A stretch of DNA of 57,425 nucleotides. Origin: a bacterium. GTDB taxonomy: Bacteria; Krumholzibacteriota; Krumholzibacteriia; G020349025. The translations under genes were made by a program, and so were the position numbers. The stretch's first letter is position 1. Every line of letters starts with the position of its first letter. Shown here piece by piece: positions 1 to 57,425 of this stretch. The notes below the pieces were generated by a model. It worked only from the letters and a program-made list of their open reading frames with translations, had not been told where the DNA came from and made no database searches. The stretch is from positions 1 through 57,425 of the forward strand of contig JANLSU010000005.1 in NCBI GenBank assembly GCA_031362565.1, in the 5' to 3' direction.

Positions 1-1666
1 GCCGTGGGAAGCGCTGCCGCTCTATGAAGCCGCGCTGGCCTGTGAACCCGGCACCGATGCCGCGGAGGAATTGACGCTCCGCGTCGCCGAGTTGCGCACC
101 CAAGTCGGGCAAACGGATGCCGCCGCACAGTTGCTCCTGCAGCGCCTGGTCGCCGTGCGCCGTCCGCTCTTGCGCGCCCGCTACTTGCACCGGTTGGGCG
201 ACACGTATGGCCGGCAAGGCCGGAACGCCGAGGCCCTGTTCCACTTGCAAGCCGCGGCGGAGCTGTTTCAGAAGCACGCCGACGCGGATGAGCAGCGGCG
301 GTTCGCCGCCGATCTCGTGCGCATCTTGATCGCCAACGGCGACTATGCCGGCGCCATTGCCGAGTGCACGCGCGCCTTGTCCGAAGTGCCGGCGGAGGCG
401 GCGGCCAACCGTGGCACCTTCCTGAATCTGCAGGCACAGGCGCGGCGGCAAAGCGGTGACTATGCGGGCGCCGAGGCCACGGCGCGCGAGGCGCTCGAAA
501 CCCTGAAGCCGGTCGGACGCACGCTGGAATTGGCGCAGGCCTACACCCAACTTGGCACGAGCTACTACTACCGGAAGGATTTCGAGCAAGCGGAACGTTT
601 CTATCGCGCCGCACTCAAGGCACATACCGACCTTGGCGATCTGCACGGCATGAAGAGTGCGTATGGCAACCTCGCCATGTCGCTCATGCGTGCCGACCGG
701 CTCGACGAGGCCATCGTAGCCAACGAGAAGAGCCTCGAATTGAAACGCCGCTTGGGCGATCAATGGGGCGAGGCCACGAGCCTCAACAATCTGGGCAACC
801 TGTGGGAGCGCCGCAGCGAATACCGGCGCGCCTTCCAGTTCTACCGGCGCGCCATCTCCATTTACCGGCGGCTGCACCGGTCGCGCGAACTGGGCACCAT
901 CTATCACAACATGGGCGAAGTGCACGTGCGGCTTGGACGGTTCCACGACGCATTGCCGTTCCTTGCGCGCGCCGAGACGCTGTTGGCAGCGTTTCCAACC
1001 TCCTACATCGCGTTGATGGCGGTCCACACCAAGTCGAGCGCGCTCATGGCACTCGACGAAACCCAACCCGCCATCGCCGGGCTCATGGCCGGCCTGCAGC
1101 AAGTGCGCAAGTCGGGATTGTCCGACGTCGCGGCGCGCTATCACAGCCGCCTCGCGCTTGCCTACATGATCGTGGGAGACCGGTCGCAGTCGGAATTGCA
1201 CGAACGCCAGGCGCTCGAACTCATGCCCCCGGAACTGGAGCCCGAAACGCGCCTCGACTGCCTCGTCGATTTGGGCGAGCGGGCGCTTCTCGATGCCCGC
1301 GTCGATGTGGCCGAGGTGCACGCTCGCGATGCAGTTGAAATCGCCGGCCGCGGCACCCGCACCTGGTTCCTCGCCTGCGCGCTCCGGCTCGCGGCGCGGT
1401 GCGACGCGCGGCGCGGCAACTGGGACCGCGCCGAGATCCAACTGGAGAGCGCGCTGGGCGTGGCGCGCGACTTGGGGTTCCGTTACATCGCCGCAAAGTG
1501 CTATAAAGAACTGGGTCACATCCATTGGGACATCGGGCTACGCGGCCGGGCGACGGACGACTTCGAGCGTTGTATCCGCCTCCTCGAGGACCTCGAGCTG
1601 CGGACCGAGCTTGGCCTGACGTACCTGGAGCTGGCCCGTCTGACGGTGGGTCCGCCGGCGGATTAG
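1..1666 (+). CDS. Tetratricopeptide-repeat protein, 5'-partial (MalT/STAND-like TPR region)
   Basis: Frame is open from the window edge (PWEALPLYEAALA...). Many TPR units, e.g. LAQAYTQLGTSYYYRKDFEQAERFYRAAL and EATSLNNLGNLWERRSEYRRAFQFYRRAI. Stop at 1664-1666. Confidence 0.85.
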   Translation, partial: PWEALPLYEAALACEPGTDAAEELTLRVAELRTQVGQTDAAAQLLLQRLVAVRRPLLRARYLHRLGDTYGRQGRNAEALFHLQAAAELFQKHADADEQRRFAADLVRILIANGDYAGAIAECTRALSEVPAEAAANRGTFLNLQAQARRQSGDYAGAEATAREALETLKPVGRTLELAQAYTQLGTSYYYRKDFEQAERFYRAALKAHTDLGDLHGMKSAYGNLAMSLMRADRLDEAIVANEKSLELKRRLGDQWGEATSLNNLGNLWERRSEYRRAFQFYRRAISIYRRLHRSRELGTIYHNMGEVHVRLGRFHDALPFLARAETLLAAFPTSYIALMAVHTKSSALMALDETQPAIAGLMAGLQQVRKSGLSDVAARYHSRLALAYMIVGDRSQSELHERQALELMPPELEPETRLDCLVDLGERALLDARVDVAEVHARDAVEIAGRGTRTWFLACALRLAARCDARRGNWDRAEIQLESALGVARDLGFRYIAAKCYKELGHIHWDIGLRGRATDDFERCIRLLEDLELRTELGLTYLELARLTVGPPAD

Positions 1667-1771
1667 CGCCCCGGTCAGCGTCAACGGTGCACGCTGGGAT
1701 TGGACCGACCGGATCGAGTACAGTTCAAGAGATGCAATTGTGCCCCCGGCTGCCAACGGGAGGACCGCCAA

Positions 1772-3412
1772 GTGACGAGCGCAGGACGCGAAGATTTCCT
1801 CAAGCGTGCCGAAGAGATGTTGCGCGGCACGCGTTGGGAACAGGACCTCAATGAGGCCCGCAGCGAGATCCAGCAGGCCGAGCCGTCGGATGGGTCGGCG
1901 GCCGAGGACGATCGGAGCCAGTTGCTCCTACGTACGTCCGAAATCCTGAACTCGATCCTGTCGTTCGAGGAAGTCGTTCAGCGCACGATGGACTTGGCGA
2001 TCCGTTGTCTGAAGGCCGAGCGCGGCATCATTTTCCTGCTCGATGACAAGAACCGCTTCGTGCCCATCACCCAGGCCAACGTCGAATCGCAGTGCCTGGC
2101 GGACGCGATGGAATACAGCGAGAGCATTCTGCGGCGCGCCGCCGAGGATCACGTGCTGTGGAGCGGCAACGCCGTCACCGACCAGCGTTTCTCGCAGTAC
2201 GAGAGCATCGCGGCTTTCCATATCAAGTCGTTCATGTGCGTGCCGCTGAAACGCATGGGCAAGATCATCGGCACCGTGTACGTCGACAGCCGCACCCTCG
2301 AGAACGCCTTCGGTCCCAAGGACGTGCAATTCCTCCGCACTCTGGCCAACCAGGCGGGAATTGCCATCGAGAACGCCCGGCTGCATGAACGCGTGCGCGC
2401 CGAGAACCGCGAGCTGCGGAGCGAAATCCAGCATTCGATCGGCGAAGGCCGCTCGATCGTCGGCAACGATCCCAAGATCCGCCGCATTCTCGATATGGTC
2501 GATCGCGTCGCCGACTCCACCGCCACCGTGCTCGTGACCGGCGAGAGCGGCACCGGCAAGGAGATGTTCGCGCGTGCCATTCATCAAAAGAGCGCCCGGC
2601 TCGGCCGCCCGTTCATTGCGCTCAACTGCGCCGCGATTCCGGAAGCGCTGCTCGAGTCGGAACTCTTCGGACACATGAAAGGCTCCTTCACGGGAGCCCA
2701 AGCCAACAAAATCGGCAAGTTCGAGGCCGCCGATACCGGAACCCTTTTCCTGGACGAGATCGGCGACATGGCGTTGCCGCTGCAGTCGAAGATCTTGCGC
2801 GTCCTGCAGGAAGGCACGATCGAACCGGTGGGCTCGAACAAGACAAAGGACGTGGACGTCCGCATCGTTGCAGCCACGAACCGCAACTTGGCGCAGATGG
2901 TGCAGGCCGGCGCGTTCCGCGAAGACTTGTACTACCGGCTAAACGTCATCGTGCTCGACTTGCCGCCGCTTCGCGAGCGGCCGAGCGACGTTCCCAAGCT
3001 CATCGAACACTTTCTCGACAAGTGCCGGACCGCCAAGACGGCACTCAAGGCGTTTTCACCGGACGCGATGGTGCTCCTCAAGGCATACCCCTGGCCGGGC
3101 AACATTCGCGAGCTGGAGAACACGGTGCTCCGTATCGCGCTGCTCTGTAATCGCGAAGTCGCGGAGCCGGACGACGTGCGGCCGCTGTTGGAAGGTGGCG
3201 GACCGGCGGCGCGCCTCGCGGCCAACGTCGCAGTCCCCGCTCCGTCAGCGACCGTGCGGCTTCTCGATGATGTCGAACGCGACGCCATCGTCAGCGCCTT
3301 GACGCGCTTCGAGGGCAATCGCACCGCCGCGGCGCACGCGCTGGGCATTTCGGTGCGCAAGCTCCAATACAAAATCAAAGAGTACCAGCAAGCGGGATTG
3401 GCCATCGATTGA
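1772..3412 (+). CDS. Sigma-54-dependent transcriptional activator (GAF - AAA+ - Fis HTH; NifA/FhlA-like)
   Basis: GAF (SFMCVPLK..IIGTVYVD), Walker A GESGTGKE, ESELFGHMKGSFTGA, Walker B LFLDEIG, FREDLYYRLNV, WPGNIRELEN, HTH GNRTAAAHALGIS. GTG start at 1772 follows GGAGG. Confidence 0.95.
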   Translation: MTSAGREDFLKRAEEMLRGTRWEQDLNEARSEIQQAEPSDGSAAEDDRSQLLLRTSEILNSILSFEEVVQRTMDLAIRCLKAERGIIFLLDDKNRFVPITQANVESQCLADAMEYSESILRRAAEDHVLWSGNAVTDQRFSQYESIAAFHIKSFMCVPLKRMGKIIGTVYVDSRTLENAFGPKDVQFLRTLANQAGIAIENARLHERVRAENRELRSEIQHSIGEGRSIVGNDPKIRRILDMVDRVADSTATVLVTGESGTGKEMFARAIHQKSARLGRPFIALNCAAIPEALLESELFGHMKGSFTGAQANKIGKFEAADTGTLFLDEIGDMALPLQSKILRVLQEGTIEPVGSNKTKDVDVRIVAATNRNLAQMVQAGAFREDLYYRLNVIVLDLPPLRERPSDVPKLIEHFLDKCRTAKTALKAFSPDAMVLLKAYPWPGNIRELENTVLRIALLCNREVAEPDDVRPLLEGGGPAARLAANVAVPAPSATVRLLDDVERDAIVSALTRFEGNRTAAAHALGISVRKLQYKIKEYQQAGLAID

Positions 3413-3414
3413 CG

Positions 3415-5805
3415 ATGCGTATTTCCCGCACCCACCTGCTCGGACTCGGTGTCCCGCTCGCCATCGCGTTGTGCATGTGTGCGGTGGCGTGGAACGCCGA
3501 GCACCGCGGCGGCACCGGCTTCGGATTCCCGCTCGACGACGCCTGGATCCACTGCACCATCGCGCGCAACGTCGCGCAGGGGCACGGCTGGTGCTACACG
3601 GCTGGCGAACTGTCGCAGCCCTCGTCCGGTCCGTTGTGGACCCTGCTCGTGGCCGCTGGTTTCGCGATCTTTGGGCCCGTCGTTTGGGTGCCCAAGGTGT
3701 TGGCCGCGCTGTGCCTGGTCGGCTGCGTGTGGGCGGTGTGGCGATTGGCTCGGTTGCTGGCGGATGAAGGCACGGCGGGCGTCGCAGCGTTGCTCACCGC
3801 GACCTGTGCACCGCTCGTATGGCACGGGCTCTCGGGAATGGAGACGCCGCTTGCGGCGCTGCTCGTCACGCTCACCGTGGATGCCTTCTATCGTTGGCCG
3901 GCGGGACGGAAGCGCTTCATGTGGGCGGTGCTGGCCGCCGCGTCGACGGCGACGCGGGCCGAGGCGCTCGTTCTCCTGCCGATTCTGGCGCTCGAACGCG
4001 CGTTCGGGGGCGCTGCGCCGGCGGCATCGCATGCACCGGCGACCGGCGTGCGGCGCGACGCAATGCTCGGCGTCGCCGTGGGCATCGCCTGCCTCATCCC
4101 CTATTTCGCCTTGAACATGACCCACGCGGGATCGCTCTTTCCATCGACGTTCGCCGCCAAGGCGCGCGAGACGGGACTGTTGTACGCCGCCGCCCACTTC
4201 GATTGGCGCGAGATGCTGGTGTCGCTGACATTGGCGCCCTACGTGTGGGCGGTGTTTGGGATCGCCTTCTTCGCGCGCATGAATGTCGGGCTTTTCGTAT
4301 TGGCGCCGGTGGGCGCCTGGGTTTTGGCCCGCACCCCACGGCGCGCCGTGGCGCCGGGGCTCTTGCTCGTCGCATTGCCGCTCTTGCGTGGGATCGCGGC
4401 GCCGCATCAAACGCCGCCAATTCACCATGGGCGGTATGTAGGCGCCATCGTGCCGCTCTTCCTCTTGTGCGCCGCGGTTGGAGTCGTGGCACTTTGGCGA
4501 GCGCGCGGGCAGCGTGCGCCGGCGGCGGGCGCGGAATCCTCGCCCGCATGGTTGGCGGCACTCGCCACGCCCGGCGTCCGCATCGCGTGCGTCACGGTCC
4601 TGGCGCTTGCGACGGGAGCGCTCGTGCACTTGCAGATGACCTTGCCGCGTGAAGGGGCGGGGATCCTGAGTGCGATGCGAGCGGTCGTGCCCGGCGCGGT
4701 ATCGGAGGGCGGACTGCATCCACTGCTGCAGACCGAGCGGCTCGGGCTCGCGCTCGCGTTCTTGCCGCCCGTCGTGATTCTGGCGCTCGGTTTTGGGCGC
4801 CAACGTATTGCCGCGGCGAGCGTCGCCGTATTCGCGGTGATCGCGATCGGAGTGCAGGCGGCGAGCCTCGTCCGCCTGCCGTCGCAGTACGCGCGCAACG
4901 TCAAGAACATCCAGGAGATGGATGTGGCGCTCGGGCGCTGGGTGGACGCCAACGTCCCGGCGGGCGAACGCGTTGCGGCGTGTGATATCGGCGCCATTGG
5001 GTTCTTCGGGGGAAGGCCCGTCGTCGATGTGTTTGGCTTGGCAACGCCGGCGCTTGCCGGTACTCAGTCTCCGAGTCACATGCGAACGCTCGCGGCGCTC
5101 AAACCGCTGGCGCCGAAATACGTCATCCTCTTCCCCACCGTGTTCCCCGAGTGGGCCGGGCGCGTTTCGCTCCTGAAGCCGATTTTCGAGCATCGGATTT
5201 CGGACAACTCGATTTTGGCATCGCACGTGGCGCGCGCCTACGAAGCCGACTGGGAACGCTTCGGGCGCTACTACGACGACGCGATCTTGGCACGCATCGA
5301 CCCGCCGGACACGGGTGGCGCACTCCGCGACCACTGGCGCCGCGGGCTCTACAACTTGGGGCTGCGAACCCACGCCGAACTCTTCGCCGATGCCGGCGCA
5401 TTGCGGCGCGACCGCGGCGAGGCCGTCACCGCGGAGTCAGCGTTCCGGTACGCGATCAAACTGGATGGCAGACATGTACCGCAAGCGTGGGTCGGTCTCG
5501 CGCAACTATTCAGCGGTCAACAGCAGGGACGCGAACTGGGAGCGGTGCTCGACCAACTGAATTCGACGCTCGGCAATTTCGCGACGGGCTACGAGATCAA
5601 AGGCGATTTCATGTTGCGCGAAGGCCAAACCGCCAAGGCCTTCAGCGCCTGGGACGCAGGCCTGTTGCTGGCGCCCGATTCGCCACACCTGTTGCAAAGG
5701 CTCGAGCAATTGGTGACGCGGTACGAAGGCGACGAAAAAGCGCTCCCGTACCGCGCCAAGCTGGCAGAACTCGGGGTCCAACCGATGCCCAGGCCCACCG
5801 AATAG
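3415..5805 (+). CDS. Multi-pass membrane GT-C-fold glycosyltransferase-like protein with C-terminal TPR-like region
   Basis: DDAWIH motif after the first TM, SSGPLWTLL, SGMETPL, TRAEALV, many TM helices, and DIGAIGFF..RPVVDVFGL typical of uncharacterised GT-C proteins. Helical TPR-like C-terminus. Starts 2 nt after the upstream stop. Confidence 0.7.
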   Translation: MRISRTHLLGLGVPLAIALCMCAVAWNAEHRGGTGFGFPLDDAWIHCTIARNVAQGHGWCYTAGELSQPSSGPLWTLLVAAGFAIFGPVVWVPKVLAALCLVGCVWAVWRLARLLADEGTAGVAALLTATCAPLVWHGLSGMETPLAALLVTLTVDAFYRWPAGRKRFMWAVLAAASTATRAEALVLLPILALERAFGGAAPAASHAPATGVRRDAMLGVAVGIACLIPYFALNMTHAGSLFPSTFAAKARETGLLYAAAHFDWREMLVSLTLAPYVWAVFGIAFFARMNVGLFVLAPVGAWVLARTPRRAVAPGLLLVALPLLRGIAAPHQTPPIHHGRYVGAIVPLFLLCAAVGVVALWRARGQRAPAAGAESSPAWLAALATPGVRIACVTVLALATGALVHLQMTLPREGAGILSAMRAVVPGAVSEGGLHPLLQTERLGLALAFLPPVVILALGFGRQRIAAASVAVFAVIAIGVQAASLVRLPSQYARNVKNIQEMDVALGRWVDANVPAGERVAACDIGAIGFFGGRPVVDVFGLATPALAGTQSPSHMRTLAALKPLAPKYVILFPTVFPEWAGRVSLLKPIFEHRISDNSILASHVARAYEADWERFGRYYDDAILARIDPPDTGGALRDHWRRGLYNLGLRTHAELFADAGALRRDRGEAVTAESAFRYAIKLDGRHVPQAWVGLAQLFSGQQQGRELGAVLDQLNSTLGNFATGYEIKGDFMLREGQTAKAFSAWDAGLLLAPDSPHLLQRLEQLVTRYEGDEKALPYRAKLAELGVQPMPRPTE

Positions 5806-5829
5806 GGCCCCGCTGACTTGCAGGGAAAA

Positions 5830-5921
5830 TGGCGGAGAGGCAGGGATTCGAACCCTGGGAGCCCAGTAAAGGGCTCAACGGTTTTCGAAACCGTCCCGAT
5901 CGACCACTCTGGCACCTCTCC
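5830..5921 (-). tRNA. tRNA-Ser (anticodon CGA)
   Basis: Minus strand reads GGAGAGG..TGG..ACGGT-TTCGAAA-ACCGT (anticodon arm), long variable arm GAGCCC..GGGCTC, GGTTCGAATCC T-loop, and CCTCTCC-G-CCA end. Confidence 0.97.
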
Positions 5922-5949
5922 GCTCAGAGTTAACCTATAAGGCCTTGGA

Positions 5950-5979
5950 TAGTTACCCGGAGCACCCTAGGTGCGTCAA
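5950..5979 (-). promoter_or_regulatory. Possible sigma-70 promoter for tRNA-Ser
   Basis: TTGACG (5979-5974), 18 nt, TAACTA. The -10 match is imperfect. Confidence 0.35.
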
Positions 5980-6038
5980 GGGGCTCCCCGGTGTGTTCCG
6001 TGCAGTGAGCCGTTGCGAACTGCGGGGCCTGGTGGCGC

Positions 6039-8462
6039 TTACGGGAGCCCGATGCCGACGACGTCGTTCGCGCCCAAACCCACGAGACTCCCGTCAAACA
6101 ACAGCGCCGTTCCGAACGTGCCGCTGGTCGTGGAGCCGGTCGATGTGGGTGTGAAGACGAAGACATCCTCGTCCGCGCCCGAGACACCCGGCACCGAGAA
6201 CGAGCCCGTCGTCGACAGGAGGATGCGTCCCGCGCTGTCGACGGCGACGGCATCCACGTTCTCGCCGCTCGACGTCAGGCCCACATCGCTGCCGTCGAAG
6301 TAGAGCGCGAAGGTACCCGCCGTGGTACTCCCGAGCGTCGTCGGCTGGAACGCGACCAGGTCTTCGTCGGCGCCCGAAACTCCCGGCACCGAGAACGATC
6401 CGAGGGTCGAGAGCAGTAAGCGACCGTCCGGCAAGATCTCGATTGCATCGACATCCTCGTCGCTCGCTGTCAGCCCAACGTCGCTGGCGTCGAAATACAT
6501 GCTGAACGTTCCCGCCGTCTGCGAACCGAGTGAGGTCGCGGTAAAGCGCAGGATGTCGGAATCATCCATCGCCACTCCTCCGACCGTGCCCGAGTTGGTG
6601 AACGACACCAGGATTTGTGTCGGGCCGATGATCTCGAAGGCATCGAGCGCGAGGCTCGCGAGCCCGACGTCGGATCCGTCGAAGTGCAGGCTCAGGCCCG
6701 CGCCGTCGAACGCCACAATGTCCTCGTTGGCGAACGCTTGGCCACCCAGGGTCGCGTTGTCCAGCAGCGCCAGGTACAGGACGGCGGTCGGCCGGTCGGT
6801 CACAATGAGCGTCGCCGTGCCCTGTCCCACTGCGCCGTGGCTGTCGGTGACCGTCACGGTGATCGTGTACGTCCCGTCGGTCGCGAAAATGTGGTTGCCG
6901 GTGATGGTTCGGGCCGCCGGATTGACGGCACCGGGCCCGATGGACCCGTCGCCCCAAGCGATCGCCGCCGTGTGTGCGTCCCCGACATCATCGGTGAACG
7001 CCGCCGACAGGCTCACGCTCGTCCCTTCCGGCACGCTGGGAATCGGCGCCACGGTGACCAACGGCGGGTGATTGACGGGCGTCGCGACGGCGATCGTTGC
7101 TTGACCGCTGGCGGTCCCGACGGTCGCCGTGATCGTGGCGTCGCCAGCCGACACGGCGTGCACGAGTCCGTTCGCATTGACGGTCGCAACGGCGGCATCG
7201 CTCGACGACCAAGCCGCAACGCAGCCACCGAGTGGCGCGCCGGCGCCATCTGTGGCCGTCGCTTGCAATTGGACCGTAGCGCCGGCGTCGAGCGTCGCGT
7301 TGGGCGGTGACACCGCCACCAAGGCCGCCGCGGTGCAATCGGTGCGGTTACGCACGTCGTAACCCGGCGTGTCGATCGCCAGGCCGAGCGCGGTCGCGAT
7401 GTCCTGCCAGCCCACCATCCGGAAGTCGGTGTCCCGGTTCTGGGCCACGAAGAGTCCCTGCGGATAGAGCGGCCCCAGGTCCATGTTGTTGACGTCGATG
7501 CCGTCGGTATCATGGGCCGGCGGGAGCGCGAAAGTGCCCAGGTAGTCGTTGCTTCCCTCGCGCCGGTAGACGATGTACCGGTCATTGCCCTGGCTCGAGG
7601 CGATGAGGTATCCACGGCCGTCCCGCCGGTAGTACAGCGTGAGACCCTCGATATCAGCCACGAGCTGCGTCGCCGAACCGACGACATCGACGGTGGCGAG
7701 ACGGGCGTTGGGCCGGCCGGGTTCGGCGTCATACTTGTAGATACCGTGGCGCTCTTCCGCCAAGTACAGCGAACCGAGTTCGTCGTCGGCCGCCATCCCT
7801 TCGATCACGCTGCTCGTTGCATACGTTCGCGCCAAGACGCCGCCGACCGTGCCATCGCCGCGGTCGACGAACTCCCATTGCTCGACTCGCGCGCCGGATG
7901 ACACGATGCCGTAGTAGCGGCCGGTCGCCCGGCTGTGATACATGATGTACCCGTAAACGTCGATTCCGGTTTGAATCGTACCCACCGGTGCCAAGACTCG
8001 CGTTACCGGATCGATGGCGTAGACGTCGATCTGATTGGTATTGCGGTCGCAGGCCGAGATCAGGTCGACGGCGTGGCCCTGCAGCAGGAACCCGTAGCGC
8101 AGGTCGACGTTGTTGTGTTTGCCACCCGCGGCGAACTGGAGCTGGGTCCCCTGTAGATCGAAGACATGGAGACCGCCGCTGCTGTTCTTGTTGGTGCCAA
8201 TGATGAGCGACAGCGACGGGTCGCTGGGGTGCACCCAGATCGCCGGATCGTCGGCGATCCCGGCCGGCCCCGTGAGACCCGTCGCAGCGACGGTAAAGAG
8301 CCCGGCCTTGGGAAACGGACCCACTTCGTCCTGCGGCACCGCTGCGGCGCCAAGCCAAGCCGGCAGCGGCGGTGCCGGCGACTCGCGGACCACCCAGGAA
8401 GGATGATCACAGCTGGGCACTGCCAGCACGCCAAGAATAAAGGCCATCCGTGCGACGCCCAT
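6039..8462 (-). CDS. Secreted beta-propeller phytase with Big_2-like Ig, PKD-like and C-terminal repeat domains; possible lipoprotein
   Basis: Phytase motifs ADDPAIWVHP, IIGTNK, NNVDLRYGF, EGMAADDE, ADIEGLTLY, GYLIASSQG, DTDGID. WSSSDAAVATVNANGLV (Big_2). AWGDGS..HIFATDGTYTITVTVTD (PKD). ATG at 8462 after a GGAG-containing RBS; possible lipobox VPSC. Confidence 0.88.
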   Translation of the reverse strand: MGVARMAFILGVLAVPSCDHPSWVVRESPAPPLPAWLGAAAVPQDEVGPFPKAGLFTVAATGLTGPAGIADDPAIWVHPSDPSLSLIIGTNKNSSGGLHVFDLQGTQLQFAAGGKHNNVDLRYGFLLQGHAVDLISACDRNTNQIDVYAIDPVTRVLAPVGTIQTGIDVYGYIMYHSRATGRYYGIVSSGARVEQWEFVDRGDGTVGGVLARTYATSSVIEGMAADDELGSLYLAEERHGIYKYDAEPGRPNARLATVDVVGSATQLVADIEGLTLYYRRDGRGYLIASSQGNDRYIVYRREGSNDYLGTFALPPAHDTDGIDVNNMDLGPLYPQGLFVAQNRDTDFRMVGWQDIATALGLAIDTPGYDVRNRTDCTAAALVAVSPPNATLDAGATVQLQATATDGAGAPLGGCVAAWSSSDAAVATVNANGLVHAVSAGDATITATVGTASGQATIAVATPVNHPPLVTVAPIPSVPEGTSVSLSAAFTDDVGDAHTAAIAWGDGSIGPGAVNPAARTITGNHIFATDGTYTITVTVTDSHGAVGQGTATLIVTDRPTAVLYLALLDNATLGGQAFANEDIVAFDGAGLSLHFDGSDVGLASLALDAFEIIGPTQILVSFTNSGTVGGVAMDDSDILRFTATSLGSQTAGTFSMYFDASDVGLTASDEDVDAIEILPDGRLLLSTLGSFSVPGVSGADEDLVAFQPTTLGSTTAGTFALYFDGSDVGLTSSGENVDAVAVDSAGRILLSTTGSFSVPGVSGADEDVFVFTPTSTGSTTSGTFGTALLFDGSLVGLGANDVVGIGLP
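6060..6720 (-). repeat. Four ~60-65-aa FD(G/A)SDVGL repeats in the phytase C-terminus
   Basis: FDGSDVGL, FDASDVGL, FDGSDVGL, FDGSLVGL. FSVPGVSGADED recurs at a 195-bp spacing (about 6177 and 6372). Confidence 0.8.
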
Positions 8463-8527
8463 GCTGCTCCCCCCGGGTGAACTCACGACCGGGCATTCGA
8501 CGGCGCGGGTAGGTTCGGGTGTCTGGA

Positions 8528-8556
8528 CTCATAGCCTGACTCGCGGTCACCGTCAA
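8528..8556 (-). promoter_or_regulatory. Putative sigma-70 promoter of the phytase gene
   Basis: TTGACG-N17-TATGAG on the minus strand, about 65 nt upstream of the ATG. Confidence 0.5.
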
Positions 8557-8579
8557 GCGGCGGCGTGAATTCCCCAGCG

Positions 8580-11500
8580 TCAGTGCACGACCACGACCCG
8601 GGCTCTCGACGACCTCGGTCCGAGCACGAGTTGCGCGAAGTAGATTCCGGCCGCCACCCGCCGGCCTTGGCTCGTTCGATCATTCCAATCGACGCGATGT
8701 GTTCCGGCCACCCCCGTCACCGGGCCAAAGTCCTTCACGAGACGACCCGTGATGTCGAAGATCCGCAACTCCGGGCGGCCCGGAGCCAGGAGTTGATAGG
8801 TGAGAATGTGCCCGCTCTGCCGCGGTGACGGAGTGACGCCGATCAAGCCCTCGAAGCCGCTCTGCACCGTCGGGCCGTTCCACGGCCCCGACGTGACGAC
8901 GAGTTCCACACGGACGCGCCCGCCGGATGCCGGAGTCACGAATGTCGATCCGGGTTGGAGCGGCATTGCGACACCGCTCGGAAGAAGGAAATAGGCATGA
9001 CGGCCCGCCGGCAGCGACTCGACGCCCGAGCATTCGATCCCGACTCGATCCCCGGCACCGGACACGGTCACGATCCAATGACATTCTTCTTGTTCCGAGG
9101 CTTGAATGGAACGCAAGTAATCACCCGCGAAACGGCCCCAATCGCCGTGCTCGATCGCAATCGTGAGCGCCGATGCTCCTGGGAGCGGAGGGTGCGGCCA
9201 ATCCCAGGCATCGCGTCCCTCGCTGGCACCCAGGGCGGCGCCGACCCGCGCACCGCGCGCCGTGTGTCGACCGCTCTGCGCCGAGAAATCCAGTGTCCAA
9301 AGCGGTGCGGTTCGAACCGCGGCTGGAGTCGGAGGCTCGTGCGATCGGCTGGCGAAGTTGCATTCGTACAGGAAACGCACCGGCTCGTAGGCCAGAACGA
9401 GCCGCCCGGACCCGGCCTCCAAGGCCAGCGATTGGGTCGCGAGATCGGCCGCGATGAACGCACCATTGTTGACGAGGTCCCCGGAGGTGTCGCGCCAGTC
9501 GAAGGCGACAGGCGCAACCAGTGCCGAGTCGACGGCTTCGGCGATCGAAAACCGGCGGTTGTGCGCCTCGATGCAGAATGTGGCTCCGGTGCTGCCGCTC
9601 GAGTTCGGCGCGCCGAGAATGTTCCAGCCCGGAGTCAGTGATGCGGTGGGAGCACTCGCGGCGGTGCCCGCGAGCTCGAAATCGCCGGGAAGCGCGACGA
9701 CCGAGTTGATCCAGTAGCCCTGCGCCACGTCGTACACCGGGTCGAGCACCAGGTTCGACCCCACGACCGCGAAACCCTTCCAGGTGGATTCCCCGATCGG
9801 ACCCAGAATCGGTCCCAGGAGGTCGCTCAGACGCGGCTGCTGTACGCCCGGTACTTGCAGCACGCACTGCGATGACCAAAGTCCGTAGGCTCCAAGCGGT
9901 GCCAGTTGCGTTGCAAGCGGTCCGCTCGTGCACACGCCGCTCGAAAAGGTCGCGGCAATCGTGTGGTCGGCCGCAATAGCTCTGAACGTGTACGCGGCGA
10001 CTGCCCCAACCGAGGCGCCGTCCGCGACAACATCGGCGATCGCGCCGCCCGGGTCTGGCGTAATGACGAATGTCCGATCGGTGCCGCAGGCAACGCTCAC
10101 CGCGCCGCTCGGGCCGATCGTTCCGCCCGGACCCGCGGATGCCGTGATCGTGAGCGCCGCGACCGGAGCGAAGTTGGCCGCGATCGTATGATTGGTCAAG
10201 ACAGTGTTGAATGTGTGTGAACGCACCGCGCCGACGGAGATCCCGTCCACCAGAACGTCCGTGACACTGAAGCAAGAATCCGGGGTGATGGTGAACGTCT
10301 GGTCGCCGCCACAGACGACGGTCGTGTCACTGGGACTGATCCGGCCGCCGGGTCCGGCGGTGGCGGTAATCGCCAGGTTGTTGGCAACGGTTCGGAGCGT
10401 GAGTCCCGTGCCGTCATACAAGGTGTCGACGACCGCGTTTCCGTGTCCCGTGACGCTGATCGCGTCGAACCGGCCGACGCGGACTCCCGCACTCACAACG
10501 CGAAATTCGTTGCCGGCTGCGGTGCAGAACCCCGGGGCGAAGGCGACGTTGAGTGTGCCGCCCAGAGTTACGGTGCCGCTGACGGCGAGCTGGTCGTACT
10601 CCGTACCCACGGAGGTGCCGGCAATTTCGAGGCCGAGATCACTGGTTGAGGAGAACGGGCAGTTCCCGTTCACACTCAGGATTCCTCGGGGGAATCCGGG
10701 CGAGAGGGTGCCGTTGTTGGCGAAGGCGATTCCGGCAGCCAGCGTGCCGGTGCCGCGGATGATCCCACCGGCTGCATTGGTGAACAGGCCGCCGGTGAAA
10801 TCCACCCTGCGGCCGCCGTCGATCGTCAGGATGCCGGAGGTCGTGAAGGTCGAAGCCGCGGTCACCACGAGGTTGCCGCCGGTCACGTCGATCGTTCCGC
10901 TGCTGACGTGATCCGCTGCAGTCCTGTCGACATCCAGTTGATGTTCCAACAAGATTCGCCCCTGGTTGTCCACCTGGGCTCGGAGCGTGCGTCCCCCAAG
11001 TCCCGGCATCGCGCTGACGATGCCGCTCGGAGCGTTGACAAGAGTGCCGTTCGTGATTACGAGACTCGCGTCGGTATTGTCGCCGGCGTTGGCCAATCGC
11101 AGCTCGATCGACCCTTGGTTGGTGAAGCCTGTTGCGACCGTCAGTGCCGCCGCGACGCCGGGTTGGCCTCCCCGCCCTTCGATGAAAAGGAATGATCCGG
11201 CGAGCAACTCAACGGTCCGGTTCATCGCGGTGGTGCCCTGAACAATCGTCGTGCCGCGATTCTTGAACGGCGCGTCGATGGTGACCCGGTCCAGTAAGAC
11301 ATTCGATCCCGCGGCGCAGACGAGAGTGTCACCAGAAATCGTGCCATTGTTCGTGACAACGAGAGTACCGGCACCACGAACCGTGCCACCGGGTTCGGTG
11401 GTGAACGTGCCGCCATCGAAATTCAAGCGCCGGTTGCCGGCGATCGTGATGGTGCCGGAGTTCACGAAGCTCGAGGATCCGGCGTCCAGGTCGCCCCCCG

Positions 11501-13394
11501 TGACCTCGATCACACCGCGATTGATGTGATTCGCCGGCGCCTTGATCGTCAGAGAGCGGTCCAAGACCATCGAACCCCGGTTGTCGATTTGGGCACCGAG
11601 AGTGCGAGCACCGATGCCTGACACGGCACGAATTACACCGTTCGGCGCATTGACGAGACTGCCATTCGTTACAACGAGGATGGCGTCGGCATTGCCGCTA
11701 TCGGCCTGTCGCAACTCGATCGTGCCCTGGTTGATGAAACCCGTGTTGACGGTGAGCCCCCCATTCACACCGGGCTGGCCTCCCTGGCCCTCGATGGAGA
11801 TCGAGGACGTCGGGCCCGTGCTGACTGTTGTGTTGACCACTGAGGTGTTCAAGACCCGAAGAATGCCCTCGTTGTGCAGGGAACCCGTACCCGCAATCGT
11901 GCCGTTCGTAAGCGTGAGCTTGCCACTGGAACGCAATGAACAAGCGCCGGCCATCGTGAAGGTGGTATTCGTGATGTCGAGATTGTGAGTACCGGTGACA
12001 TCACCCAGGATCAATGAATGCACACTGGCCGGGGACGAAAGCGTCACCGTGTAGGAAGGGCCGGCGGCGGTGATGACGGCGTCGTCCGCGGGTCCCGGCA
12101 CGCCGTGATCCCATTTTGCGGCGTCGAACCAGTTGCCGCTAGAGGCGTTCTTCCATGCGGTCGTCACGGCCTGCAGCAGCACCGACACGCCGCCTTGCGT
12201 CACGGTTGCAGCGACGAGGTCGGTTCGGTTGTCGCCATTCAGGTCGGCGCCGCGCAGTGCGCCAAAAAAGGTGTTGAGCCCGGTGCCGCCGACGCTGAAT
12301 ACCCGCGACGAGCCGAACGTGCCATCGCCACCTCCGGTCGCTACAAAGACGGCGCCTGCAGGCGCGGAATGCGTCGCGATATCGAGGTGTCCGTCGGCAT
12401 CGAAATCCGCGACGATGGTTGCGGAGGTGCCGGCGATCGCCGCCCCCGAGATCAGGTCCGCGGCAAACGTTCCGCCGCCGGTCCCCAGCAGGACGTGGGT
12501 GCCGGACCCGGCCGACGTCGCGACCAGGTCGATGGTTCCGTCTTCGTTGACGTCGGCGGCGCCGACCGAAAACGGCGTGTTCACCGGCAGCGAAACCGGC
12601 GGGAAGAACCCGCCCTGTGCACTGCCAAAGGCCACGCGGACAGCGTTTTGATTCCGGAATGCCGCCGCCAAATCGGGAAGCCCGTCGCCGTTTAGGTCCC
12701 GCAGGATGAAGGGCGAATCAGAGTAGAAGCCCGGAACTCCCCCGTTCGGGGTGAATGTCCCATTCCCAAGGCCGAGATAGACAAACATCGCGTTGTCGTC
12801 GCGTCCGGCGACCACGAGATCGAGGTTGCCATCCACATCGAGATCCCCCACCGCAATGTTGCCGTCGCTGCCGCCGGTCGCAAACACCAGTCCGGGCGAG
12901 GCAAACCCACCGGCGCCGTCACCGAGCTGAACCGTGACCAGGTTGCCGGTACAACCATTGCCCGATCCGCCTTCGGTCATGACCAGATCCAGTTTCAGGT
13001 CGTTGTTGAAATCGGCCGCCTGGATCTCGGCGATGTTGTGCAGCCAACAGCCGACGCCGGGGTCGAAAACAGTGGGTGGTCCGAAGTTCCCGCCGCCGGT
13101 GCCCAAGAGCACGCCGACCCTCGCCGGCGTCTGATTGTCCGCGGCGTTGAAGCCGGCGGCAATGTCTTGCACACCATCCGCGTTGAAATCGCCGACCGTC
13201 ACGGTCACGGTGTTCCGCGGTCCGGCGGGGCTGATCGGATGGCTGACGAATGGCGCGAACGACGCCCGTGCGAAACAGACACCGGCGCTCGAGAGCAGCA
13301 CGAGCCCCGTCGCCGGCGCCCAAGACCGCACCGCCCGTGCGACCCCGAAGAGACCCGCGTGACCCATCGCACCACTCCTGTACAGTGAGCCCAC
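8580..13394 (-). CDS. Large secreted surface protein: FG-GAP/VCBS propeller, beta-helix-like stalk, two InlB-B-like repeats, shared ~440-aa C-terminal module ending in a FlgD-Ig/CTD-like tail
   Basis: Signal-like N-terminus (start may be ATG 13367). Seven D(F/L/V)(N/D)xDGxxD-type repeats, a G/T/N-rich stalk, ITA(T/S)AGPGGxI..DV..DG.SVGAV twice, and the tail LRIFDITGRLV..W..G.RVAAGIYF. Confidence 0.85.
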   Translation of the reverse strand: MGSLYRSGAMGHAGLFGVARAVRSWAPATGLVLLSSAGVCFARASFAPFVSHPISPAGPRNTVTVTVGDFNADGVQDIAAGFNAADNQTPARVGVLLGTGGGNFGPPTVFDPGVGCWLHNIAEIQAADFNNDLKLDLVMTEGGSGNGCTGNLVTVQLGDGAGGFASPGLVFATGGSDGNIAVGDLDVDGNLDLVVAGRDDNAMFVYLGLGNGTFTPNGGVPGFYSDSPFILRDLNGDGLPDLAAAFRNQNAVRVAFGSAQGGFFPPVSLPVNTPFSVGAADVNEDGTIDLVATSAGSGTHVLLGTGGGTFAADLISGAAIAGTSATIVADFDADGHLDIATHSAPAGAVFVATGGGDGTFGSSRVFSVGGTGLNTFFGALRGADLNGDNRTDLVAATVTQGGVSVLLQAVTTAWKNASSGNWFDAAKWDHGVPGPADDAVITAAGPSYTVTLSSPASVHSLILGDVTGTHNLDITNTTFTMAGACSLRSSGKLTLTNGTIAGTGSLHNEGILRVLNTSVVNTTVSTGPTSSISIEGQGGQPGVNGGLTVNTGFINQGTIELRQADSGNADAILVVTNGSLVNAPNGVIRAVSGIGARTLGAQIDNRGSMVLDRSLTIKAPANHINRGVIEVTGGDLDAGSSSFVNSGTITIAGNRRLNFDGGTFTTEPGGTVRGAGTLVVTNNGTISGDTLVCAAGSNVLLDRVTIDAPFKNRGTTIVQGTTAMNRTVELLAGSFLFIEGRGGQPGVAAALTVATGFTNQGSIELRLANAGDNTDASLVITNGTLVNAPSGIVSAMPGLGGRTLRAQVDNQGRILLEHQLDVDRTAADHVSSGTIDVTGGNLVVTAASTFTTSGILTIDGGRRVDFTGGLFTNAAGGIIRGTGTLAAGIAFANNGTLSPGFPRGILSVNGNCPFSSTSDLGLEIAGTSVGTEYDQLAVSGTVTLGGTLNVAFAPGFCTAAGNEFRVVSAGVRVGRFDAISVTGHGNAVVDTLYDGTGLTLRTVANNLAITATAGPGGRISPSDTTVVCGGDQTFTITPDSCFSVTDVLVDGISVGAVRSHTFNTVLTNHTIAANFAPVAALTITASAGPGGTIGPSGAVSVACGTDRTFVITPDPGGAIADVVADGASVGAVAAYTFRAIAADHTIAATFSSGVCTSGPLATQLAPLGAYGLWSSQCVLQVPGVQQPRLSDLLGPILGPIGESTWKGFAVVGSNLVLDPVYDVAQGYWINSVVALPGDFELAGTAASAPTASLTPGWNILGAPNSSGSTGATFCIEAHNRRFSIAEAVDSALVAPVAFDWRDTSGDLVNNGAFIAADLATQSLALEAGSGRLVLAYEPVRFLYECNFASRSHEPPTPAAVRTAPLWTLDFSAQSGRHTARGARVGAALGASEGRDAWDWPHPPLPGASALTIAIEHGDWGRFAGDYLRSIQASEQEECHWIVTVSGAGDRVGIECSGVESLPAGRHAYFLLPSGVAMPLQPGSTFVTPASGGRVRVELVVTSGPWNGPTVQSGFEGLIGVTPSPRQSGHILTYQLLAPGRPELRIFDITGRLVKDFGPVTGVAGTHRVDWNDRTSQGRRVAAGIYFAQLVLGPRSSRARVVVVH

Positions 13395-13412
13395 CGCTGC
13401 TTCGCAACCGCC

Positions 13413-15005
13413 TCAGAGCGCCGGCTTGAACAGCAGCAGGTTGCCGCGCTGCGTTTCGTTCGGATGGTAGAGGTGGCAGGTCGTGCACCGGTTGGATGCC
13501 TCGTCCGGCTTATGGCACTCGCGGCAATTCTGGATGCCGGGAATGTTCTGGATCGAGGCGGTATCCATCGCCGGATCGAATTCTTTTCCGGCCAGCATCT
13601 CGTCGGTCATCGGGATCGAAGTGTGGCAGGCGAGGCATCGGCGATCGACGATGTGGGCGGCGTGATCGAACTCGGTGCGGCGCAGAGTTCGCTGGTCGGG
13701 CGTCACACGCAGGAGTGCGCCGTCGACGAGTTGGTGGCACTCCGTGCACTTGAGCGCCAAATGCGCCGCCAACGTGTCGAGCGCCGCCTGCCGTGCCGCC
13801 CCGGCCGCCGGGACGCCGCTCGCCGCGACCGAGAATGCCGGATCCGAACCCAGATCGTTGTTGGCGCTTCGCACCTTGCGACGGGCGACGGTGAGCAGCG
13901 AGTCGATCCACTGCAGTTCGGTCACGATCTCGGGCTCGGGCCGCCCGCGGAGACCCATCGCGTAGCCGTCCAGAGTTTGAATCGCTTCGCGATAGAGCTG
14001 CGTCGACGGCACGCCCTCATTGGCGCCGAATTTCACCAGGTCCGCCAGTCCCGCATTGGGGTAGATCCGCCGGCGAATCTGCCGCAAGTTCTCGAGAATC
14101 CACGGGTCCTCGTGGTAGATCGGCGACTTCTTCACCTTGTCGCCGCGCTGTGTGAACTCACTCGGGCTCGAATAGTAAGCCCAAGTGGTGCCGGGGCCGC
14201 CGCGCGCGCGGATCATCTCGAGCGTCTCGACACCGGGTGCTGTTGGGTCGGCGGCTTGGCGCACCGGCAAGAGATCGGTCTTGATGCCGGGTGTCAGATG
14301 GCACTGCGCGCAGTGCACCTCGAAGTCGATGGGGCGGAAGTGTTTGCCGTCCGGCTCCGCAACGTGGCAATAGATGCAAGCTTGCTCGGCGTTGGGCTCC
14401 TGAGTCAGCCGCATGACTTCCGCCAGATGCCGGCGATGCGTAAAGTGCAGTGTTTCGGAATCCGGAATGCGGTCGCGCACGAACTGGAATTCCGGGTGCT
14501 TGCGATTGAAGGACCCGTAGTCGTGGCAACCGAGACACTCCTGGTCACTCATGCGGGTGATCTGCGCCTCTCGCCCGCGGTGCTCGGTGTGGCAGTCGGC
14601 GCACGACTGAACGCTCCCGTGGTGCTTTTCGACCATGAGCGCCGCGCGTTTGGCATCGCCCGACCGGTACACCGAGTGCGCCGCGGCGCTGTAGACCCCG
14701 AGTGCATCGCCGGTCTTTTCATGGCAGATCGAGCATTTCTGGTCGGCGACTCCCTTCGCCGGCGTGTGGCATTTCATGCAACTGGTCTCGATGCGGGCAT
14801 GGGCCGAACTGAGCGGGCCGCCGGACACGAAGCGGCTCTTCAAGAAGACGTTGTCGACGATGACGTACGCGACGATCGCGAGCACGGCGTAACAGCCGTA
14901 TTGGGCGAGCCGCCACTTCCGGGGCATGACGTAGGCCTTCGCGACGCGCAGCCCGGCGCCGGAGAACTGCCCCTTCTCACGATCCGTCCTTTTGGAGCCC
15001 GGCAT
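13413..15005 (-). CDS. Membrane-anchored decaheme c-type cytochrome
   Basis: Ten CxxCH motifs (CMKCH, CSICH, CADCH, CLGCH, CIYCH, CAQCH, CTECH, CLACH, CRECH, CTTCH). N-terminal TM YAVLAIVAYVIV. ATG 15005 preferred to the ORF-track start, which overlaps the upstream gene. Confidence 0.9.
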   Translation of the reverse strand: MPGSKRTDREKGQFSGAGLRVAKAYVMPRKWRLAQYGCYAVLAIVAYVIVDNVFLKSRFVSGGPLSSAHARIETSCMKCHTPAKGVADQKCSICHEKTGDALGVYSAAAHSVYRSGDAKRAALMVEKHHGSVQSCADCHTEHRGREAQITRMSDQECLGCHDYGSFNRKHPEFQFVRDRIPDSETLHFTHRRHLAEVMRLTQEPNAEQACIYCHVAEPDGKHFRPIDFEVHCAQCHLTPGIKTDLLPVRQAADPTAPGVETLEMIRARGGPGTTWAYYSSPSEFTQRGDKVKKSPIYHEDPWILENLRQIRRRIYPNAGLADLVKFGANEGVPSTQLYREAIQTLDGYAMGLRGRPEPEIVTELQWIDSLLTVARRKVRSANNDLGSDPAFSVAASGVPAAGAARQAALDTLAAHLALKCTECHQLVDGALLRVTPDQRTLRRTEFDHAAHIVDRRCLACHTSIPMTDEMLAGKEFDPAMDTASIQNIPGIQNCRECHKPDEASNRCTTCHLYHPNETQRGNLLLFKPAL

Positions 15006-15015
15006 GGCCTTTCCT

Positions 15016-15861
15016 TCAGTAGTAGAGCACCGCGTACAAATGGATGAGGACCGCACCGAGCAGCAACACGGACGCGGGCACGTGCGTGTAGAGCCACCAC
15101 CGCAGGGTACGTTGTAGGGTGTACTGTGCATCGAGTTCGAGTTTGGCGCGGAACAGCGTCGACAGACGGTCGAGCTTTTTTCCTTCTTCATCGTCGAGAA
15201 CGCTGCCGACATAGTACCACTCACGCATGCGCGCCCCGACCCCGCCGGTGATGTCGATACAGTAAATGGCGCGTGGCGCGACTCCGGCCATCGCCGGTGC
15301 CATCGTCTCTTCGTAGAGCCGGCGCACCGGCTCGCCCGCGGTCATGACGAGGTTCTCGCACTCCTGCCGCATCTCGTCGATCAGGTCCGGAATACGTTCG
15401 TAGACCGCTTCCAGCGACAGGCCCGAGCTCAGCAATCTCGGGATCCATTTCTGAAGCAGCACGCCGATTGCGCCGCTCAGGCTCACCCACACCGATAGGG
15501 TCCAAAGCACGATGTTGAGCGGACCATGCGGGAAAACGAAACCCGAGTGCATGAGCATGAAGAGCAGAAAGAGTCCGCCGCCGTACACGTGCAGGAGAAG
15601 CCATTGGCGCGTCCGCCCCAAATCGCGCTGCATGGTGCGGCGCCGGACGCCGTACGCCGCCACCACCGCCATGGCGATCGTCGCGAGCGTGCCATAGGTG
15701 AGGCCCCAGGCATTGCCCGGTTCCACGTCCGCGACCAGCACATTGACGAGGAACACCAGGCCTGACAGGGCCGCGACCAACAGAGTCCCGCGCCGCCAGC
15801 GGCGCAGAGTCGCGCTGCGGACGGCACGGGCGTGTGGCTTGGCCTTGGCGGGTCCACTCAT
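15016..15861 (-). CDS. Integral membrane protein with four TM histidines (putative di-heme b / ferric-reductase-like subunit)
   Basis: Several TM helices with WLLLHVYGG, MLMHSG, WLYTHVP and VLIHLY. ATGA overlap with the upstream gene. Heme b binding is inferred. Confidence 0.7.
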   Translation of the reverse strand: MSGPAKAKPHARAVRSATLRRWRRGTLLVAALSGLVFLVNVLVADVEPGNAWGLTYGTLATIAMAVVAAYGVRRRTMQRDLGRTRQWLLLHVYGGGLFLLFMLMHSGFVFPHGPLNIVLWTLSVWVSLSGAIGVLLQKWIPRLLSSGLSLEAVYERIPDLIDEMRQECENLVMTAGEPVRRLYEETMAPAMAGVAPRAIYCIDITGGVGARMREWYYVGSVLDDEEGKKLDRLSTLFRAKLELDAQYTLQRTLRWWLYTHVPASVLLLGAVLIHLYAVLYY

Positions 15862-17483
15862 ACGCGCTCCGTCCCACGCACGACGAGCTGCTGAAATTCA
15901 TCCGGGCTGCCAACCCGCACCGCGCAGCCCTGCGGGCAGCTCCGGACACAAGCCGGGTCTTCGCCCGCCTGCAGGCATTGATCGCACTTTGTCGCGACCT
16001 GCTTGTTTTGTCCGTGCTTCGGATGGTCCTCGGGCCACTTCTCGGTGGTCTCGTACATCGTGATCGCGTCGTAGGGGCATTTGCTGTAACAGCTCCGGCA
16101 GCCGATACAGAGGTCTTCGGTGATTTCGACGATTTCGCGGACATCCGCCCGGTGGATGGCGCCGGTCGGACAGCCGATCAAACAGACCGGATCCATGCAA
16201 TGAAAACAGGCGCGCGTGATCAGCAGATTGGCGTACTTGTTCCCTTCGCGCACGAAGCGTGGCACGTTGTCGTGCGTCGCAGCGCAGGCCCGCACACAAT
16301 CGTCGCAACGGGTGCACAGATCGAGGTCGATGACGAGGATGCTGGTACCCTCGACGAGCCCCTGGCCGATGGCGCTGTCGATGAACTCGGCGCGGCCGGC
16401 ATTGCGCCGCGCATAACCCGTTTCCTTGATGCGCGCCGTCGCGACTTGCCACAATCGGCTCTCCATCGCCGGATGGCGGCGCAGGAGTGCCTCGAAGTCC
16501 GGACGCGCGATCTGTACCAGCTCGGTGTTCGCCACCGACGACGCCGTCCACAACCAGCCCGGGGACGGCGACAGGAGTAGCTCCGCTTCCCCCAGGGTCA
16601 TGCCTTTCGACAAGTAGGACACCGCGGCGTCTCCTGCCGCGACATTCTGCGCCAGCCGCAAGAACCCGGAGCGCACGAGGTACATGGCGTCCACCGGCTC
16701 GCCTTGCCGGACCAGTTCTTCCTTCGGGCCGAGCGACACGAGATTCACTGTTTGCGCGAGGGCTTCGAGAAATGCGTCGTCACATTCGGCGAGCAGCGGC
16801 GTGCGCCGCAGCTGCGCCGACAGCGAGCGCCGCCGGTAAATGGTGTCGATCTGCTGCTTGAGCGCCGCAGATTTCTTCTTCATCAGGGTGATGGCCGGTA
16901 CACGGATTTGCACCAGGCGGCTGTCCATCGCCGTGCGCGCCGTCACCGACTGCGGCCAGCCGTTCAGGGCGCCGATCTCGCCGAAGAACTCCCCGGCACC
17001 GAGACGCTTGGGCGGTGTGCCACGCGGCAGATCGAAATCCATCGCGGTCAGCAGAGTGACGCTGCGATCCCGGGTCTGCTTCTCGACCTGATTTTGGAGC
17101 ACCGTCCGGCCGGCTTCGGCGTCACCGCCAACGCGGGCGCCCGGGCGGCCGTCGCGCGGCGGTGTGACGCGGACGTCGAAGATCGGGATGGTGAGGTCAC
17201 TGCCGCCTCGCACATTTTCGAGATAGACGTCGACTGCACCGCTCACGACCCAGAATGCGACATCGAGATAGGAACCCTCCTCGAACAGCACGCTCCCGGC
17301 CTTCCAGTTCGCGACCCTGACGTCCGGAGCGATGGCGGCGAGCACTTTGTCGTCGTAGCTCTGGAAGATCATGAGCTGCCGCAGTTCTTGAACTCCGAGT
17401 GGCGGGTCGAGTCGGACGCGATCGTCGTCTGGGTTGGACCAACGGTCCCACCGCGCCTCGTCCGGTTCTCTCTTGGGGCTCAT
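15858..17483 (-). CDS. Tandem cyclic-nucleotide-binding domains fused to an NrfC/DmsB-type 4x[4Fe-4S] domain
   Basis: cNMP motifs LFEEGS..GEFFGEIGAL and VRQGEPVDAMYLVRSG..GMTLGEAELL. Cys groups CTRCDDCVRAC, CFHCMDPVCLIGCP, CIGCRSCYSKCP, CDQC..PACVRSCP. No signal peptide. Confidence 0.92.
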   Translation of the reverse strand: MSPKREPDEARWDRWSNPDDDRVRLDPPLGVQELRQLMIFQSYDDKVLAAIAPDVRVANWKAGSVLFEEGSYLDVAFWVVSGAVDVYLENVRGGSDLTIPIFDVRVTPPRDGRPGARVGGDAEAGRTVLQNQVEKQTRDRSVTLLTAMDFDLPRGTPPKRLGAGEFFGEIGALNGWPQSVTARTAMDSRLVQIRVPAITLMKKKSAALKQQIDTIYRRRSLSAQLRRTPLLAECDDAFLEALAQTVNLVSLGPKEELVRQGEPVDAMYLVRSGFLRLAQNVAAGDAAVSYLSKGMTLGEAELLLSPSPGWLWTASSVANTELVQIARPDFEALLRRHPAMESRLWQVATARIKETGYARRNAGRAEFIDSAIGQGLVEGTSILVIDLDLCTRCDDCVRACAATHDNVPRFVREGNKYANLLITRACFHCMDPVCLIGCPTGAIHRADVREIVEITEDLCIGCRSCYSKCPYDAITMYETTEKWPEDHPKHGQNKQVATKCDQCLQAGEDPACVRSCPQGCAVRVGSPDEFQQLVVRGTERV

Positions 17484-17487
17484 GCGC

Positions 17488-18480
17488 TCACCTCCCGATT
17501 TGACCGTAGAGTTGCTCGAGGCGTTTCTTGACGACGAGCAAGAGTTCTCGAACGGACGCACTGTCGGCGACCGCGGGCCGCGGCGGCAGCACGACCGAAA
17601 CCGGCTCGGACGCCGCGGGTACGACGGACCCCGGACTTGCGGCGCGCGACGGGGGTGGAATGTATTCGCTGGGCGGCGGCGGCGCGGACGGCGCGACGCG
17701 TTCTGGAGCCGCCGTGGTTGGCGCTACCGGCGCCGGCGGCGTGGCTGGCGCCGTTCCTCCGGAGGGCGGCGTCGCCGCGCCAGGCGTCGGCGCCACTGCC
17801 GCCGCAACTTGCTTCGGTGCCGGCGGCGGTGCGGGCGGTGGCGGCGTCTTCCCGACCGGTCCGCGCTTCGCCTTGGCCTGTTGGAACGCCGCCGGATCGG
17901 TCTCGGGCGACACGATGGCGCGCTTCCAATGCGCGCTCACCTTGCGCATTCCCAGGCCGTAGTCGAAGTTCGCGCCACTCGGGTGGCCGGCCGCAAGCAG
18001 CTTCTGATCCACGACGTAGTGGCAGCGAACGCAGGCCTCCGAACGCACCTTCAGATCCTTGAGCTTCGCCATGCCGGATGCGACCCCAAGGTCGTAGCCC
18101 TTGACGTGCGGTTCCTTGTACGCGCTCCCGGGCCCGTGACAGCTCTCACAGCTCACTGGTTCGTCGACTTCGGATTCCTTGCCGAACACCACCGTACCGT
18201 GACACGACATGCAGTTGCTCTTCTTGCCATTGAACACGTCGTCGGATGCGAGACCGTACTTGCCGGCGATCTCGTCGACGCGCTTTTGGTTGTCGTAGAG
18301 CAGGTCGATCGATGCGTGATGCTTGTCCTTGCTCCACCAAGCGTTTTCCTTGCCGCCGTGGCAGCTTGTCGTGGTCACGCCGCAGCCGGGCGATCCGAGG
18401 ACGCGGCTCTGGGCTCGCGCGGTGTCCGTACCACACAGAGCCGCGGCCACGAACAGAACAAAGGGGATGGCCTGCTTCAC
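17488..18480 (-). CDS. Periplasmic multiheme cytochrome c (c554-like, 3 CxxCH + 1 CX6CH) with Pro/Ala-rich tail
   Basis: Signal peptide (VKQAIPFVLFVAAALCGTDTARA). CGVTTTSCH, CMSCH, VSCESCHGPGS, CVRCH. GTGA overlap with the upstream stop. Confidence 0.85.
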   Translation of the reverse strand: MKQAIPFVLFVAAALCGTDTARAQSRVLGSPGCGVTTTSCHGGKENAWWSKDKHHASIDLLYDNQKRVDEIAGKYGLASDDVFNGKKSNCMSCHGTVVFGKESEVDEPVSCESCHGPGSAYKEPHVKGYDLGVASGMAKLKDLKVRSEACVRCHYVVDQKLLAAGHPSGANFDYGLGMRKVSAHWKRAIVSPETDPAAFQQAKAKRGPVGKTPPPPAPPPAPKQVAAAVAPTPGAATPPSGGTAPATPPAPVAPTTAAPERVAPSAPPPPSEYIPPPSRAASPGSVVPAASEPVSVVLPPRPAVADSASVRELLLVVKKRLEQLYGQIGR

Positions 18481-21400
18481 GGCAGGCCATCCGTGTCGGA
18501 GACGAACCAAGGTTTGCCGTCCCGCAAGTACAGGCGCTTTTGCTCGTCCAGCGACAAGGGGCGCGAGCCGAGGCGGCCGAAGACGCTCACTTGGTTGCCA
18601 CTCTCATCGACGGCACGATCGCGATCCATCCCCTTCGAGAGCGCGATCGCCGGCCCGTGCGTGTGCCGGGTGGCGACGATCCACGGTGTCGGGCGCGGGC
18701 TGAACCCGAGCGCGGCCGGATCGTCGGGGAACGTGAGTTGGATCACCTTGAGGCCGCCGTCGCCGTCCGCCAAATAAGCGAAGATGCTGGCGTTCGTCGA
18801 CGCGACGCGAACCGCCGTCGCATCGTGAATCTGGCCACCGGTAAAGATCTGATCGACGGTGACCGCATCCGGGCGCTCGACGTCGATGATGACGAGCCCC
18901 TGGGCGCCGGCCGCCACGTAGGCGTACGTCCGGGCGACGTAGACGTCGCGCGCGTCCGCGAGCGGCACCATGTTTTCCGGCACGCGTACCGGGCGTTCGG
19001 GGTTTGTCACGTCGATCACCTTGAAGCCCTCGGCGTCGCACACGAAGGCGTACCGGAATTGCAGCGCCACCGCGCGCGGCTCCACGACATCCGTTCCGCC
19101 GATCGTCGTGACGATCCGCGGCCGCAGGGGGTCGTCGAGGCTGACGACAACGAGACCGGCGCTGCAGCAGACATAGACATAGTTGCCGGCGATGGCGAGA
19201 TTGACGGCACCCGTCAGCATGCCGCCCGGATTGAACGTGATCGCGCGCCGGAGGAAATTGTCGGTGGGGTCGCGGTTTACGAGCGGCATGACGTCGACCA
19301 GAATCAATCCCTCTTCGCGGTCGGTGATGCACGCATAGCTATAGAGCGGATGCATCGGCCACTGCTCTTGATTCTCGGGGCGGTACAAGCGGCGCGTGTC
19401 GATCGGCATGGTGGTCGGCAGCGCGACGGCGGTCGCGAATTTGGTGTCGACGCGCGCCCGCTGGCCGAGGGGCGACACCGGCGCCGAGACGACGCGTTCC
19501 GAAAAGCCCTTGTTGTCGACGTTCGCGACGTCGTAGACGCGAAATCCGTCGGCGCCGTTCGCCGTAAAGAGATAGTCCCCACGCAACTGGAGTCCCAGCA
19601 CCTCCGTGCCCCCGTGGTGATGCGAGGTGCGAAGTGCGCCTTTTCTTTCCTGGTGTTTCTGCCAATCGTCCGGGTAGGCCAGATGGTGGAGCGCACTGCC
19701 GATGACGGCCTGGGGCTCGTGGACCTCGGCCACCGCGACACCTTCAAACCCGCTCGATCCCAGCCCCACCCAGGCGTACCGCCCCATGAAGTTGACCAGG
19801 TTGGTCCCCTGGAGAAGAACCTGCGCCATCCAGGCGTTGTTGTCGTTCTTCTTCGAGAGATGGCAGTCGGTGCACGTTCGGGTTTCGGTCTTGCGCACCG
19901 CGTGCGGAAAATGCGGGTTGAAGGCCTGGCTGCTGTAACCGGGCGCCGAGACCGGCGCCACTTGGCCGTACGTCTGTTCCCGGTTGGCGTTCCGCGAGCT
20001 CAACACGAGCGCACTCGACGAGCGCGCCGGAACGATCTTGTTGCCCTTGGTGGTCGCACCCACGCAGAGCATGAATCCGTCGTCGCGCAGCACTTGCGGA
20101 TTGTACGTCGTCCAGTTGCGCGACACTTCGCCCTCGAAATGGTTCGTCATCTTTTTCCAGTTGGCCTGCTGGGGCAGATGGCACCCGAAGCAGTTCGTGA
20201 CCCACGACGTATGGCAGGAGTAGCACTCCATGCGCCGGTTCGAATGCGCCAACTTCGCGTCTCCCATCGCGGGTTGCCATGCGCCGCCGTCCGTGGCGAC
20301 GCATTTGGCGGCGCGCGCCTTGGCGTTGTAGTTCGGGGACTTTGGATCGATGGTCTCGACGACTTGCGGGACATCCCACTTCAACGTCGAGTCCACCGCG
20401 GACCGCTGGATGATGCGTTTACCGCGCCGTGCGAATCGCTTCTCCCCGAACGGCGTGATGAGATCGGTAAGCGCGGTCCCACCCTCCGGCGCCGCCGGGC
20501 CGGAGGTGCGCAACGCCGCGCGGTCGGTCACCGTGCCATGGCAATCGATGCAAGTGATCTCGATCGCGTCGTGAAACTCCCCATAGAGCTTGCCGCTGCC
20601 GTGCGCATCCTGGCTGAAGTGGCAGTCGACGCAGTGCATCCCCTTCTCGGCGTGAATGTCCTGCAGGTGCACGGCCTTCTTCGCCTGCCGGCATTCCTCG
20701 TCGCAATACACCGGGCCGGTGGTATCGGCGACAACGACGCCGTGGAACTTGTGCGGCGAGTCGGCGGGAATGGCCGCGCCGTCGCGATCCAGCATGTTGC
20801 CCTTGCGGTCCTTCTTGAAGACCGCCCGGAACATCCATCCATGTCCGTGGTAGTCCGCGAACTGGGTGCGTTGCAGCTTCGGATTGAGGCGGCTCGACTC
20901 GGCGAGAAACTCGGGCTGCCGCCACAGGCCCCGCAGCGCTGCCTCCTCCGGGTTGCGCGCCAGGGTCGCGAATGCTTCCGCGTCGGACAGTTTCTGCTGT
21001 TTGGCTGGATAGAACGGCTCGCCGTCCGTTTCGTAGTCCCACATCTGGAACCCGTAGAACGTGTTCACGAAGGCGTTCGGCTGGTGCATGTGACACACCA
21101 TGCATTGGCTCGAGGGGATCGCGTTGGTCAGCACGTGGCGGATCGGGTGCCCGGATTCGGTCTTCGAGATCGTCGTGTCGCGGGTCGCACTGCGGCCGCG
21201 GTTGCCGTACCGGCTGTATGGACCGGAATGCACCGGCGACCGGTCGTTGGCATAGACGACGTGGCAGGCGGTGCAACCACTCGACCGGTAGTCGCCTGGG
21301 TTGTCGTTGGTGCCGAGATACCAGAGATGGGGGTCATTCAGGCGGGTTTTCTGCAGGTTCAGCACTGGAGAACTGATCCGCAACTGGGTGCCGAAACCGC

Positions 21401-22178
21401 GATCGCCGAGCTTCATGTCGGGCCGTCCCGGCTCCTCGAAGGGATCCGGAATGCCGATTTCCGACGGGTTGCCGCGCCCCACGCGCCCACCGCGTTCGAA
21501 GGCGCGGAAGTTGTCGCCGGGCTGGGTGATCTCCCACCGGGGCAGCGGCACCAAGAAGGGCAACACCCCGCGCGACATTTCCTCGGCGGTCGGCGGGGGC
21601 ACGGTGTTGACCCGGGCCGGCTTGCTGTCCCGCGTATAGCTTTCGCCGAGAATGTAGCGTTTGTTGGAAAGAATCCCATTGTTGTACGAGGCGCTACCCC
21701 AGAGTAGGGCCGATGTCGACATCATGCTCTTCTTGACACGCAGCACCTGGGAGCCGTGACACGCGCCGCCACAACTGATCTCGGCGACGCGTAAGTCACC
21801 GGGATTGACGAAGCGAATGAATTCGGGGGATTCGTCATTGAGCCACGTGAAGGAACGCTCCGGATTCGCCGCCGTCGGCCAACGTCCGGGGTGTCGCGGC
21901 AGAACGTGGGACTCCCGCAAGCCCGCGGCCTGCGAATTCCCGCCGTGGCAATCGGTGCAACCCATCGGCACTTTGCCCTGGTGCATGTCTTCGATACCCT
22001 GGTGGCAGGCCACGCAGCTCGAGCTCTTGGCCGCGACCTGGGCCGGTGTCTGGCGCAGGAGATCGGAGAGCGGATCGGCGGCCGCCAAACTCGATGCCAG
22101 AGCAGCGGCACACAACACGACGAGTAACATCCGGCGGCAGCGCCGGCCGTTCGTCACGGGCTCGATGGCGGTACTCAT
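18477..22178 (-). CDS. Large secreted multiheme cytochrome c (9 CxxCH + CX3CH) with C-terminal LVIVD-repeat beta-propeller
   Basis: Signal peptide MLLVVLCAAALASSLAAA. CVACH, CTDCH, CGGACH, CTACH, CMVCH, CVDCH, CIDCH, CYSCH, CFGCH, CTDCH. Repeats YAYVAAGAQGLVIIDV, YAFVCDAEGFKVIDV, AYLADGDGGLKVI. Confidence 0.9.
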   Translation of the reverse strand: MSTAIEPVTNGRRCRRMLLVVLCAAALASSLAAADPLSDLLRQTPAQVAAKSSSCVACHQGIEDMHQGKVPMGCTDCHGGNSQAAGLRESHVLPRHPGRWPTAANPERSFTWLNDESPEFIRFVNPGDLRVAEISCGGACHGSQVLRVKKSMMSTSALLWGSASYNNGILSNKRYILGESYTRDSKPARVNTVPPPTAEEMSRGVLPFLVPLPRWEITQPGDNFRAFERGGRVGRGNPSEIGIPDPFEEPGRPDMKLGDRGFGTQLRISSPVLNLQKTRLNDPHLWYLGTNDNPGDYRSSGCTACHVVYANDRSPVHSGPYSRYGNRGRSATRDTTISKTESGHPIRHVLTNAIPSSQCMVCHMHQPNAFVNTFYGFQMWDYETDGEPFYPAKQQKLSDAEAFATLARNPEEAALRGLWRQPEFLAESSRLNPKLQRTQFADYHGHGWMFRAVFKKDRKGNMLDRDGAAIPADSPHKFHGVVVADTTGPVYCDEECRQAKKAVHLQDIHAEKGMHCVDCHFSQDAHGSGKLYGEFHDAIEITCIDCHGTVTDRAALRTSGPAAPEGGTALTDLITPFGEKRFARRGKRIIQRSAVDSTLKWDVPQVVETIDPKSPNYNAKARAAKCVATDGGAWQPAMGDAKLAHSNRRMECYSCHTSWVTNCFGCHLPQQANWKKMTNHFEGEVSRNWTTYNPQVLRDDGFMLCVGATTKGNKIVPARSSSALVLSSRNANREQTYGQVAPVSAPGYSSQAFNPHFPHAVRKTETRTCTDCHLSKKNDNNAWMAQVLLQGTNLVNFMGRYAWVGLGSSGFEGVAVAEVHEPQAVIGSALHHLAYPDDWQKHQERKGALRTSHHHGGTEVLGLQLRGDYLFTANGADGFRVYDVANVDNKGFSERVVSAPVSPLGQRARVDTKFATAVALPTTMPIDTRRLYRPENQEQWPMHPLYSYACITDREEGLILVDVMPLVNRDPTDNFLRRAITFNPGGMLTGAVNLAIAGNYVYVCCSAGLVVVSLDDPLRPRIVTTIGGTDVVEPRAVALQFRYAFVCDAEGFKVIDVTNPERPVRVPENMVPLADARDVYVARTYAYVAAGAQGLVIIDVERPDAVTVDQIFTGGQIHDATAVRVASTNASIFAYLADGDGGLKVIQLTFPDDPAALGFSPRPTPWIVATRHTHGPAIALSKGMDRDRAVDESGNQVSVFGRLGSRPLSLDEQKRLYLRDGKPWFVSDTDGLP

Positions 22179-22201
22179 CGGCGATTCCGACTCCCCGGCG
22201 C

Positions 22202-23956
22202 TCAAAACCTGAACGACACCGACGTCTGGACGCTGTACTGCGTCCCAGGCGATTCGTAGATATCGTTCAGCGCTTCCAGCGGGCTCAGGCCCGTGGCCAC
22301 GAGCGCCACGTTCGCGTTGTTGTTGAGAAACGGACGATAGAACAAGCCCACACCATAGTCCAGGCCGATGTTGTGCCCAATGTTGGACTGATTCACGAAC
22401 GCTTCGATGACTTTCACATCGACGAACCGCAAATAGTTGGCGTTCATCGCCAACCGGAGCTGTGGCGTCAAGTCCGCGTCCCAGCCGCCGCCGGCGAGAA
22501 TCAAACCGGGATTCACGAAGTTGGGCTGTCCCTCCGTCTTGCTGCTGCGCAAGGCCGGCACGAGGCTCTCCTTGCCCACGAGCGCCACGCCCTGCAACCG
22601 AATTGCTTGCGTGTTCCAGTAGCTGAGCGCGCCACCCGCGAACACCGGCGAATCGACGATCGTGTCGAAACCGCGCCCGTGCGAATCGGCGGGATCACGG
22701 TCGCCACTCGAGAAAAATCCCGCGACCTTGAATCGCATCCAGTCCTTGTCCATCGACAATTCGAGGGCCGCCATCTGGGCGTTGATCGTGATGGCGCGAT
22801 TGGCGAGCGGGTTGAAGCGGTCGTCGCCGAACACCTGATAAAAAGCGTGGTCGACGTTCAAGCGGCCCCAATGGCCATCACCCGTCCAGCCGAGGTAATA
22901 GGCTTTCATGCGATGCGGCAAGGCACCGCCCGCGAGCGCCGGACGCACCAGGAAACCGTTCTCGTCGTAGTGCACGCTGGCCAGATCCAGGTTGTAGAGA
23001 AAACTGAGCTGGGCGGTGTAACCAGGAGTACCGGTGTCTTGGCGGTAGAGGTTCGCCACCGCCACTTCCTGGTCACGCTCGTCGAACACCGTGTTCAGTT
23101 CGCTGTTCGTGTCCTTTTCCAGCATGTGAAAGAGGGCCAGGTTGTACTGATAGCGGTTGCCCCGCAGGTTGCCGAACAACCGCGCCCCGAGGTTGTTGTC
23201 GTTGAATACGAAGCCGCGGAAGTCGCTGCTGAAGCGCTGGATCCCGCCGCGCACCGCGACGAAATCGAAGCGGTCGCCGACGTTGAGCAAATGTTTCTCG
23301 AGCGACAGTTCCTGGAAACCGAGGTGGTGATCGAGGCGATTCGAGCCGCGCCGTACGTTGATGTTCGTGCTGTTGTTCTCGCGCGTATTCGCGTAGTTGA
23401 CGTTGAACACCGGCGTAGCGCGGATTTCCCAGTCGCGAGGGCGGAACGCCGTATCGCCGTGGTAGAGTTCGAGAGTCAGTTTGAGTGTCTGATTGACGAA
23501 CAATTTGTCGCGCTTACCGAAAAACAGTTCGCTCTCCGGGCGCTCCGCGCTGACGCCGGACGGCGTAAAATTGCTCGTGCCCTCGACGATCGTGCTCGTG
23601 ATGCCGGTGAGCGCCAAGAACGTATTGTCCCCGAACACCGGATAGTCACCCTTGAGCGAATTGCGGTTGTACGGGTCGTACCAATGTTTCGGCACGTTCA
23701 GTTCGTAAGGCGGCGGCTGAATATCGCGCCAGCGGTCGGGAATCGCCACGAAATCGGTAACCGGTGACGGCGACGACGGCGCCGGTCGCGCCGTTGCAGC
23801 GGCGCTGCTGTCCACCGCCGCAGCCGTGGTCGAGTCGGCCGGTGCGGACACCGGCGCCGTCTCGGGCCAGGCACCGTCCGTCCAGAGAAGCGACAAGCCG
23901 GCGGCGGCAGCCCCGGCGAGGGTTCGAAACGTCCCGCGCATGTGGTTGATCTCCAT
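22202..23956 (-). CDS. Outer-membrane beta-barrel (porin-like) protein
   Basis: Signal peptide, amphipathic beta-strands, and a C-terminal beta-signal ending in Phe (YSVQTSVSFRF). ATG overlaps the upstream TGA; the longer ORF-track start is spurious. Confidence 0.8.
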   Translation of the reverse strand: MEINHMRGTFRTLAGAAAAGLSLLWTDGAWPETAPVSAPADSTTAAAVDSSAAATARPAPSSPSPVTDFVAIPDRWRDIQPPPYELNVPKHWYDPYNRNSLKGDYPVFGDNTFLALTGITSTIVEGTSNFTPSGVSAERPESELFFGKRDKLFVNQTLKLTLELYHGDTAFRPRDWEIRATPVFNVNYANTRENNSTNINVRRGSNRLDHHLGFQELSLEKHLLNVGDRFDFVAVRGGIQRFSSDFRGFVFNDNNLGARLFGNLRGNRYQYNLALFHMLEKDTNSELNTVFDERDQEVAVANLYRQDTGTPGYTAQLSFLYNLDLASVHYDENGFLVRPALAGGALPHRMKAYYLGWTGDGHWGRLNVDHAFYQVFGDDRFNPLANRAITINAQMAALELSMDKDWMRFKVAGFFSSGDRDPADSHGRGFDTIVDSPVFAGGALSYWNTQAIRLQGVALVGKESLVPALRSSKTEGQPNFVNPGLILAGGGWDADLTPQLRLAMNANYLRFVDVKVIEAFVNQSNIGHNIGLDYGVGLFYRPFLNNNANVALVATGLSPLEALNDIYESPGTQYSVQTSVSFRF

Positions 23957-25545
23957 CACGGCAAGTTCGGCTGGCGCGGGTATTTGATGTACGGCAACCG
24001 AACTCCTTGGTACGCGAAGCGATCGCAGCGGATCTCCGGCGGTGGTTCGTACCCCTTCGCACCAAAGAACGCAATGATGTCGTCCTGGTCGACGCCATCG
24101 CCCGAGATGCCGAGTCCTCCCACAAGTTGGCCGTTCTTGTACAGCGGCACCCCGCCCGGAAAAATTGTCACGCCGTTGCCCCTGCCCGGGCCAAAGGTGT
24201 CGAGGCCCTCGAGGGCTTGAAAGGCGAAGTTTGGGCCCTTGAATAGCGGCCCCGCTTGCAGCGGTGCACCCTCCAGATCGCGATCGATGCCGGGCGGGAA
24301 AAAGTCCTGGCACAGGAATCCCACCGCGCGCGCACTCATCGCCGGCGCCGGGCCCGAGCCCAGCCCGAGAATGGTGCGCAGCCGCTGGCCCAAGACATGG
24401 TTGGGGTCGCTGAACGCGACGCACGTCCGCGCCTTCTGGACGCAGACGTCGTAGCTGAAAATGGTCGCATCGGGCGTCCGCCAAATCCCAAGCACGCTGC
24501 CGTCCAGGTCGACAACCGAAATAAAGACGCGCGCCGGTACGCCCACGGGCCGCCGGATCGCGGCGCGAGTGCGATTCGCTTGCTCCACGGCCTGGCCGAT
24601 GATGCGTTGCACGTCGAGCAAGGTGAGAAAGGTGCCGGCTCGCAAATTGAAGTCGTGCAATGCGCCGCTCTGGCAAGTGCCGTCGAGCGCGTGCTCGAGA
24701 CACACGGGGCCGCTCGGCGGGTATGCAGGCAGTCCGCCTCCCTGCAAGACGTCGGCCGTCCCGGTGGTCGCTATGTCGGCAAATGCCAGGTTGAACGCCA
24801 CGCGCGGCGCCGCCGCATTCGAATACAAGAAGCGAATCCCGTCGATGAAGATGCCGTCGCCGCGCAGGTCGGCCGGCGCCGCGAAGTCCACCGAGGCTCC
24901 AAGGGCGATTTTCTCTTCGGGCGTCTCGCCGGCGCACTGATCGAGCTGGAATCCACCCGAAAGAGTCGCACCGGCAATTCCGATCCCGCCGGCCAGCAGC
25001 CCGTCCTTGTAGAGCGGCACGCCGCCCGGCGCGCCGGACAGGCCGTTGCCGTTCGGCTGGATGTCGCTGCCGGGTTCACTCGAGTACGGCACACCGAACA
25101 ACGGTCCCGCCGGGGTGTTGTCGATGTCCGGCGGAAAATGCGCCCGGGTGATGAAGCACGCCGTCAAGGTCGTGAATGCGTGCTGGTTGCTGCTCAAGTA
25201 GGCCGCCGTTCGGGCGTTCGCGACCGCCAGGTCGGCGGGTGAACTTGTATCCGCCGGCGACAACCGCGGCACGAACGGGTTGGCATCGCTGCCCGTCATT
25301 CGGAACAACCCCAAAACGTTGCCCTCGCGATCCGAGATCGCAACAACCACCGGCTGTCCAAGAGATTGCGCCAGTTCCACCGCATGCGCGGTGAGCGCTT
25401 GCACGTCGGCAAGCGTCAACCGGCCGGTCTCGGTGGGCGTCTCCGGTGCGGTCGTCGAATCACATGCGAACCACAAGACGGCGGTCGCGAGAATCGTGAC
25501 GATTCCGACGCTGAACGGCCGATCACGACGGACGCGTGGGCTCAT
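23956..25545 (-). CDS. Lipoprotein with tandem GlcG/HbpS (heme-binding/degrading-like) domains
   Basis: Lipobox VLWFAC. Two domains, each with LTLxDVQ.., (I/V)xD..G.VLG, ART and PGGVPLYKxG.L.GG.GI.G. ATGA overlap. Confidence 0.85.
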   Translation of the reverse strand: MSPRVRRDRPFSVGIVTILATAVLWFACDSTTAPETPTETGRLTLADVQALTAHAVELAQSLGQPVVVAISDREGNVLGLFRMTGSDANPFVPRLSPADTSSPADLAVANARTAAYLSSNQHAFTTLTACFITRAHFPPDIDNTPAGPLFGVPYSSEPGSDIQPNGNGLSGAPGGVPLYKDGLLAGGIGIAGATLSGGFQLDQCAGETPEEKIALGASVDFAAPADLRGDGIFIDGIRFLYSNAAAPRVAFNLAFADIATTGTADVLQGGGLPAYPPSGPVCLEHALDGTCQSGALHDFNLRAGTFLTLLDVQRIIGQAVEQANRTRAAIRRPVGVPARVFISVVDLDGSVLGIWRTPDATIFSYDVCVQKARTCVAFSDPNHVLGQRLRTILGLGSGPAPAMSARAVGFLCQDFFPPGIDRDLEGAPLQAGPLFKGPNFAFQALEGLDTFGPGRGNGVTIFPGGVPLYKNGQLVGGLGISGDGVDQDDIIAFFGAKGYEPPPEIRCDRFAYQGVRLPYIKYPRQPNLP

Positions 25546-27938
25546 GGGCGCACGACCTCGATGACAACCGGACCCTTCGGCTTCAGAACGCACGCCATGC
25601 GATGCGCGCCGGGCGCGAGTTTGCAAATGTCCTCGATCGCATCCCGCTCGTCGCTACTGATGGGGCCGAGGTACTCGGCGCCGGAGATGATGCGCACCGG
25701 ATCGGCGCCGCAGGATCCCGCGTGGCACGACGAATCGATTTCGATGCCCTGTTCTTCCGCCAAATCGCAGATCGACTGCCCAGGTTTCAAGGTGAATGTC
25801 TTATCGAGGTCCCGGAACGTCACGGTGATCCCGCCGGCAGCGGGTGCTCCGCCGGCAGCGGCGGGCGGTGGCGGCGCTGCTGCACGGGCGGCGGACTGCA
25901 ACGGCGCAGCGGCGGGAGTTGGAACCGGTCGCGCCGGGGCCGGCGCCGGGGCCAGTGCCGGAATCACGGCGGTTCCCCTCGGAGCCGTACGATGGCCCAA
26001 GTCGAGAACTGCGTTGTCCTTCAAGCTGAACACGAAGAGCTGCTGGCCGACCCGGAAATGGTCCCCGTGTTCGAGCCGCACGAGGTTTGCCACCTTGAGG
26101 TATGTCCCGTTGGCGCTCTTGAGGTCGCGAACGAACGTGCGTCCGTCCTTGACGAGGATGGCAAGATGACGGCGTGACAGGCTGAGATCGCCGGCGTCGA
26201 TCGAAAGATCCGCCTCACGCCCGACGACGATCGCGCCTTCGTGCAGCTCGTGATGGCCTTTCTCGTTGCCTTGATCGTCGTAGTGGACGAGGTAGCGGCG
26301 ATCGCCCTTGCTCCACGCGACGAGGAACTGGCGCCCGAGCCGGACGATGTCTCCCGGCACCAGCTCGATGGTCTTTGCTTCCCGCGCCTGCAGATAGACC
26401 CCGGTGGCACTGCCATCGTCGCGCAAAAAATACCCGTCGGCGCCGGCTGAAATCGACGCGTGGCGATCCGACAACAGTGTGTCGTCGACGAACGACAAAT
26501 CACAACCCCGCCGGCCAATCGTCGTCACCTCGCCCGGTTTGAGCGCGAACTCGTTTTCCTGCACATCTCCCGGGAGAATTCGAATCAGCCACGCAACATC
26601 CTCACGGACGCGGCGGTCCTCGAACAGACTCTTTTCCGGCGGTCCGGCGCTCTCGACCGGCGCCACCGCCAGCGGCACCGGTGCCGGCGCCAGGTCGACG
26701 GCAGCGGGCTGCGCCTTCGTGGCGGGGATTGCCGGCGTGCCGGCCGCTTCCGCCGCGAACGGAATTTCGATGTCTCCGGCCGGCTCGTTCTGCAACCGCC
26801 GCCGAATGACCTCGGCGACCAAATAGCCGTCGGTCAGCGCCATCTTAATGTTGCCGCGGTGCGCCACCTCACGGTACGTGGACGGATCGGCGTTGAAATC
26901 GTCGGTCTCGAAATACGCCTGCGCCAGGATGTCGCCGACGAGATAGACGTTCTCGAGCTGGGTTTCGAGGTGCTTCGTGACCAGCATGCGCTTCTTGCCT
27001 TCGGCACTTGCCGTGGCCATGTAGATACCCATCGAATTCAAAAGCCCCTCGGGAATATCCTCGCCGATACAGGCGATACAGGATTCCTTCAGGAACTCCA
27101 GATGCGAGCTTTCGCACGGCCGGTTCGGGAGTTGCTTGCGGTCGATTCTGAGCGCGAGATAGTCGCGGCGATCCTCGCCAACCACGACGGCCGTCGGCTC
27201 GCTCTTCGGGTGGTAGCGGATGTTGCCGTTGCCGATGTACGCCTCGAAAAAGACCTCCGCCAGCGCCTTGGACACCCGCGGCAATTTCTCGCCCCGATAC
27301 GACCAGAACACGTTCGTCGGATCCTGCGCGGTGATTTTCGCATTCGAAATCGCGATGACCGCCTCGGCGGCCGAAGTGCCGCCGCCGATCACACACGCCG
27401 GGCTGCCGACGTACGCGGCCGCGTCCTGGAGACGAAACGCGATGCCGTCCGTGTTGCCTGGAATATCGAAGCGGCGCGGCACCCCTCTGCCGATCGAGAT
27501 CACGACATGCCGGGCGAGGAAGTTGGCCGCCGCCTGGGCTTTGTGGTTCCAACAACGAACGTTCCAGACCTTGTCCGGCCGCCGCTCGAGACCCAAAAGC
27601 TCGACGCCCACCTGAACCGGAACCTCGCCCTCCTGAAAGTGCCGCTTCCAGAGCAGCACCATTTCATCCTTGTCGATCGGTGCGAAGTGCAGGCGCGCGA
27701 AGAGCGCTCCGCCCACCGGGAATCGCATCCGGTCCCCGCCGCCGAAATCCGGCAGGATCGACTTGTCCTTGGGGTATTCGCGAATGCGCTTGAGAATGTC
27801 ATCGTAGTCGATGACCAGCGCCGAGAATCCAAGCTCGCGGGCCCGGAAGGCGACGGCGGTTCCACCGGGACCCGCGCCGACGATCAACGCGTCGAGAACT
27901 TCGTTGGCTTCGCCCAGAACCACGACACGCGCCTCCAT
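25542..27938 (-). CDS. FAD/NAD(P)H oxidoreductase (TrxR/YpdA/FNR-like) fused to two FHA domains and a [2Fe-2S] ferredoxin
   Basis: IVGAGPGG, VIGGGTSA and ETQLENVYLVGD. FHA1 TIGR..LSDRHA..RDDGSATGVY. FHA2 VGR..LSRRHL..DLKSANGTY. C-terminal CHAGSCGAD..RMAC. The start may be a GTG slightly downstream. Confidence 0.9.
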   Translation of the reverse strand: MEARVVVLGEANEVLDALIVGAGPGGTAVAFRARELGFSALVIDYDDILKRIREYPKDKSILPDFGGGDRMRFPVGGALFARLHFAPIDKDEMVLLWKRHFQEGEVPVQVGVELLGLERRPDKVWNVRCWNHKAQAAANFLARHVVISIGRGVPRRFDIPGNTDGIAFRLQDAAAYVGSPACVIGGGTSAAEAVIAISNAKITAQDPTNVFWSYRGEKLPRVSKALAEVFFEAYIGNGNIRYHPKSEPTAVVVGEDRRDYLALRIDRKQLPNRPCESSHLEFLKESCIACIGEDIPEGLLNSMGIYMATASAEGKKRMLVTKHLETQLENVYLVGDILAQAYFETDDFNADPSTYREVAHRGNIKMALTDGYLVAEVIRRRLQNEPAGDIEIPFAAEAAGTPAIPATKAQPAAVDLAPAPVPLAVAPVESAGPPEKSLFEDRRVREDVAWLIRILPGDVQENEFALKPGEVTTIGRRGCDLSFVDDTLLSDRHASISAGADGYFLRDDGSATGVYLQAREAKTIELVPGDIVRLGRQFLVAWSKGDRRYLVHYDDQGNEKGHHELHEGAIVVGREADLSIDAGDLSLSRRHLAILVKDGRTFVRDLKSANGTYLKVANLVRLEHGDHFRVGQQLFVFSLKDNAVLDLGHRTAPRGTAVIPALAPAPAPARPVPTPAAAPLQSAARAAAPPPPAAAGGAPAAGGITVTFRDLDKTFTLKPGQSICDLAEEQGIEIDSSCHAGSCGADPVRIISGAEYLGPISSDERDAIEDICKLAPGAHRMACVLKPKGPVVIEVVRP

Positions 27939-27993
27939 GGACCGGTGGTGCAAACCGCGCTGCCGGCTCGCAGTGGCCGCCGCGCCGCCGGCG

Positions 27994-28875
27994 TCAACTC
28001 AAGACCGTCTCGACCTCACCGAAGAAAATTTGCGCCCCACGTTGCAACTCGACCTGCTGGATCGCCGCCCCACCGACAAAAGTGCGCGAATTCTGTGAAA
28101 TGCTCTGCAACAGCACGCCGCGCGCGTCGACAATCAAGATTGCGTGTTGTTTCGAAACCGTCGGATGCGGAATGACAATGTCGTTGTCCGCGAGGCGCCC
28201 AACGCGGTTCGCGCCGAGCTTCAACTCATGGACGCGTGGTGCCGCGCCCGCGGCGCGCACTTCGAGTTGCAGGCGCGGCGCGGCGGCTACGGCCGGTTCC
28301 GGATGTGGCTCCACACTTGCCGGACGCGGTGGCACGAACGGCGTCGCCGGTGCTTGACGCACCGTCTCGCCGCCCGCCGCAGGACGCGGCGGAATGAACG
28401 GTGCCGCAGGCGCCTGGCGCACCGTCTCGCCGCCTGCCGCCGGACGCGGCGGAACGAACGGCGTCACCGGTCCGATGACGGTCGGCCGGCTCACGGCGGC
28501 GATGCCCGCGACCGCGACCGGGGCAGGCTCCGAAGGCGCCTCCGCCATCATGCTCGCAGGTGATCCGACACTGAAAACGAAGTCGAACTCACCGGCGAAC
28601 GAAATCACGTGCAGACCCTCGAGCCGCACTTTGCCGCGGACCGGCATGCCGTCCAGTTCGGTGCCGTTCGTGCTCCCGAGATCCTCGAGGATGTAGCATT
28701 CGTGGATGGCATCCCACGTAATGCAGGCGTGCCGCGCCGAGATCTGCTCGCTGTCCAACGCAAGCAGTTCGGGCGTCGAGTGGCGTCCGGAGGACCGTCC
28801 GATGGTGAGCACCTCGTGAATCGGCACATCGATGCTCGCCATCGCGCCGACCTTGCAGAACAATCGTGCTCGCAT
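27994..28875 (-). CDS. Double-FHA-domain protein with Pro-rich repeat linker
   Basis: FHA1 TIGR..ISARHA..EDLGSTNGT. FHA2 RVGR..VSKQHA (partly degenerate). ATG 28875 after a GAGGA RBS. Confidence 0.88.
   Translation of the reverse strand: MRARLFCKVGAMASIDVPIHEVLTIGRSSGRHSTPELLALDSEQISARHACITWDAIHECYILEDLGSTNGTELDGMPVRGKVRLEGLHVISFAGEFDFVFSVGSPASMMAEAPSEPAPVAVAGIAAVSRPTVIGPVTPFVPPRPAAGGETVRQAPAAPFIPPRPAAGGETVRQAPATPFVPPRPASVEPHPEPAVAAAPRLQLEVRAAGAAPRVHELKLGANRVGRLADNDIVIPHPTVSKQHAILIVDARGVLLQSISQNSRTFVGGAAIQQVELQRGAQIFFGEVETVLS
28319..28470 (-). repeat. 60-bp tandem repeat, about 2.5 copies (PF(V/I)PPRPAAGGETVRQAPA(A/T))
   Basis: Sequence lines 28321, 28381 and 28441 align in register. Confidence 0.9.
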
Positions 28876-29142
28876 CGTGTTCCTCGCGGTCGTCGTCCTG
28901 ACGTACGAAGGAAAATTCCGCCGGCGCGGTGACTGAGATTGCAAGTTGAGGCGGTAGCCTAACACGGTGGCCGGCGCGTGGGAAGTCCCCACCCTGCCTG
29001 GGCGCGCCGCCGTCCGGCGGCGGTCCGCCGCCGGAGACAACGAGCGTTGCGGTCGAGTGCGCGGACTTTCCAGCCGGATCGGGACTTGCATCGCGCCACC
29101 TTTGGTGGAGGCGCCGTCCGCAGCGGCGCTCGAAGGGTGGAT

Positions 29143-30660
29143 ATGGCGCCGCATGAGTTGAGTGCAGAACGTCTGATGGACCTGTGTGTGGAATTCCGCC
29201 GGCGCTCGACGGAAGACCCAGCCTTGACGCCCGACACGTTTTGCTCCGAGTACCCATTGGAAGCCGACCAACTCCGTCCGCTGCTCGCCACGACCCGGCT
29301 GGCGTCCGTCGCCGGACCCGCCGAACCGCAGGACTACCCGCGTTTCCGTCGGCTCAGCACGCTGGGCGCCGGCGGCTTCGGAGAAGTTTGGCGCGTCAAC
29401 GACGCCGATTTTCCGGATCGCGTTTTGGCGCTCAAACGCTTGCGGCCCGATCGACCGGAACTCGCCAATTACATGGTCGAGGAGATCGAGACCCTGCGCC
29501 TCGTCCTCGGGCATCCGGGCGTGCCTAAAATCTATGATTCGTTTCGCGGCCCCGCGGGTGAACCGTACTTCACGATGGAGTACATCGAGGGTGCTTCGCT
29601 GGACAACGTCTTACTCTCCGGGGCGCCTCTCGACCTGCAACGGGCCCTGCGGCTTCTGGGGCAAATCCTGGCTGTGCTTCAGCACATCCACGAACGCGGC
29701 GTCATCCACCGGGATCTCAAGCCGAGCAACATCATGCTGGTGCGCCCCGGGATGGACGACGAGCACGTCACACTGATTGATTTTGGTGTCTCGACGCGCA
29801 TGAACCTCGCCCGCGGGCAAACCACGCAGTTCGCCGATGATGGCTACAAGCCGCCCGAGCAACTCTCCTCCCGCGAGGACGAGCGTGTCGTAGATCAATC
29901 CACCGATCTGTACGCGCTTGGCGTGATTGCGGCGCACATGCTCGTGCGCGTTCCGGCGCACGGGTCGCCGCGCCAAGCCGTGCAGTCGAGCCCGACCCTC
30001 GACGCCGATCTCAAGGACTTTGTGTTGGCGCTGATGGCCGACCGTGTACGCCGCCCGCAATCGACCGCACAAGCGGCTCGCTGGTTGCAGATCGTGCACG
30101 CGCGGCGATTGCCTTGGCCGGCGCGCATACGCCAGGGATTGGAACGGCCCGCACTGCGAACACTACTCCTGGCAGTGGTGCTGGCCGCGGTCTTGATCGG
30201 CGCTTGGAAACTCGTGCCGCGGTTTTTTCACGACAATCGCACCCGGGGAAATCCGGCGACACTTGCCGCGGGCGATCGCGATCCCTCGGCGGTCAACACC
30301 GGGACCCGTGCGGTGCCGGTCGGCCTTCCGTCGCGTGCCAGGCCGGTGCCCAAACGGTCGACGCCCGGCGGGTCCGGCGTTTCGTCCACGCCGGGAGGCA
30401 ACTCCAACACCAACACCGTGTGGCAGAAGGAGTATCTGATCGCCGTATTTCCGCCCGATGCGCGCTTGTTTCGCGATGGGACGGCGGTCGAAATCGATGC
30501 GTACGGCCGCGGGCATGCCACTCTGAAGGAGGGTGACAACGCCTTCGAAGCGCTGTCCGGCGACCTCCGAGTTCCGCTCTCCTACCAGGCCCCCCGCAAC
30601 GACCCGAACACCAAACTAGCCTTCAACATCCAGCAGCGAACGGTACGCGCCAGCGATTGA
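29143..30660 (+). CDS. Hanks-type Ser/Thr protein kinase with TM helix and PEGA-like extracytoplasmic domain
   Basis: LGAGGFGEVW, LALK, HRDLKPSN, DFG, YKPPEQ, DLYALG. TM LLLAVVLAAVLIGAW. Confidence 0.9.
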   Translation: MAPHELSAERLMDLCVEFRRRSTEDPALTPDTFCSEYPLEADQLRPLLATTRLASVAGPAEPQDYPRFRRLSTLGAGGFGEVWRVNDADFPDRVLALKRLRPDRPELANYMVEEIETLRLVLGHPGVPKIYDSFRGPAGEPYFTMEYIEGASLDNVLLSGAPLDLQRALRLLGQILAVLQHIHERGVIHRDLKPSNIMLVRPGMDDEHVTLIDFGVSTRMNLARGQTTQFADDGYKPPEQLSSREDERVVDQSTDLYALGVIAAHMLVRVPAHGSPRQAVQSSPTLDADLKDFVLALMADRVRRPQSTAQAARWLQIVHARRLPWPARIRQGLERPALRTLLLAVVLAAVLIGAWKLVPRFFHDNRTRGNPATLAAGDRDPSAVNTGTRAVPVGLPSRARPVPKRSTPGGSGVSSTPGGNSNTNTVWQKEYLIAVFPPDARLFRDGTAVEIDAYGRGHATLKEGDNAFEALSGDLRVPLSYQAPRNDPNTKLAFNIQQRTVRASD

Positions 30661-30690
30661 CCGCGCCGCACGGTCCCCCTCCGTGGTGTC

Positions 30691-30719
30691 TTGACGCCCG
30701 CATGGACTCTTTTCATACT
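30691..30719 (+). promoter_or_regulatory. Putative sigma-70 promoter of the second kinase
   Basis: TTGACG-N17-CATACT in an AT-richer intergenic gap. Confidence 0.55.
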
Positions 30720-30781
30720 CATAAAGATTCCAATCCGAACGCGAGGCGATCTTTCGCCGGCCCGGGCAAAGGTGTACGCGC

Positions 30782-32584
30782 ATGGCGATAGGACCCAACG
30801 CCGAACGCCTGAGTACTCTGTACCGTGAGTACATGGAACGCGTCGCGCGTGGCGAGAGGATTGCCCCCGACGTCTTCTGCGCGCAATACCCCGATGAGTC
30901 CCCGTGGTTGCGTCCGATGCTCGAACCGACGCGCAGCATGGCGGCGCCACCGCCCGCATCCACGGCATCGGACCTCTTCGATGGCCGTTACCGGGTCGTG
31001 AAGGAACTCGGACGCGGTGGATTCGGCCGCGTCCTTTTGATGGCGGACACGGAGCATCAGGATCGTCTTGTCGCTCTCAAACTCTTGGATCCGGGATTCT
31101 CGGACCGGCACGTGATCGACTACTTCCGGCGCGAGATCGAGGTGCTGCGCGATCTCGGCCATCCGGATATCCCGAAGATCCTCAATGACCGGCGGACGCC
31201 GGCAGGCGAGTTCTACTTCACGATGGAATTCGCCGACGGCAGAAGCCTCGAGGACATCGTGTCGACCGAGGCTCCGCTGCGAATCGATCGTGTCCTGCGC
31301 CTGCTGCAGCAAATCCTGGACGTGCTGGCTCACACGCACAATCGCGGTGTCATCCATCGCGACCTCAAGCCCAGCAACATCATCGTGACGAATCCCGGCA
31401 CCGAGCGCGAGCACGTCAAGGTGCTCGATTTCGGTGTCGCGAAGGTTTTGGACGATGCACCCGTGGCGCCGGGTTCGCGCCTCACGATCGTCGGTACCCG
31501 TGACTACATGGCACCGGAGCAAGTCCTTGGGGATCCGGTCGACGAGCGCACCGATCTTTTCGCAATCGGCGTGATCGCCTACCGCATGCTCACCGGCGCC
31601 TTCCCGTACGCGGGCGCCGATGCCAGTATCCGCCGCGACCGCCGCCTCAATGCCGAGGCGCAGCCGTTGGACACGGCGATTCCGTACGAGATGCGACAGT
31701 TCATCGCGCGCCTGATGAGTCGCGAGCGCGAGAAGCGTCCCGCGACCGAAGAAACGCGACGGATCGTCGCGGCACTCGCGGGCGGCGAACCGGCGCCAAA
31801 AATCCGCCCCAATCCATCCGGCGGTTCGAAACGCCGGGTGCGCATCGGTGGCGCAATCGCCGCCGCGATCGTCGTGGCGAGCATCGCCGTCGTCGCCGTG
31901 CAGAGCCGCAAGGGTGCGGTGAAATTGCCCGCCACGAATTCGGAGGTCGGAACGCCGGTCCAGCTCCAGCCGATGCAGGTGACCGTCCGTGACCAAAACA
32001 CCGCCGCGGTGGCCAATGTTCTGGTCATCGCCGGCCGCGACACGGTCGCGACCGGGGCCGACGGAACCGCACGCCTGCGGGTTTCCCGAGCCACCGGCAG
32101 CCTTCAGCTCATCGCGACGGATCGCGACTGTTACCGTACCGCCGACTCCTACCCGCTCGCGGCGGTGGACGTGCAACGCGGCGAGTGTGAACTCCGGATC
32201 ACGAGGACTTGCGGCTCGCCCGACGCCCAGTCGACGCCGGCTGGCGCTCGAGCGACGGGCGATGCACGCGTCACCACGCAACGCACCGGTGACGACCCCG
32301 GGCAGAAACCACGGTCCGTCAATCCAGTCACCCGCCCGGCATTCCGGAAAACCTATACGATTCAAACCTCGCCGTCGCCGGCGGCGGTTTTCCTCGACGG
32401 CGAACCGACCTCGTGCACCGATGACTTCGGCCGCGGGAAACGCGAACTCAAGGCGGGCTCGCACCGCTTTGTCGTGCGCGCCAACGGGCGGGACATCCCT
32501 CTCGAGTACGTCGTGCCGGACGGCGACGTGAATTCCAAGCTCGTCCTCGATTTCCAGACTCCCAAGGTCATCCAGCGGCCCTGA
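30782..32584 (+). CDS. Hanks-type Ser/Thr protein kinase with TM helix and beta-sandwich/PEGA-like C-terminus
   Basis: LGRGGFGRV, VALK, HRDLKPSN, DFG, GTRDYMAPEQ, DLFAIG. TM IGGAIAAAIVVASIAVVAV. C-terminal SPSPAAVFLDG. Confidence 0.93.
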   Translation: MAIGPNAERLSTLYREYMERVARGERIAPDVFCAQYPDESPWLRPMLEPTRSMAAPPPASTASDLFDGRYRVVKELGRGGFGRVLLMADTEHQDRLVALKLLDPGFSDRHVIDYFRREIEVLRDLGHPDIPKILNDRRTPAGEFYFTMEFADGRSLEDIVSTEAPLRIDRVLRLLQQILDVLAHTHNRGVIHRDLKPSNIIVTNPGTEREHVKVLDFGVAKVLDDAPVAPGSRLTIVGTRDYMAPEQVLGDPVDERTDLFAIGVIAYRMLTGAFPYAGADASIRRDRRLNAEAQPLDTAIPYEMRQFIARLMSREREKRPATEETRRIVAALAGGEPAPKIRPNPSGGSKRRVRIGGAIAAAIVVASIAVVAVQSRKGAVKLPATNSEVGTPVQLQPMQVTVRDQNTAAVANVLVIAGRDTVATGADGTARLRVSRATGSLQLIATDRDCYRTADSYPLAAVDVQRGECELRITRTCGSPDAQSTPAGARATGDARVTTQRTGDDPGQKPRSVNPVTRPAFRKTYTIQTSPSPAAVFLDGEPTSCTDDFGRGKRELKAGSHRFVVRANGRDIPLEYVVPDGDVNSKLVLDFQTPKVIQRP

Positions 32585-32608
32585 GCACCGGGCACGGCGG
32601 TGACCAGC

Positions 32609-32637
32609 TTGTAATCGCGCCACGCCGCCAGTACACT
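32609..32637 (+). promoter_or_regulatory. Putative sigma-70 promoter of the lipoprotein-barrel operon
   Basis: TTGTAA-N17-TACACT upstream of 32691. Confidence 0.6.
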
Positions 32638-32690
32638 GCGCCGACGAAACCCATTTATTAATCAGGTGCGTGCGAAAGGAACTGCACGCG

Positions 32691-34520
32691 ATGCAGTGGG
32701 CAGAGCATCGTGTCGTTTGCCGGCGGCGAAGCCATACGCACCGGGTCCGAATTCTGGTCCCGGTCGTATTTGCCGTGGCCTTCGCCACCGGCTGTGCTTC
32801 GAGCCGCCTCTACGAGGGCCGCCGCGAGTTGCGGCGCGGCAATCCGCAGAACGCGCTCCCGCTCTTGCGCATCGCGCGCGCCCAGGACCCCGGCAATCCG
32901 TTCGTCCTGCGCGAGCTGGGAATCGCGTCGTACAAGTTGGCGGAGTACGACTCGGCGGCGGCGGCTCTCGAACAAGCGGTTCTGAAACGGCGGCGCGACG
33001 CACGTGCCCTGTTCTATCTCGGCGCGTCGTATGAACGCGGCCGTCACTACGCCGCGGCCATCGAAGCCTACCGCCAGTACACCGTCGCACGCGGCGACAA
33101 GACCGAGCGGCGCGAGATGCAGCGGCGGCTGGACGCGCTGACGCAGCGGCAACTGCAAATCGACTCGCGCCGCGCTTTGGCGACCGAAACCCAGCTGCCT
33201 GGACTCGACGATCCCCGCACGATCGCGGTGAGCCCGTTCGATGCGGCGGGTTTCGCGCCGGCGTGGTCGAAGGTTGGACGCGGTGTCGCGGCGCTGATCA
33301 CCAACGACTTGGCGCAAGTGCGCAGCTTGCGAGTCGTCGATCGCCTGCAATTGAATGTCCTGCTGCGCGAAGTGCGGCTTGCATCCCCTGGCGCCCCGGC
33401 TTCGCCCGGCGGCGACTCTTCAAACGACGTGCCGCCCACAGCGGCGGCGCCGGCCCCGGCGCCGGCGGATCCGATTGCGGCGGGAGTCGATGTGCCGGCG
33501 GACACGGGCCTGAATTTGAATCCGGTGACGAGTGTCGCCGGCATCGAGCAACGTCTGAGTATCGTCCGGCGGCCACCAAGCGATCCGGAGCGCCCGGGGC
33601 AGCCGTATTTTCTCGGCACCGTGAAGGACGTCGAGGATCTGGAGTATTTCAACGCCCTCACCGCGTTTCAGTCGGATCAAGGACTGACCATCGATGGAAT
33701 CGCCGGGTTGAGAACCCGCCAAGCGCTCGAAGCAGCCACGAGTGCCGCGCTCGGCGGCGGCTCCCGACCAAGCCCATCCGCGACCGTGCAACGCCCGGCG
33801 CCAGTCGAAGAACCGCGGCGATCGGCGTTACCGCCGCCGCCGCCACCACCATCGCCATCCCCGGTGGCCATCGCGACCGTCGCAGCGGCCCGTCCGCTCC
33901 TCGTCGAACCACTCGCGGCGCCGCGGATCGGCCGGATTCTGCGCGCCCACACGCTCGTCACCGGATCGGTGCAGGCACTCGGTGGTGACGATGTCCGCAT
34001 CGATGCGTTGCCGAACAGCATCTACGGCGCGGCGTTCGAACCCGGATCCGCGCAGGCGCGTGGCGTGATGACACGTCTCTTCGAACTGGAGAAGCGCCTC
34101 GTCTTCGACATCACCGAGCGCAAAATGCGCCTCACGCTCAGCGAGGCCGAACGCCGCGCGATCCAAGGCGCCCGGCCCCCGAAAATCGACGCGTTCCTGG
34201 CTTTTTGCGACGGTTTGGAACTCGAATCCGAGGCGCGCTATCAAGAGGCAGCCGCCCAGTTCCGTCGCGCCGCGGATCTCGACCCGCAGTTCCAAGCCGC
34301 GCGTGACGCCGCGCAACGGAATGAAGACCTGGTGGCCACCGAAGGATTCCCCGATCCGGAGGCGCGGTTCGATGTTCCCGCGGATCAAGACGAAATCGGT
34401 TCACAGATTGACCGCTCACTGACCGAAGCGGGCCCGGGGCACCTTCCGGGCGCCTCCGAGGAGACCGAAACGCGTCCGGTGGGGATCGGCGACCCACCCG
34501 CACCACCCCGGCCGAGGTGA
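32691..34520 (+). CDS. TPR lipoprotein with CsgG/FlgO/TolB-N-like domain interrupted by a peptidoglycan-binding domain
   Basis: Lipobox FATGC. N-terminal TPRs. TIAVSPF..GVAALITNDL..VVDRLQL..APRIGRILRA..LVTG. Insert ALTAFQSDQGLTIDGIAGLRT (PG_binding_1-like). C-terminal PPAPPRPR. Confidence 0.8.
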   Translation: MQWAEHRVVCRRRSHTHRVRILVPVVFAVAFATGCASSRLYEGRRELRRGNPQNALPLLRIARAQDPGNPFVLRELGIASYKLAEYDSAAAALEQAVLKRRRDARALFYLGASYERGRHYAAAIEAYRQYTVARGDKTERREMQRRLDALTQRQLQIDSRRALATETQLPGLDDPRTIAVSPFDAAGFAPAWSKVGRGVAALITNDLAQVRSLRVVDRLQLNVLLREVRLASPGAPASPGGDSSNDVPPTAAAPAPAPADPIAAGVDVPADTGLNLNPVTSVAGIEQRLSIVRRPPSDPERPGQPYFLGTVKDVEDLEYFNALTAFQSDQGLTIDGIAGLRTRQALEAATSAALGGGSRPSPSATVQRPAPVEEPRRSALPPPPPPPSPSPVAIATVAAARPLLVEPLAAPRIGRILRAHTLVTGSVQALGGDDVRIDALPNSIYGAAFEPGSAQARGVMTRLFELEKRLVFDITERKMRLTLSEAERRAIQGARPPKIDAFLAFCDGLELESEARYQEAAAQFRRAADLDPQFQAARDAAQRNEDLVATEGFPDPEARFDVPADQDEIGSQIDRSLTEAGPGHLPGASEETETRPVGIGDPPAPPRPR

Positions 34521-34524
34521 GAGG

Positions 34525-35715
34525 ATGCGTCGCACACGGAACATGAAGAAGGCGGCGGGCCGCAGCGCTCGACGGGCGCCCGCTCCCTTGGTGCTCGCAT
34601 GCCTGCTCGCTTCGAGCGCCGGAGCGCAAGGCTTGGAGACCGGCGCCAATTCCGGTTTCGACCGCGGCATCCGCATCATCACGGGGGTGCGTTACGAGAG
34701 CTTCGACGAGCACCGATCGGACGTGCTGGGCCAGAGACTGGGACAACTCAACGTCTACGGTCTGGTCACCACACTTTGCGGACCGAATCTGCGCTTCGAC
34801 TTTGCGAGCGGCTGGAATGCGACGAATTGGCACAGCCTCGGGGATCTCTCGACGCTCGACGACAGCCGGTTCGACGTGGCGTGGCGTCCGACGGAACACC
34901 TCATGCTCGGCGGCGGAATCAACATCCCGACCGGCCGCACCAATCTCGATTTTGAGGCCGCGCGGCTTGCGCAAGGCGTAGCGAGCCGGCTGAAGGGCTA
35001 CCAAACGAGCAAGTTCGGGGAAGGCACGGACTTCGACGCGCGCGCTTCGTACGGCGTGCGGGTCGGTGGGATCGGTCTGGCGGCGGCGGCGGGATGGCTC
35101 GTGAAGGGCCACTACACGATGCTCGAAGGACAAGGCGCCTACGACCCGGGTGATCAGGTCACGCTGTCACTCGGCACCGAGGTCGGTTCGACGGCGCAAA
35201 CGTGGCGCACCGTCGCCAGCTACACGCTCTACGCGCACGACGAACTCGACGGCGCGACCATCTTCGAGTTCGGCAACCGTTTGCGGTTGGAGACCACGTA
35301 CCGGCGGCGTGCGACATCCCTGCTGTTTTTGGCGCGCGCGCGGGCGGTTTTCCGCGCCGACAGCCAGCGGCTCGTACCGGATGTCGTTTTGCAACCCGAA
35401 GCCCGCGAGGCTCAGGGCGCCGAACTCTACGTCGATCAGACGACGGACATTTCGCTGGGCGCGAGCCCTTTCGGTCTGCTTCTGCTCAGCGGCATGCGGG
35501 TCTTCGATGTCAATGAGCGCGGCACGGGATCGGGGCACCGGATCGACGCCGGCGGCGGGTTGCGGCTGGGTTCCAAGACCGTGACCCTCGAAGTCCGGGG
35601 GCGTGGCAGCTTCGGGCGCATCGACGTCACGAACCCCGTGCCGGGAAGTACCGGGGGCCGCCGCTCTTTCACCGGATGGAGCGTCGACGGCAGCCTCACT
35701 CGCCGTGGCTGGTGA
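34525..35715 (+). CDS. Outer-membrane beta-barrel protein (resembles COG4313/Phenol_MetA-type barrels)
   Basis: Signal peptide LVLACLLASSAGA, alternating beta-strands, LDDSRF..GINIPTG, terminal W. Paralog of 45357..46532. Confidence 0.75.
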   Translation: MRRTRNMKKAAGRSARRAPAPLVLACLLASSAGAQGLETGANSGFDRGIRIITGVRYESFDEHRSDVLGQRLGQLNVYGLVTTLCGPNLRFDFASGWNATNWHSLGDLSTLDDSRFDVAWRPTEHLMLGGGINIPTGRTNLDFEAARLAQGVASRLKGYQTSKFGEGTDFDARASYGVRVGGIGLAAAAGWLVKGHYTMLEGQGAYDPGDQVTLSLGTEVGSTAQTWRTVASYTLYAHDELDGATIFEFGNRLRLETTYRRRATSLLFLARARAVFRADSQRLVPDVVLQPEAREAQGAELYVDQTTDISLGASPFGLLLLSGMRVFDVNERGTGSGHRIDAGGGLRLGSKTVTLEVRGRGSFGRIDVTNPVPGSTGGRRSFTGWSVDGSLTRRGW

Positions 35716-35771
35716 GGCAACGAACCGCGTTCGACGCAGCGGCACAGTTCTGCACAGATCGGAGGACCATC

Positions 35772-36905
35772 GTGAGACGGATCGCTGGGGAAACAACGAA
35801 TCGCGTGCGAATGGACCGGACCAGGGAGTGGCAAGGAATCGGACGCTGGGCGAGCGCCGTGGCGATTGCGGCCGCAGTGTCGCTCGGCGCGACGCGTGCC
35901 GTTGCCCAATGTGATTCAAGGGCGTGTCCCGCCGATCAACTTCTGCCGTTCTCGCTGAATCCCTACCAGTTCTTCTTCGATCTCAAGGAAAAGGAGATCG
36001 TGTCGTGCGCGCCGTGCGTCCTGACGGGCCAATACCCCGAAGGCCAAAAACGCGATGCAATGCTGTCGTTGGCGCTCCTGCACCTCCACAATCACATGGT
36101 GCCCGTGGCGCGTGCCGCGTGCCTGGATGTCCTGCATCTCAATCCATGCGTCAGCATCGATCCGGCCCTGCCGGCGCCGCTCAAGAACCTGTTCTATGCT
36201 GCGCAGGACAGCCTGCTCACGACGATGCAGCTCATCTGTCCCTCCGACTTCAAGACCATCGCGGTCGGCGACATCGAGAACAACTCGCAGAACACCCTCG
36301 ATCTGGACATGGACAAGTTCTGCCGCGGCTTGCAAAAGGTAATCATGAACGACCTGGCCGGGACGACCTGTCTCCAGGTCGTCGACCGCGATCGCCTCGG
36401 AACGCTCGCCAAGGAACGCGACCTCAATCCGGAGCAAGCGGCGAAAATTCTCGGCGCGCAGACCTACATGTTCGGCAGCTTGCTGCAAGTCGGCAAGAAG
36501 GAGTTCATTTTGACGCTGCGACTGGATCGCACCGAAACGACGGAGATCCTCGTGAGCGAACAGCTGCAGATCAAGTTGAAATCGGGAAGCGACCTGATCG
36601 GGCTCGAGAAGAAGGTGTTGCAACAGTACATCGTGCCCAAGATCTCGCTGTTGTGCGCCGGCACGGACACGGGAGAAATGAAGAAAAAAATCGACCTGTG
36701 GTTCGCCAAGGGTGCCGGGCAGGTCCCGGACTACATGGCGTATGTGCTGAAGGTGGGTGAGGCCGTGCAGGCGGATGAATCCAAAGACCTCACCCGCTCG
36801 CGCACCGCATGGGCGGAAGTGGCCGCCCTGAACCCCTTCGATGCCGACGCCGTCCGGCGGCGCGACATGCTCAACTCGTACGCCCAGCTTGGAACCAAGA
36901 AGTGA
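35772..36905 (+). CDS. Secreted CsgG/FlgO-like protein with Cys-rich N-terminal helical domain
   Basis: GTG after GGAGG. Signal AVAIAAAVSLGATRAVA. TIAVGDIEN..IMNDL..VVDRDRL..AAKILGAQTYMFGS..TETTEIL. Confidence 0.72.
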   Translation: MRRIAGETTNRVRMDRTREWQGIGRWASAVAIAAAVSLGATRAVAQCDSRACPADQLLPFSLNPYQFFFDLKEKEIVSCAPCVLTGQYPEGQKRDAMLSLALLHLHNHMVPVARAACLDVLHLNPCVSIDPALPAPLKNLFYAAQDSLLTTMQLICPSDFKTIAVGDIENNSQNTLDLDMDKFCRGLQKVIMNDLAGTTCLQVVDRDRLGTLAKERDLNPEQAAKILGAQTYMFGSLLQVGKKEFILTLRLDRTETTEILVSEQLQIKLKSGSDLIGLEKKVLQQYIVPKISLLCAGTDTGEMKKKIDLWFAKGAGQVPDYMAYVLKVGEAVQADESKDLTRSRTAWAEVAALNPFDADAVRRRDMLNSYAQLGTKK

Positions 36906-39313
36906 CAAGCAAGCGCGCGGCACCGGGCGGCGTTTTCGCTCTCTTGGTTCTGGCCGCCGCTTCGCGCGCGTTCAGCGTCACGCCATTCGTGCACGAAACC
37001 GTCCTGGCACCGAAGACCCGGACCGATCCGCGATTCTTCGCGTCGCTGGCGATGGCTGGAAACTTGGCGCGGATCAGCTTCTTCGACCCCGGTCGCGCCG
37101 ACCTGGAATTCGCCGCACGGAACACCACGGGCTGGATCATCGAGCTTGTCGATTCGACCGCCACGACCGGCACGCAGAATGCGTTGGTGCTCGCGGCAGA
37201 CGGCACACCGCATATTCTGTACTTCGCCGAAACCGCCGGGCTCGTTCGTCATGCTTGGAAGCCCGGCGATGCTTGGAAGTTCGAAACCGTCGAAGCATTT
37301 TCGGCGCCCGTGGGCGGCAACACGTCCTTGCGAATCGACGCCGGCGACAATTTGCATGCGGCGTATTCCTGGGGCGGCGCCGGCATTTCCTACGCGGTTC
37401 GTGAGGCCGGGGGCTGGCGCATCGAAACCGTCACCCGGACCGGATCCAGCCCGTCGCTCGGACTCGACACCAGCGGTTCCCCCGTCGTGTCCTACGTCGA
37501 ACCAACGGGACTCCGGTATGCGACACGGAGCGGGGGGGCATGGCGCAGTGAATCCATCGAGAACACGGGAACCGGCGGATCGCCGTTTGCTCCATCGCTG
37601 GCGCTCGATGCACAGGATGTTCCGCATGTCGCGTACGCCATCTCACGACCCAATCAGGCCATCGATCTTGCATACGCGGTGCGGGGCGGAAACGGCTGGA
37701 ACTCGGAACAGGTCACCGCGAAATACGACGGCGAGCACGCGCTCATCATCGATGCAACGGGCACGCCGCGGATTGGCTTCAGCCGCACCGTGGCGCCGGC
37801 GCCGGAGTTGGGTGGCCTCGTCGACGCGTCGCGCACCGGCGCCGGCTGGGTGTTTGCGCCGGTTGATCCGTCGTCCGGCGTCGGGCGATGGCCGAGCATC
37901 GCGCTCGATGCACACGGCGAACCGTGCTTGTCGTACTCTAACGGCTTCTCCCTGACGCTCTATTTCGCGTCCGCCGCACCGCTGCGTTTCGAGCCGCTCG
38001 GCGCCTTCCAGCTTTGGTCGTCGCCGTACGCGCTGGCCGTGCCCGGAATTCAACAGCCGCACCTGAGCGATCTCTTCGGCCGCGTGCTCGGGCCGATGGG
38101 CGAGTTCACGTGGAAGGGATTCAGCCTCGAGGGTTCGAATCTGCGACTCGATCCAGTGTTCGATACCGGCCGCGGCTATTGGATCAACACGCTCACGTCT
38201 CTCCCGAAGGGGTTCGAACTGGCGGGCGACATTGCCAGTATTCCCGCCGTGACGCTCGCGGCCGGCTGGAACATTCTCGGTGCGCCATCCACGAGTCCGC
38301 TCGGGGCCCGGGTGTGCATCCGGGCGCACGACCGCTTCTTTTCGGTCCCGGAGGCCGTCGATTCGGCGTTGGTCGCCCCCGTCGTGTTCGACTACGTGGA
38401 CACGTCGAGTGATCTCGTCAACAACGGCGAGTTCCTGCCGACCGATCTCCTGCAAGCCGCCTTGGTGTTTCGCCCGGACCATGGAACATTGCTCCTGGCG
38501 TTCGAACCGATTGAATTCCAATTCGATTGCAACACCGCCGCGCCCACGGGGCCGATCGCCACTGGCCGGGCCACGAGCGACAGCCCGCTCGACTGGTCCC
38601 TGAACCTGAGCGCTCGTTCCGGCGGTAAATGGGATCGCGGTGTCCAAGTCGGAGTCGCGCCCGGCGCTTTGGCAACGCGCGATCGGCTCGATTGGCCGCG
38701 GCCGCCACAGCCCGGGTCCGCTCTGGTGGTCGCCGTCGAACACCGCGATTGGGGCCGTTTCGCCGCCGCCTATTTGCGGGATGTGCAATCTACACAACAA
38801 GATACGTATCGCTGGCCGATCGTGGTTTCCGGCGCCGGTCCGCAGCTCGAGTTGTCCGCATCCGGATTCGAGTCCCTCCCACCGGGCTGGCAAGTGTTCT
38901 TGGTCCTGCCGGGCGGCGCCGCAGTGCGGCTGGATTCCCAATCGACTTTCACGACACCGGGCCAAGCGGGCAGGTACAATGTAGACCTTGTCGTGACGCG
39001 GCAGCCGTGGACAGGACCGCTGGTCCGGAGCGGGTTCAATGGCATCCTGACCGCAGCGCGTTCGGCGCGCGACACTGTTGGGCATGTGCTCGCGTATCAA
39101 ATCGTCGATTCGCAGCCTGCTTCACTGCGGATCTTCGACGCGAAGGGACGAATCGTGAGGGATTTCGGCGCGGTTCCCGGCGCGCCCGGCACTCACCGCG
39201 TGTCTTGGGACGACCGGACGAGTCATGGCGGCCGTCTCGCAGCCGGAGTGTATTTTGCGCGCCTCGCCCTCGGGAGCGCGACGTCAACCGCCCGCATCGT
39301 GATCGTCCACTGA
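36902..39313 (+). CDS. Secreted protein: N-terminal beta-propeller (DxxGxPxIxY repeats) plus the shared C-terminal module and FlgD-Ig/CTD-like tail
   Basis: GTGA overlap and signal peptide. Repeats SLALDAQDVPHVAY, SIALDAHGEPCLSY, SLGLDTSGSPVVSY. C-terminal ~440 aa clearly homologous to that of 8580..13394. Confidence 0.85.
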   Translation: MTSKRAAPGGVFALLVLAAASRAFSVTPFVHETVLAPKTRTDPRFFASLAMAGNLARISFFDPGRADLEFAARNTTGWIIELVDSTATTGTQNALVLAADGTPHILYFAETAGLVRHAWKPGDAWKFETVEAFSAPVGGNTSLRIDAGDNLHAAYSWGGAGISYAVREAGGWRIETVTRTGSSPSLGLDTSGSPVVSYVEPTGLRYATRSGGAWRSESIENTGTGGSPFAPSLALDAQDVPHVAYAISRPNQAIDLAYAVRGGNGWNSEQVTAKYDGEHALIIDATGTPRIGFSRTVAPAPELGGLVDASRTGAGWVFAPVDPSSGVGRWPSIALDAHGEPCLSYSNGFSLTLYFASAAPLRFEPLGAFQLWSSPYALAVPGIQQPHLSDLFGRVLGPMGEFTWKGFSLEGSNLRLDPVFDTGRGYWINTLTSLPKGFELAGDIASIPAVTLAAGWNILGAPSTSPLGARVCIRAHDRFFSVPEAVDSALVAPVVFDYVDTSSDLVNNGEFLPTDLLQAALVFRPDHGTLLLAFEPIEFQFDCNTAAPTGPIATGRATSDSPLDWSLNLSARSGGKWDRGVQVGVAPGALATRDRLDWPRPPQPGSALVVAVEHRDWGRFAAAYLRDVQSTQQDTYRWPIVVSGAGPQLELSASGFESLPPGWQVFLVLPGGAAVRLDSQSTFTTPGQAGRYNVDLVVTRQPWTGPLVRSGFNGILTAARSARDTVGHVLAYQIVDSQPASLRIFDAKGRIVRDFGAVPGAPGTHRVSWDDRTSHGGRLAAGVYFARLALGSATSTARIVIVH

Positions 39314-39329
39314 CGCGACTGGAGGCAGC

Positions 39330-41186
39330 GTGGCCATCGGCAACTTCGGCGCACCTGGCGCGCAAGAGAGGCCTTTGATTCGCCAGCAATTGCTCGAAAT
39401 GGGGCTTGCGGACGATCAAATCCTGTTCGTAGATCCGCCGACTTCGACGCGCTGGACGAGTACCGACGTGCAGGCGGCCACGCGCCCCGAGTTCGCGTCG
39501 CTTCTGCAGCGATTGCGCGGCGTGCTGCGCGGTATGCCCTGCCAATCGATCTGCATCACCGGACACCGAATCGATCCTTGGGCGCGCCAACATGTCGCGC
39601 TGCAAGTCGCCCTCGGGCTCGCGCCGACACATCGCAACGTCGTGCTGGTGGATTACGACTTCCTACGCCCGGGACTCGGCGGACTCGTACCCGACCCGAT
39701 GTCTCCCGGCGTATCGGACTACGTGCGATCGCGCCAGCGGCTCGAAACGCTGCTGCTGCATCCGGTCGCGGGCGGCCCGAATTTGCTGCCCGCCGGATCG
39801 TCGCCGGACGATCTGGCGACGCTCCCACCCACAACCGTCCTGCACATCATCCAACAGCTGTCCCAGATGTGCGATCTCGCGCTGTACGTGACGCCGCTCC
39901 TGGACCGTGGTGAAAAGCGCTCGCTCGCTTCGTGGTGCGACCACATCGTGTACGCCGCCGCCCTCGATCCAGCGGATCAAGGCGACGGATGCGCCGAATC
40001 CGTCCGCCTCCTGCTCGCGCAGGACATTCATGTCGCGGGGGTCGTGCTCTACATGTCCAGCGTCTCGCGCCCGGAGACCGCGCCGGTGGATGCCTCGAGC
40101 ACGTTGCGGCCGCGCGCGCCGGAGCGTTTCTTCGCGCCGAGTGCGCCGGCAGCGGTCGACGACCCGGATCGCACGATTCCACCGGCGGAACCGGAGCCCG
40201 TCCGAACCTTCGACTCCGGCGCGACGCAGCGCCTCGACGTACCGCCCGCGTGGGTGGCGCCGGAGCCGGCACCGGCGTTCGACTGGGCGGGTACGCTGCC
40301 ACCGGCGATGCCGATGCCACTGCCGTCACCCGAAACGACTTCGGCGGCGCGCGCGCGCCGTGATCCAACGCCGGCCTACGAGCCCGAACCGCGGCGCGAC
40401 GACGGCAAAACCCACTTGTCGCCGCAACGGCAGCGCGAAGCCGAGCGCCAACGCCAACTGGCAGCCGACAACCGCCGCAAGGTCAAGATGCGCCGCTCGG
40501 TGCGGCCCGCCGTGTTGATCGGCGGGAGCGCGATCGTCCTTGTCGCGCTGCTCGCGTTCGCCGTGCCGCGGCTCTGGAATGAATTCGGGGTGCGGTTCCA
40601 GTCGAAACAGCAGGCCACCGCGCCACGTTCGCAAGAACTCACAGCGAACGATCGCGTCAGTGGCGAAGTGGCCGAGAGTCCCGCCGCTTCCGAACCCGCA
40701 CCGGCGCCGGCCCAGGACACGCCCCCGCCGGCCGAGGTTGCCGCGACGTCACCGTCCGAAGCGGGCGCTCCGTCGCAGACCTCGGAAGCCGCTGCCGACC
40801 CAGCCACGTCCGACGCCGCACCGGGCGCCGGCACGACAGATCCTGTTCCCGCCGTACCGGCCGATCCGCCCGCCGCCCAGCCCGCGATCGCACCGCCGCC
40901 GCCATCCGATGCCGACCTCCCGGCTCCAAAGGCGGGCGCGGATGCCTATGCCGTGCACGTCGCCTCCTACCAAAGCGAGCGGCAAGCAGCGATCGAGATC
41001 GCCACGCTCCGCAAGCGTGGCTACGTTGCACGCGCGGTGCCCGTCGATCTCGGCGCCAAGGGTGTGTGGCTGCGGGTTTACGTCGGACCCTATTCGACCG
41101 CCGGCGACGCACAGTCGGTGCGTGCGGCGTTGCTCGCATTCCCCGACTATGCGGATGCCGCCGTGCGGCGCGTGCCACGCGAGTGA
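39330..41186 (+). CDS. CpsD/CapB (BY-kinase/MinD-like) degenerate domain - Pro-rich linker - TM - SPOR domain protein
   Basis: SICITG..VALQVALGLA..NVVLVDYDFLRP..GVSDY..NLLPAG..DIHVAGVVL. TM VLIGGSAIVLVALLAFAV. SPOR YAVHVASY..WLRVYVGPY. GTG after GGAGG. Confidence 0.8.
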   Translation: MAIGNFGAPGAQERPLIRQQLLEMGLADDQILFVDPPTSTRWTSTDVQAATRPEFASLLQRLRGVLRGMPCQSICITGHRIDPWARQHVALQVALGLAPTHRNVVLVDYDFLRPGLGGLVPDPMSPGVSDYVRSRQRLETLLLHPVAGGPNLLPAGSSPDDLATLPPTTVLHIIQQLSQMCDLALYVTPLLDRGEKRSLASWCDHIVYAAALDPADQGDGCAESVRLLLAQDIHVAGVVLYMSSVSRPETAPVDASSTLRPRAPERFFAPSAPAAVDDPDRTIPPAEPEPVRTFDSGATQRLDVPPAWVAPEPAPAFDWAGTLPPAMPMPLPSPETTSAARARRDPTPAYEPEPRRDDGKTHLSPQRQREAERQRQLAADNRRKVKMRRSVRPAVLIGGSAIVLVALLAFAVPRLWNEFGVRFQSKQQATAPRSQELTANDRVSGEVAESPAASEPAPAPAQDTPPPAEVAATSPSEAGAPSQTSEAAADPATSDAAPGAGTTDPVPAVPADPPAAQPAIAPPPPSDADLPAPKAGADAYAVHVASYQSERQAAIEIATLRKRGYVARAVPVDLGAKGVWLRVYVGPYSTAGDAQSVRAALLAFPDYADAAVRRVPRE

Positions 41187-41208
41187 GCGAAAGCCGGCCG
41201 GCGCGCCG

Positions 41209-42414
41209 TCAGTGCGTCGCGCCTGTTGTGGAAGGCGTGAAGTTTCCGGTGCCGTCGCCGAGCAAGATCGTCACCGAGTTGCCGGAGAAGTTCGCGAGCG
41301 CCAAGTCGAGCTTCGCATCGCCGTTCAGATCGCCGATGACGACGGACCGCGGTGACCGGCCGGCGCTGAAATCGCGCCGCGCGGCGAGCGCGCCCGTTCC
41401 GTCATTCAAGAATACGGATACAACATCGCTCCCGGCGCTCGCGACAACGACGTCGAGGTCCGCATCCGCATCGAGATCCCCGATCGCGATGGCGCGCGGC
41501 GTCCTGCCGGTTGCATAGTCGCGGCGTGGCGCGAACCGAGCCGCCCCGGTGCCGAGCAGTACGGAGATCGAGTCGGCGTCCGAGCTTGCAACCACGACAT
41601 CCGGCCAGCGATCCGCGTTCAAGCGACCGACTGCGACGTGGCGCGGCCGCCTGCAAGTGGCATACGGCACCGGCGTCGCGAGCGCCCCATTCCCGAGTCC
41701 GCGCAGGATCGAAAGCGTGCGCAGCGACTGATTGACGACCACGACGTCGAGGTTGGAATCCAAGTCGAGGTCCGCCACCGCAGCACCCCAGGGACTCGAT
41801 CCGACGGCCACGGTGAATTCGCGCCGCTGCGGGAAGTGCCCATCACCGCTGCCAAGCAACACCGAAACGCCGCTCGCGAAACTGTTGCTGACCACAAGGT
41901 CCATGATCCCGTCGCGGTTCATGTCACCCGCGGTGACCACGAGCGGGTAGCCGGGAGCGGCGACGCTGATCTGCGGCAACAAGGTTCCATCGCCCCGGCC
42001 GCGCAGGATCGACAGCGAATCGTCGTAGGAATTCGCGACCGCGACGTCCAGCCGGCGGTCGCGGTTGAGGTCGACCACGACAAGGGCGCGCGGCATGGTG
42101 CCGGCTCGATAGTCGACCGGTGGAGCGAAAGTCCCATCACCCGCACCGATGAGGACGGAAATCGAATTCGCGCCACGGTTCGCGGTCACGAGGTCGGCCC
42201 TTCCGTCGCCGTTCAGATCGCCAAGGCCGATACACTCCGGCTGGGCACCATTCGCGAGGCGCACAGACTCCGCCGCGATCCGGCTTGGCGGCGCGACGGC
42301 GGCGATGCACCCTGCGAGCCAAAGGTCCCGGCAGACCCTCCACCCGCGGCGCCGGACCGCCGCGGGTGCGCCGGCGGCGGTGTCGCGTTGCCCGTGCTTG
42401 CCGGTCGCGCTCAT
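41209..42414 (-). CDS. Secreted FG-GAP/VCBS-repeat protein
   Basis: About seven D(L/M)(N/D)xDxxxD(L/V)xxxN..(S/T)xS(V/I)LxG.G.G repeats and a signal-like N-terminus. Confidence 0.88.
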   Translation of the reverse strand: MSATGKHGQRDTAAGAPAAVRRRGWRVCRDLWLAGCIAAVAPPSRIAAESVRLANGAQPECIGLGDLNGDGRADLVTANRGANSISVLIGAGDGTFAPPVDYRAGTMPRALVVVDLNRDRRLDVAVANSYDDSLSILRGRGDGTLLPQISVAAPGYPLVVTAGDMNRDGIMDLVVSNSFASGVSVLLGSGDGHFPQRREFTVAVGSSPWGAAVADLDLDSNLDVVVVNQSLRTLSILRGLGNGALATPVPYATCRRPRHVAVGRLNADRWPDVVVASSDADSISVLLGTGAARFAPRRDYATGRTPRAIAIGDLDADADLDVVVASAGSDVVSVFLNDGTGALAARRDFSAGRSPRSVVIGDLNGDAKLDLALANFSGNSVTILLGDGTGNFTPSTTGATH

Positions 42415-42435
42415 CGAGACACTCCCCGCCTGCTT

Positions 42436-45360
42436 TCATCGATGCAGGAGTACGAACTTGCGAGTCGCGATGACACCACCCGCATCCAACCGGACGAAAT
42501 AGACGCCGTGCGGCGCGCGCGCCCCGTTGCCGGCACGGCGGTCCCACAGCACCGTGTGTTCGCCCGGATCGTGCCACTCGGGCGTCGTGTTCCAAATGCG
42601 GCGGCCGGCCACATCATAGATGGCCAGCCGGGCGGCAATGCCGGCGGCCTCGATTCCGATGCGTATGCGCACTGGGGCTCCAGAGGGTGGCTCGAACGGC
42701 ACCGCGAGAAATGTGTGCGCGGCGCCGGCGGGCACCCGGACCCGGACCGGGCCGGCGATCGTGAGCATCCCGCCATGCTCTCGCAAGAGCAGGCGGTACC
42801 AGTACTCGCGGCCTCCCGTGACCTCGGTATCCATGAAATCCATGGCCGGCGTGGGAACGAGTGGGGACACCGTACGGGTCACGAACTCGCCGGCCGGGTC
42901 CTCGGTGCGCTCGACCATGATGCCCGATACGCGGGCGACGGCCGCTGTCGAGAGCGTCCAGTCGAGACGCACTTGTTCGGATCCGGCGGCGGTGTTGAAC
43001 TGTATTTCGTCGGCCGGCGATCGCACTCGGCGCCCGAGCAAGACCGAAATGCTCGCGGACCTCTGATTCGCGACCACGAGGTCGAGTGCGCCATCGAGAT
43101 TCACGTCCCCGGCCGCGATCGCAACCGGGGCATCACCCGTCCCAAAGTCCGAGCGTACGAAACGCGGCAGTGCCGGAGCGGTGCTCGGTACGGCGCGAAA
43201 GACCGACACGGTGTTCGAGCCCTCGTTGGCGACTGCCAGATCCAGCCTGCCGTCGTGGTCCAGATCGGCGGCGACCAGCGCGCCGGGCCGGGCCCCAGTG
43301 CGAAGATCCATTCGGTTCGGGAAATGGCCGGTTCCATCGCCGAAGAGCACCGTTGCCGAGCCCCCTCCACCACGACACGCCACCGCGAGATCGAGGATCC
43401 CATCGCGATCCAGATCCGCGACGGCGATGGCGCGGGGATCGACGCCGGTCGCCACGGCAATGAGCGGTGGTGCGGGATTCGCTCCCGACAGCATCGTGCT
43501 GTCGGGATTCAGGAGCACGCATACGTTGTCGCTCCCGGTCATGGCCATCACCACATCGAGTGCGCCGTTGCGGTCCAAGTCGTCGAGCACAATTGTACCT
43601 GGGGTGTGGCCGACGAAAACGCGCCGCGCGACCCGGAACCGCAGCGGTCCGCCCGAGTTGTTCGCAGCCGCGCCGAACAGGACTGCGAGCGAGTCCCGGG
43701 TCGCGACCACGAGATCCAGCACGCCTTGGCGCCCCAAGTCGCCGATCGCGACAGCCATCGGCGCCGAACGTGCGCCCAATGCCACGCCCTCCCCGCGCTC
43801 GAGGCTCGAGTTTGCGCCGCCTCGTAGGACGAGCACGGAGTCCGATTCGGGACCGACAACGACCACGTCGGTTCTGCCATCGCGGTCAACATCACCCAGT
43901 GCGATCGACGCGACGCCGGCCGCCGCCGCTGAACCCAGGGCGCGCGGGAATGCACCATTGCCGTTGCCAGCGAGCGTGCGTACGCGGCCGGCCTCGGCGC
44001 CGGCGGTCACCGCGTCCAAGAACGCATCGCCATCGAAGCGGCCCAATACGACCGTCGCGGGCCGTGCTGCGAGACGCGTTTCGTGGACGCGGCCAAACTC
44101 CCCGGCGACGCTTCTTTGCAGTACCGCGACGTCGCGCAGCCCACCGGCAACGACCAGATCGGGGCGGCCGTCGAGGTCCACATCGCCGACCGCGAGGCCG
44201 CGCGACTCGCCCAGCGAACGTTGCTCGACCTGCGGTTCGAAGGTGCCATTGCCACGGCCGCGCAGTACGGAAACCGTCGAGCCGCCGGAATTGAGCACGG
44301 CAAGGTCGAGCTTGCCGTCCGGTGTCGCGTCCAAGTCAGCAGCCACGATCGCGGCCGGACCCGGTCCGACCGCGAAACGGCCCGCGAGTGCGAGCGACAA
44401 GAGGCGCGCACCCCCGACGCGTGTGACACCGCGGTTGAGCAAGACCGCCACGGCGCGGGGTGAGCTGTTGACGACGGCGAGATCCGGCGCGGCGTCGCCG
44501 TTGAAATCGGCGATGACGATTGATTCGGCTGGGCCACGCGGCAGGAACGCATCGGATCCGCCGATCGAATACGATGCCGGCGACGCGAAGCCGCTGGCAC
44601 TTCCAAGCGCCACGGCGACGCGCAGGGTATCGGACGGCGAAAGGCACGATCCACTGCAGCCGTATGTGGCGACCACATCGACCCAGCCGTTGCCATCCAT
44701 ATCAGTGGCCGCAATCGCCCGGAATCTCTTCGCCTCGGAATGCAACGCCTCCGACAAGGTGATGATCACCGAGTCCGGGCGCAGCGTCCCGTCCCCGTTG
44801 TTCTCGAGCAAGCCGATCGAGTCGCCGCTCGCTCCAGCCACGAACAGATCGAGCGATCCGTTGCGATCCCAGTCGGCAACCGCGAGAGCGTGCGGCGAGT
44901 GGCCGGCGGCATAGCGTGTGGTGCCGAACTCCAAAGTCGCCGGCTGCGACCCGCCCGTCTGCAACGCGACGGTGACGGTTCCAGATCGTTCGTTGGCGAT
45001 CACCAAGTCGAGTTTTCCGTCCCGGTTCAGATCTGCGGCGACGACCGCCGCCGGCCCCTCACCGGCACGGATCGTCGTGCCCGCTGCGAAGTCCGCACCG
45101 GCGCGATTCAAGAGCACCGTCACATCGCCCGACTCGCGGTTGGCGACAACGAGATCAGGGGCTGCATCTGCATCCAAATCTGCCACGGCGACGGCGGACG
45201 GATGACTGCCGGCGACGAAACTCATAAACGGGGCGTCGAACAGCGGTTGAGCGCCGGCCGGTGGCGCCACGATCCCGAGACCACCTGCGAGAACCAGCAG
45301 TGAATGCATTCGATTGGCACCGGTGGACACTGGCGCCCGAATGCCGCGTTGGTGTTTCAT
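42436..45360 (-). CDS. Secreted FG-GAP/VCBS-repeat protein (double propeller) with FlgD-Ig/CTD-like tail
   Basis: About 13 FG-GAP repeats. Tail AIYDVAGRRI..VLWD..G....HGVYFVRL..TRKFVLL. ATGA overlap with the barrel gene. Confidence 0.88.
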   Translation of the reverse strand: MKHQRGIRAPVSTGANRMHSLLVLAGGLGIVAPPAGAQPLFDAPFMSFVAGSHPSAVAVADLDADAAPDLVVANRESGDVTVLLNRAGADFAAGTTIRAGEGPAAVVAADLNRDGKLDLVIANERSGTVTVALQTGGSQPATLEFGTTRYAAGHSPHALAVADWDRNGSLDLFVAGASGDSIGLLENNGDGTLRPDSVIITLSEALHSEAKRFRAIAATDMDGNGWVDVVATYGCSGSCLSPSDTLRVAVALGSASGFASPASYSIGGSDAFLPRGPAESIVIADFNGDAAPDLAVVNSSPRAVAVLLNRGVTRVGGARLLSLALAGRFAVGPGPAAIVAADLDATPDGKLDLAVLNSGGSTVSVLRGRGNGTFEPQVEQRSLGESRGLAVGDVDLDGRPDLVVAGGLRDVAVLQRSVAGEFGRVHETRLAARPATVVLGRFDGDAFLDAVTAGAEAGRVRTLAGNGNGAFPRALGSAAAAGVASIALGDVDRDGRTDVVVVGPESDSVLVLRGGANSSLERGEGVALGARSAPMAVAIGDLGRQGVLDLVVATRDSLAVLFGAAANNSGGPLRFRVARRVFVGHTPGTIVLDDLDRNGALDVVMAMTGSDNVCVLLNPDSTMLSGANPAPPLIAVATGVDPRAIAVADLDRDGILDLAVACRGGGGSATVLFGDGTGHFPNRMDLRTGARPGALVAADLDHDGRLDLAVANEGSNTVSVFRAVPSTAPALPRFVRSDFGTGDAPVAIAAGDVNLDGALDLVVANQRSASISVLLGRRVRSPADEIQFNTAAGSEQVRLDWTLSTAAVARVSGIMVERTEDPAGEFVTRTVSPLVPTPAMDFMDTEVTGGREYWYRLLLREHGGMLTIAGPVRVRVPAGAAHTFLAVPFEPPSGAPVRIRIGIEAAGIAARLAIYDVAGRRIWNTTPEWHDPGEHTVLWDRRAGNGARAPHGVYFVRLDAGGVIATRKFVLLHR

Positions 45361-46532
45361 CGGCGGCCACCGATCTGCAACCCGGCCTCGACCGCAAACC
45401 CACGGAGATCGGTTCGTTCGGGTCCGAGGATTTGCTCGCTCGCACGGGCGTCAATCCGGCCCCAGCTGTACCGGAGCATCGTGACCGCCGCGAGGTGCAG
45501 GTGGTCCGACAGCGTATATGCGACGTCGGGGCTCAAATCGACCCGCCAACCGTCCCCGACACCGCGCAGATTCGCGCCGATCCAGCGCGCACCAATCGAG
45601 CCCGCGAGTTCGAGCCGCTCGCGGGGTTTGCCGCTCACTCTGGAGTTGGCGTAGAACTCACTCGCGCGCTCGGCGCGGGTGACGGTCGTGCTGTCGGTGG
45701 ATTGTCCCAGCAACTCGCTCTTGGCCTGGCGGGTCACCGCGCCCCGCAGTTGCAGCTCGGCCCCCGCGACCGGACGGCGGAACGTGCTCACGAAAACCAG
45801 CCGCCGGCCCAACTGATAGACACCCTCGCCCTCCAACCGGTCCTTCGAGTACCGGTAGTACGCCGCGTCGAGACGCCAAAAGTTGCGGCCCAGCGTGAAA
45901 TCGATCCCGCCGGACACGCTCAGTTGGTCGGCCGGATCGAACGCCGGCGAGGCGTCGAAAAAACGGTACTCGCGTTTCATCAAATAGCCGATGCCCAAAC
46001 CCACGACAACGGGACCGCAATCGACTGCTCCGACCATCGCGAAGTCATAGTTGTACCCCTCGCCGAGCGGACTCGTGCGAAAGCTCTGCAGACGATCCGA
46101 GACACCGCGCGCCAGAAACAGGTCGAGTGTATCGAGTTTCGCCTCACCGGTCGGGAACGACGTGCCGGCACGCAGCAGCAAGTTGGTGAACGGCCGCGCC
46201 GAAACGGCCAGGCGCGTGTCCTCGAGTCCGACCACGCGGCTCTGCCGCTGTTCTGTCGCGACATATCCCGAGGCCACTTCCAACCGCAGCCACGACAACA
46301 CAGGCGCAGTGCCCTCGACGTAGGGTCCGCCCTGCGTGAGTCGTGCGCCGCCCGGCCCCGGCACATCCTGGCGCCAGCTTTCCAGGTGATACACGGAGCG
46401 AAAGCGGAGCCCCCAGTCGGCGCGCCCACCGAGTTCGTCGGCGCGCGCCGGTCCGGTGCAAAGCGCCGCCGTCGCCAAAGCCGCGCCTGCGAGGCGCACG
46501 TTGATGCCGGGGCGTTGCGTCAGACTTCGCAT
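45357..46532 (-). CDS. Outer-membrane beta-barrel protein, paralog of 34525..35715
   Basis: Signal LAGAALATAALCTGPARA. GLEDTRL..GTSFPTG..LARGVSDRL..FRTS.LGEG..FDPADQ match the paralog. Confidence 0.75.
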   Translation of the reverse strand: MRSLTQRPGINVRLAGAALATAALCTGPARADELGGRADWGLRFRSVYHLESWRQDVPGPGGARLTQGGPYVEGTAPVLSWLRLEVASGYVATEQRQSRVVGLEDTRLAVSARPFTNLLLRAGTSFPTGEAKLDTLDLFLARGVSDRLQSFRTSPLGEGYNYDFAMVGAVDCGPVVVGLGIGYLMKREYRFFDASPAFDPADQLSVSGGIDFTLGRNFWRLDAAYYRYSKDRLEGEGVYQLGRRLVFVSTFRRPVAGAELQLRGAVTRQAKSELLGQSTDSTTVTRAERASEFYANSRVSGKPRERLELAGSIGARWIGANLRGVGDGWRVDLSPDVAYTLSDHLHLAAVTMLRYSWGRIDARASEQILGPERTDLRGFAVEAGLQIGGRR

Positions 46533-46536
46533 GCGT

Positions 46537-48141
46537 TCACCTCGGACCGCCGCCGGGCGGGCGCGGCGGTTCCGGCAAGGACGCGTCGCCGCGGCTCACA
46601 TCCGGGCTCGGAGTAACGGGATTGGGCACCACGCGCTGCGTCGTCGAGAGAAGCCGGTTCGCAACTCGATTCGCGTCGCGCGCCTGTGAATTCGCGGGCT
46701 GCGTCAGCCTGGCCAACCGGGCCGCGTCGCCGAAGCCCGGGTCGATGCTCGCTGCACGCGCGAAGTTCGCGTAGGACGCGTCGAATTCTCCCGTGGAACG
46801 GTATTCGAGGCCCCGCGAGTACGCGAGCATCGCGGCAAGAGAGTTGGTCTGCTGATCGCCGACGATTTCCGCCTGCTGACTCGGCGTGAGCTTGATCCCG
46901 ATGCCGGCGACGATCTTGAGCACAATCGCCTTCTCGAGCATGACGAAGCGATCCAACCGGCCACTCGCCGTGGCGGGAACCACGGCTTCGCTCTCGGTCG
47001 GAACAATGAGCAGCTGTGATTCGAGATCGTTCCCCTGCAGGCGCAGCAATCCGGTCACAACTCGATCGGCTTTGAGAAGCCGTCCGAAGTACGGGGCCGT
47101 CGTCGAATCGACCGGAACTCGGTACCCGCGCTGCATCGCCTTCGCGGCTTGGCGCATCTCGGCGATGACGCGCAGGATCTCCTGTTGGGTGTCCGGGCCC
47201 GGGACTCCATCCGGTTCGATCGCCGTTGCCGCACGATCGGTTTGAAACGCCAACACCGCGGCGGCGAAGTCGGCGCCCCGAGTCTCGTCGGCCGGGCCCG
47301 AATAGTACGACCGCCCGGTGCTCGGGCGCACCAACGCGCGCAGCGCCGCCTTCACGCCGTGAATGTCGGTGATCGGGCCGCTCGTTGAATCGAAGCCCGC
47401 GGTGACCGCCCCGGAACCGCGGCCGGTTCCCAGGCGCAGTTCCTGCAAAAGCACGTCGAGCCGTTCGCGCTCGAGCAACGGGATCGCCATGACCTTTTTG
47501 AGGTCATACAGAATGAGGCTCGCCATGCCGCGGCCGAACACTTCCATCCCCGGCGGAAAGCCTTGCGTCGAGAACGGTGGAACCGCGAGGCTGTTCGGCA
47601 CCGGGGGCCGAGCCTGCAGGCTCCTCTCGCGTTGCAAAGCGACCCGGGATTCGCTCTTCAGACGCGCGAACAAGACGCGATCCCTGTCCCGCCACATCGC
47701 GACACGTTGGGACGGGTCCTGGTTTGCGCGCTGTACCTGCAACGTGTCGTACCGTAGAAACACGGTGATCGCTTCGAGATCGCGCCCGCGCAATTGATAC
47801 GCCTTGCCGAGGTATTCGAGGCTGCGCGGTTCGGTCGAACCCAGAATGCGGGCTCGATCCAAAAACGCGATCGCCGATTCCGCGGCCGCGGTGGAATTCG
47901 TGGCGGCGGTATCGAGTGTCGCGGCTTCGTAGTACGCAATGCCGAGGTCGGTGCTGCGACGCGCATCCTGCGGCGCCGCGCGCACCGCCTGACGGAGCAA
48001 TGGCAGGGATCCGGCGGAATACTGGCGCTCCGGCCCCGGCGCGCTCGGGCGCGGGCCGATCGTCGCACAGCCAACGACGGCGGCAATCATCGCGACGCCA
48101 AGGATCGCGTGGTGCTTCGAAGCAAGTTCTGAACAAGCCAT
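46537..48141 (-). CDS. TPR lipoprotein with CsgG/FlgO-like domain and inserted PG-binding domain, paralog of 32691..34520
   Basis: Lipobox AVVGC. SLAVPPF..GRGMASLI..LLERERL..AVLAFQ..PDGVPGPDT..VDSTTAPYFGRLLKA..VVTG. C-terminal LPEPPRPP. Confidence 0.8.
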   Translation of the reverse strand: MACSELASKHHAILGVAMIAAVVGCATIGPRPSAPGPERQYSAGSLPLLRQAVRAAPQDARRSTDLGIAYYEAATLDTAATNSTAAAESAIAFLDRARILGSTEPRSLEYLGKAYQLRGRDLEAITVFLRYDTLQVQRANQDPSQRVAMWRDRDRVLFARLKSESRVALQRERSLQARPPVPNSLAVPPFSTQGFPPGMEVFGRGMASLILYDLKKVMAIPLLERERLDVLLQELRLGTGRGSGAVTAGFDSTSGPITDIHGVKAALRALVRPSTGRSYYSGPADETRGADFAAAVLAFQTDRAATAIEPDGVPGPDTQQEILRVIAEMRQAAKAMQRGYRVPVDSTTAPYFGRLLKADRVVTGLLRLQGNDLESQLLIVPTESEAVVPATASGRLDRFVMLEKAIVLKIVAGIGIKLTPSQQAEIVGDQQTNSLAAMLAYSRGLEYRSTGEFDASYANFARAASIDPGFGDAARLARLTQPANSQARDANRVANRLLSTTQRVVPNPVTPSPDVSRGDASLPEPPRPPGGGPR

Positions 48142-48228
48142 GGCGAAACGTCCGTTCCCTCAGAACGAGGAACCGCACGGCGTCGTTGCCGCGCGTCGCC
48201 GCACATCCCATTTCCCAAAGGAGCGAGG

Positions 48229-48396
48229 CAGTGTAGCACAAGAGCGATTGGTCTTCCGGAGCCGGCGCAAGCCCGGTCACCGCCCAATCGCCGTGTCGCT
48301 CCCGTCCAGACGCGCCGGAAACCCAGTCCAGGCGCGCCCCTGCACGCTGCGACCCGATGTGTTTCTTGTCCCTTTCGGCCCACGATGCCGTATGAT
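48229..48396. promoter_or_regulatory. Divergent promoter region
   Basis: Minus strand has an extended -10 TGcTACACT near 48231-48239. Plus strand has TTGTCC-N19-TATGAT (48366-48396), with a long spacer. Confidence 0.35.
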
Positions 48397-48521
48397 TGCC
48401 CGCCAAGCGATCAGAACAAGGGTGGATGGGACACTCGCCGGGTGCAGGCGCGCGTTTGCGCCAGCATGCGCGCGAGCGAAGTCGTGACGGATCGCGACGA
48501 TCGCCCAATGGAGATTCGAGC

Positions 48522-51500
48522 GTGTCGATCCGCGCCGCAATCCTTACAGCCGTCTTGATCGTGTGGAACCACGAGGCAGCAGCCACGGTGCGCACGACGT
48601 TGGCCTCGGGTGCGTACGAGGATCAAACGACATGGAGCGGAGGCCAAGTCCCGGCCACCACCGACTCCGTCATTGTTGCCGCGCTGCACACCGTGACGTT
48701 GAGTGCCAGCACAATTTGTGCGCGCCTCGAGATCCGTGGTTCGCTCGTGTTTCTAGCGTCGGGGGGAACGGCGCCGACCCTGACCGTGCAAGGGACCTTT
48801 CTCCAGCAGAGCGGTGCTCTGCACCTCGGGACCGGAGGGCTCGAAGTCGAAGGCGACTTCGTACACAACGCCGGTACCTTCGACGCCACGAACGGCACGA
48901 CGCGACTCGTCACGAACCAAGAGCAGCGGCTCGATGGTGGAACGACTGGTGTGCTGTTCGGAGCACTCGAGGTGGCGGGAACCGGCAGTACGCTGATCGT
49001 GACGAGCCATGCAATCGCCACAACCGGTGATTTGAGCGTGACGTCCCAGCTCGGCCTTGACGCGGCGATCGCCACCACAATCGTCGTCGGAGGCAACCTG
49101 CTCTACGCCGGCGTTCCGGGCGGCGCGCATCTCGACCTCGTGACGGTGAAACTCACGAACCCGTCGGGTCTGATACTGCCGGACAATCTTGTGGCGGGAA
49201 ACGCCGCACACCCGGCCGTGGTCGAGTCGTTTGCGACCGCCCGCGTTCATTGGCGCACCGACCCGTCGCGCGCCCGGCCCGCCGGCCCCGCCGGCGCCGA
49301 CGGTAAAGTTCCGATCGTTCTCGAAAACACCTTCGAGCGGCGCCGCCGCGACGTCGACCGGCTCTTCGCCGGCAGCGATCGCCACGCCCGGCTCGTTCTG
49401 GACCTCGATGATCGCACCCTCGTCCGCAATCCCTCTATCCCGGTGTTGCGCCGTGGCCCGGCCGTGGACCTGGACCTGAATGTCGAGGTCGTAACCGGCG
49501 CCGCGTATGAGTTGGCAAGCAATGTCGACATCGTTGCCGGCCGGGCGGTGACGGTCAAGGGCAGCCTCCATTGCGAAACATTCAGCATCGGCGGCGACGG
49601 CGATGTCACCGTCACAAGCACGGGGCGGCTCGGCACCAAGACGCTCGATCCGGCAGGGCTCGGGGCGACGCTCGTGAATGCCGGAACGAACACCTTCGTC
49701 GACGCGATCGTGGACTACGAAGCCGCCGGCTCCCAAACCGTGCATGCCGCGGCCCATCCGGGCGCCGCGATGATCTACACCAGTGGTTCGGGAACGAAGA
49801 CACTCGACGGCGACCTGGAGCTGACCGGCAACTCGGGATCGGCGCTCGTCAAGGGCGCGCTGCGGGTTGCCGGAACCTCGACGTTCGCGGACGACGGACA
49901 TCGGCTCGCGTTCACGACCGCCGGCTTCGCGAACGTTGTGGTGGACCCGGGAGGAACGTTCGAATCCTCCCCCGGCGGTGCGATCGTCTACGGTCCGGGC
50001 GCGGTTGGCTCCGGACTCCGGGCGGCGAACGGCACGCGATTCGGTGATCTCGAACTGCGCTTCAACGCCGCATCCAATGCCGTGCGCCTGTATGCGGGCG
50101 GCGCGAGCGACATCGCCGTTCAGTTTCGCACCGTACGATTCCTCGGCACCGCCGGCGGGACGTTGCGGCTGAGCCAAGCCCCCGACCTCGGCGCCACCAA
50201 CGTCACCGTCACGGACAGCGTTCTGATCGCTCCGGAAGCGGTTTCGAGTAGCGGCGGCGGCTTCGGCGGCGCCACCGGCAAGACCAGCCGCATCACGGTG
50301 CTCGGCGACCTCGTTTCGCACAGCACGAATCCGATTCAAGCAATCTTCGATGCCACGGGAACGAATCGTCTGGTGATGCAGGGCGCAGCACGCCAATCGC
50401 TGCATTTCGATACCGGCGCCTCGATCTTCAACGGTTCGACGCTGGCGCTCGACAATGCAAGCGGCGTCGAACTGGCGGGCGCCGGGCCGAAGACCGTTTC
50501 GATCCTGGGCACATTGCGATTTGATGCCGGCAATTTCGACACCGGTGCGGATGTCCTGTTCGTCCCGGGCACGGTCACCGGGACGGGCGGGTTTGTCGTC
50601 GGGCGGCTCCAAAAAACCGTGCCCACAGGAACGAGTAATCGTGCCTTCGAGGTCGGCCCGGATGCCGCACGGCCACTCGCGCTTCGAACGATCGGTGCGG
50701 CGCCGGGCGGCACGGTCACGGTGCAAACGGTGAGTGGGATTCAGGATCTCGCCGGATCGGGCCTCGAGGACGCGTCTGCGGTCCAGCGGCGCTGGACAAT
50801 CTCGAGTTCGGGGGTGCGTTTCACGAGCGCCGAACTGACGCTACCCTTTGCGAACCCCAGCGATTTGCGGGACCCAGCGGCCGACCCGGCGGGTTTCGTC
50901 GTGGCCCGTCATGACGCGAGCGGCTGGCTCCTGTTGCCGCCCGATGCGGCGACCGGGACCGATCAAACAAAAGCGACGGGCATCCGCGCGTTCGGCGATT
51001 TCTTCGTGGGCGCGACGTGCCCGGTGATCACACTCACGCCGGTGTCGCTTCCAGGCGCGGCGAAAGGCCAGACGTACGCCGGCGACCCGATTACGGCGGC
51101 GGGTGGCGCCGCAGGTTACGTTTTTACCGTCGCGTCCGGTGCCCTGCCGCCGGGCCTCAATCTCGGCGCGCAGGGTGCATGGAGCGGCGCCGCGACAGTC
51201 GTTGGCGACTTTGCATTCACGGTGCGCGCCGAAGACGCCAACGGCTGCACCGGCGAGCGGGCGTACACGCTCGCGGTGGGCCCGGCCCCGGTTACGGCGC
51301 TCGCGACCGGAAGTGCGACTCCCGGCGACCGGCAAGTGACACTGCGATGGATCAATCCCGTCGATCCCGACGTGCAGAACGTCGTCATTCGATTTGCGGC
51401 CGGAACGCCACTGGGTGCGAGCCCCACTGAAGGGCAGTTCCTGACGCGCCTCGATTTCCGAGATTCGGTGTTCGTGCATCATCCGAGCGCCAACGGCACC

Positions 51501-54500
51501 GCGCAGTTCTACAACATCTTCACGGTCGATCGCACCGCGCGACCGTCGACGGTGTTGCAACTCGCCGCAACACCCGCCGACACGCTGCATCCCGGCCCGG
51601 TCACGAGCCCGCTCGCGCAAGCCGGCGATGGATTCGTGCAGCTCGCCTGGGTCAACCCGCCGGACCCGGATTTCGAACGCACGCGCCTCGAGTTCACTGC
51701 CACTCCGAGCGATTCGACGAGTTGGGCCCCGGTCAACTCGCCAGGTGATTTCCCGGCTGCGCCGGGCAGCACCGGGTCGTTCCGGCAATTGAATCTCGTC
51801 AACGAAACCACGTATCGATATCGTTGGATCGCACTCGATGACGATGACCTGCAGTCAGCCGCCGCGTCCCTCGATGCGACGCCACGCGACGTGACTCCGC
51901 CCGGGCCCGTCCCCAGCTTGACCGCGACCCCACTTGCGGCGGGTGCGGCCCTACAGATCGTTTGGACGCTGCCGCGCGACGCCGATTTGAATCGCGTCGT
52001 TCTGCGCCGCTCGACACTCGGCTTCCCCGCCGATCCAACGGCGGGCGAAGCGGTCGGTACGGGAGAATTCTTGCCGGCGGTGACGAGCGTCGTCGACAGC
52101 GGGCTCGCGAACGGTGGGCGGGTCTTCTACAGCATCTGGGCGCGCGACGAGGTGCCGGGCAACTTCTCGGAGCCGACCCACGCCACTGGAATCCCCGCCG
52201 ATGTGCAACCACCCGACCCGCTCGCGCCCGGGAGCTTCGTGGCCACGAGCCGCGATACGGGCGTGGATTTGGCATGGACCGGTGTTCCGTCGAGCGATTT
52301 CAAGGGCACGCACGTCCGCTCTTCGACCGACGCGCCACCCACGAGTCCGGTCCAGGGTCTGCCCGTCCCGAACGGCAGCAATGGGGACTTCCCGCGCAAC
52401 GCGGCCAACACGTATGCGTTTTCGCATCCGGGCCTGGTGAACGGAGTGCGCGTCTATTACGCGGCCTTCAGTTTCGATACGGCACGCAACTTTTCTCAAC
52501 CGCGGCAGGCAAGCGCAATTCCGGCGGACGTCGATGCGCCGCCGCCGGCGGCGATTCTGCGTACCAGGGCTGGGGACCGCGCCGTGACTCTGACCCTTGT
52601 GACGCCGAGCGGAACCGCGGCCAACGACTTGCGAGGCATCACCGTCGTCGTCTCGACCACCGGCTTCCCGGCCGACGAACGCGGCGGAACGATCGTCGCA
52701 CGGCTCGACGCCGGACCGGGCGAGACACACGAGGTGCTGCATTCCGGGCTCCAAAACGGCACCACGTATTTCTACAGTGCGTTCAGCTTCGACGAGGTCC
52801 CGAACTACTCGCGACCCGCCGCCCAGGCGAGTGCGACCGCAGCCGACGCCGGCCCCCCACAGCCGCTGACGTTCTTCGACGCGGAACGCGGCGACGAATC
52901 CGTGCGCATCGTGTGGACCAATCCGCCGGATGCCGACTTCAACCACACACGCATCGAATTCGAGACGGCGCGAAGTCCGGGATTCCAGCCGGTCCCCAAC
53001 GATTCGAACGGGGTGTTCCAGGCGCCGCCGGGCGCGGTGCGGTCCTTTCTGCACCGCAGTCTGCTCAATGGCGGCCTCTACCGCTATCGCGCCGTCGCAG
53101 TCGACGACGACAGCCACGACTCCGCACCGCCGGACACGGCTGCGGCGATCCCGCGCGATACGACGCCGCCCGACCCGATGCGCGCGTTCACGGCAACGCC
53201 GCTTGCCGAAGGAAAGAAGGTGGCTTTGGCGTGGACGGTACCCGCGAATGCGGCGGCGGATTCTTTCTTCGCGGTGATCAACGTTTCGACACGCGGCAAT
53301 CCGGTCGACCCCACCGACGGCACTCGCATCGGCGACTTTGGCCGCCAAGTGACGGCGGCGCTGGATTCGGGCCGCGCCAATGGCATACCCCTCTTCTATG
53401 CCATCTGGGGCCGCGATGAAGCCGGGAATCTCTCGCAGCCGTCGTACGCAACCGCGACGCCGCGCGATATCGTGCCGCCGCCGCGACTCGATGGCTTCTT
53501 CGCGCAGCGTAGCGACGGCAGTGTCCTGCTGCGGTGGGTCCTGCCGACGCCGCGCGGCGATTTCGCGCGAACCCACCTGCGCTTCTCCACCGTCGCGCCG
53601 CCCGCGACGCAGCGCGACGGCGCGCCGGTCCCCAACACGGCGGGCGGCTTCTTCCCTGCCGGTGTGACCGCATTTCCGCATCCCGGCCTCACGAACGGCG
53701 GCCGTGTTTTCTATAGTGCGTTCGCAGTGGATGCGGACTCCAATTTCGCATCGCCATTGCAAGCGACCGCAGTTCCTGCCGACACGATTCCAACCGCGGC
53801 GGTTGCCGGCCTGAGCGCCGCGCCGGATTTCGCCAGCGTCCGGCTCACATGGACGAACCCCATCGACACGGATTTCCGCGGCGTACTGATCCGGTTCACC
53901 GACAGTACTGCCGTCGGTTGCCCGGGCGCGCGGCGGGGCTCGCTCGTCGCGCGCGTGCTTGCCGAGCCCGGCACCGCCAGCAGTTTCGTGCATCGTCCGT
54001 TGCAGAACGAGACGCGTTACTTCTACAGCGTTACGGCCTTCGACGACGAGGCCGGGCCGAATCTCGCGGCACCAGCCTGCGCGCTGGCGGTGGCCGGCGA
54101 TCACGTGCCGCCGGACTCGTTGCCGAGTTTCGTCGCCGAGCCGGCGCCGGACACGATCACACTCACCTGGATCAATCCGCCCGATGCGGACTTCGCGTTC
54201 ACGAAGATCGTGTTCACGAACGATCATTTCGTTTCGACGCCCGACGATTCGACCGCGAATCCCGTCCCCAACGCGGCGAACGATGGGGTTTTCACGGGGC
54301 AGCCGGACTCGACCGTGACCTTCGTACACCGGGGCGTGGCACCGGGGACGTCCTATTTCTATAGTGCCTTCACCTTCGACACGTATGTCGTGAACGGCGC
54401 GCACCCGAATGGGTCCGCTGCCGCGACCGTTTCGGCCCGCGTGCTGGACGGCGTGCCCCCGGCGGTAGTGACGGCGTTCCAAGCCCGGGCCGTGACCCGC

Positions 54501-56249
54501 CCCGGGCAGCCACACGATCTGCTCGACGACGCGGTCGATATCGAACTGCAATGGACACCACCGCCGGCCGGGAACGGCCCGGCGGACGACCTGGCGGGAG
54601 TTCTCATTCGCTTCTCCAGTACCGAGCCGCCGCAGACGCCGTCCGGCGGTCTGCCGTTCCCGAACGGCAACGACGGACGTTTCACACCGCAGATTCACGC
54701 CGTAACGCACCCGTCGCTGGTCCCCGGCGTGCGCTATTTCTACAGCGCGTTCGCTTTCGACACCAACCCGCAGCCCAACTATTCACCGCCGCAGTTCCAG
54801 TCAGCCACGCCCGCAACCCAGACGGATTCCATTCCGCTGGCGATCGCGCGCAACGGCAAAGAGTTTCCCAGGCCGGGCTTGTACCAGCTGGTTTCGGTCC
54901 CGTATGACGTCGAGGCCGAGACGTCCGCCAGCCTGCACCTCCCGGACATCTTCGGCCGATTGGGCGAGCCGGGACGTGACTGGCGTGGTTTCTCCTGGAC
55001 GGGAATCGACTCCACGGGCCAAGTCATTCAGACTGAGAACCCGGTGTTTCGAAGCGGCAGGGGCTACTGGCTCATCGCGCGTAAATCGCTGGTCTCGCAA
55101 TATCTGGAGACTGCCGCCGGGCAAAAGCAAATCGGCCGGCGCTCCAGTGCGCCGCGCTTGCAGCTCGAGGAGGGATGGAACATCGTCGGTGCGCCGCTCG
55201 TGGCACCACCGGGACGGCTGGGCGCCGACTCCGCGGTGGTGCGCGGCGAGGATGTGCGGATCGTGCTCCCGGCAAGCGGCCGGTCGCTGACACTCGCAGA
55301 AGCCCGTGACGCGCGCATCATCGACGGTGTGTTCTACCGCTTCAACGAACGCGGTCCCAGCATGCAGAACTCGCCCGGCGCCTATACGCCGGAGCCGGTC
55401 GATGGCGCCGTGTTACGCGCCTGGCGAGGACGGTTGTTGTATGCCTATCAGACCTGCGAGCTGTGCTATTACTGCGGCCTGCTCCCCAACGAACAAAGTT
55501 CGCCCAAGCCGGCGCGCGACGAGGTTCCCGACTGGCAATTCGATGTCATCGCGTCGAGTGTCGGTCGCGACGACGATGCGGTGCGCATCGGCACGGCACC
55601 GGGAGCGTCGTCCGGCTGGGACCGCCTCGATCACCCGAAACCTCCGGCGCCGGACGAAGGTCTCACCGTCGCGATCGATCACCCGGCCTGGAATCGAATT
55701 CCGGTGCCGTACGCGCAATCCATCGACGGCCCTGGCGACGGCGACCACCGCTGGGCGCTACGGGTCCGTGGCGCCGCCGACCGGGTGCGAATCGCCTGGC
55801 CGGATGTGAGTTCGCTGCCACCCGGGTGGAGCGCGTATCTCGTGCTTCCGGTCGGCGCGGCCGTCCCGATGGAACACGGCACCAACTTTGAAACACCGGT
55901 CGCGAACGGCGTTGCGACCTTCGAAGTGCTGGTAACGCGCGCGACCTGGTCGGGACCGGTCGTTCGAAGCGGCGACAGTGGCCTGCTGCCGCTGCACGGA
56001 GTGCAGCGGATCGGTGGGATCCGGCTCGCCTACCAAGCGCTCGAACCGGGGCTCGCGGACCTGCGTGTCTATGACGTGCGCGGCCGTCTGGTGCGGAATT
56101 GGGGGCCAATGTCGGGCGGTGTAGGGACCCACGAGCTGCGCTGGGACGGGCGCTCGAATGCCGGCGGACGCATCGCGTCGGGCGTCTACGTTGTCGATCT
56201 GCGACTCGGGCCGCAGCGCAGTACGAGCAAGCTCGTCCTGCTGCGCTAG
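48522..56249 (+). CDS. Giant (~2,575 aa) secreted adhesin-like protein: G8-like/beta-helix N-terminus, putative Ig, 11 FN3-like repeats, shared C-terminal module and FlgD-Ig/CTD-like tail
   Basis: GTG after GGAG and a signal peptide. SG.Y....TWSGGQVP...DSVIV. SGALPPGLNL (He_PIG-like). Repeated DxxPP..W..P.D.D..L.NG..Y.Y....D..N.S. Tail LRVYDVRGRLV..WDGRS..G.RIASGVY. Confidence 0.88.
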   Translation: MSIRAAILTAVLIVWNHEAAATVRTTLASGAYEDQTTWSGGQVPATTDSVIVAALHTVTLSASTICARLEIRGSLVFLASGGTAPTLTVQGTFLQQSGALHLGTGGLEVEGDFVHNAGTFDATNGTTRLVTNQEQRLDGGTTGVLFGALEVAGTGSTLIVTSHAIATTGDLSVTSQLGLDAAIATTIVVGGNLLYAGVPGGAHLDLVTVKLTNPSGLILPDNLVAGNAAHPAVVESFATARVHWRTDPSRARPAGPAGADGKVPIVLENTFERRRRDVDRLFAGSDRHARLVLDLDDRTLVRNPSIPVLRRGPAVDLDLNVEVVTGAAYELASNVDIVAGRAVTVKGSLHCETFSIGGDGDVTVTSTGRLGTKTLDPAGLGATLVNAGTNTFVDAIVDYEAAGSQTVHAAAHPGAAMIYTSGSGTKTLDGDLELTGNSGSALVKGALRVAGTSTFADDGHRLAFTTAGFANVVVDPGGTFESSPGGAIVYGPGAVGSGLRAANGTRFGDLELRFNAASNAVRLYAGGASDIAVQFRTVRFLGTAGGTLRLSQAPDLGATNVTVTDSVLIAPEAVSSSGGGFGGATGKTSRITVLGDLVSHSTNPIQAIFDATGTNRLVMQGAARQSLHFDTGASIFNGSTLALDNASGVELAGAGPKTVSILGTLRFDAGNFDTGADVLFVPGTVTGTGGFVVGRLQKTVPTGTSNRAFEVGPDAARPLALRTIGAAPGGTVTVQTVSGIQDLAGSGLEDASAVQRRWTISSSGVRFTSAELTLPFANPSDLRDPAADPAGFVVARHDASGWLLLPPDAATGTDQTKATGIRAFGDFFVGATCPVITLTPVSLPGAAKGQTYAGDPITAAGGAAGYVFTVASGALPPGLNLGAQGAWSGAATVVGDFAFTVRAEDANGCTGERAYTLAVGPAPVTALATGSATPGDRQVTLRWINPVDPDVQNVVIRFAAGTPLGASPTEGQFLTRLDFRDSVFVHHPSANGTAQFYNIFTVDRTARPSTVLQLAATPADTLHPGPVTSPLAQAGDGFVQLAWVNPPDPDFERTRLEFTATPSDSTSWAPVNSPGDFPAAPGSTGSFRQLNLVNETTYRYRWIALDDDDLQSAAASLDATPRDVTPPGPVPSLTATPLAAGAALQIVWTLPRDADLNRVVLRRSTLGFPADPTAGEAVGTGEFLPAVTSVVDSGLANGGRVFYSIWARDEVPGNFSEPTHATGIPADVQPPDPLAPGSFVATSRDTGVDLAWTGVPSSDFKGTHVRSSTDAPPTSPVQGLPVPNGSNGDFPRNAANTYAFSHPGLVNGVRVYYAAFSFDTARNFSQPRQASAIPADVDAPPPAAILRTRAGDRAVTLTLVTPSGTAANDLRGITVVVSTTGFPADERGGTIVARLDAGPGETHEVLHSGLQNGTTYFYSAFSFDEVPNYSRPAAQASATAADAGPPQPLTFFDAERGDESVRIVWTNPPDADFNHTRIEFETARSPGFQPVPNDSNGVFQAPPGAVRSFLHRSLLNGGLYRYRAVAVDDDSHDSAPPDTAAAIPRDTTPPDPMRAFTATPLAEGKKVALAWTVPANAAADSFFAVINVSTRGNPVDPTDGTRIGDFGRQVTAALDSGRANGIPLFYAIWGRDEAGNLSQPSYATATPRDIVPPPRLDGFFAQRSDGSVLLRWVLPTPRGDFARTHLRFSTVAPPATQRDGAPVPNTAGGFFPAGVTAFPHPGLTNGGRVFYSAFAVDADSNFASPLQATAVPADTIPTAAVAGLSAAPDFASVRLTWTNPIDTDFRGVLIRFTDSTAVGCPGARRGSLVARVLAEPGTASSFVHRPLQNETRYFYSVTAFDDEAGPNLAAPACALAVAGDHVPPDSLPSFVAEPAPDTITLTWINPPDADFAFTKIVFTNDHFVSTPDDSTANPVPNAANDGVFTGQPDSTVTFVHRGVAPGTSYFYSAFTFDTYVVNGAHPNGSAAATVSARVLDGVPPAVVTAFQARAVTRPGQPHDLLDDAVDIELQWTPPPAGNGPADDLAGVLIRFSSTEPPQTPSGGLPFPNGNDGRFTPQIHAVTHPSLVPGVRYFYSAFAFDTNPQPNYSPPQFQSATPATQTDSIPLAIARNGKEFPRPGLYQLVSVPYDVEAETSASLHLPDIFGRLGEPGRDWRGFSWTGIDSTGQVIQTENPVFRSGRGYWLIARKSLVSQYLETAAGQKQIGRRSSAPRLQLEEGWNIVGAPLVAPPGRLGADSAVVRGEDVRIVLPASGRSLTLAEARDARIIDGVFYRFNERGPSMQNSPGAYTPEPVDGAVLRAWRGRLLYAYQTCELCYYCGLLPNEQSSPKPARDEVPDWQFDVIASSVGRDDDAVRIGTAPGASSGWDRLDHPKPPAPDEGLTVAIDHPAWNRIPVPYAQSIDGPGDGDHRWALRVRGAADRVRIAWPDVSSLPPGWSAYLVLPVGAAVPMEHGTNFETPVANGVATFEVLVTRATWSGPVVRSGDSGLLPLHGVQRIGGIRLAYQALEPGLADLRVYDVRGRLVRNWGPMSGGVGTHELRWDGRSNAGGRIASGVYVVDLRLGPQRSTSKLVLLR
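51282..54815 (+). repeat. 11 tandem ~100-aa FN3-like repeats
   Basis: Each unit begins DxxPP(x)P or similar, nearly all have a Trp-bearing strand, and each ends Y(F/R)Y..(A/S)xD. Confidence 0.85.
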
Positions 56250-56277
56250 ACCCTATCCATCGCCAAGCAGCGCCCGC

Positions 56278-56308
56278 AAAAACGGCCACGCCCGAGCGGG
56301 ACGCGCCG
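56278..56308 (-). terminator. Rho-independent terminator of the minus-strand response-regulator gene
   Basis: Minus strand reads CGGCGCGTCCC-GCTC-GGGCGTGGCCG followed by TTTTT, between converging genes. Confidence 0.55.
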
Positions 56309-56328
56309 GTGAACGCCGGCACTCCGCC

Positions 56329-57174
56329 TTACTCGATCGGTTTGCGCGGCACGATAACGCGAACGGGTTCGCGCACGCTGCCGGGGCCGAAGTTTCGCAT
56401 CCGCTCGACCAGCCCTGCCGTCACTTCGAAGCCGCGCGCCACGAGCAAGGCGCCCGACTGCATCTTGACGTCCTGAGCGAGTACCATCCCGACGCGGAGC
56501 GCCACCAGCGGCAGTTCCCGCACATCTTCGGCAGTACTCGCGAAACCTCGCACCTTGCCGAGCGCCTCGAGAACCTGGGCGTCGTAACGGCCCTTACGGC
56601 CGCGCATGGCGTCGATCGCAAGTGAAGTGGTTGTCCCCTGCGCTTCGAGGGCATCGAAGTCGAGGACGGCCTTCAGGATCTGGGTGCCCAGTTCGACGAC
56701 CGTCGGCGCCGCAGCGCTTTCGGCGGGCCCGCGCGGTAGCGAATACTTCGCCAAGATCTCGCGCACGACCTCGAGCCGAGGAATATTGCTGAGAAGTTGC
56801 TCCGTTACGACCGGCACCCGCGCCACCATTTGCTGCTCCGGGGCCGAAAGGGCCTGGCCGTAGTACACCTTTTCAACGATCTCGGCCGGCAGCGTAATAC
56901 ACCCGAGTTGCGACAACATGGCGGCGACTTCCACCTGCCATCGTTCGCGCACGCCGAGTTCCGCCGCCACTTCCGAGACAATCTGTTTGACGCGCGTCGC
57001 ACGCCCGAACGAGATCGGGTTGGTCAGGGACAGAATCTCGGTGAGAGTCTTGATGCTCCCGTGGAGCGTCTCCTCGAGAAGTACGCGCTCGACCGTCAGG
57101 AGCCGGTGCTGCGCCGCGGCGGCGGCGACGGCGGCGACAAGTGCCGCCGGCGCACAAGGTTTGGTCAGAAACAT
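56329..57174 (-). pseudogene. 5'-truncated response regulator with degenerate HD-GYP-like output domain
   Basis: Homology starts at MFLTKPC, the last strand of a receiver domain. No upstream DD or D-phosphoacceptor segment. AAMLSQLG replaces the usual LHDIG. EQLLSNIPRLEVVREI and GRYDAQVLEAL are present. Confidence 0.65.
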
Positions 57175-57358
57175 CCGCCTGCCCGCGTCCGTCGTTGCGC
57201 CGGCCGCCATCGAGCCGCCGGCTGTCGAGCCGCTCACGACCCCGGCTTGAATCAGCAACGCAAGCCAACCGATCCAGCGGCGCTGAACGACAGGGACGCA
57301 CAGGAGCTGCGGGTCAGCGCGCTCCTGCGCGGCGATCGATGAAACCGGCGCCGAAGGA

Positions 57359-57424
57359 CTACCGACGCGAACGGCGTCCGATCATGAGACCCAGAACCGC
57401 AGCGACGCCGGCGGCCCACAAAAG
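57359..57424 (-). CDS. 3' end of a small membrane-tailed protein (DUF883/ElaB-like tail), partial
   Basis: LLWAAGVAAVLGLMIGRRSRR-stop runs off the window edge. A hairpin follows at about 57298-57331. Confidence 0.4.
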   Translation of the reverse strand, partial: LLWAAGVAAVLGLMIGRRSRR

Positions 57425-57425
57425 G

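Follow-up and report, generated by a model that had tools for sequence, protein, structure and literature searches.

The window analysed here, the whole 57,425-nt stretch of DNA, contains nine open reading frames (g1 to g9) that all lie on the minus strand between positions 28875 and 13413. The first, g1 (27994..28875), encodes a 293-residue adaptor in which Pfam and motif searches recognise two FHA domains joined by a linker, and g2 (25542..27938) encodes a 798-residue protein that combines an FAD reductase (Pyr_redox) with two FHA domains and a [2Fe-2S] domain (Fer2). They are followed by g3 (23956..25545), a probable lipoprotein with two HbpS/GlcG domains (GlcG/DUF336 in Pfam); g4 (22202..23956), whose predicted structure is an 18-strand, AlgE/OprD-like outer-membrane beta-barrel; and g5 (18477..22178), an exported decahaem cytochrome of 1233 residues with a seven-bladed LVIVD propeller (Pfam). 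The distal genes encode a periplasmic, c554-like tetrahaem cytochrome resembling PtdD (g6, 17488..18480; Cytochrome_C554), a PtdE-like protein with two cNMP-fold domains and a DmsB/NrfC-type 4x[4Fe-4S] part (g7, 15858..17483; two cNMP matches and Fer4_11), a five-helix dihaem-b membrane protein identified by its His motifs as a PCC4 IMP or PtdF (g8, 15016..15861), and a PtdG-like decahaem cytochrome anchored by one N-terminal helix (g9, 13413..15005). Five junctions overlap, namely g2/g3 and g7/g8 (ATGA), g3/g4 (TGATG), g4/g5 (TTGA) and g5/g6 (GTGA), and the remaining ones are gaps of 55, 4 and 10 nt. A check of reading frames and junctions thus confirmed the co-oriented genes, motifs and five overlaps described in the first-pass annotation. 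The g4/g5 overlap requires a TTG start of g5, although the ATG at 22178 has the better ribosome-binding site; the g5/g6 overlap uses the GTG at 18480, which is probably the start of g6, and g4 starts at 23956 or 23941. A single strong hairpin covers the g5/g6 overlap, and a promoter and terminator scan of the stretch gave signal at chance level.

On the plus strand, two divergent Hanks-type Ser/Thr kinases (28978-30660 and 30782-32584; span 28978..32584), both membrane-anchored and with their catalytic motifs intact, precede genes that a domain search assigns to a TPR/CsgG lipoprotein, a barrel-like protein and a CsgG-domain protein (32670..36905). The transcription unit probably extends beyond 28875 to these kinases and TPR/CsgG genes. 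Mis-binning is unlikely, because the tetranucleotide correlation of the contig with the genome (r 0.992, median 0.997) and its GC content (0.658 versus 0.653) are close to the genome values.

In total, the cluster would hold 24 c haems and 2 b haems, together with FAD and up to 5 FeS clusters. Our recount of the haem motifs gave the same 22 CxxCH (9, 3 and 10 in g5, g6 and g9) and two atypical motifs as before, a CGGACH (Cx3CH) in g5 and a Cx6CH in g6, with at most 0.04 CxxCH per protein expected by chance and a maximum of 1 in 1000 shuffles of the sequences. The Cx3CH of g5 is a one-residue insertion seen in 1 of 132 homologues, 128 of which have a plain CxxCH, and therefore represents an ordinary haem 3. 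The Cx6CH is the first haem motif of g6, which reads Cx4CH in distant homologues. Conserved His residues outside the motifs number 11 for the 10 haems of g9, 4 for the 4 haems of g6 and 17 for the 10 haems of g5.

On the cytoplasmic side, g2 has the TrxR/YpdA fold with GxGxxA and SYR motifs of the NADPH type and without the TrxR active-site CxxC; the third ligand position of its [2Fe-2S] cluster is occupied by Asp here, as it is in 30/31 homologues. The 16 cluster-motif Cys residues of g7, corresponding to 4x[4Fe-4S], are conserved. In g8, five hydrophobic helices are accompanied by an SGxxG motif and two Wx3Hx13H motifs (H91/H105 and H260/H274). These four His residues lie in TM3 and TM5 and are invariant in 38/38 homologues, which bears out the proposed four-His inner-membrane protein, as are the two Hx13H spacings (38/38); both W-motifs are complete in 34/38. 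Family profiles match the g8 homologues only in part (PF01794 weakly in 5/38, best E 3e-4; cytochrome b561 in 18/38), and a PDB sequence search with g8 returned only coiled-coil noise.

FHA domains that bind phosphothreonine are marked by GR, SxxH and NG motifs. FHA1 of g1 keeps GR, SxxH and SxNG at this locus, and FHA2 of g2 is conserved at the corresponding positions (GR 31/31, S 31/31, H 29/31, N 31/31); the Asn deviates in FHA1 of g2 and FHA2 of g1 at this locus. In cNMP domains of the CRP/PKA type, an Arg of the phosphate-binding cassette (PBC) contacts the phosphate. Both g7 domains have lost it (Q178 and W310 in the window) and kept the Glu. The Arg is found in 0/16 sequences of this clade, where Gln (16/16) and Trp or Ala (15 and 1 of 16) take its place, whereas it is present in 37/37 and 36/37 other loci in the first and second domain, respectively. 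Gating by cNMP, as put forward in the first-pass annotation, is thus unsupported at this locus because both cassettes lack the Arg; the FHA half of that proposal fits the phosphothreonine motifs and the kinase and PP2C genes that often adjoin loci of this clade. The two divergent kinases are probable regulatory partners of the chain. However, kinase adjacency amounts to only 5/24 among reductase-anchored loci, most of the adjacent kinases are not orthologous (30-38%), and this genome encodes 39 kinases. TPR/CsgG-like genes also lie downstream of a kinase at three other loci (L091, L093, L140). A simple replacement of cNMP by FHA domains was dropped as an explanation, since type-B loci bear an FHA-type domain on the decahaem cytochrome.

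The outer module consists of g3, g4 and g5. Among g3 homologues, K344 (50/50), S454 (50/50) and D461 (49/50) of domain 2 correspond to K57, S114 and D121 of EfgA, whereas no His reaches 90% conservation (best column 32/50) and the axial His18 of the haem-binding PduOC lacks a conserved equivalent. A role of the GlcG lipoprotein as a haem carrier is therefore not supported; what is kept is an EfgA-type small-ligand pocket. The g4 protein, for which neither a Pfam domain nor a match in a PDB sequence search was found, is modelled as an 18-strand barrel (pLDDT 86) with a C-terminal Phe and a conserved N-terminal arm, in agreement with the predicted outer-membrane protein. Its best structural match is AlgE (Foldseek E 1.5e-15; Z 26.3, rmsd 2.9 Å over 367 residues), with Opd/Occ also among the best matches, so that it models as a solute channel of the AlgE/OprD type rather than an MtrB sheath. 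For g5, searches with the whole fold were filled by propellers. With its haem domain, an Atlas search retrieved unnamed multihaem clusters only, and a PDB sequence search found no solved relative, apart from a single weak haem pair matching octahaem nitrite reductase. In a search with g5, all 8000 of 8000 scored clusters matched at E 1e-20 or better. The literature covered, including few subscription journals, contained neither an experimental study of the system nor a text naming an LVIVD decahaem; a mention of LVIVD in Tenderiales proved unrelated to g5.

The genes co-occur widely across genomes. At least 593 genome stretches contain the outer module, and at least three of the four inner genes stand together in 28/32 loci of 20 kb or more; in 65/67 loci with room for it, the barrel gene lies immediately upstream of g5. 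In KSB1, g5 is also present in 25/27 genomes with a g2-type reductase (167 searched). Genuine fusions of the FeS gene to the membrane gene occur at two loci (L017, L131), whereas apparent GlcG-barrel (L110), g5-tetrahaem (L064) and FHA-reductase (L105) fusions turned out to be read-through of masked N runs. The same inner module is joined to NAD(P)H flavoproteins of mutually unrelated types, namely a TrxR-fold protein fused to cNMP-FeS, a TrxR-fold protein with FHA domains and an FNR-family-Fer2 protein (L021). The outer module, in turn, is exchanged for a pentahaem cytochrome and a porin, as indicated by L131 and a quick tree of the membrane protein. NADPH input is not universal, because profile and motif searches did not find a reductase in the fetched stretch of seven type-C loci, and neither an FeS gene nor a reductase is present in six Nitrospirota loci of the pentahaem type. 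Together with the invariant His residues of g8 and the NADPH-type motifs of g2, this co-occurrence upholds the suggested trans-membrane electron chain with a link to NAD(P)H.

We propose that the locus encodes a modular, regulated, NADPH-fed system that exports electrons to a periplasmic terminal enzyme, a reading with about an even chance of being correct. NADPH would reduce the FAD of g2, whose [2Fe-2S] cluster may pass electrons to the four [4Fe-4S] clusters of g7 and on to the two b haems of g8, which would carry them across the inner membrane in the manner of NOX and ferric reductases, with both haems present. From there, g9 (the anchored decahaem) and then g6 (the tetrahaem) could relay them to g5. 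While the genes and motifs, the folds of g4 and of the g5 propeller, the co-occurrence, the module swapping and the loss of the PBC Arg are observed, we infer the order and direction of electron flow, the catalysis by g5, its substrate class and the phospho-gating. The substrate of the proposed periplasmic enzyme g5 would be a small solute admitted by g4; oxyanions of S, N or Se, quinone-like compounds and metal chelates are the likeliest candidates, and g3 may bind or sense a small ligand. Since export costs NADPH and membrane potential, it would be gated, in this clade presumably by Ser/Thr phosphorylation read by the FHA domains rather than by cNMP.

An alternative, advanced in the first-pass annotation, is that electrons from NAD(P)H reach the cell surface via a genuine porin-cytochrome conduit; part of g5 would then be inserted in the barrel. 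The near-invariant adjacency of the barrel gene and g5 would fit such a conduit, and model residues 190-246 of g5, a conserved segment predicted with low confidence, could, like the conserved barrel arm, fold on binding. However, the model of g5 is compact (1199 residues, pTM 0.91), and its sequence reveals a plain signal peptide with neither a lipobox nor a recognisable export tag. In addition, g9 scores 24.3 bits against TIGR03508, the DmsE/MtrA family (cut-off 192.2). Hosts include Sphingobium, Limnobacter and Bdellovibrionota, which to our knowledge are not known mineral respirers. The 18 strands of g4 also contrast with the roughly 26 of MtrB. For Mtr-like clusters, 25-36 strands are reported (PMC13264449). 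Conservation is reported to be low for porin-cytochrome wires and high for reductases (PMC12977616), and the median identity of g5 outside its clade is 53%, as opposed to 27-28% for g9 and g6. Although PCC4, Ptd and the group-1 PCC have all been proposed as extracellular electron transfer (EET) systems, a surface conduit is unsupported given the 18-strand channel and the plain signal peptide and enzyme-like conservation of g5, and we consider it unlikely.

Electrons might also flow inward, with g5 oxidising a periplasmic or external donor and delivering electrons to the quinone pool or NADP+. PCC4, first found in iron-oxidiser genomes, was drawn in this direction, its membrane protein, the counterpart of g8, being taken for a cytochrome b that may react with quinone (He et al., 2017; PMC5566968); transcripts of the Ptd genes occur in ODZ bacteria (Elbon et al.; bioRxiv 10.1101/2023.11.21.568154), and a related FHA-nonahaem/TM/[4Fe-4S] cluster of Ferrigenium is expressed (bioRxiv 10.64898/2026.01.22.701106). 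On thermodynamic grounds, however, NADP+ reduction would need a donor of very low potential, a domain search found no encoded Mo, NiFe or similar site, and a dedicated NAD(P)H flavoprotein combined with a four-His membrane protein fits the NOX/FRE direction, making inward flow decidedly improbable. Similarly doubtful is a redox-signalling island in which kinase, FHA and cNMP-fold domains are informed of a ligand or of the redox state of the envelope, without sustained flux. The locus does have four FHA domains, two ligand-fold domains, the EfgA-like pocket and kinase, PP2C and TPR/CsgG neighbours, and in many type-B loci the decahaem itself carries a fused FHA-type domain (4/7 scanned pass the FHA cut-off at the N-terminus), but the cofactor complement of the locus far exceeds the needs of sensing and type-C decahaems lack FHA domains.

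Building on regulated export to a periplasmic enzyme, it is tempting to speculate, albeit tentatively, that three ideas hold jointly: the PCC4/Ptd core would be a plug-in NADPH-to-envelope exporter that, as the multihaem analogue of NOX in bacteria, accepts different reductases at its input and different modules at its terminus; the decahaem-propeller would form a new enzyme class with an extra metal or catalytic site, spread over thousands of sequence clusters; and this clade would be phospho-switched through FHA domains acting on the reductase itself, its cNMP domains having decayed. For bacteria, it would be unusual to have a trans-membrane electron chain controlled directly by phosphorylation. 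The decahaem-propeller is among the most conserved unexplained multihaem proteins, and in metagenomes it is currently scored as a marker of EET. Should it instead be an NADPH-fed enzyme of the periplasm, these assignments are wrong, and many soil and freshwater bacteria share a previously undescribed redox reaction. Sphingobium herbicidovorans and Limnobacter humi, cultured hosts of the type without an FHA-reductase, make its function testable now.

The system is not without precedent, contrary to the initial impression. Its inner half has been described in silico as PCC4 (He et al., 2017; PMC5566968) and as ptdABCDEFG (Elbon et al.; bioRxiv 10.1101/2023.11.21.568154), which, compared by their descriptions, are apparently one system. 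Shared components are the tetrahaem, the cNMP/FeS protein (PF13247), encoded upstream of the IMP gene as in g7-g8, the five-helix IMP with SGxxG and two Wx3Hx13H motifs and the decahaem; a flavin oxidoreductase and a porin are shared in kind. A locus fitting the Ptd description (L131) is 63, 45-54, 44, 36 and 34% identical to g2, g7, g8, g9 and g6, respectively, and two further loci (L118, L120) show 26-28% identity to g6 and 23-24% to g9. Where Ptd has a pentahaem, PtdA, whose C-terminal part is a beta-sandwich, and a porin, the window has the GlcG lipoprotein, the barrel and the decahaem-propeller. The L131 pentahaem matches 5ZE8 (E 2.4e-8) and g5 shares a single haem-pair stretch of 42 columns with PtdA; g4 aligns with the PtdB-type porin at an hhalign probability of 0.1%, using a shallow seven-sequence alignment from loci fitting the description. 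Moreover, g2 is a TrxR-fold protein with FHA and Fer2 domains, whereas PtdC is described as flavohaemoprotein-like, and the PBC Arg has been lost here.

The outer module probably corresponds, judging from the available text, to the group-1 PCC of karst MAGs, in which a 4-5 kb decahaem gene (3.7 kb for g5) lies beside a porin of ~20 strands, with an FNR nearby in 7/11 cases (PMC13264449, 2026); that text reads the cluster as EET and describes no propeller, GlcG protein, inner module or regulation. MtrCAB, MtoAB, PioAB and Geobacter Pcc likewise have a barrel adjoining multihaem cytochromes, but the locus differs in its small channel, its cytoplasmic flavoprotein input and the absence of an MtrA/DmsE-family member and a CymA/NapC quinol link. 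The Geobacter Ext cluster (MccSep/ExtKL, ExtI, ExtM) resembles it in placing a periplasmic multihaem enzyme next to a porin, and in Geobacter, a pentahaem that carries an Ig domain and adjoins a porin acts as polysulfide reductase in the periplasm (PMC13510729). MccSep, however, is a pentahaem selenoenzyme, and the decahaem g5 scores far below the cut-off of the ExtM profile NF040943 (E 5e-24; 84.5 bits versus 800). We dropped an equation of PtdA with MccSep, which is described as differing throughout in sequence and structure from the c552 to which PtdA is similar, with no relationship between them (PMC13510729), so that this parallel is one of analogy only. The Ferrigenium cluster, by its description, shares an anchored multihaem, a five-helix protein, an FeS protein and a cytoplasmic FHA domain; as at type-B loci, the cytochrome itself bears this FHA domain by fusion, and no barrel module is described. 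NOX/FRE ferric-reductase-domain systems and MsrPQ share the path from NAD(P)H through FAD and two b haems across the membrane, and the His spacing of g8 (14/14, versus 14/13 in NOX2) and its four His residues follow the NADPH-linked long FRD forms rather than YedZ; the separate TrxR-fold reductase, the FeS relay and the multihaem output set the locus apart. Relative to PCC4/Ptd, the predicted phosphoprotein-binding FHA parts and the outer module of GlcG lipoprotein, barrel and decahaem-propeller are new.

The nine co-oriented minus-strand genes from 28875 to 13413 have the domains and motif counts that the first-pass annotation gave them, encoding an FHA-FHA protein (g1), a reductase-FHA-FHA-Fer2 protein (g2), a GlcG protein (g3), a barrel (g4), a decahaem cytochrome with an LVIVD propeller (g5), a tetrahaem cytochrome (g6), a cNMP-cNMP-FeS protein (g7), a five-helix membrane protein (g8) and an anchored decahaem cytochrome (g9). 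The Cx3CH motif of g5, previously called atypical, is present but reflects an extra residue inserted locally into what is otherwise a normal haem motif (1/132 homologues). The host genome contains cytochrome c maturation genes, three haem-copper oxidase-family genes and 19 ORFs with at least three CxxCH motifs, one of which (G000:C85:77939-81307) has 42. A co-oriented gene for a 1595-aa FG-GAP/FlgD-Ig protein (8580-13367, minus strand) starts 45 nt downstream of g9, followed by one for a phytase-Ig-PKD protein (6039-8462, minus strand); beside the cluster in relatives, neither was found conserved, except for weak FG-GAP matches. The window also encodes a second pair of TPR/peptidoglycan-binding and barrel-like proteins (45357-48141, minus strand), matched by the same ORFs of other loci that match 32670-35715, and a 2617-aa protein that combines G8, Ig-like and FlgD-Ig domains (48396-56249, plus strand).

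Synteny across genomes, proposed earlier as a check, bears out the gene set. Among 80 g5 loci from more than ten phyla, kept out of at least 593 relatives across GTDB genomes (593 of the 602 pattern matches listed), a barrel gene lies directly upstream of g5 in 65/67 loci that leave 1.5 kb of space, GlcG occurs in 45/48 that leave 4.5 kb, and at least three of four inner genes occur in 28/32 of at least 20 kb. The profiles used were built from the same loci they scored; BLAST with the window proteins alone left this picture unchanged. A cluster search with g5 returned at least 8000 clusters, all 8000 scored ones reaching E 1e-20 or lower; identity is 57-71% for the top 120. The distribution is patchy, with the system found in 31/167 KSB1 genomes, 1/151 Zixibacteria searched and 1/208 genomes of the window's own phylum, the last being the window's genome itself. 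Since the closest relatives among the matches listed belong to KSB1 and Bacteroidota, the lineage likely gained the system horizontally, judged by similarity rather than a rooted tree. Some KSB1 genomes carry lone g2-type reductases (loci L101, L103, L106, L108 and L114), with g5 on other contigs. In Sphingobium herbicidovorans (pMSHV, L097), the cluster is divided between two operons that converge, next to genes for ShlB/FhaC secretion and for a 2092-aa protein. At L025 and L039, g5 or g8 homologues are broken across frames, which may reflect assembly errors or pseudogenes.

Three architectures can be distinguished. Type A, found in the window, KSB1, Bacteroidota, Zixibacteria and some Nitrospirota, has separate FHA-FHA, reductase-FHA-FHA-Fer2 and cNMP-cNMP-FeS proteins. 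In type B (Proteobacteria, Bdellovibrionota, Acidobacteriota, Nitrospira, Sphingobium), a TrxR-fold reductase is fused to cNMP-cNMP-FeS, and the decahaem protein often has an N-terminal FHA-type domain. Type C combines cNMP-FeS with no TrxR-fold reductase; at L021, an FNR-family-Fer2 protein serves as reductase, and in seven type C loci none was found within the fetched stretch. The genes come in varying orders, with that of the window repeated at L104 and L110-L113, and the g7 and g8 homologues form a single polypeptide at L017 and L131.

The first-pass annotation envisaged gating by both cyclic nucleotides and phosphorylation. The former is not plausible at the window locus, where both phosphate-binding cassettes lack the Arg: in type-A g7-type proteins, this position is Gln in domain 1 (16/16) and Trp or Ala in domain 2 (16/16), although type A was chosen by similarity to the window, so the loss counts as one evolutionary event rather than sixteen. 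Outside type A, the Arg is retained in 37/37 (domain 1) and 36/37 (domain 2) proteins, making cNMP gating plausible in types B and C; the type-A domains may bind another ligand. Phospho-gating fares better. The FHA motifs of g2 FHA2 and g1 FHA1 are preserved, and among loci of at least 14 kb with an FeS or reductase gene, 8/10 of type A have a kinase in the fetched stretch versus 1/29 of types B and C; a motif search adds L045, and L029 and L031 are kinase-bearing but outside this count. Reductase-anchored loci, many of them short, have a kinase in 5/24 cases, and a PP2C gene separates reductase and kinase at L019, L039, L095 and L116 (Pfam checked for L019). Because neighbouring kinases are mostly non-orthologous and the hosts kinase-rich (39 in the window's genome), phospho-gating is only likely.

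The outer half lends no clear support to a surface conduit. The g4 model (pLDDT 86, pTM 0.84) has 18 strands, whereas MtrB has ~26, and matches AlgE, OpdQ, OccD2 and OccAB; an Atlas search again returned alginate-export barrels (0.95). g5 is modelled as one compact body (pTM 0.91), its seven-bladed propeller at model residues 765-1152, and has a plain signal peptide. In median identity outside the clade, g5 (53%) exceeds the barrel (43%), the FeS domain (38%), g6 (28%) and g9 (27%). Besides an invariant Met, g5 has 17 non-motif His conserved at 95% or above for its ten haems; the corresponding counts are 11 for the ten haems of g9 and four for the four of g6, even though these were taken in a narrower clade. 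PMC12977616 reports low conservation for porin-cytochrome and nanowire cytochromes and high conservation for reductases. Given the channel-like barrel, plain signal peptide, high identity, surplus His and reductase-type conservation, we infer that g5 is a putative enzyme behind a solute channel; MccSep (PMC13510729) offers only an analogy as a periplasmic multihaem enzyme. g3 is a probable lipoprotein: 30/49 N-terminal stretches contain a lipobox-like motif, a few of these being false matches that lie upstream. In its second domain, the pocket residues of EfgA are preserved (compared with PMC8153426 and PMC4923194), and no conserved haem His was found there among homologues.

We give about an even chance to an exporter of the NOX type that would pass electrons from NADPH to a multihaem enzyme in the periplasm, and rank it above an Mtr-type conduit to the cell surface, which we consider unlikely, despite the nearly absolute barrel-g5 adjacency and a conserved, Gly/Pro/Arg-rich 55-residue segment of g5 (model residues 190-246, about 21340-21510, minus strand; mean conservation 0.73, pLDDT <50), unfolded in the monomer model and a candidate partner-binding arm. 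The exporter reading draws on the inner half. g2 is YpdA/TrxR-fold-like, with GxGxxA and SYR in 30-31/31 homologues and no TrxR active-site CxxC found in their alignment, a pattern we take to be that of an NADPH-ferredoxin reductase; the third ligand of its [2Fe-2S] domain is Asp in 30/31. The four His of g8 are spaced as in NOX2 and resemble the long NADPH-linked FRD forms, which retain all four, unlike YedZ (PMC3591440). He et al. instead proposed the g8 counterpart, IMP, to be quinone-active (PMC5566968), which may also apply here. If electrons flowed inward to NADP+, a donor would be required, and the genes appear to encode no catalytic centre for one. Outward flow would be aided by the membrane potential at an energy cost to the cell, so tight control would make sense.

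The inner half matches published gene sets, both described in silico: PCC4 of He et al. 2017 (PMC5566968), comprising a porin, cytochromes with 4, 5 and 10 haems, a five-helix IMP bearing SGxxG and two Wx3Hx13H motifs, one FeS gene and one redox gene, and ptdABCDEFG of Elbon et al. (bioRxiv 10.1101/2023.11.21.568154), which appears to be the same set. All IMP motifs are found in g8. A g8 profile search of 301 Nitrospirota gave 38 matches, 20 of which were fetched; seven loci combine pentahaem, porin, tetrahaem, membrane and decahaem proteins. At L131, the pentahaem matches T. tepidum c552, in agreement with the description of PtdA, and the inner module is type A (34-63% identity to the window), followed by kinase and TPR/CsgG genes. 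A quick tree of the membrane protein (74 rows, leaving out L104, L115, L039 and any row whose domain was masked or partial) places L131 inside the type-A loci (SH-aLRT 100) and joins the remaining six pentahaem loci to the g5-bearing L021 (SH-aLRT 99), indicating that outer modules have been exchanged between loci. Giant cytochromes (up to 68 CxxCH) adjoin g8-like proteins at Nitrospirota loci L121, L124, L126-L128 and L133-L137, with an FeS-reductase near most; these g8-like proteins form a separate branch. The window's genome has a second related module (G000:C105, L138:6136-11759), in which a PAS kinase/LuxR pair precedes an FeS-TrxR-fold reductase, a g8-like membrane protein and, last, cytochromes of 20 and 16 haems. 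Eleven karst-MAG clusters with a large decahaem adjoining a ~20-strand porin, and FNR in 7/11, reported in 2026 (PMC13264449), probably contain the window's outer module, and a 2026 preprint describes an anchored nonahaem with FHA plus five-helix and FeS proteins (bioRxiv 10.64898/2026.01.22.701106). By its sequence, the window's system is a real and widespread variant of the PCC4/Ptd kind, with another outer module and a putative phospho-signalling reductase.
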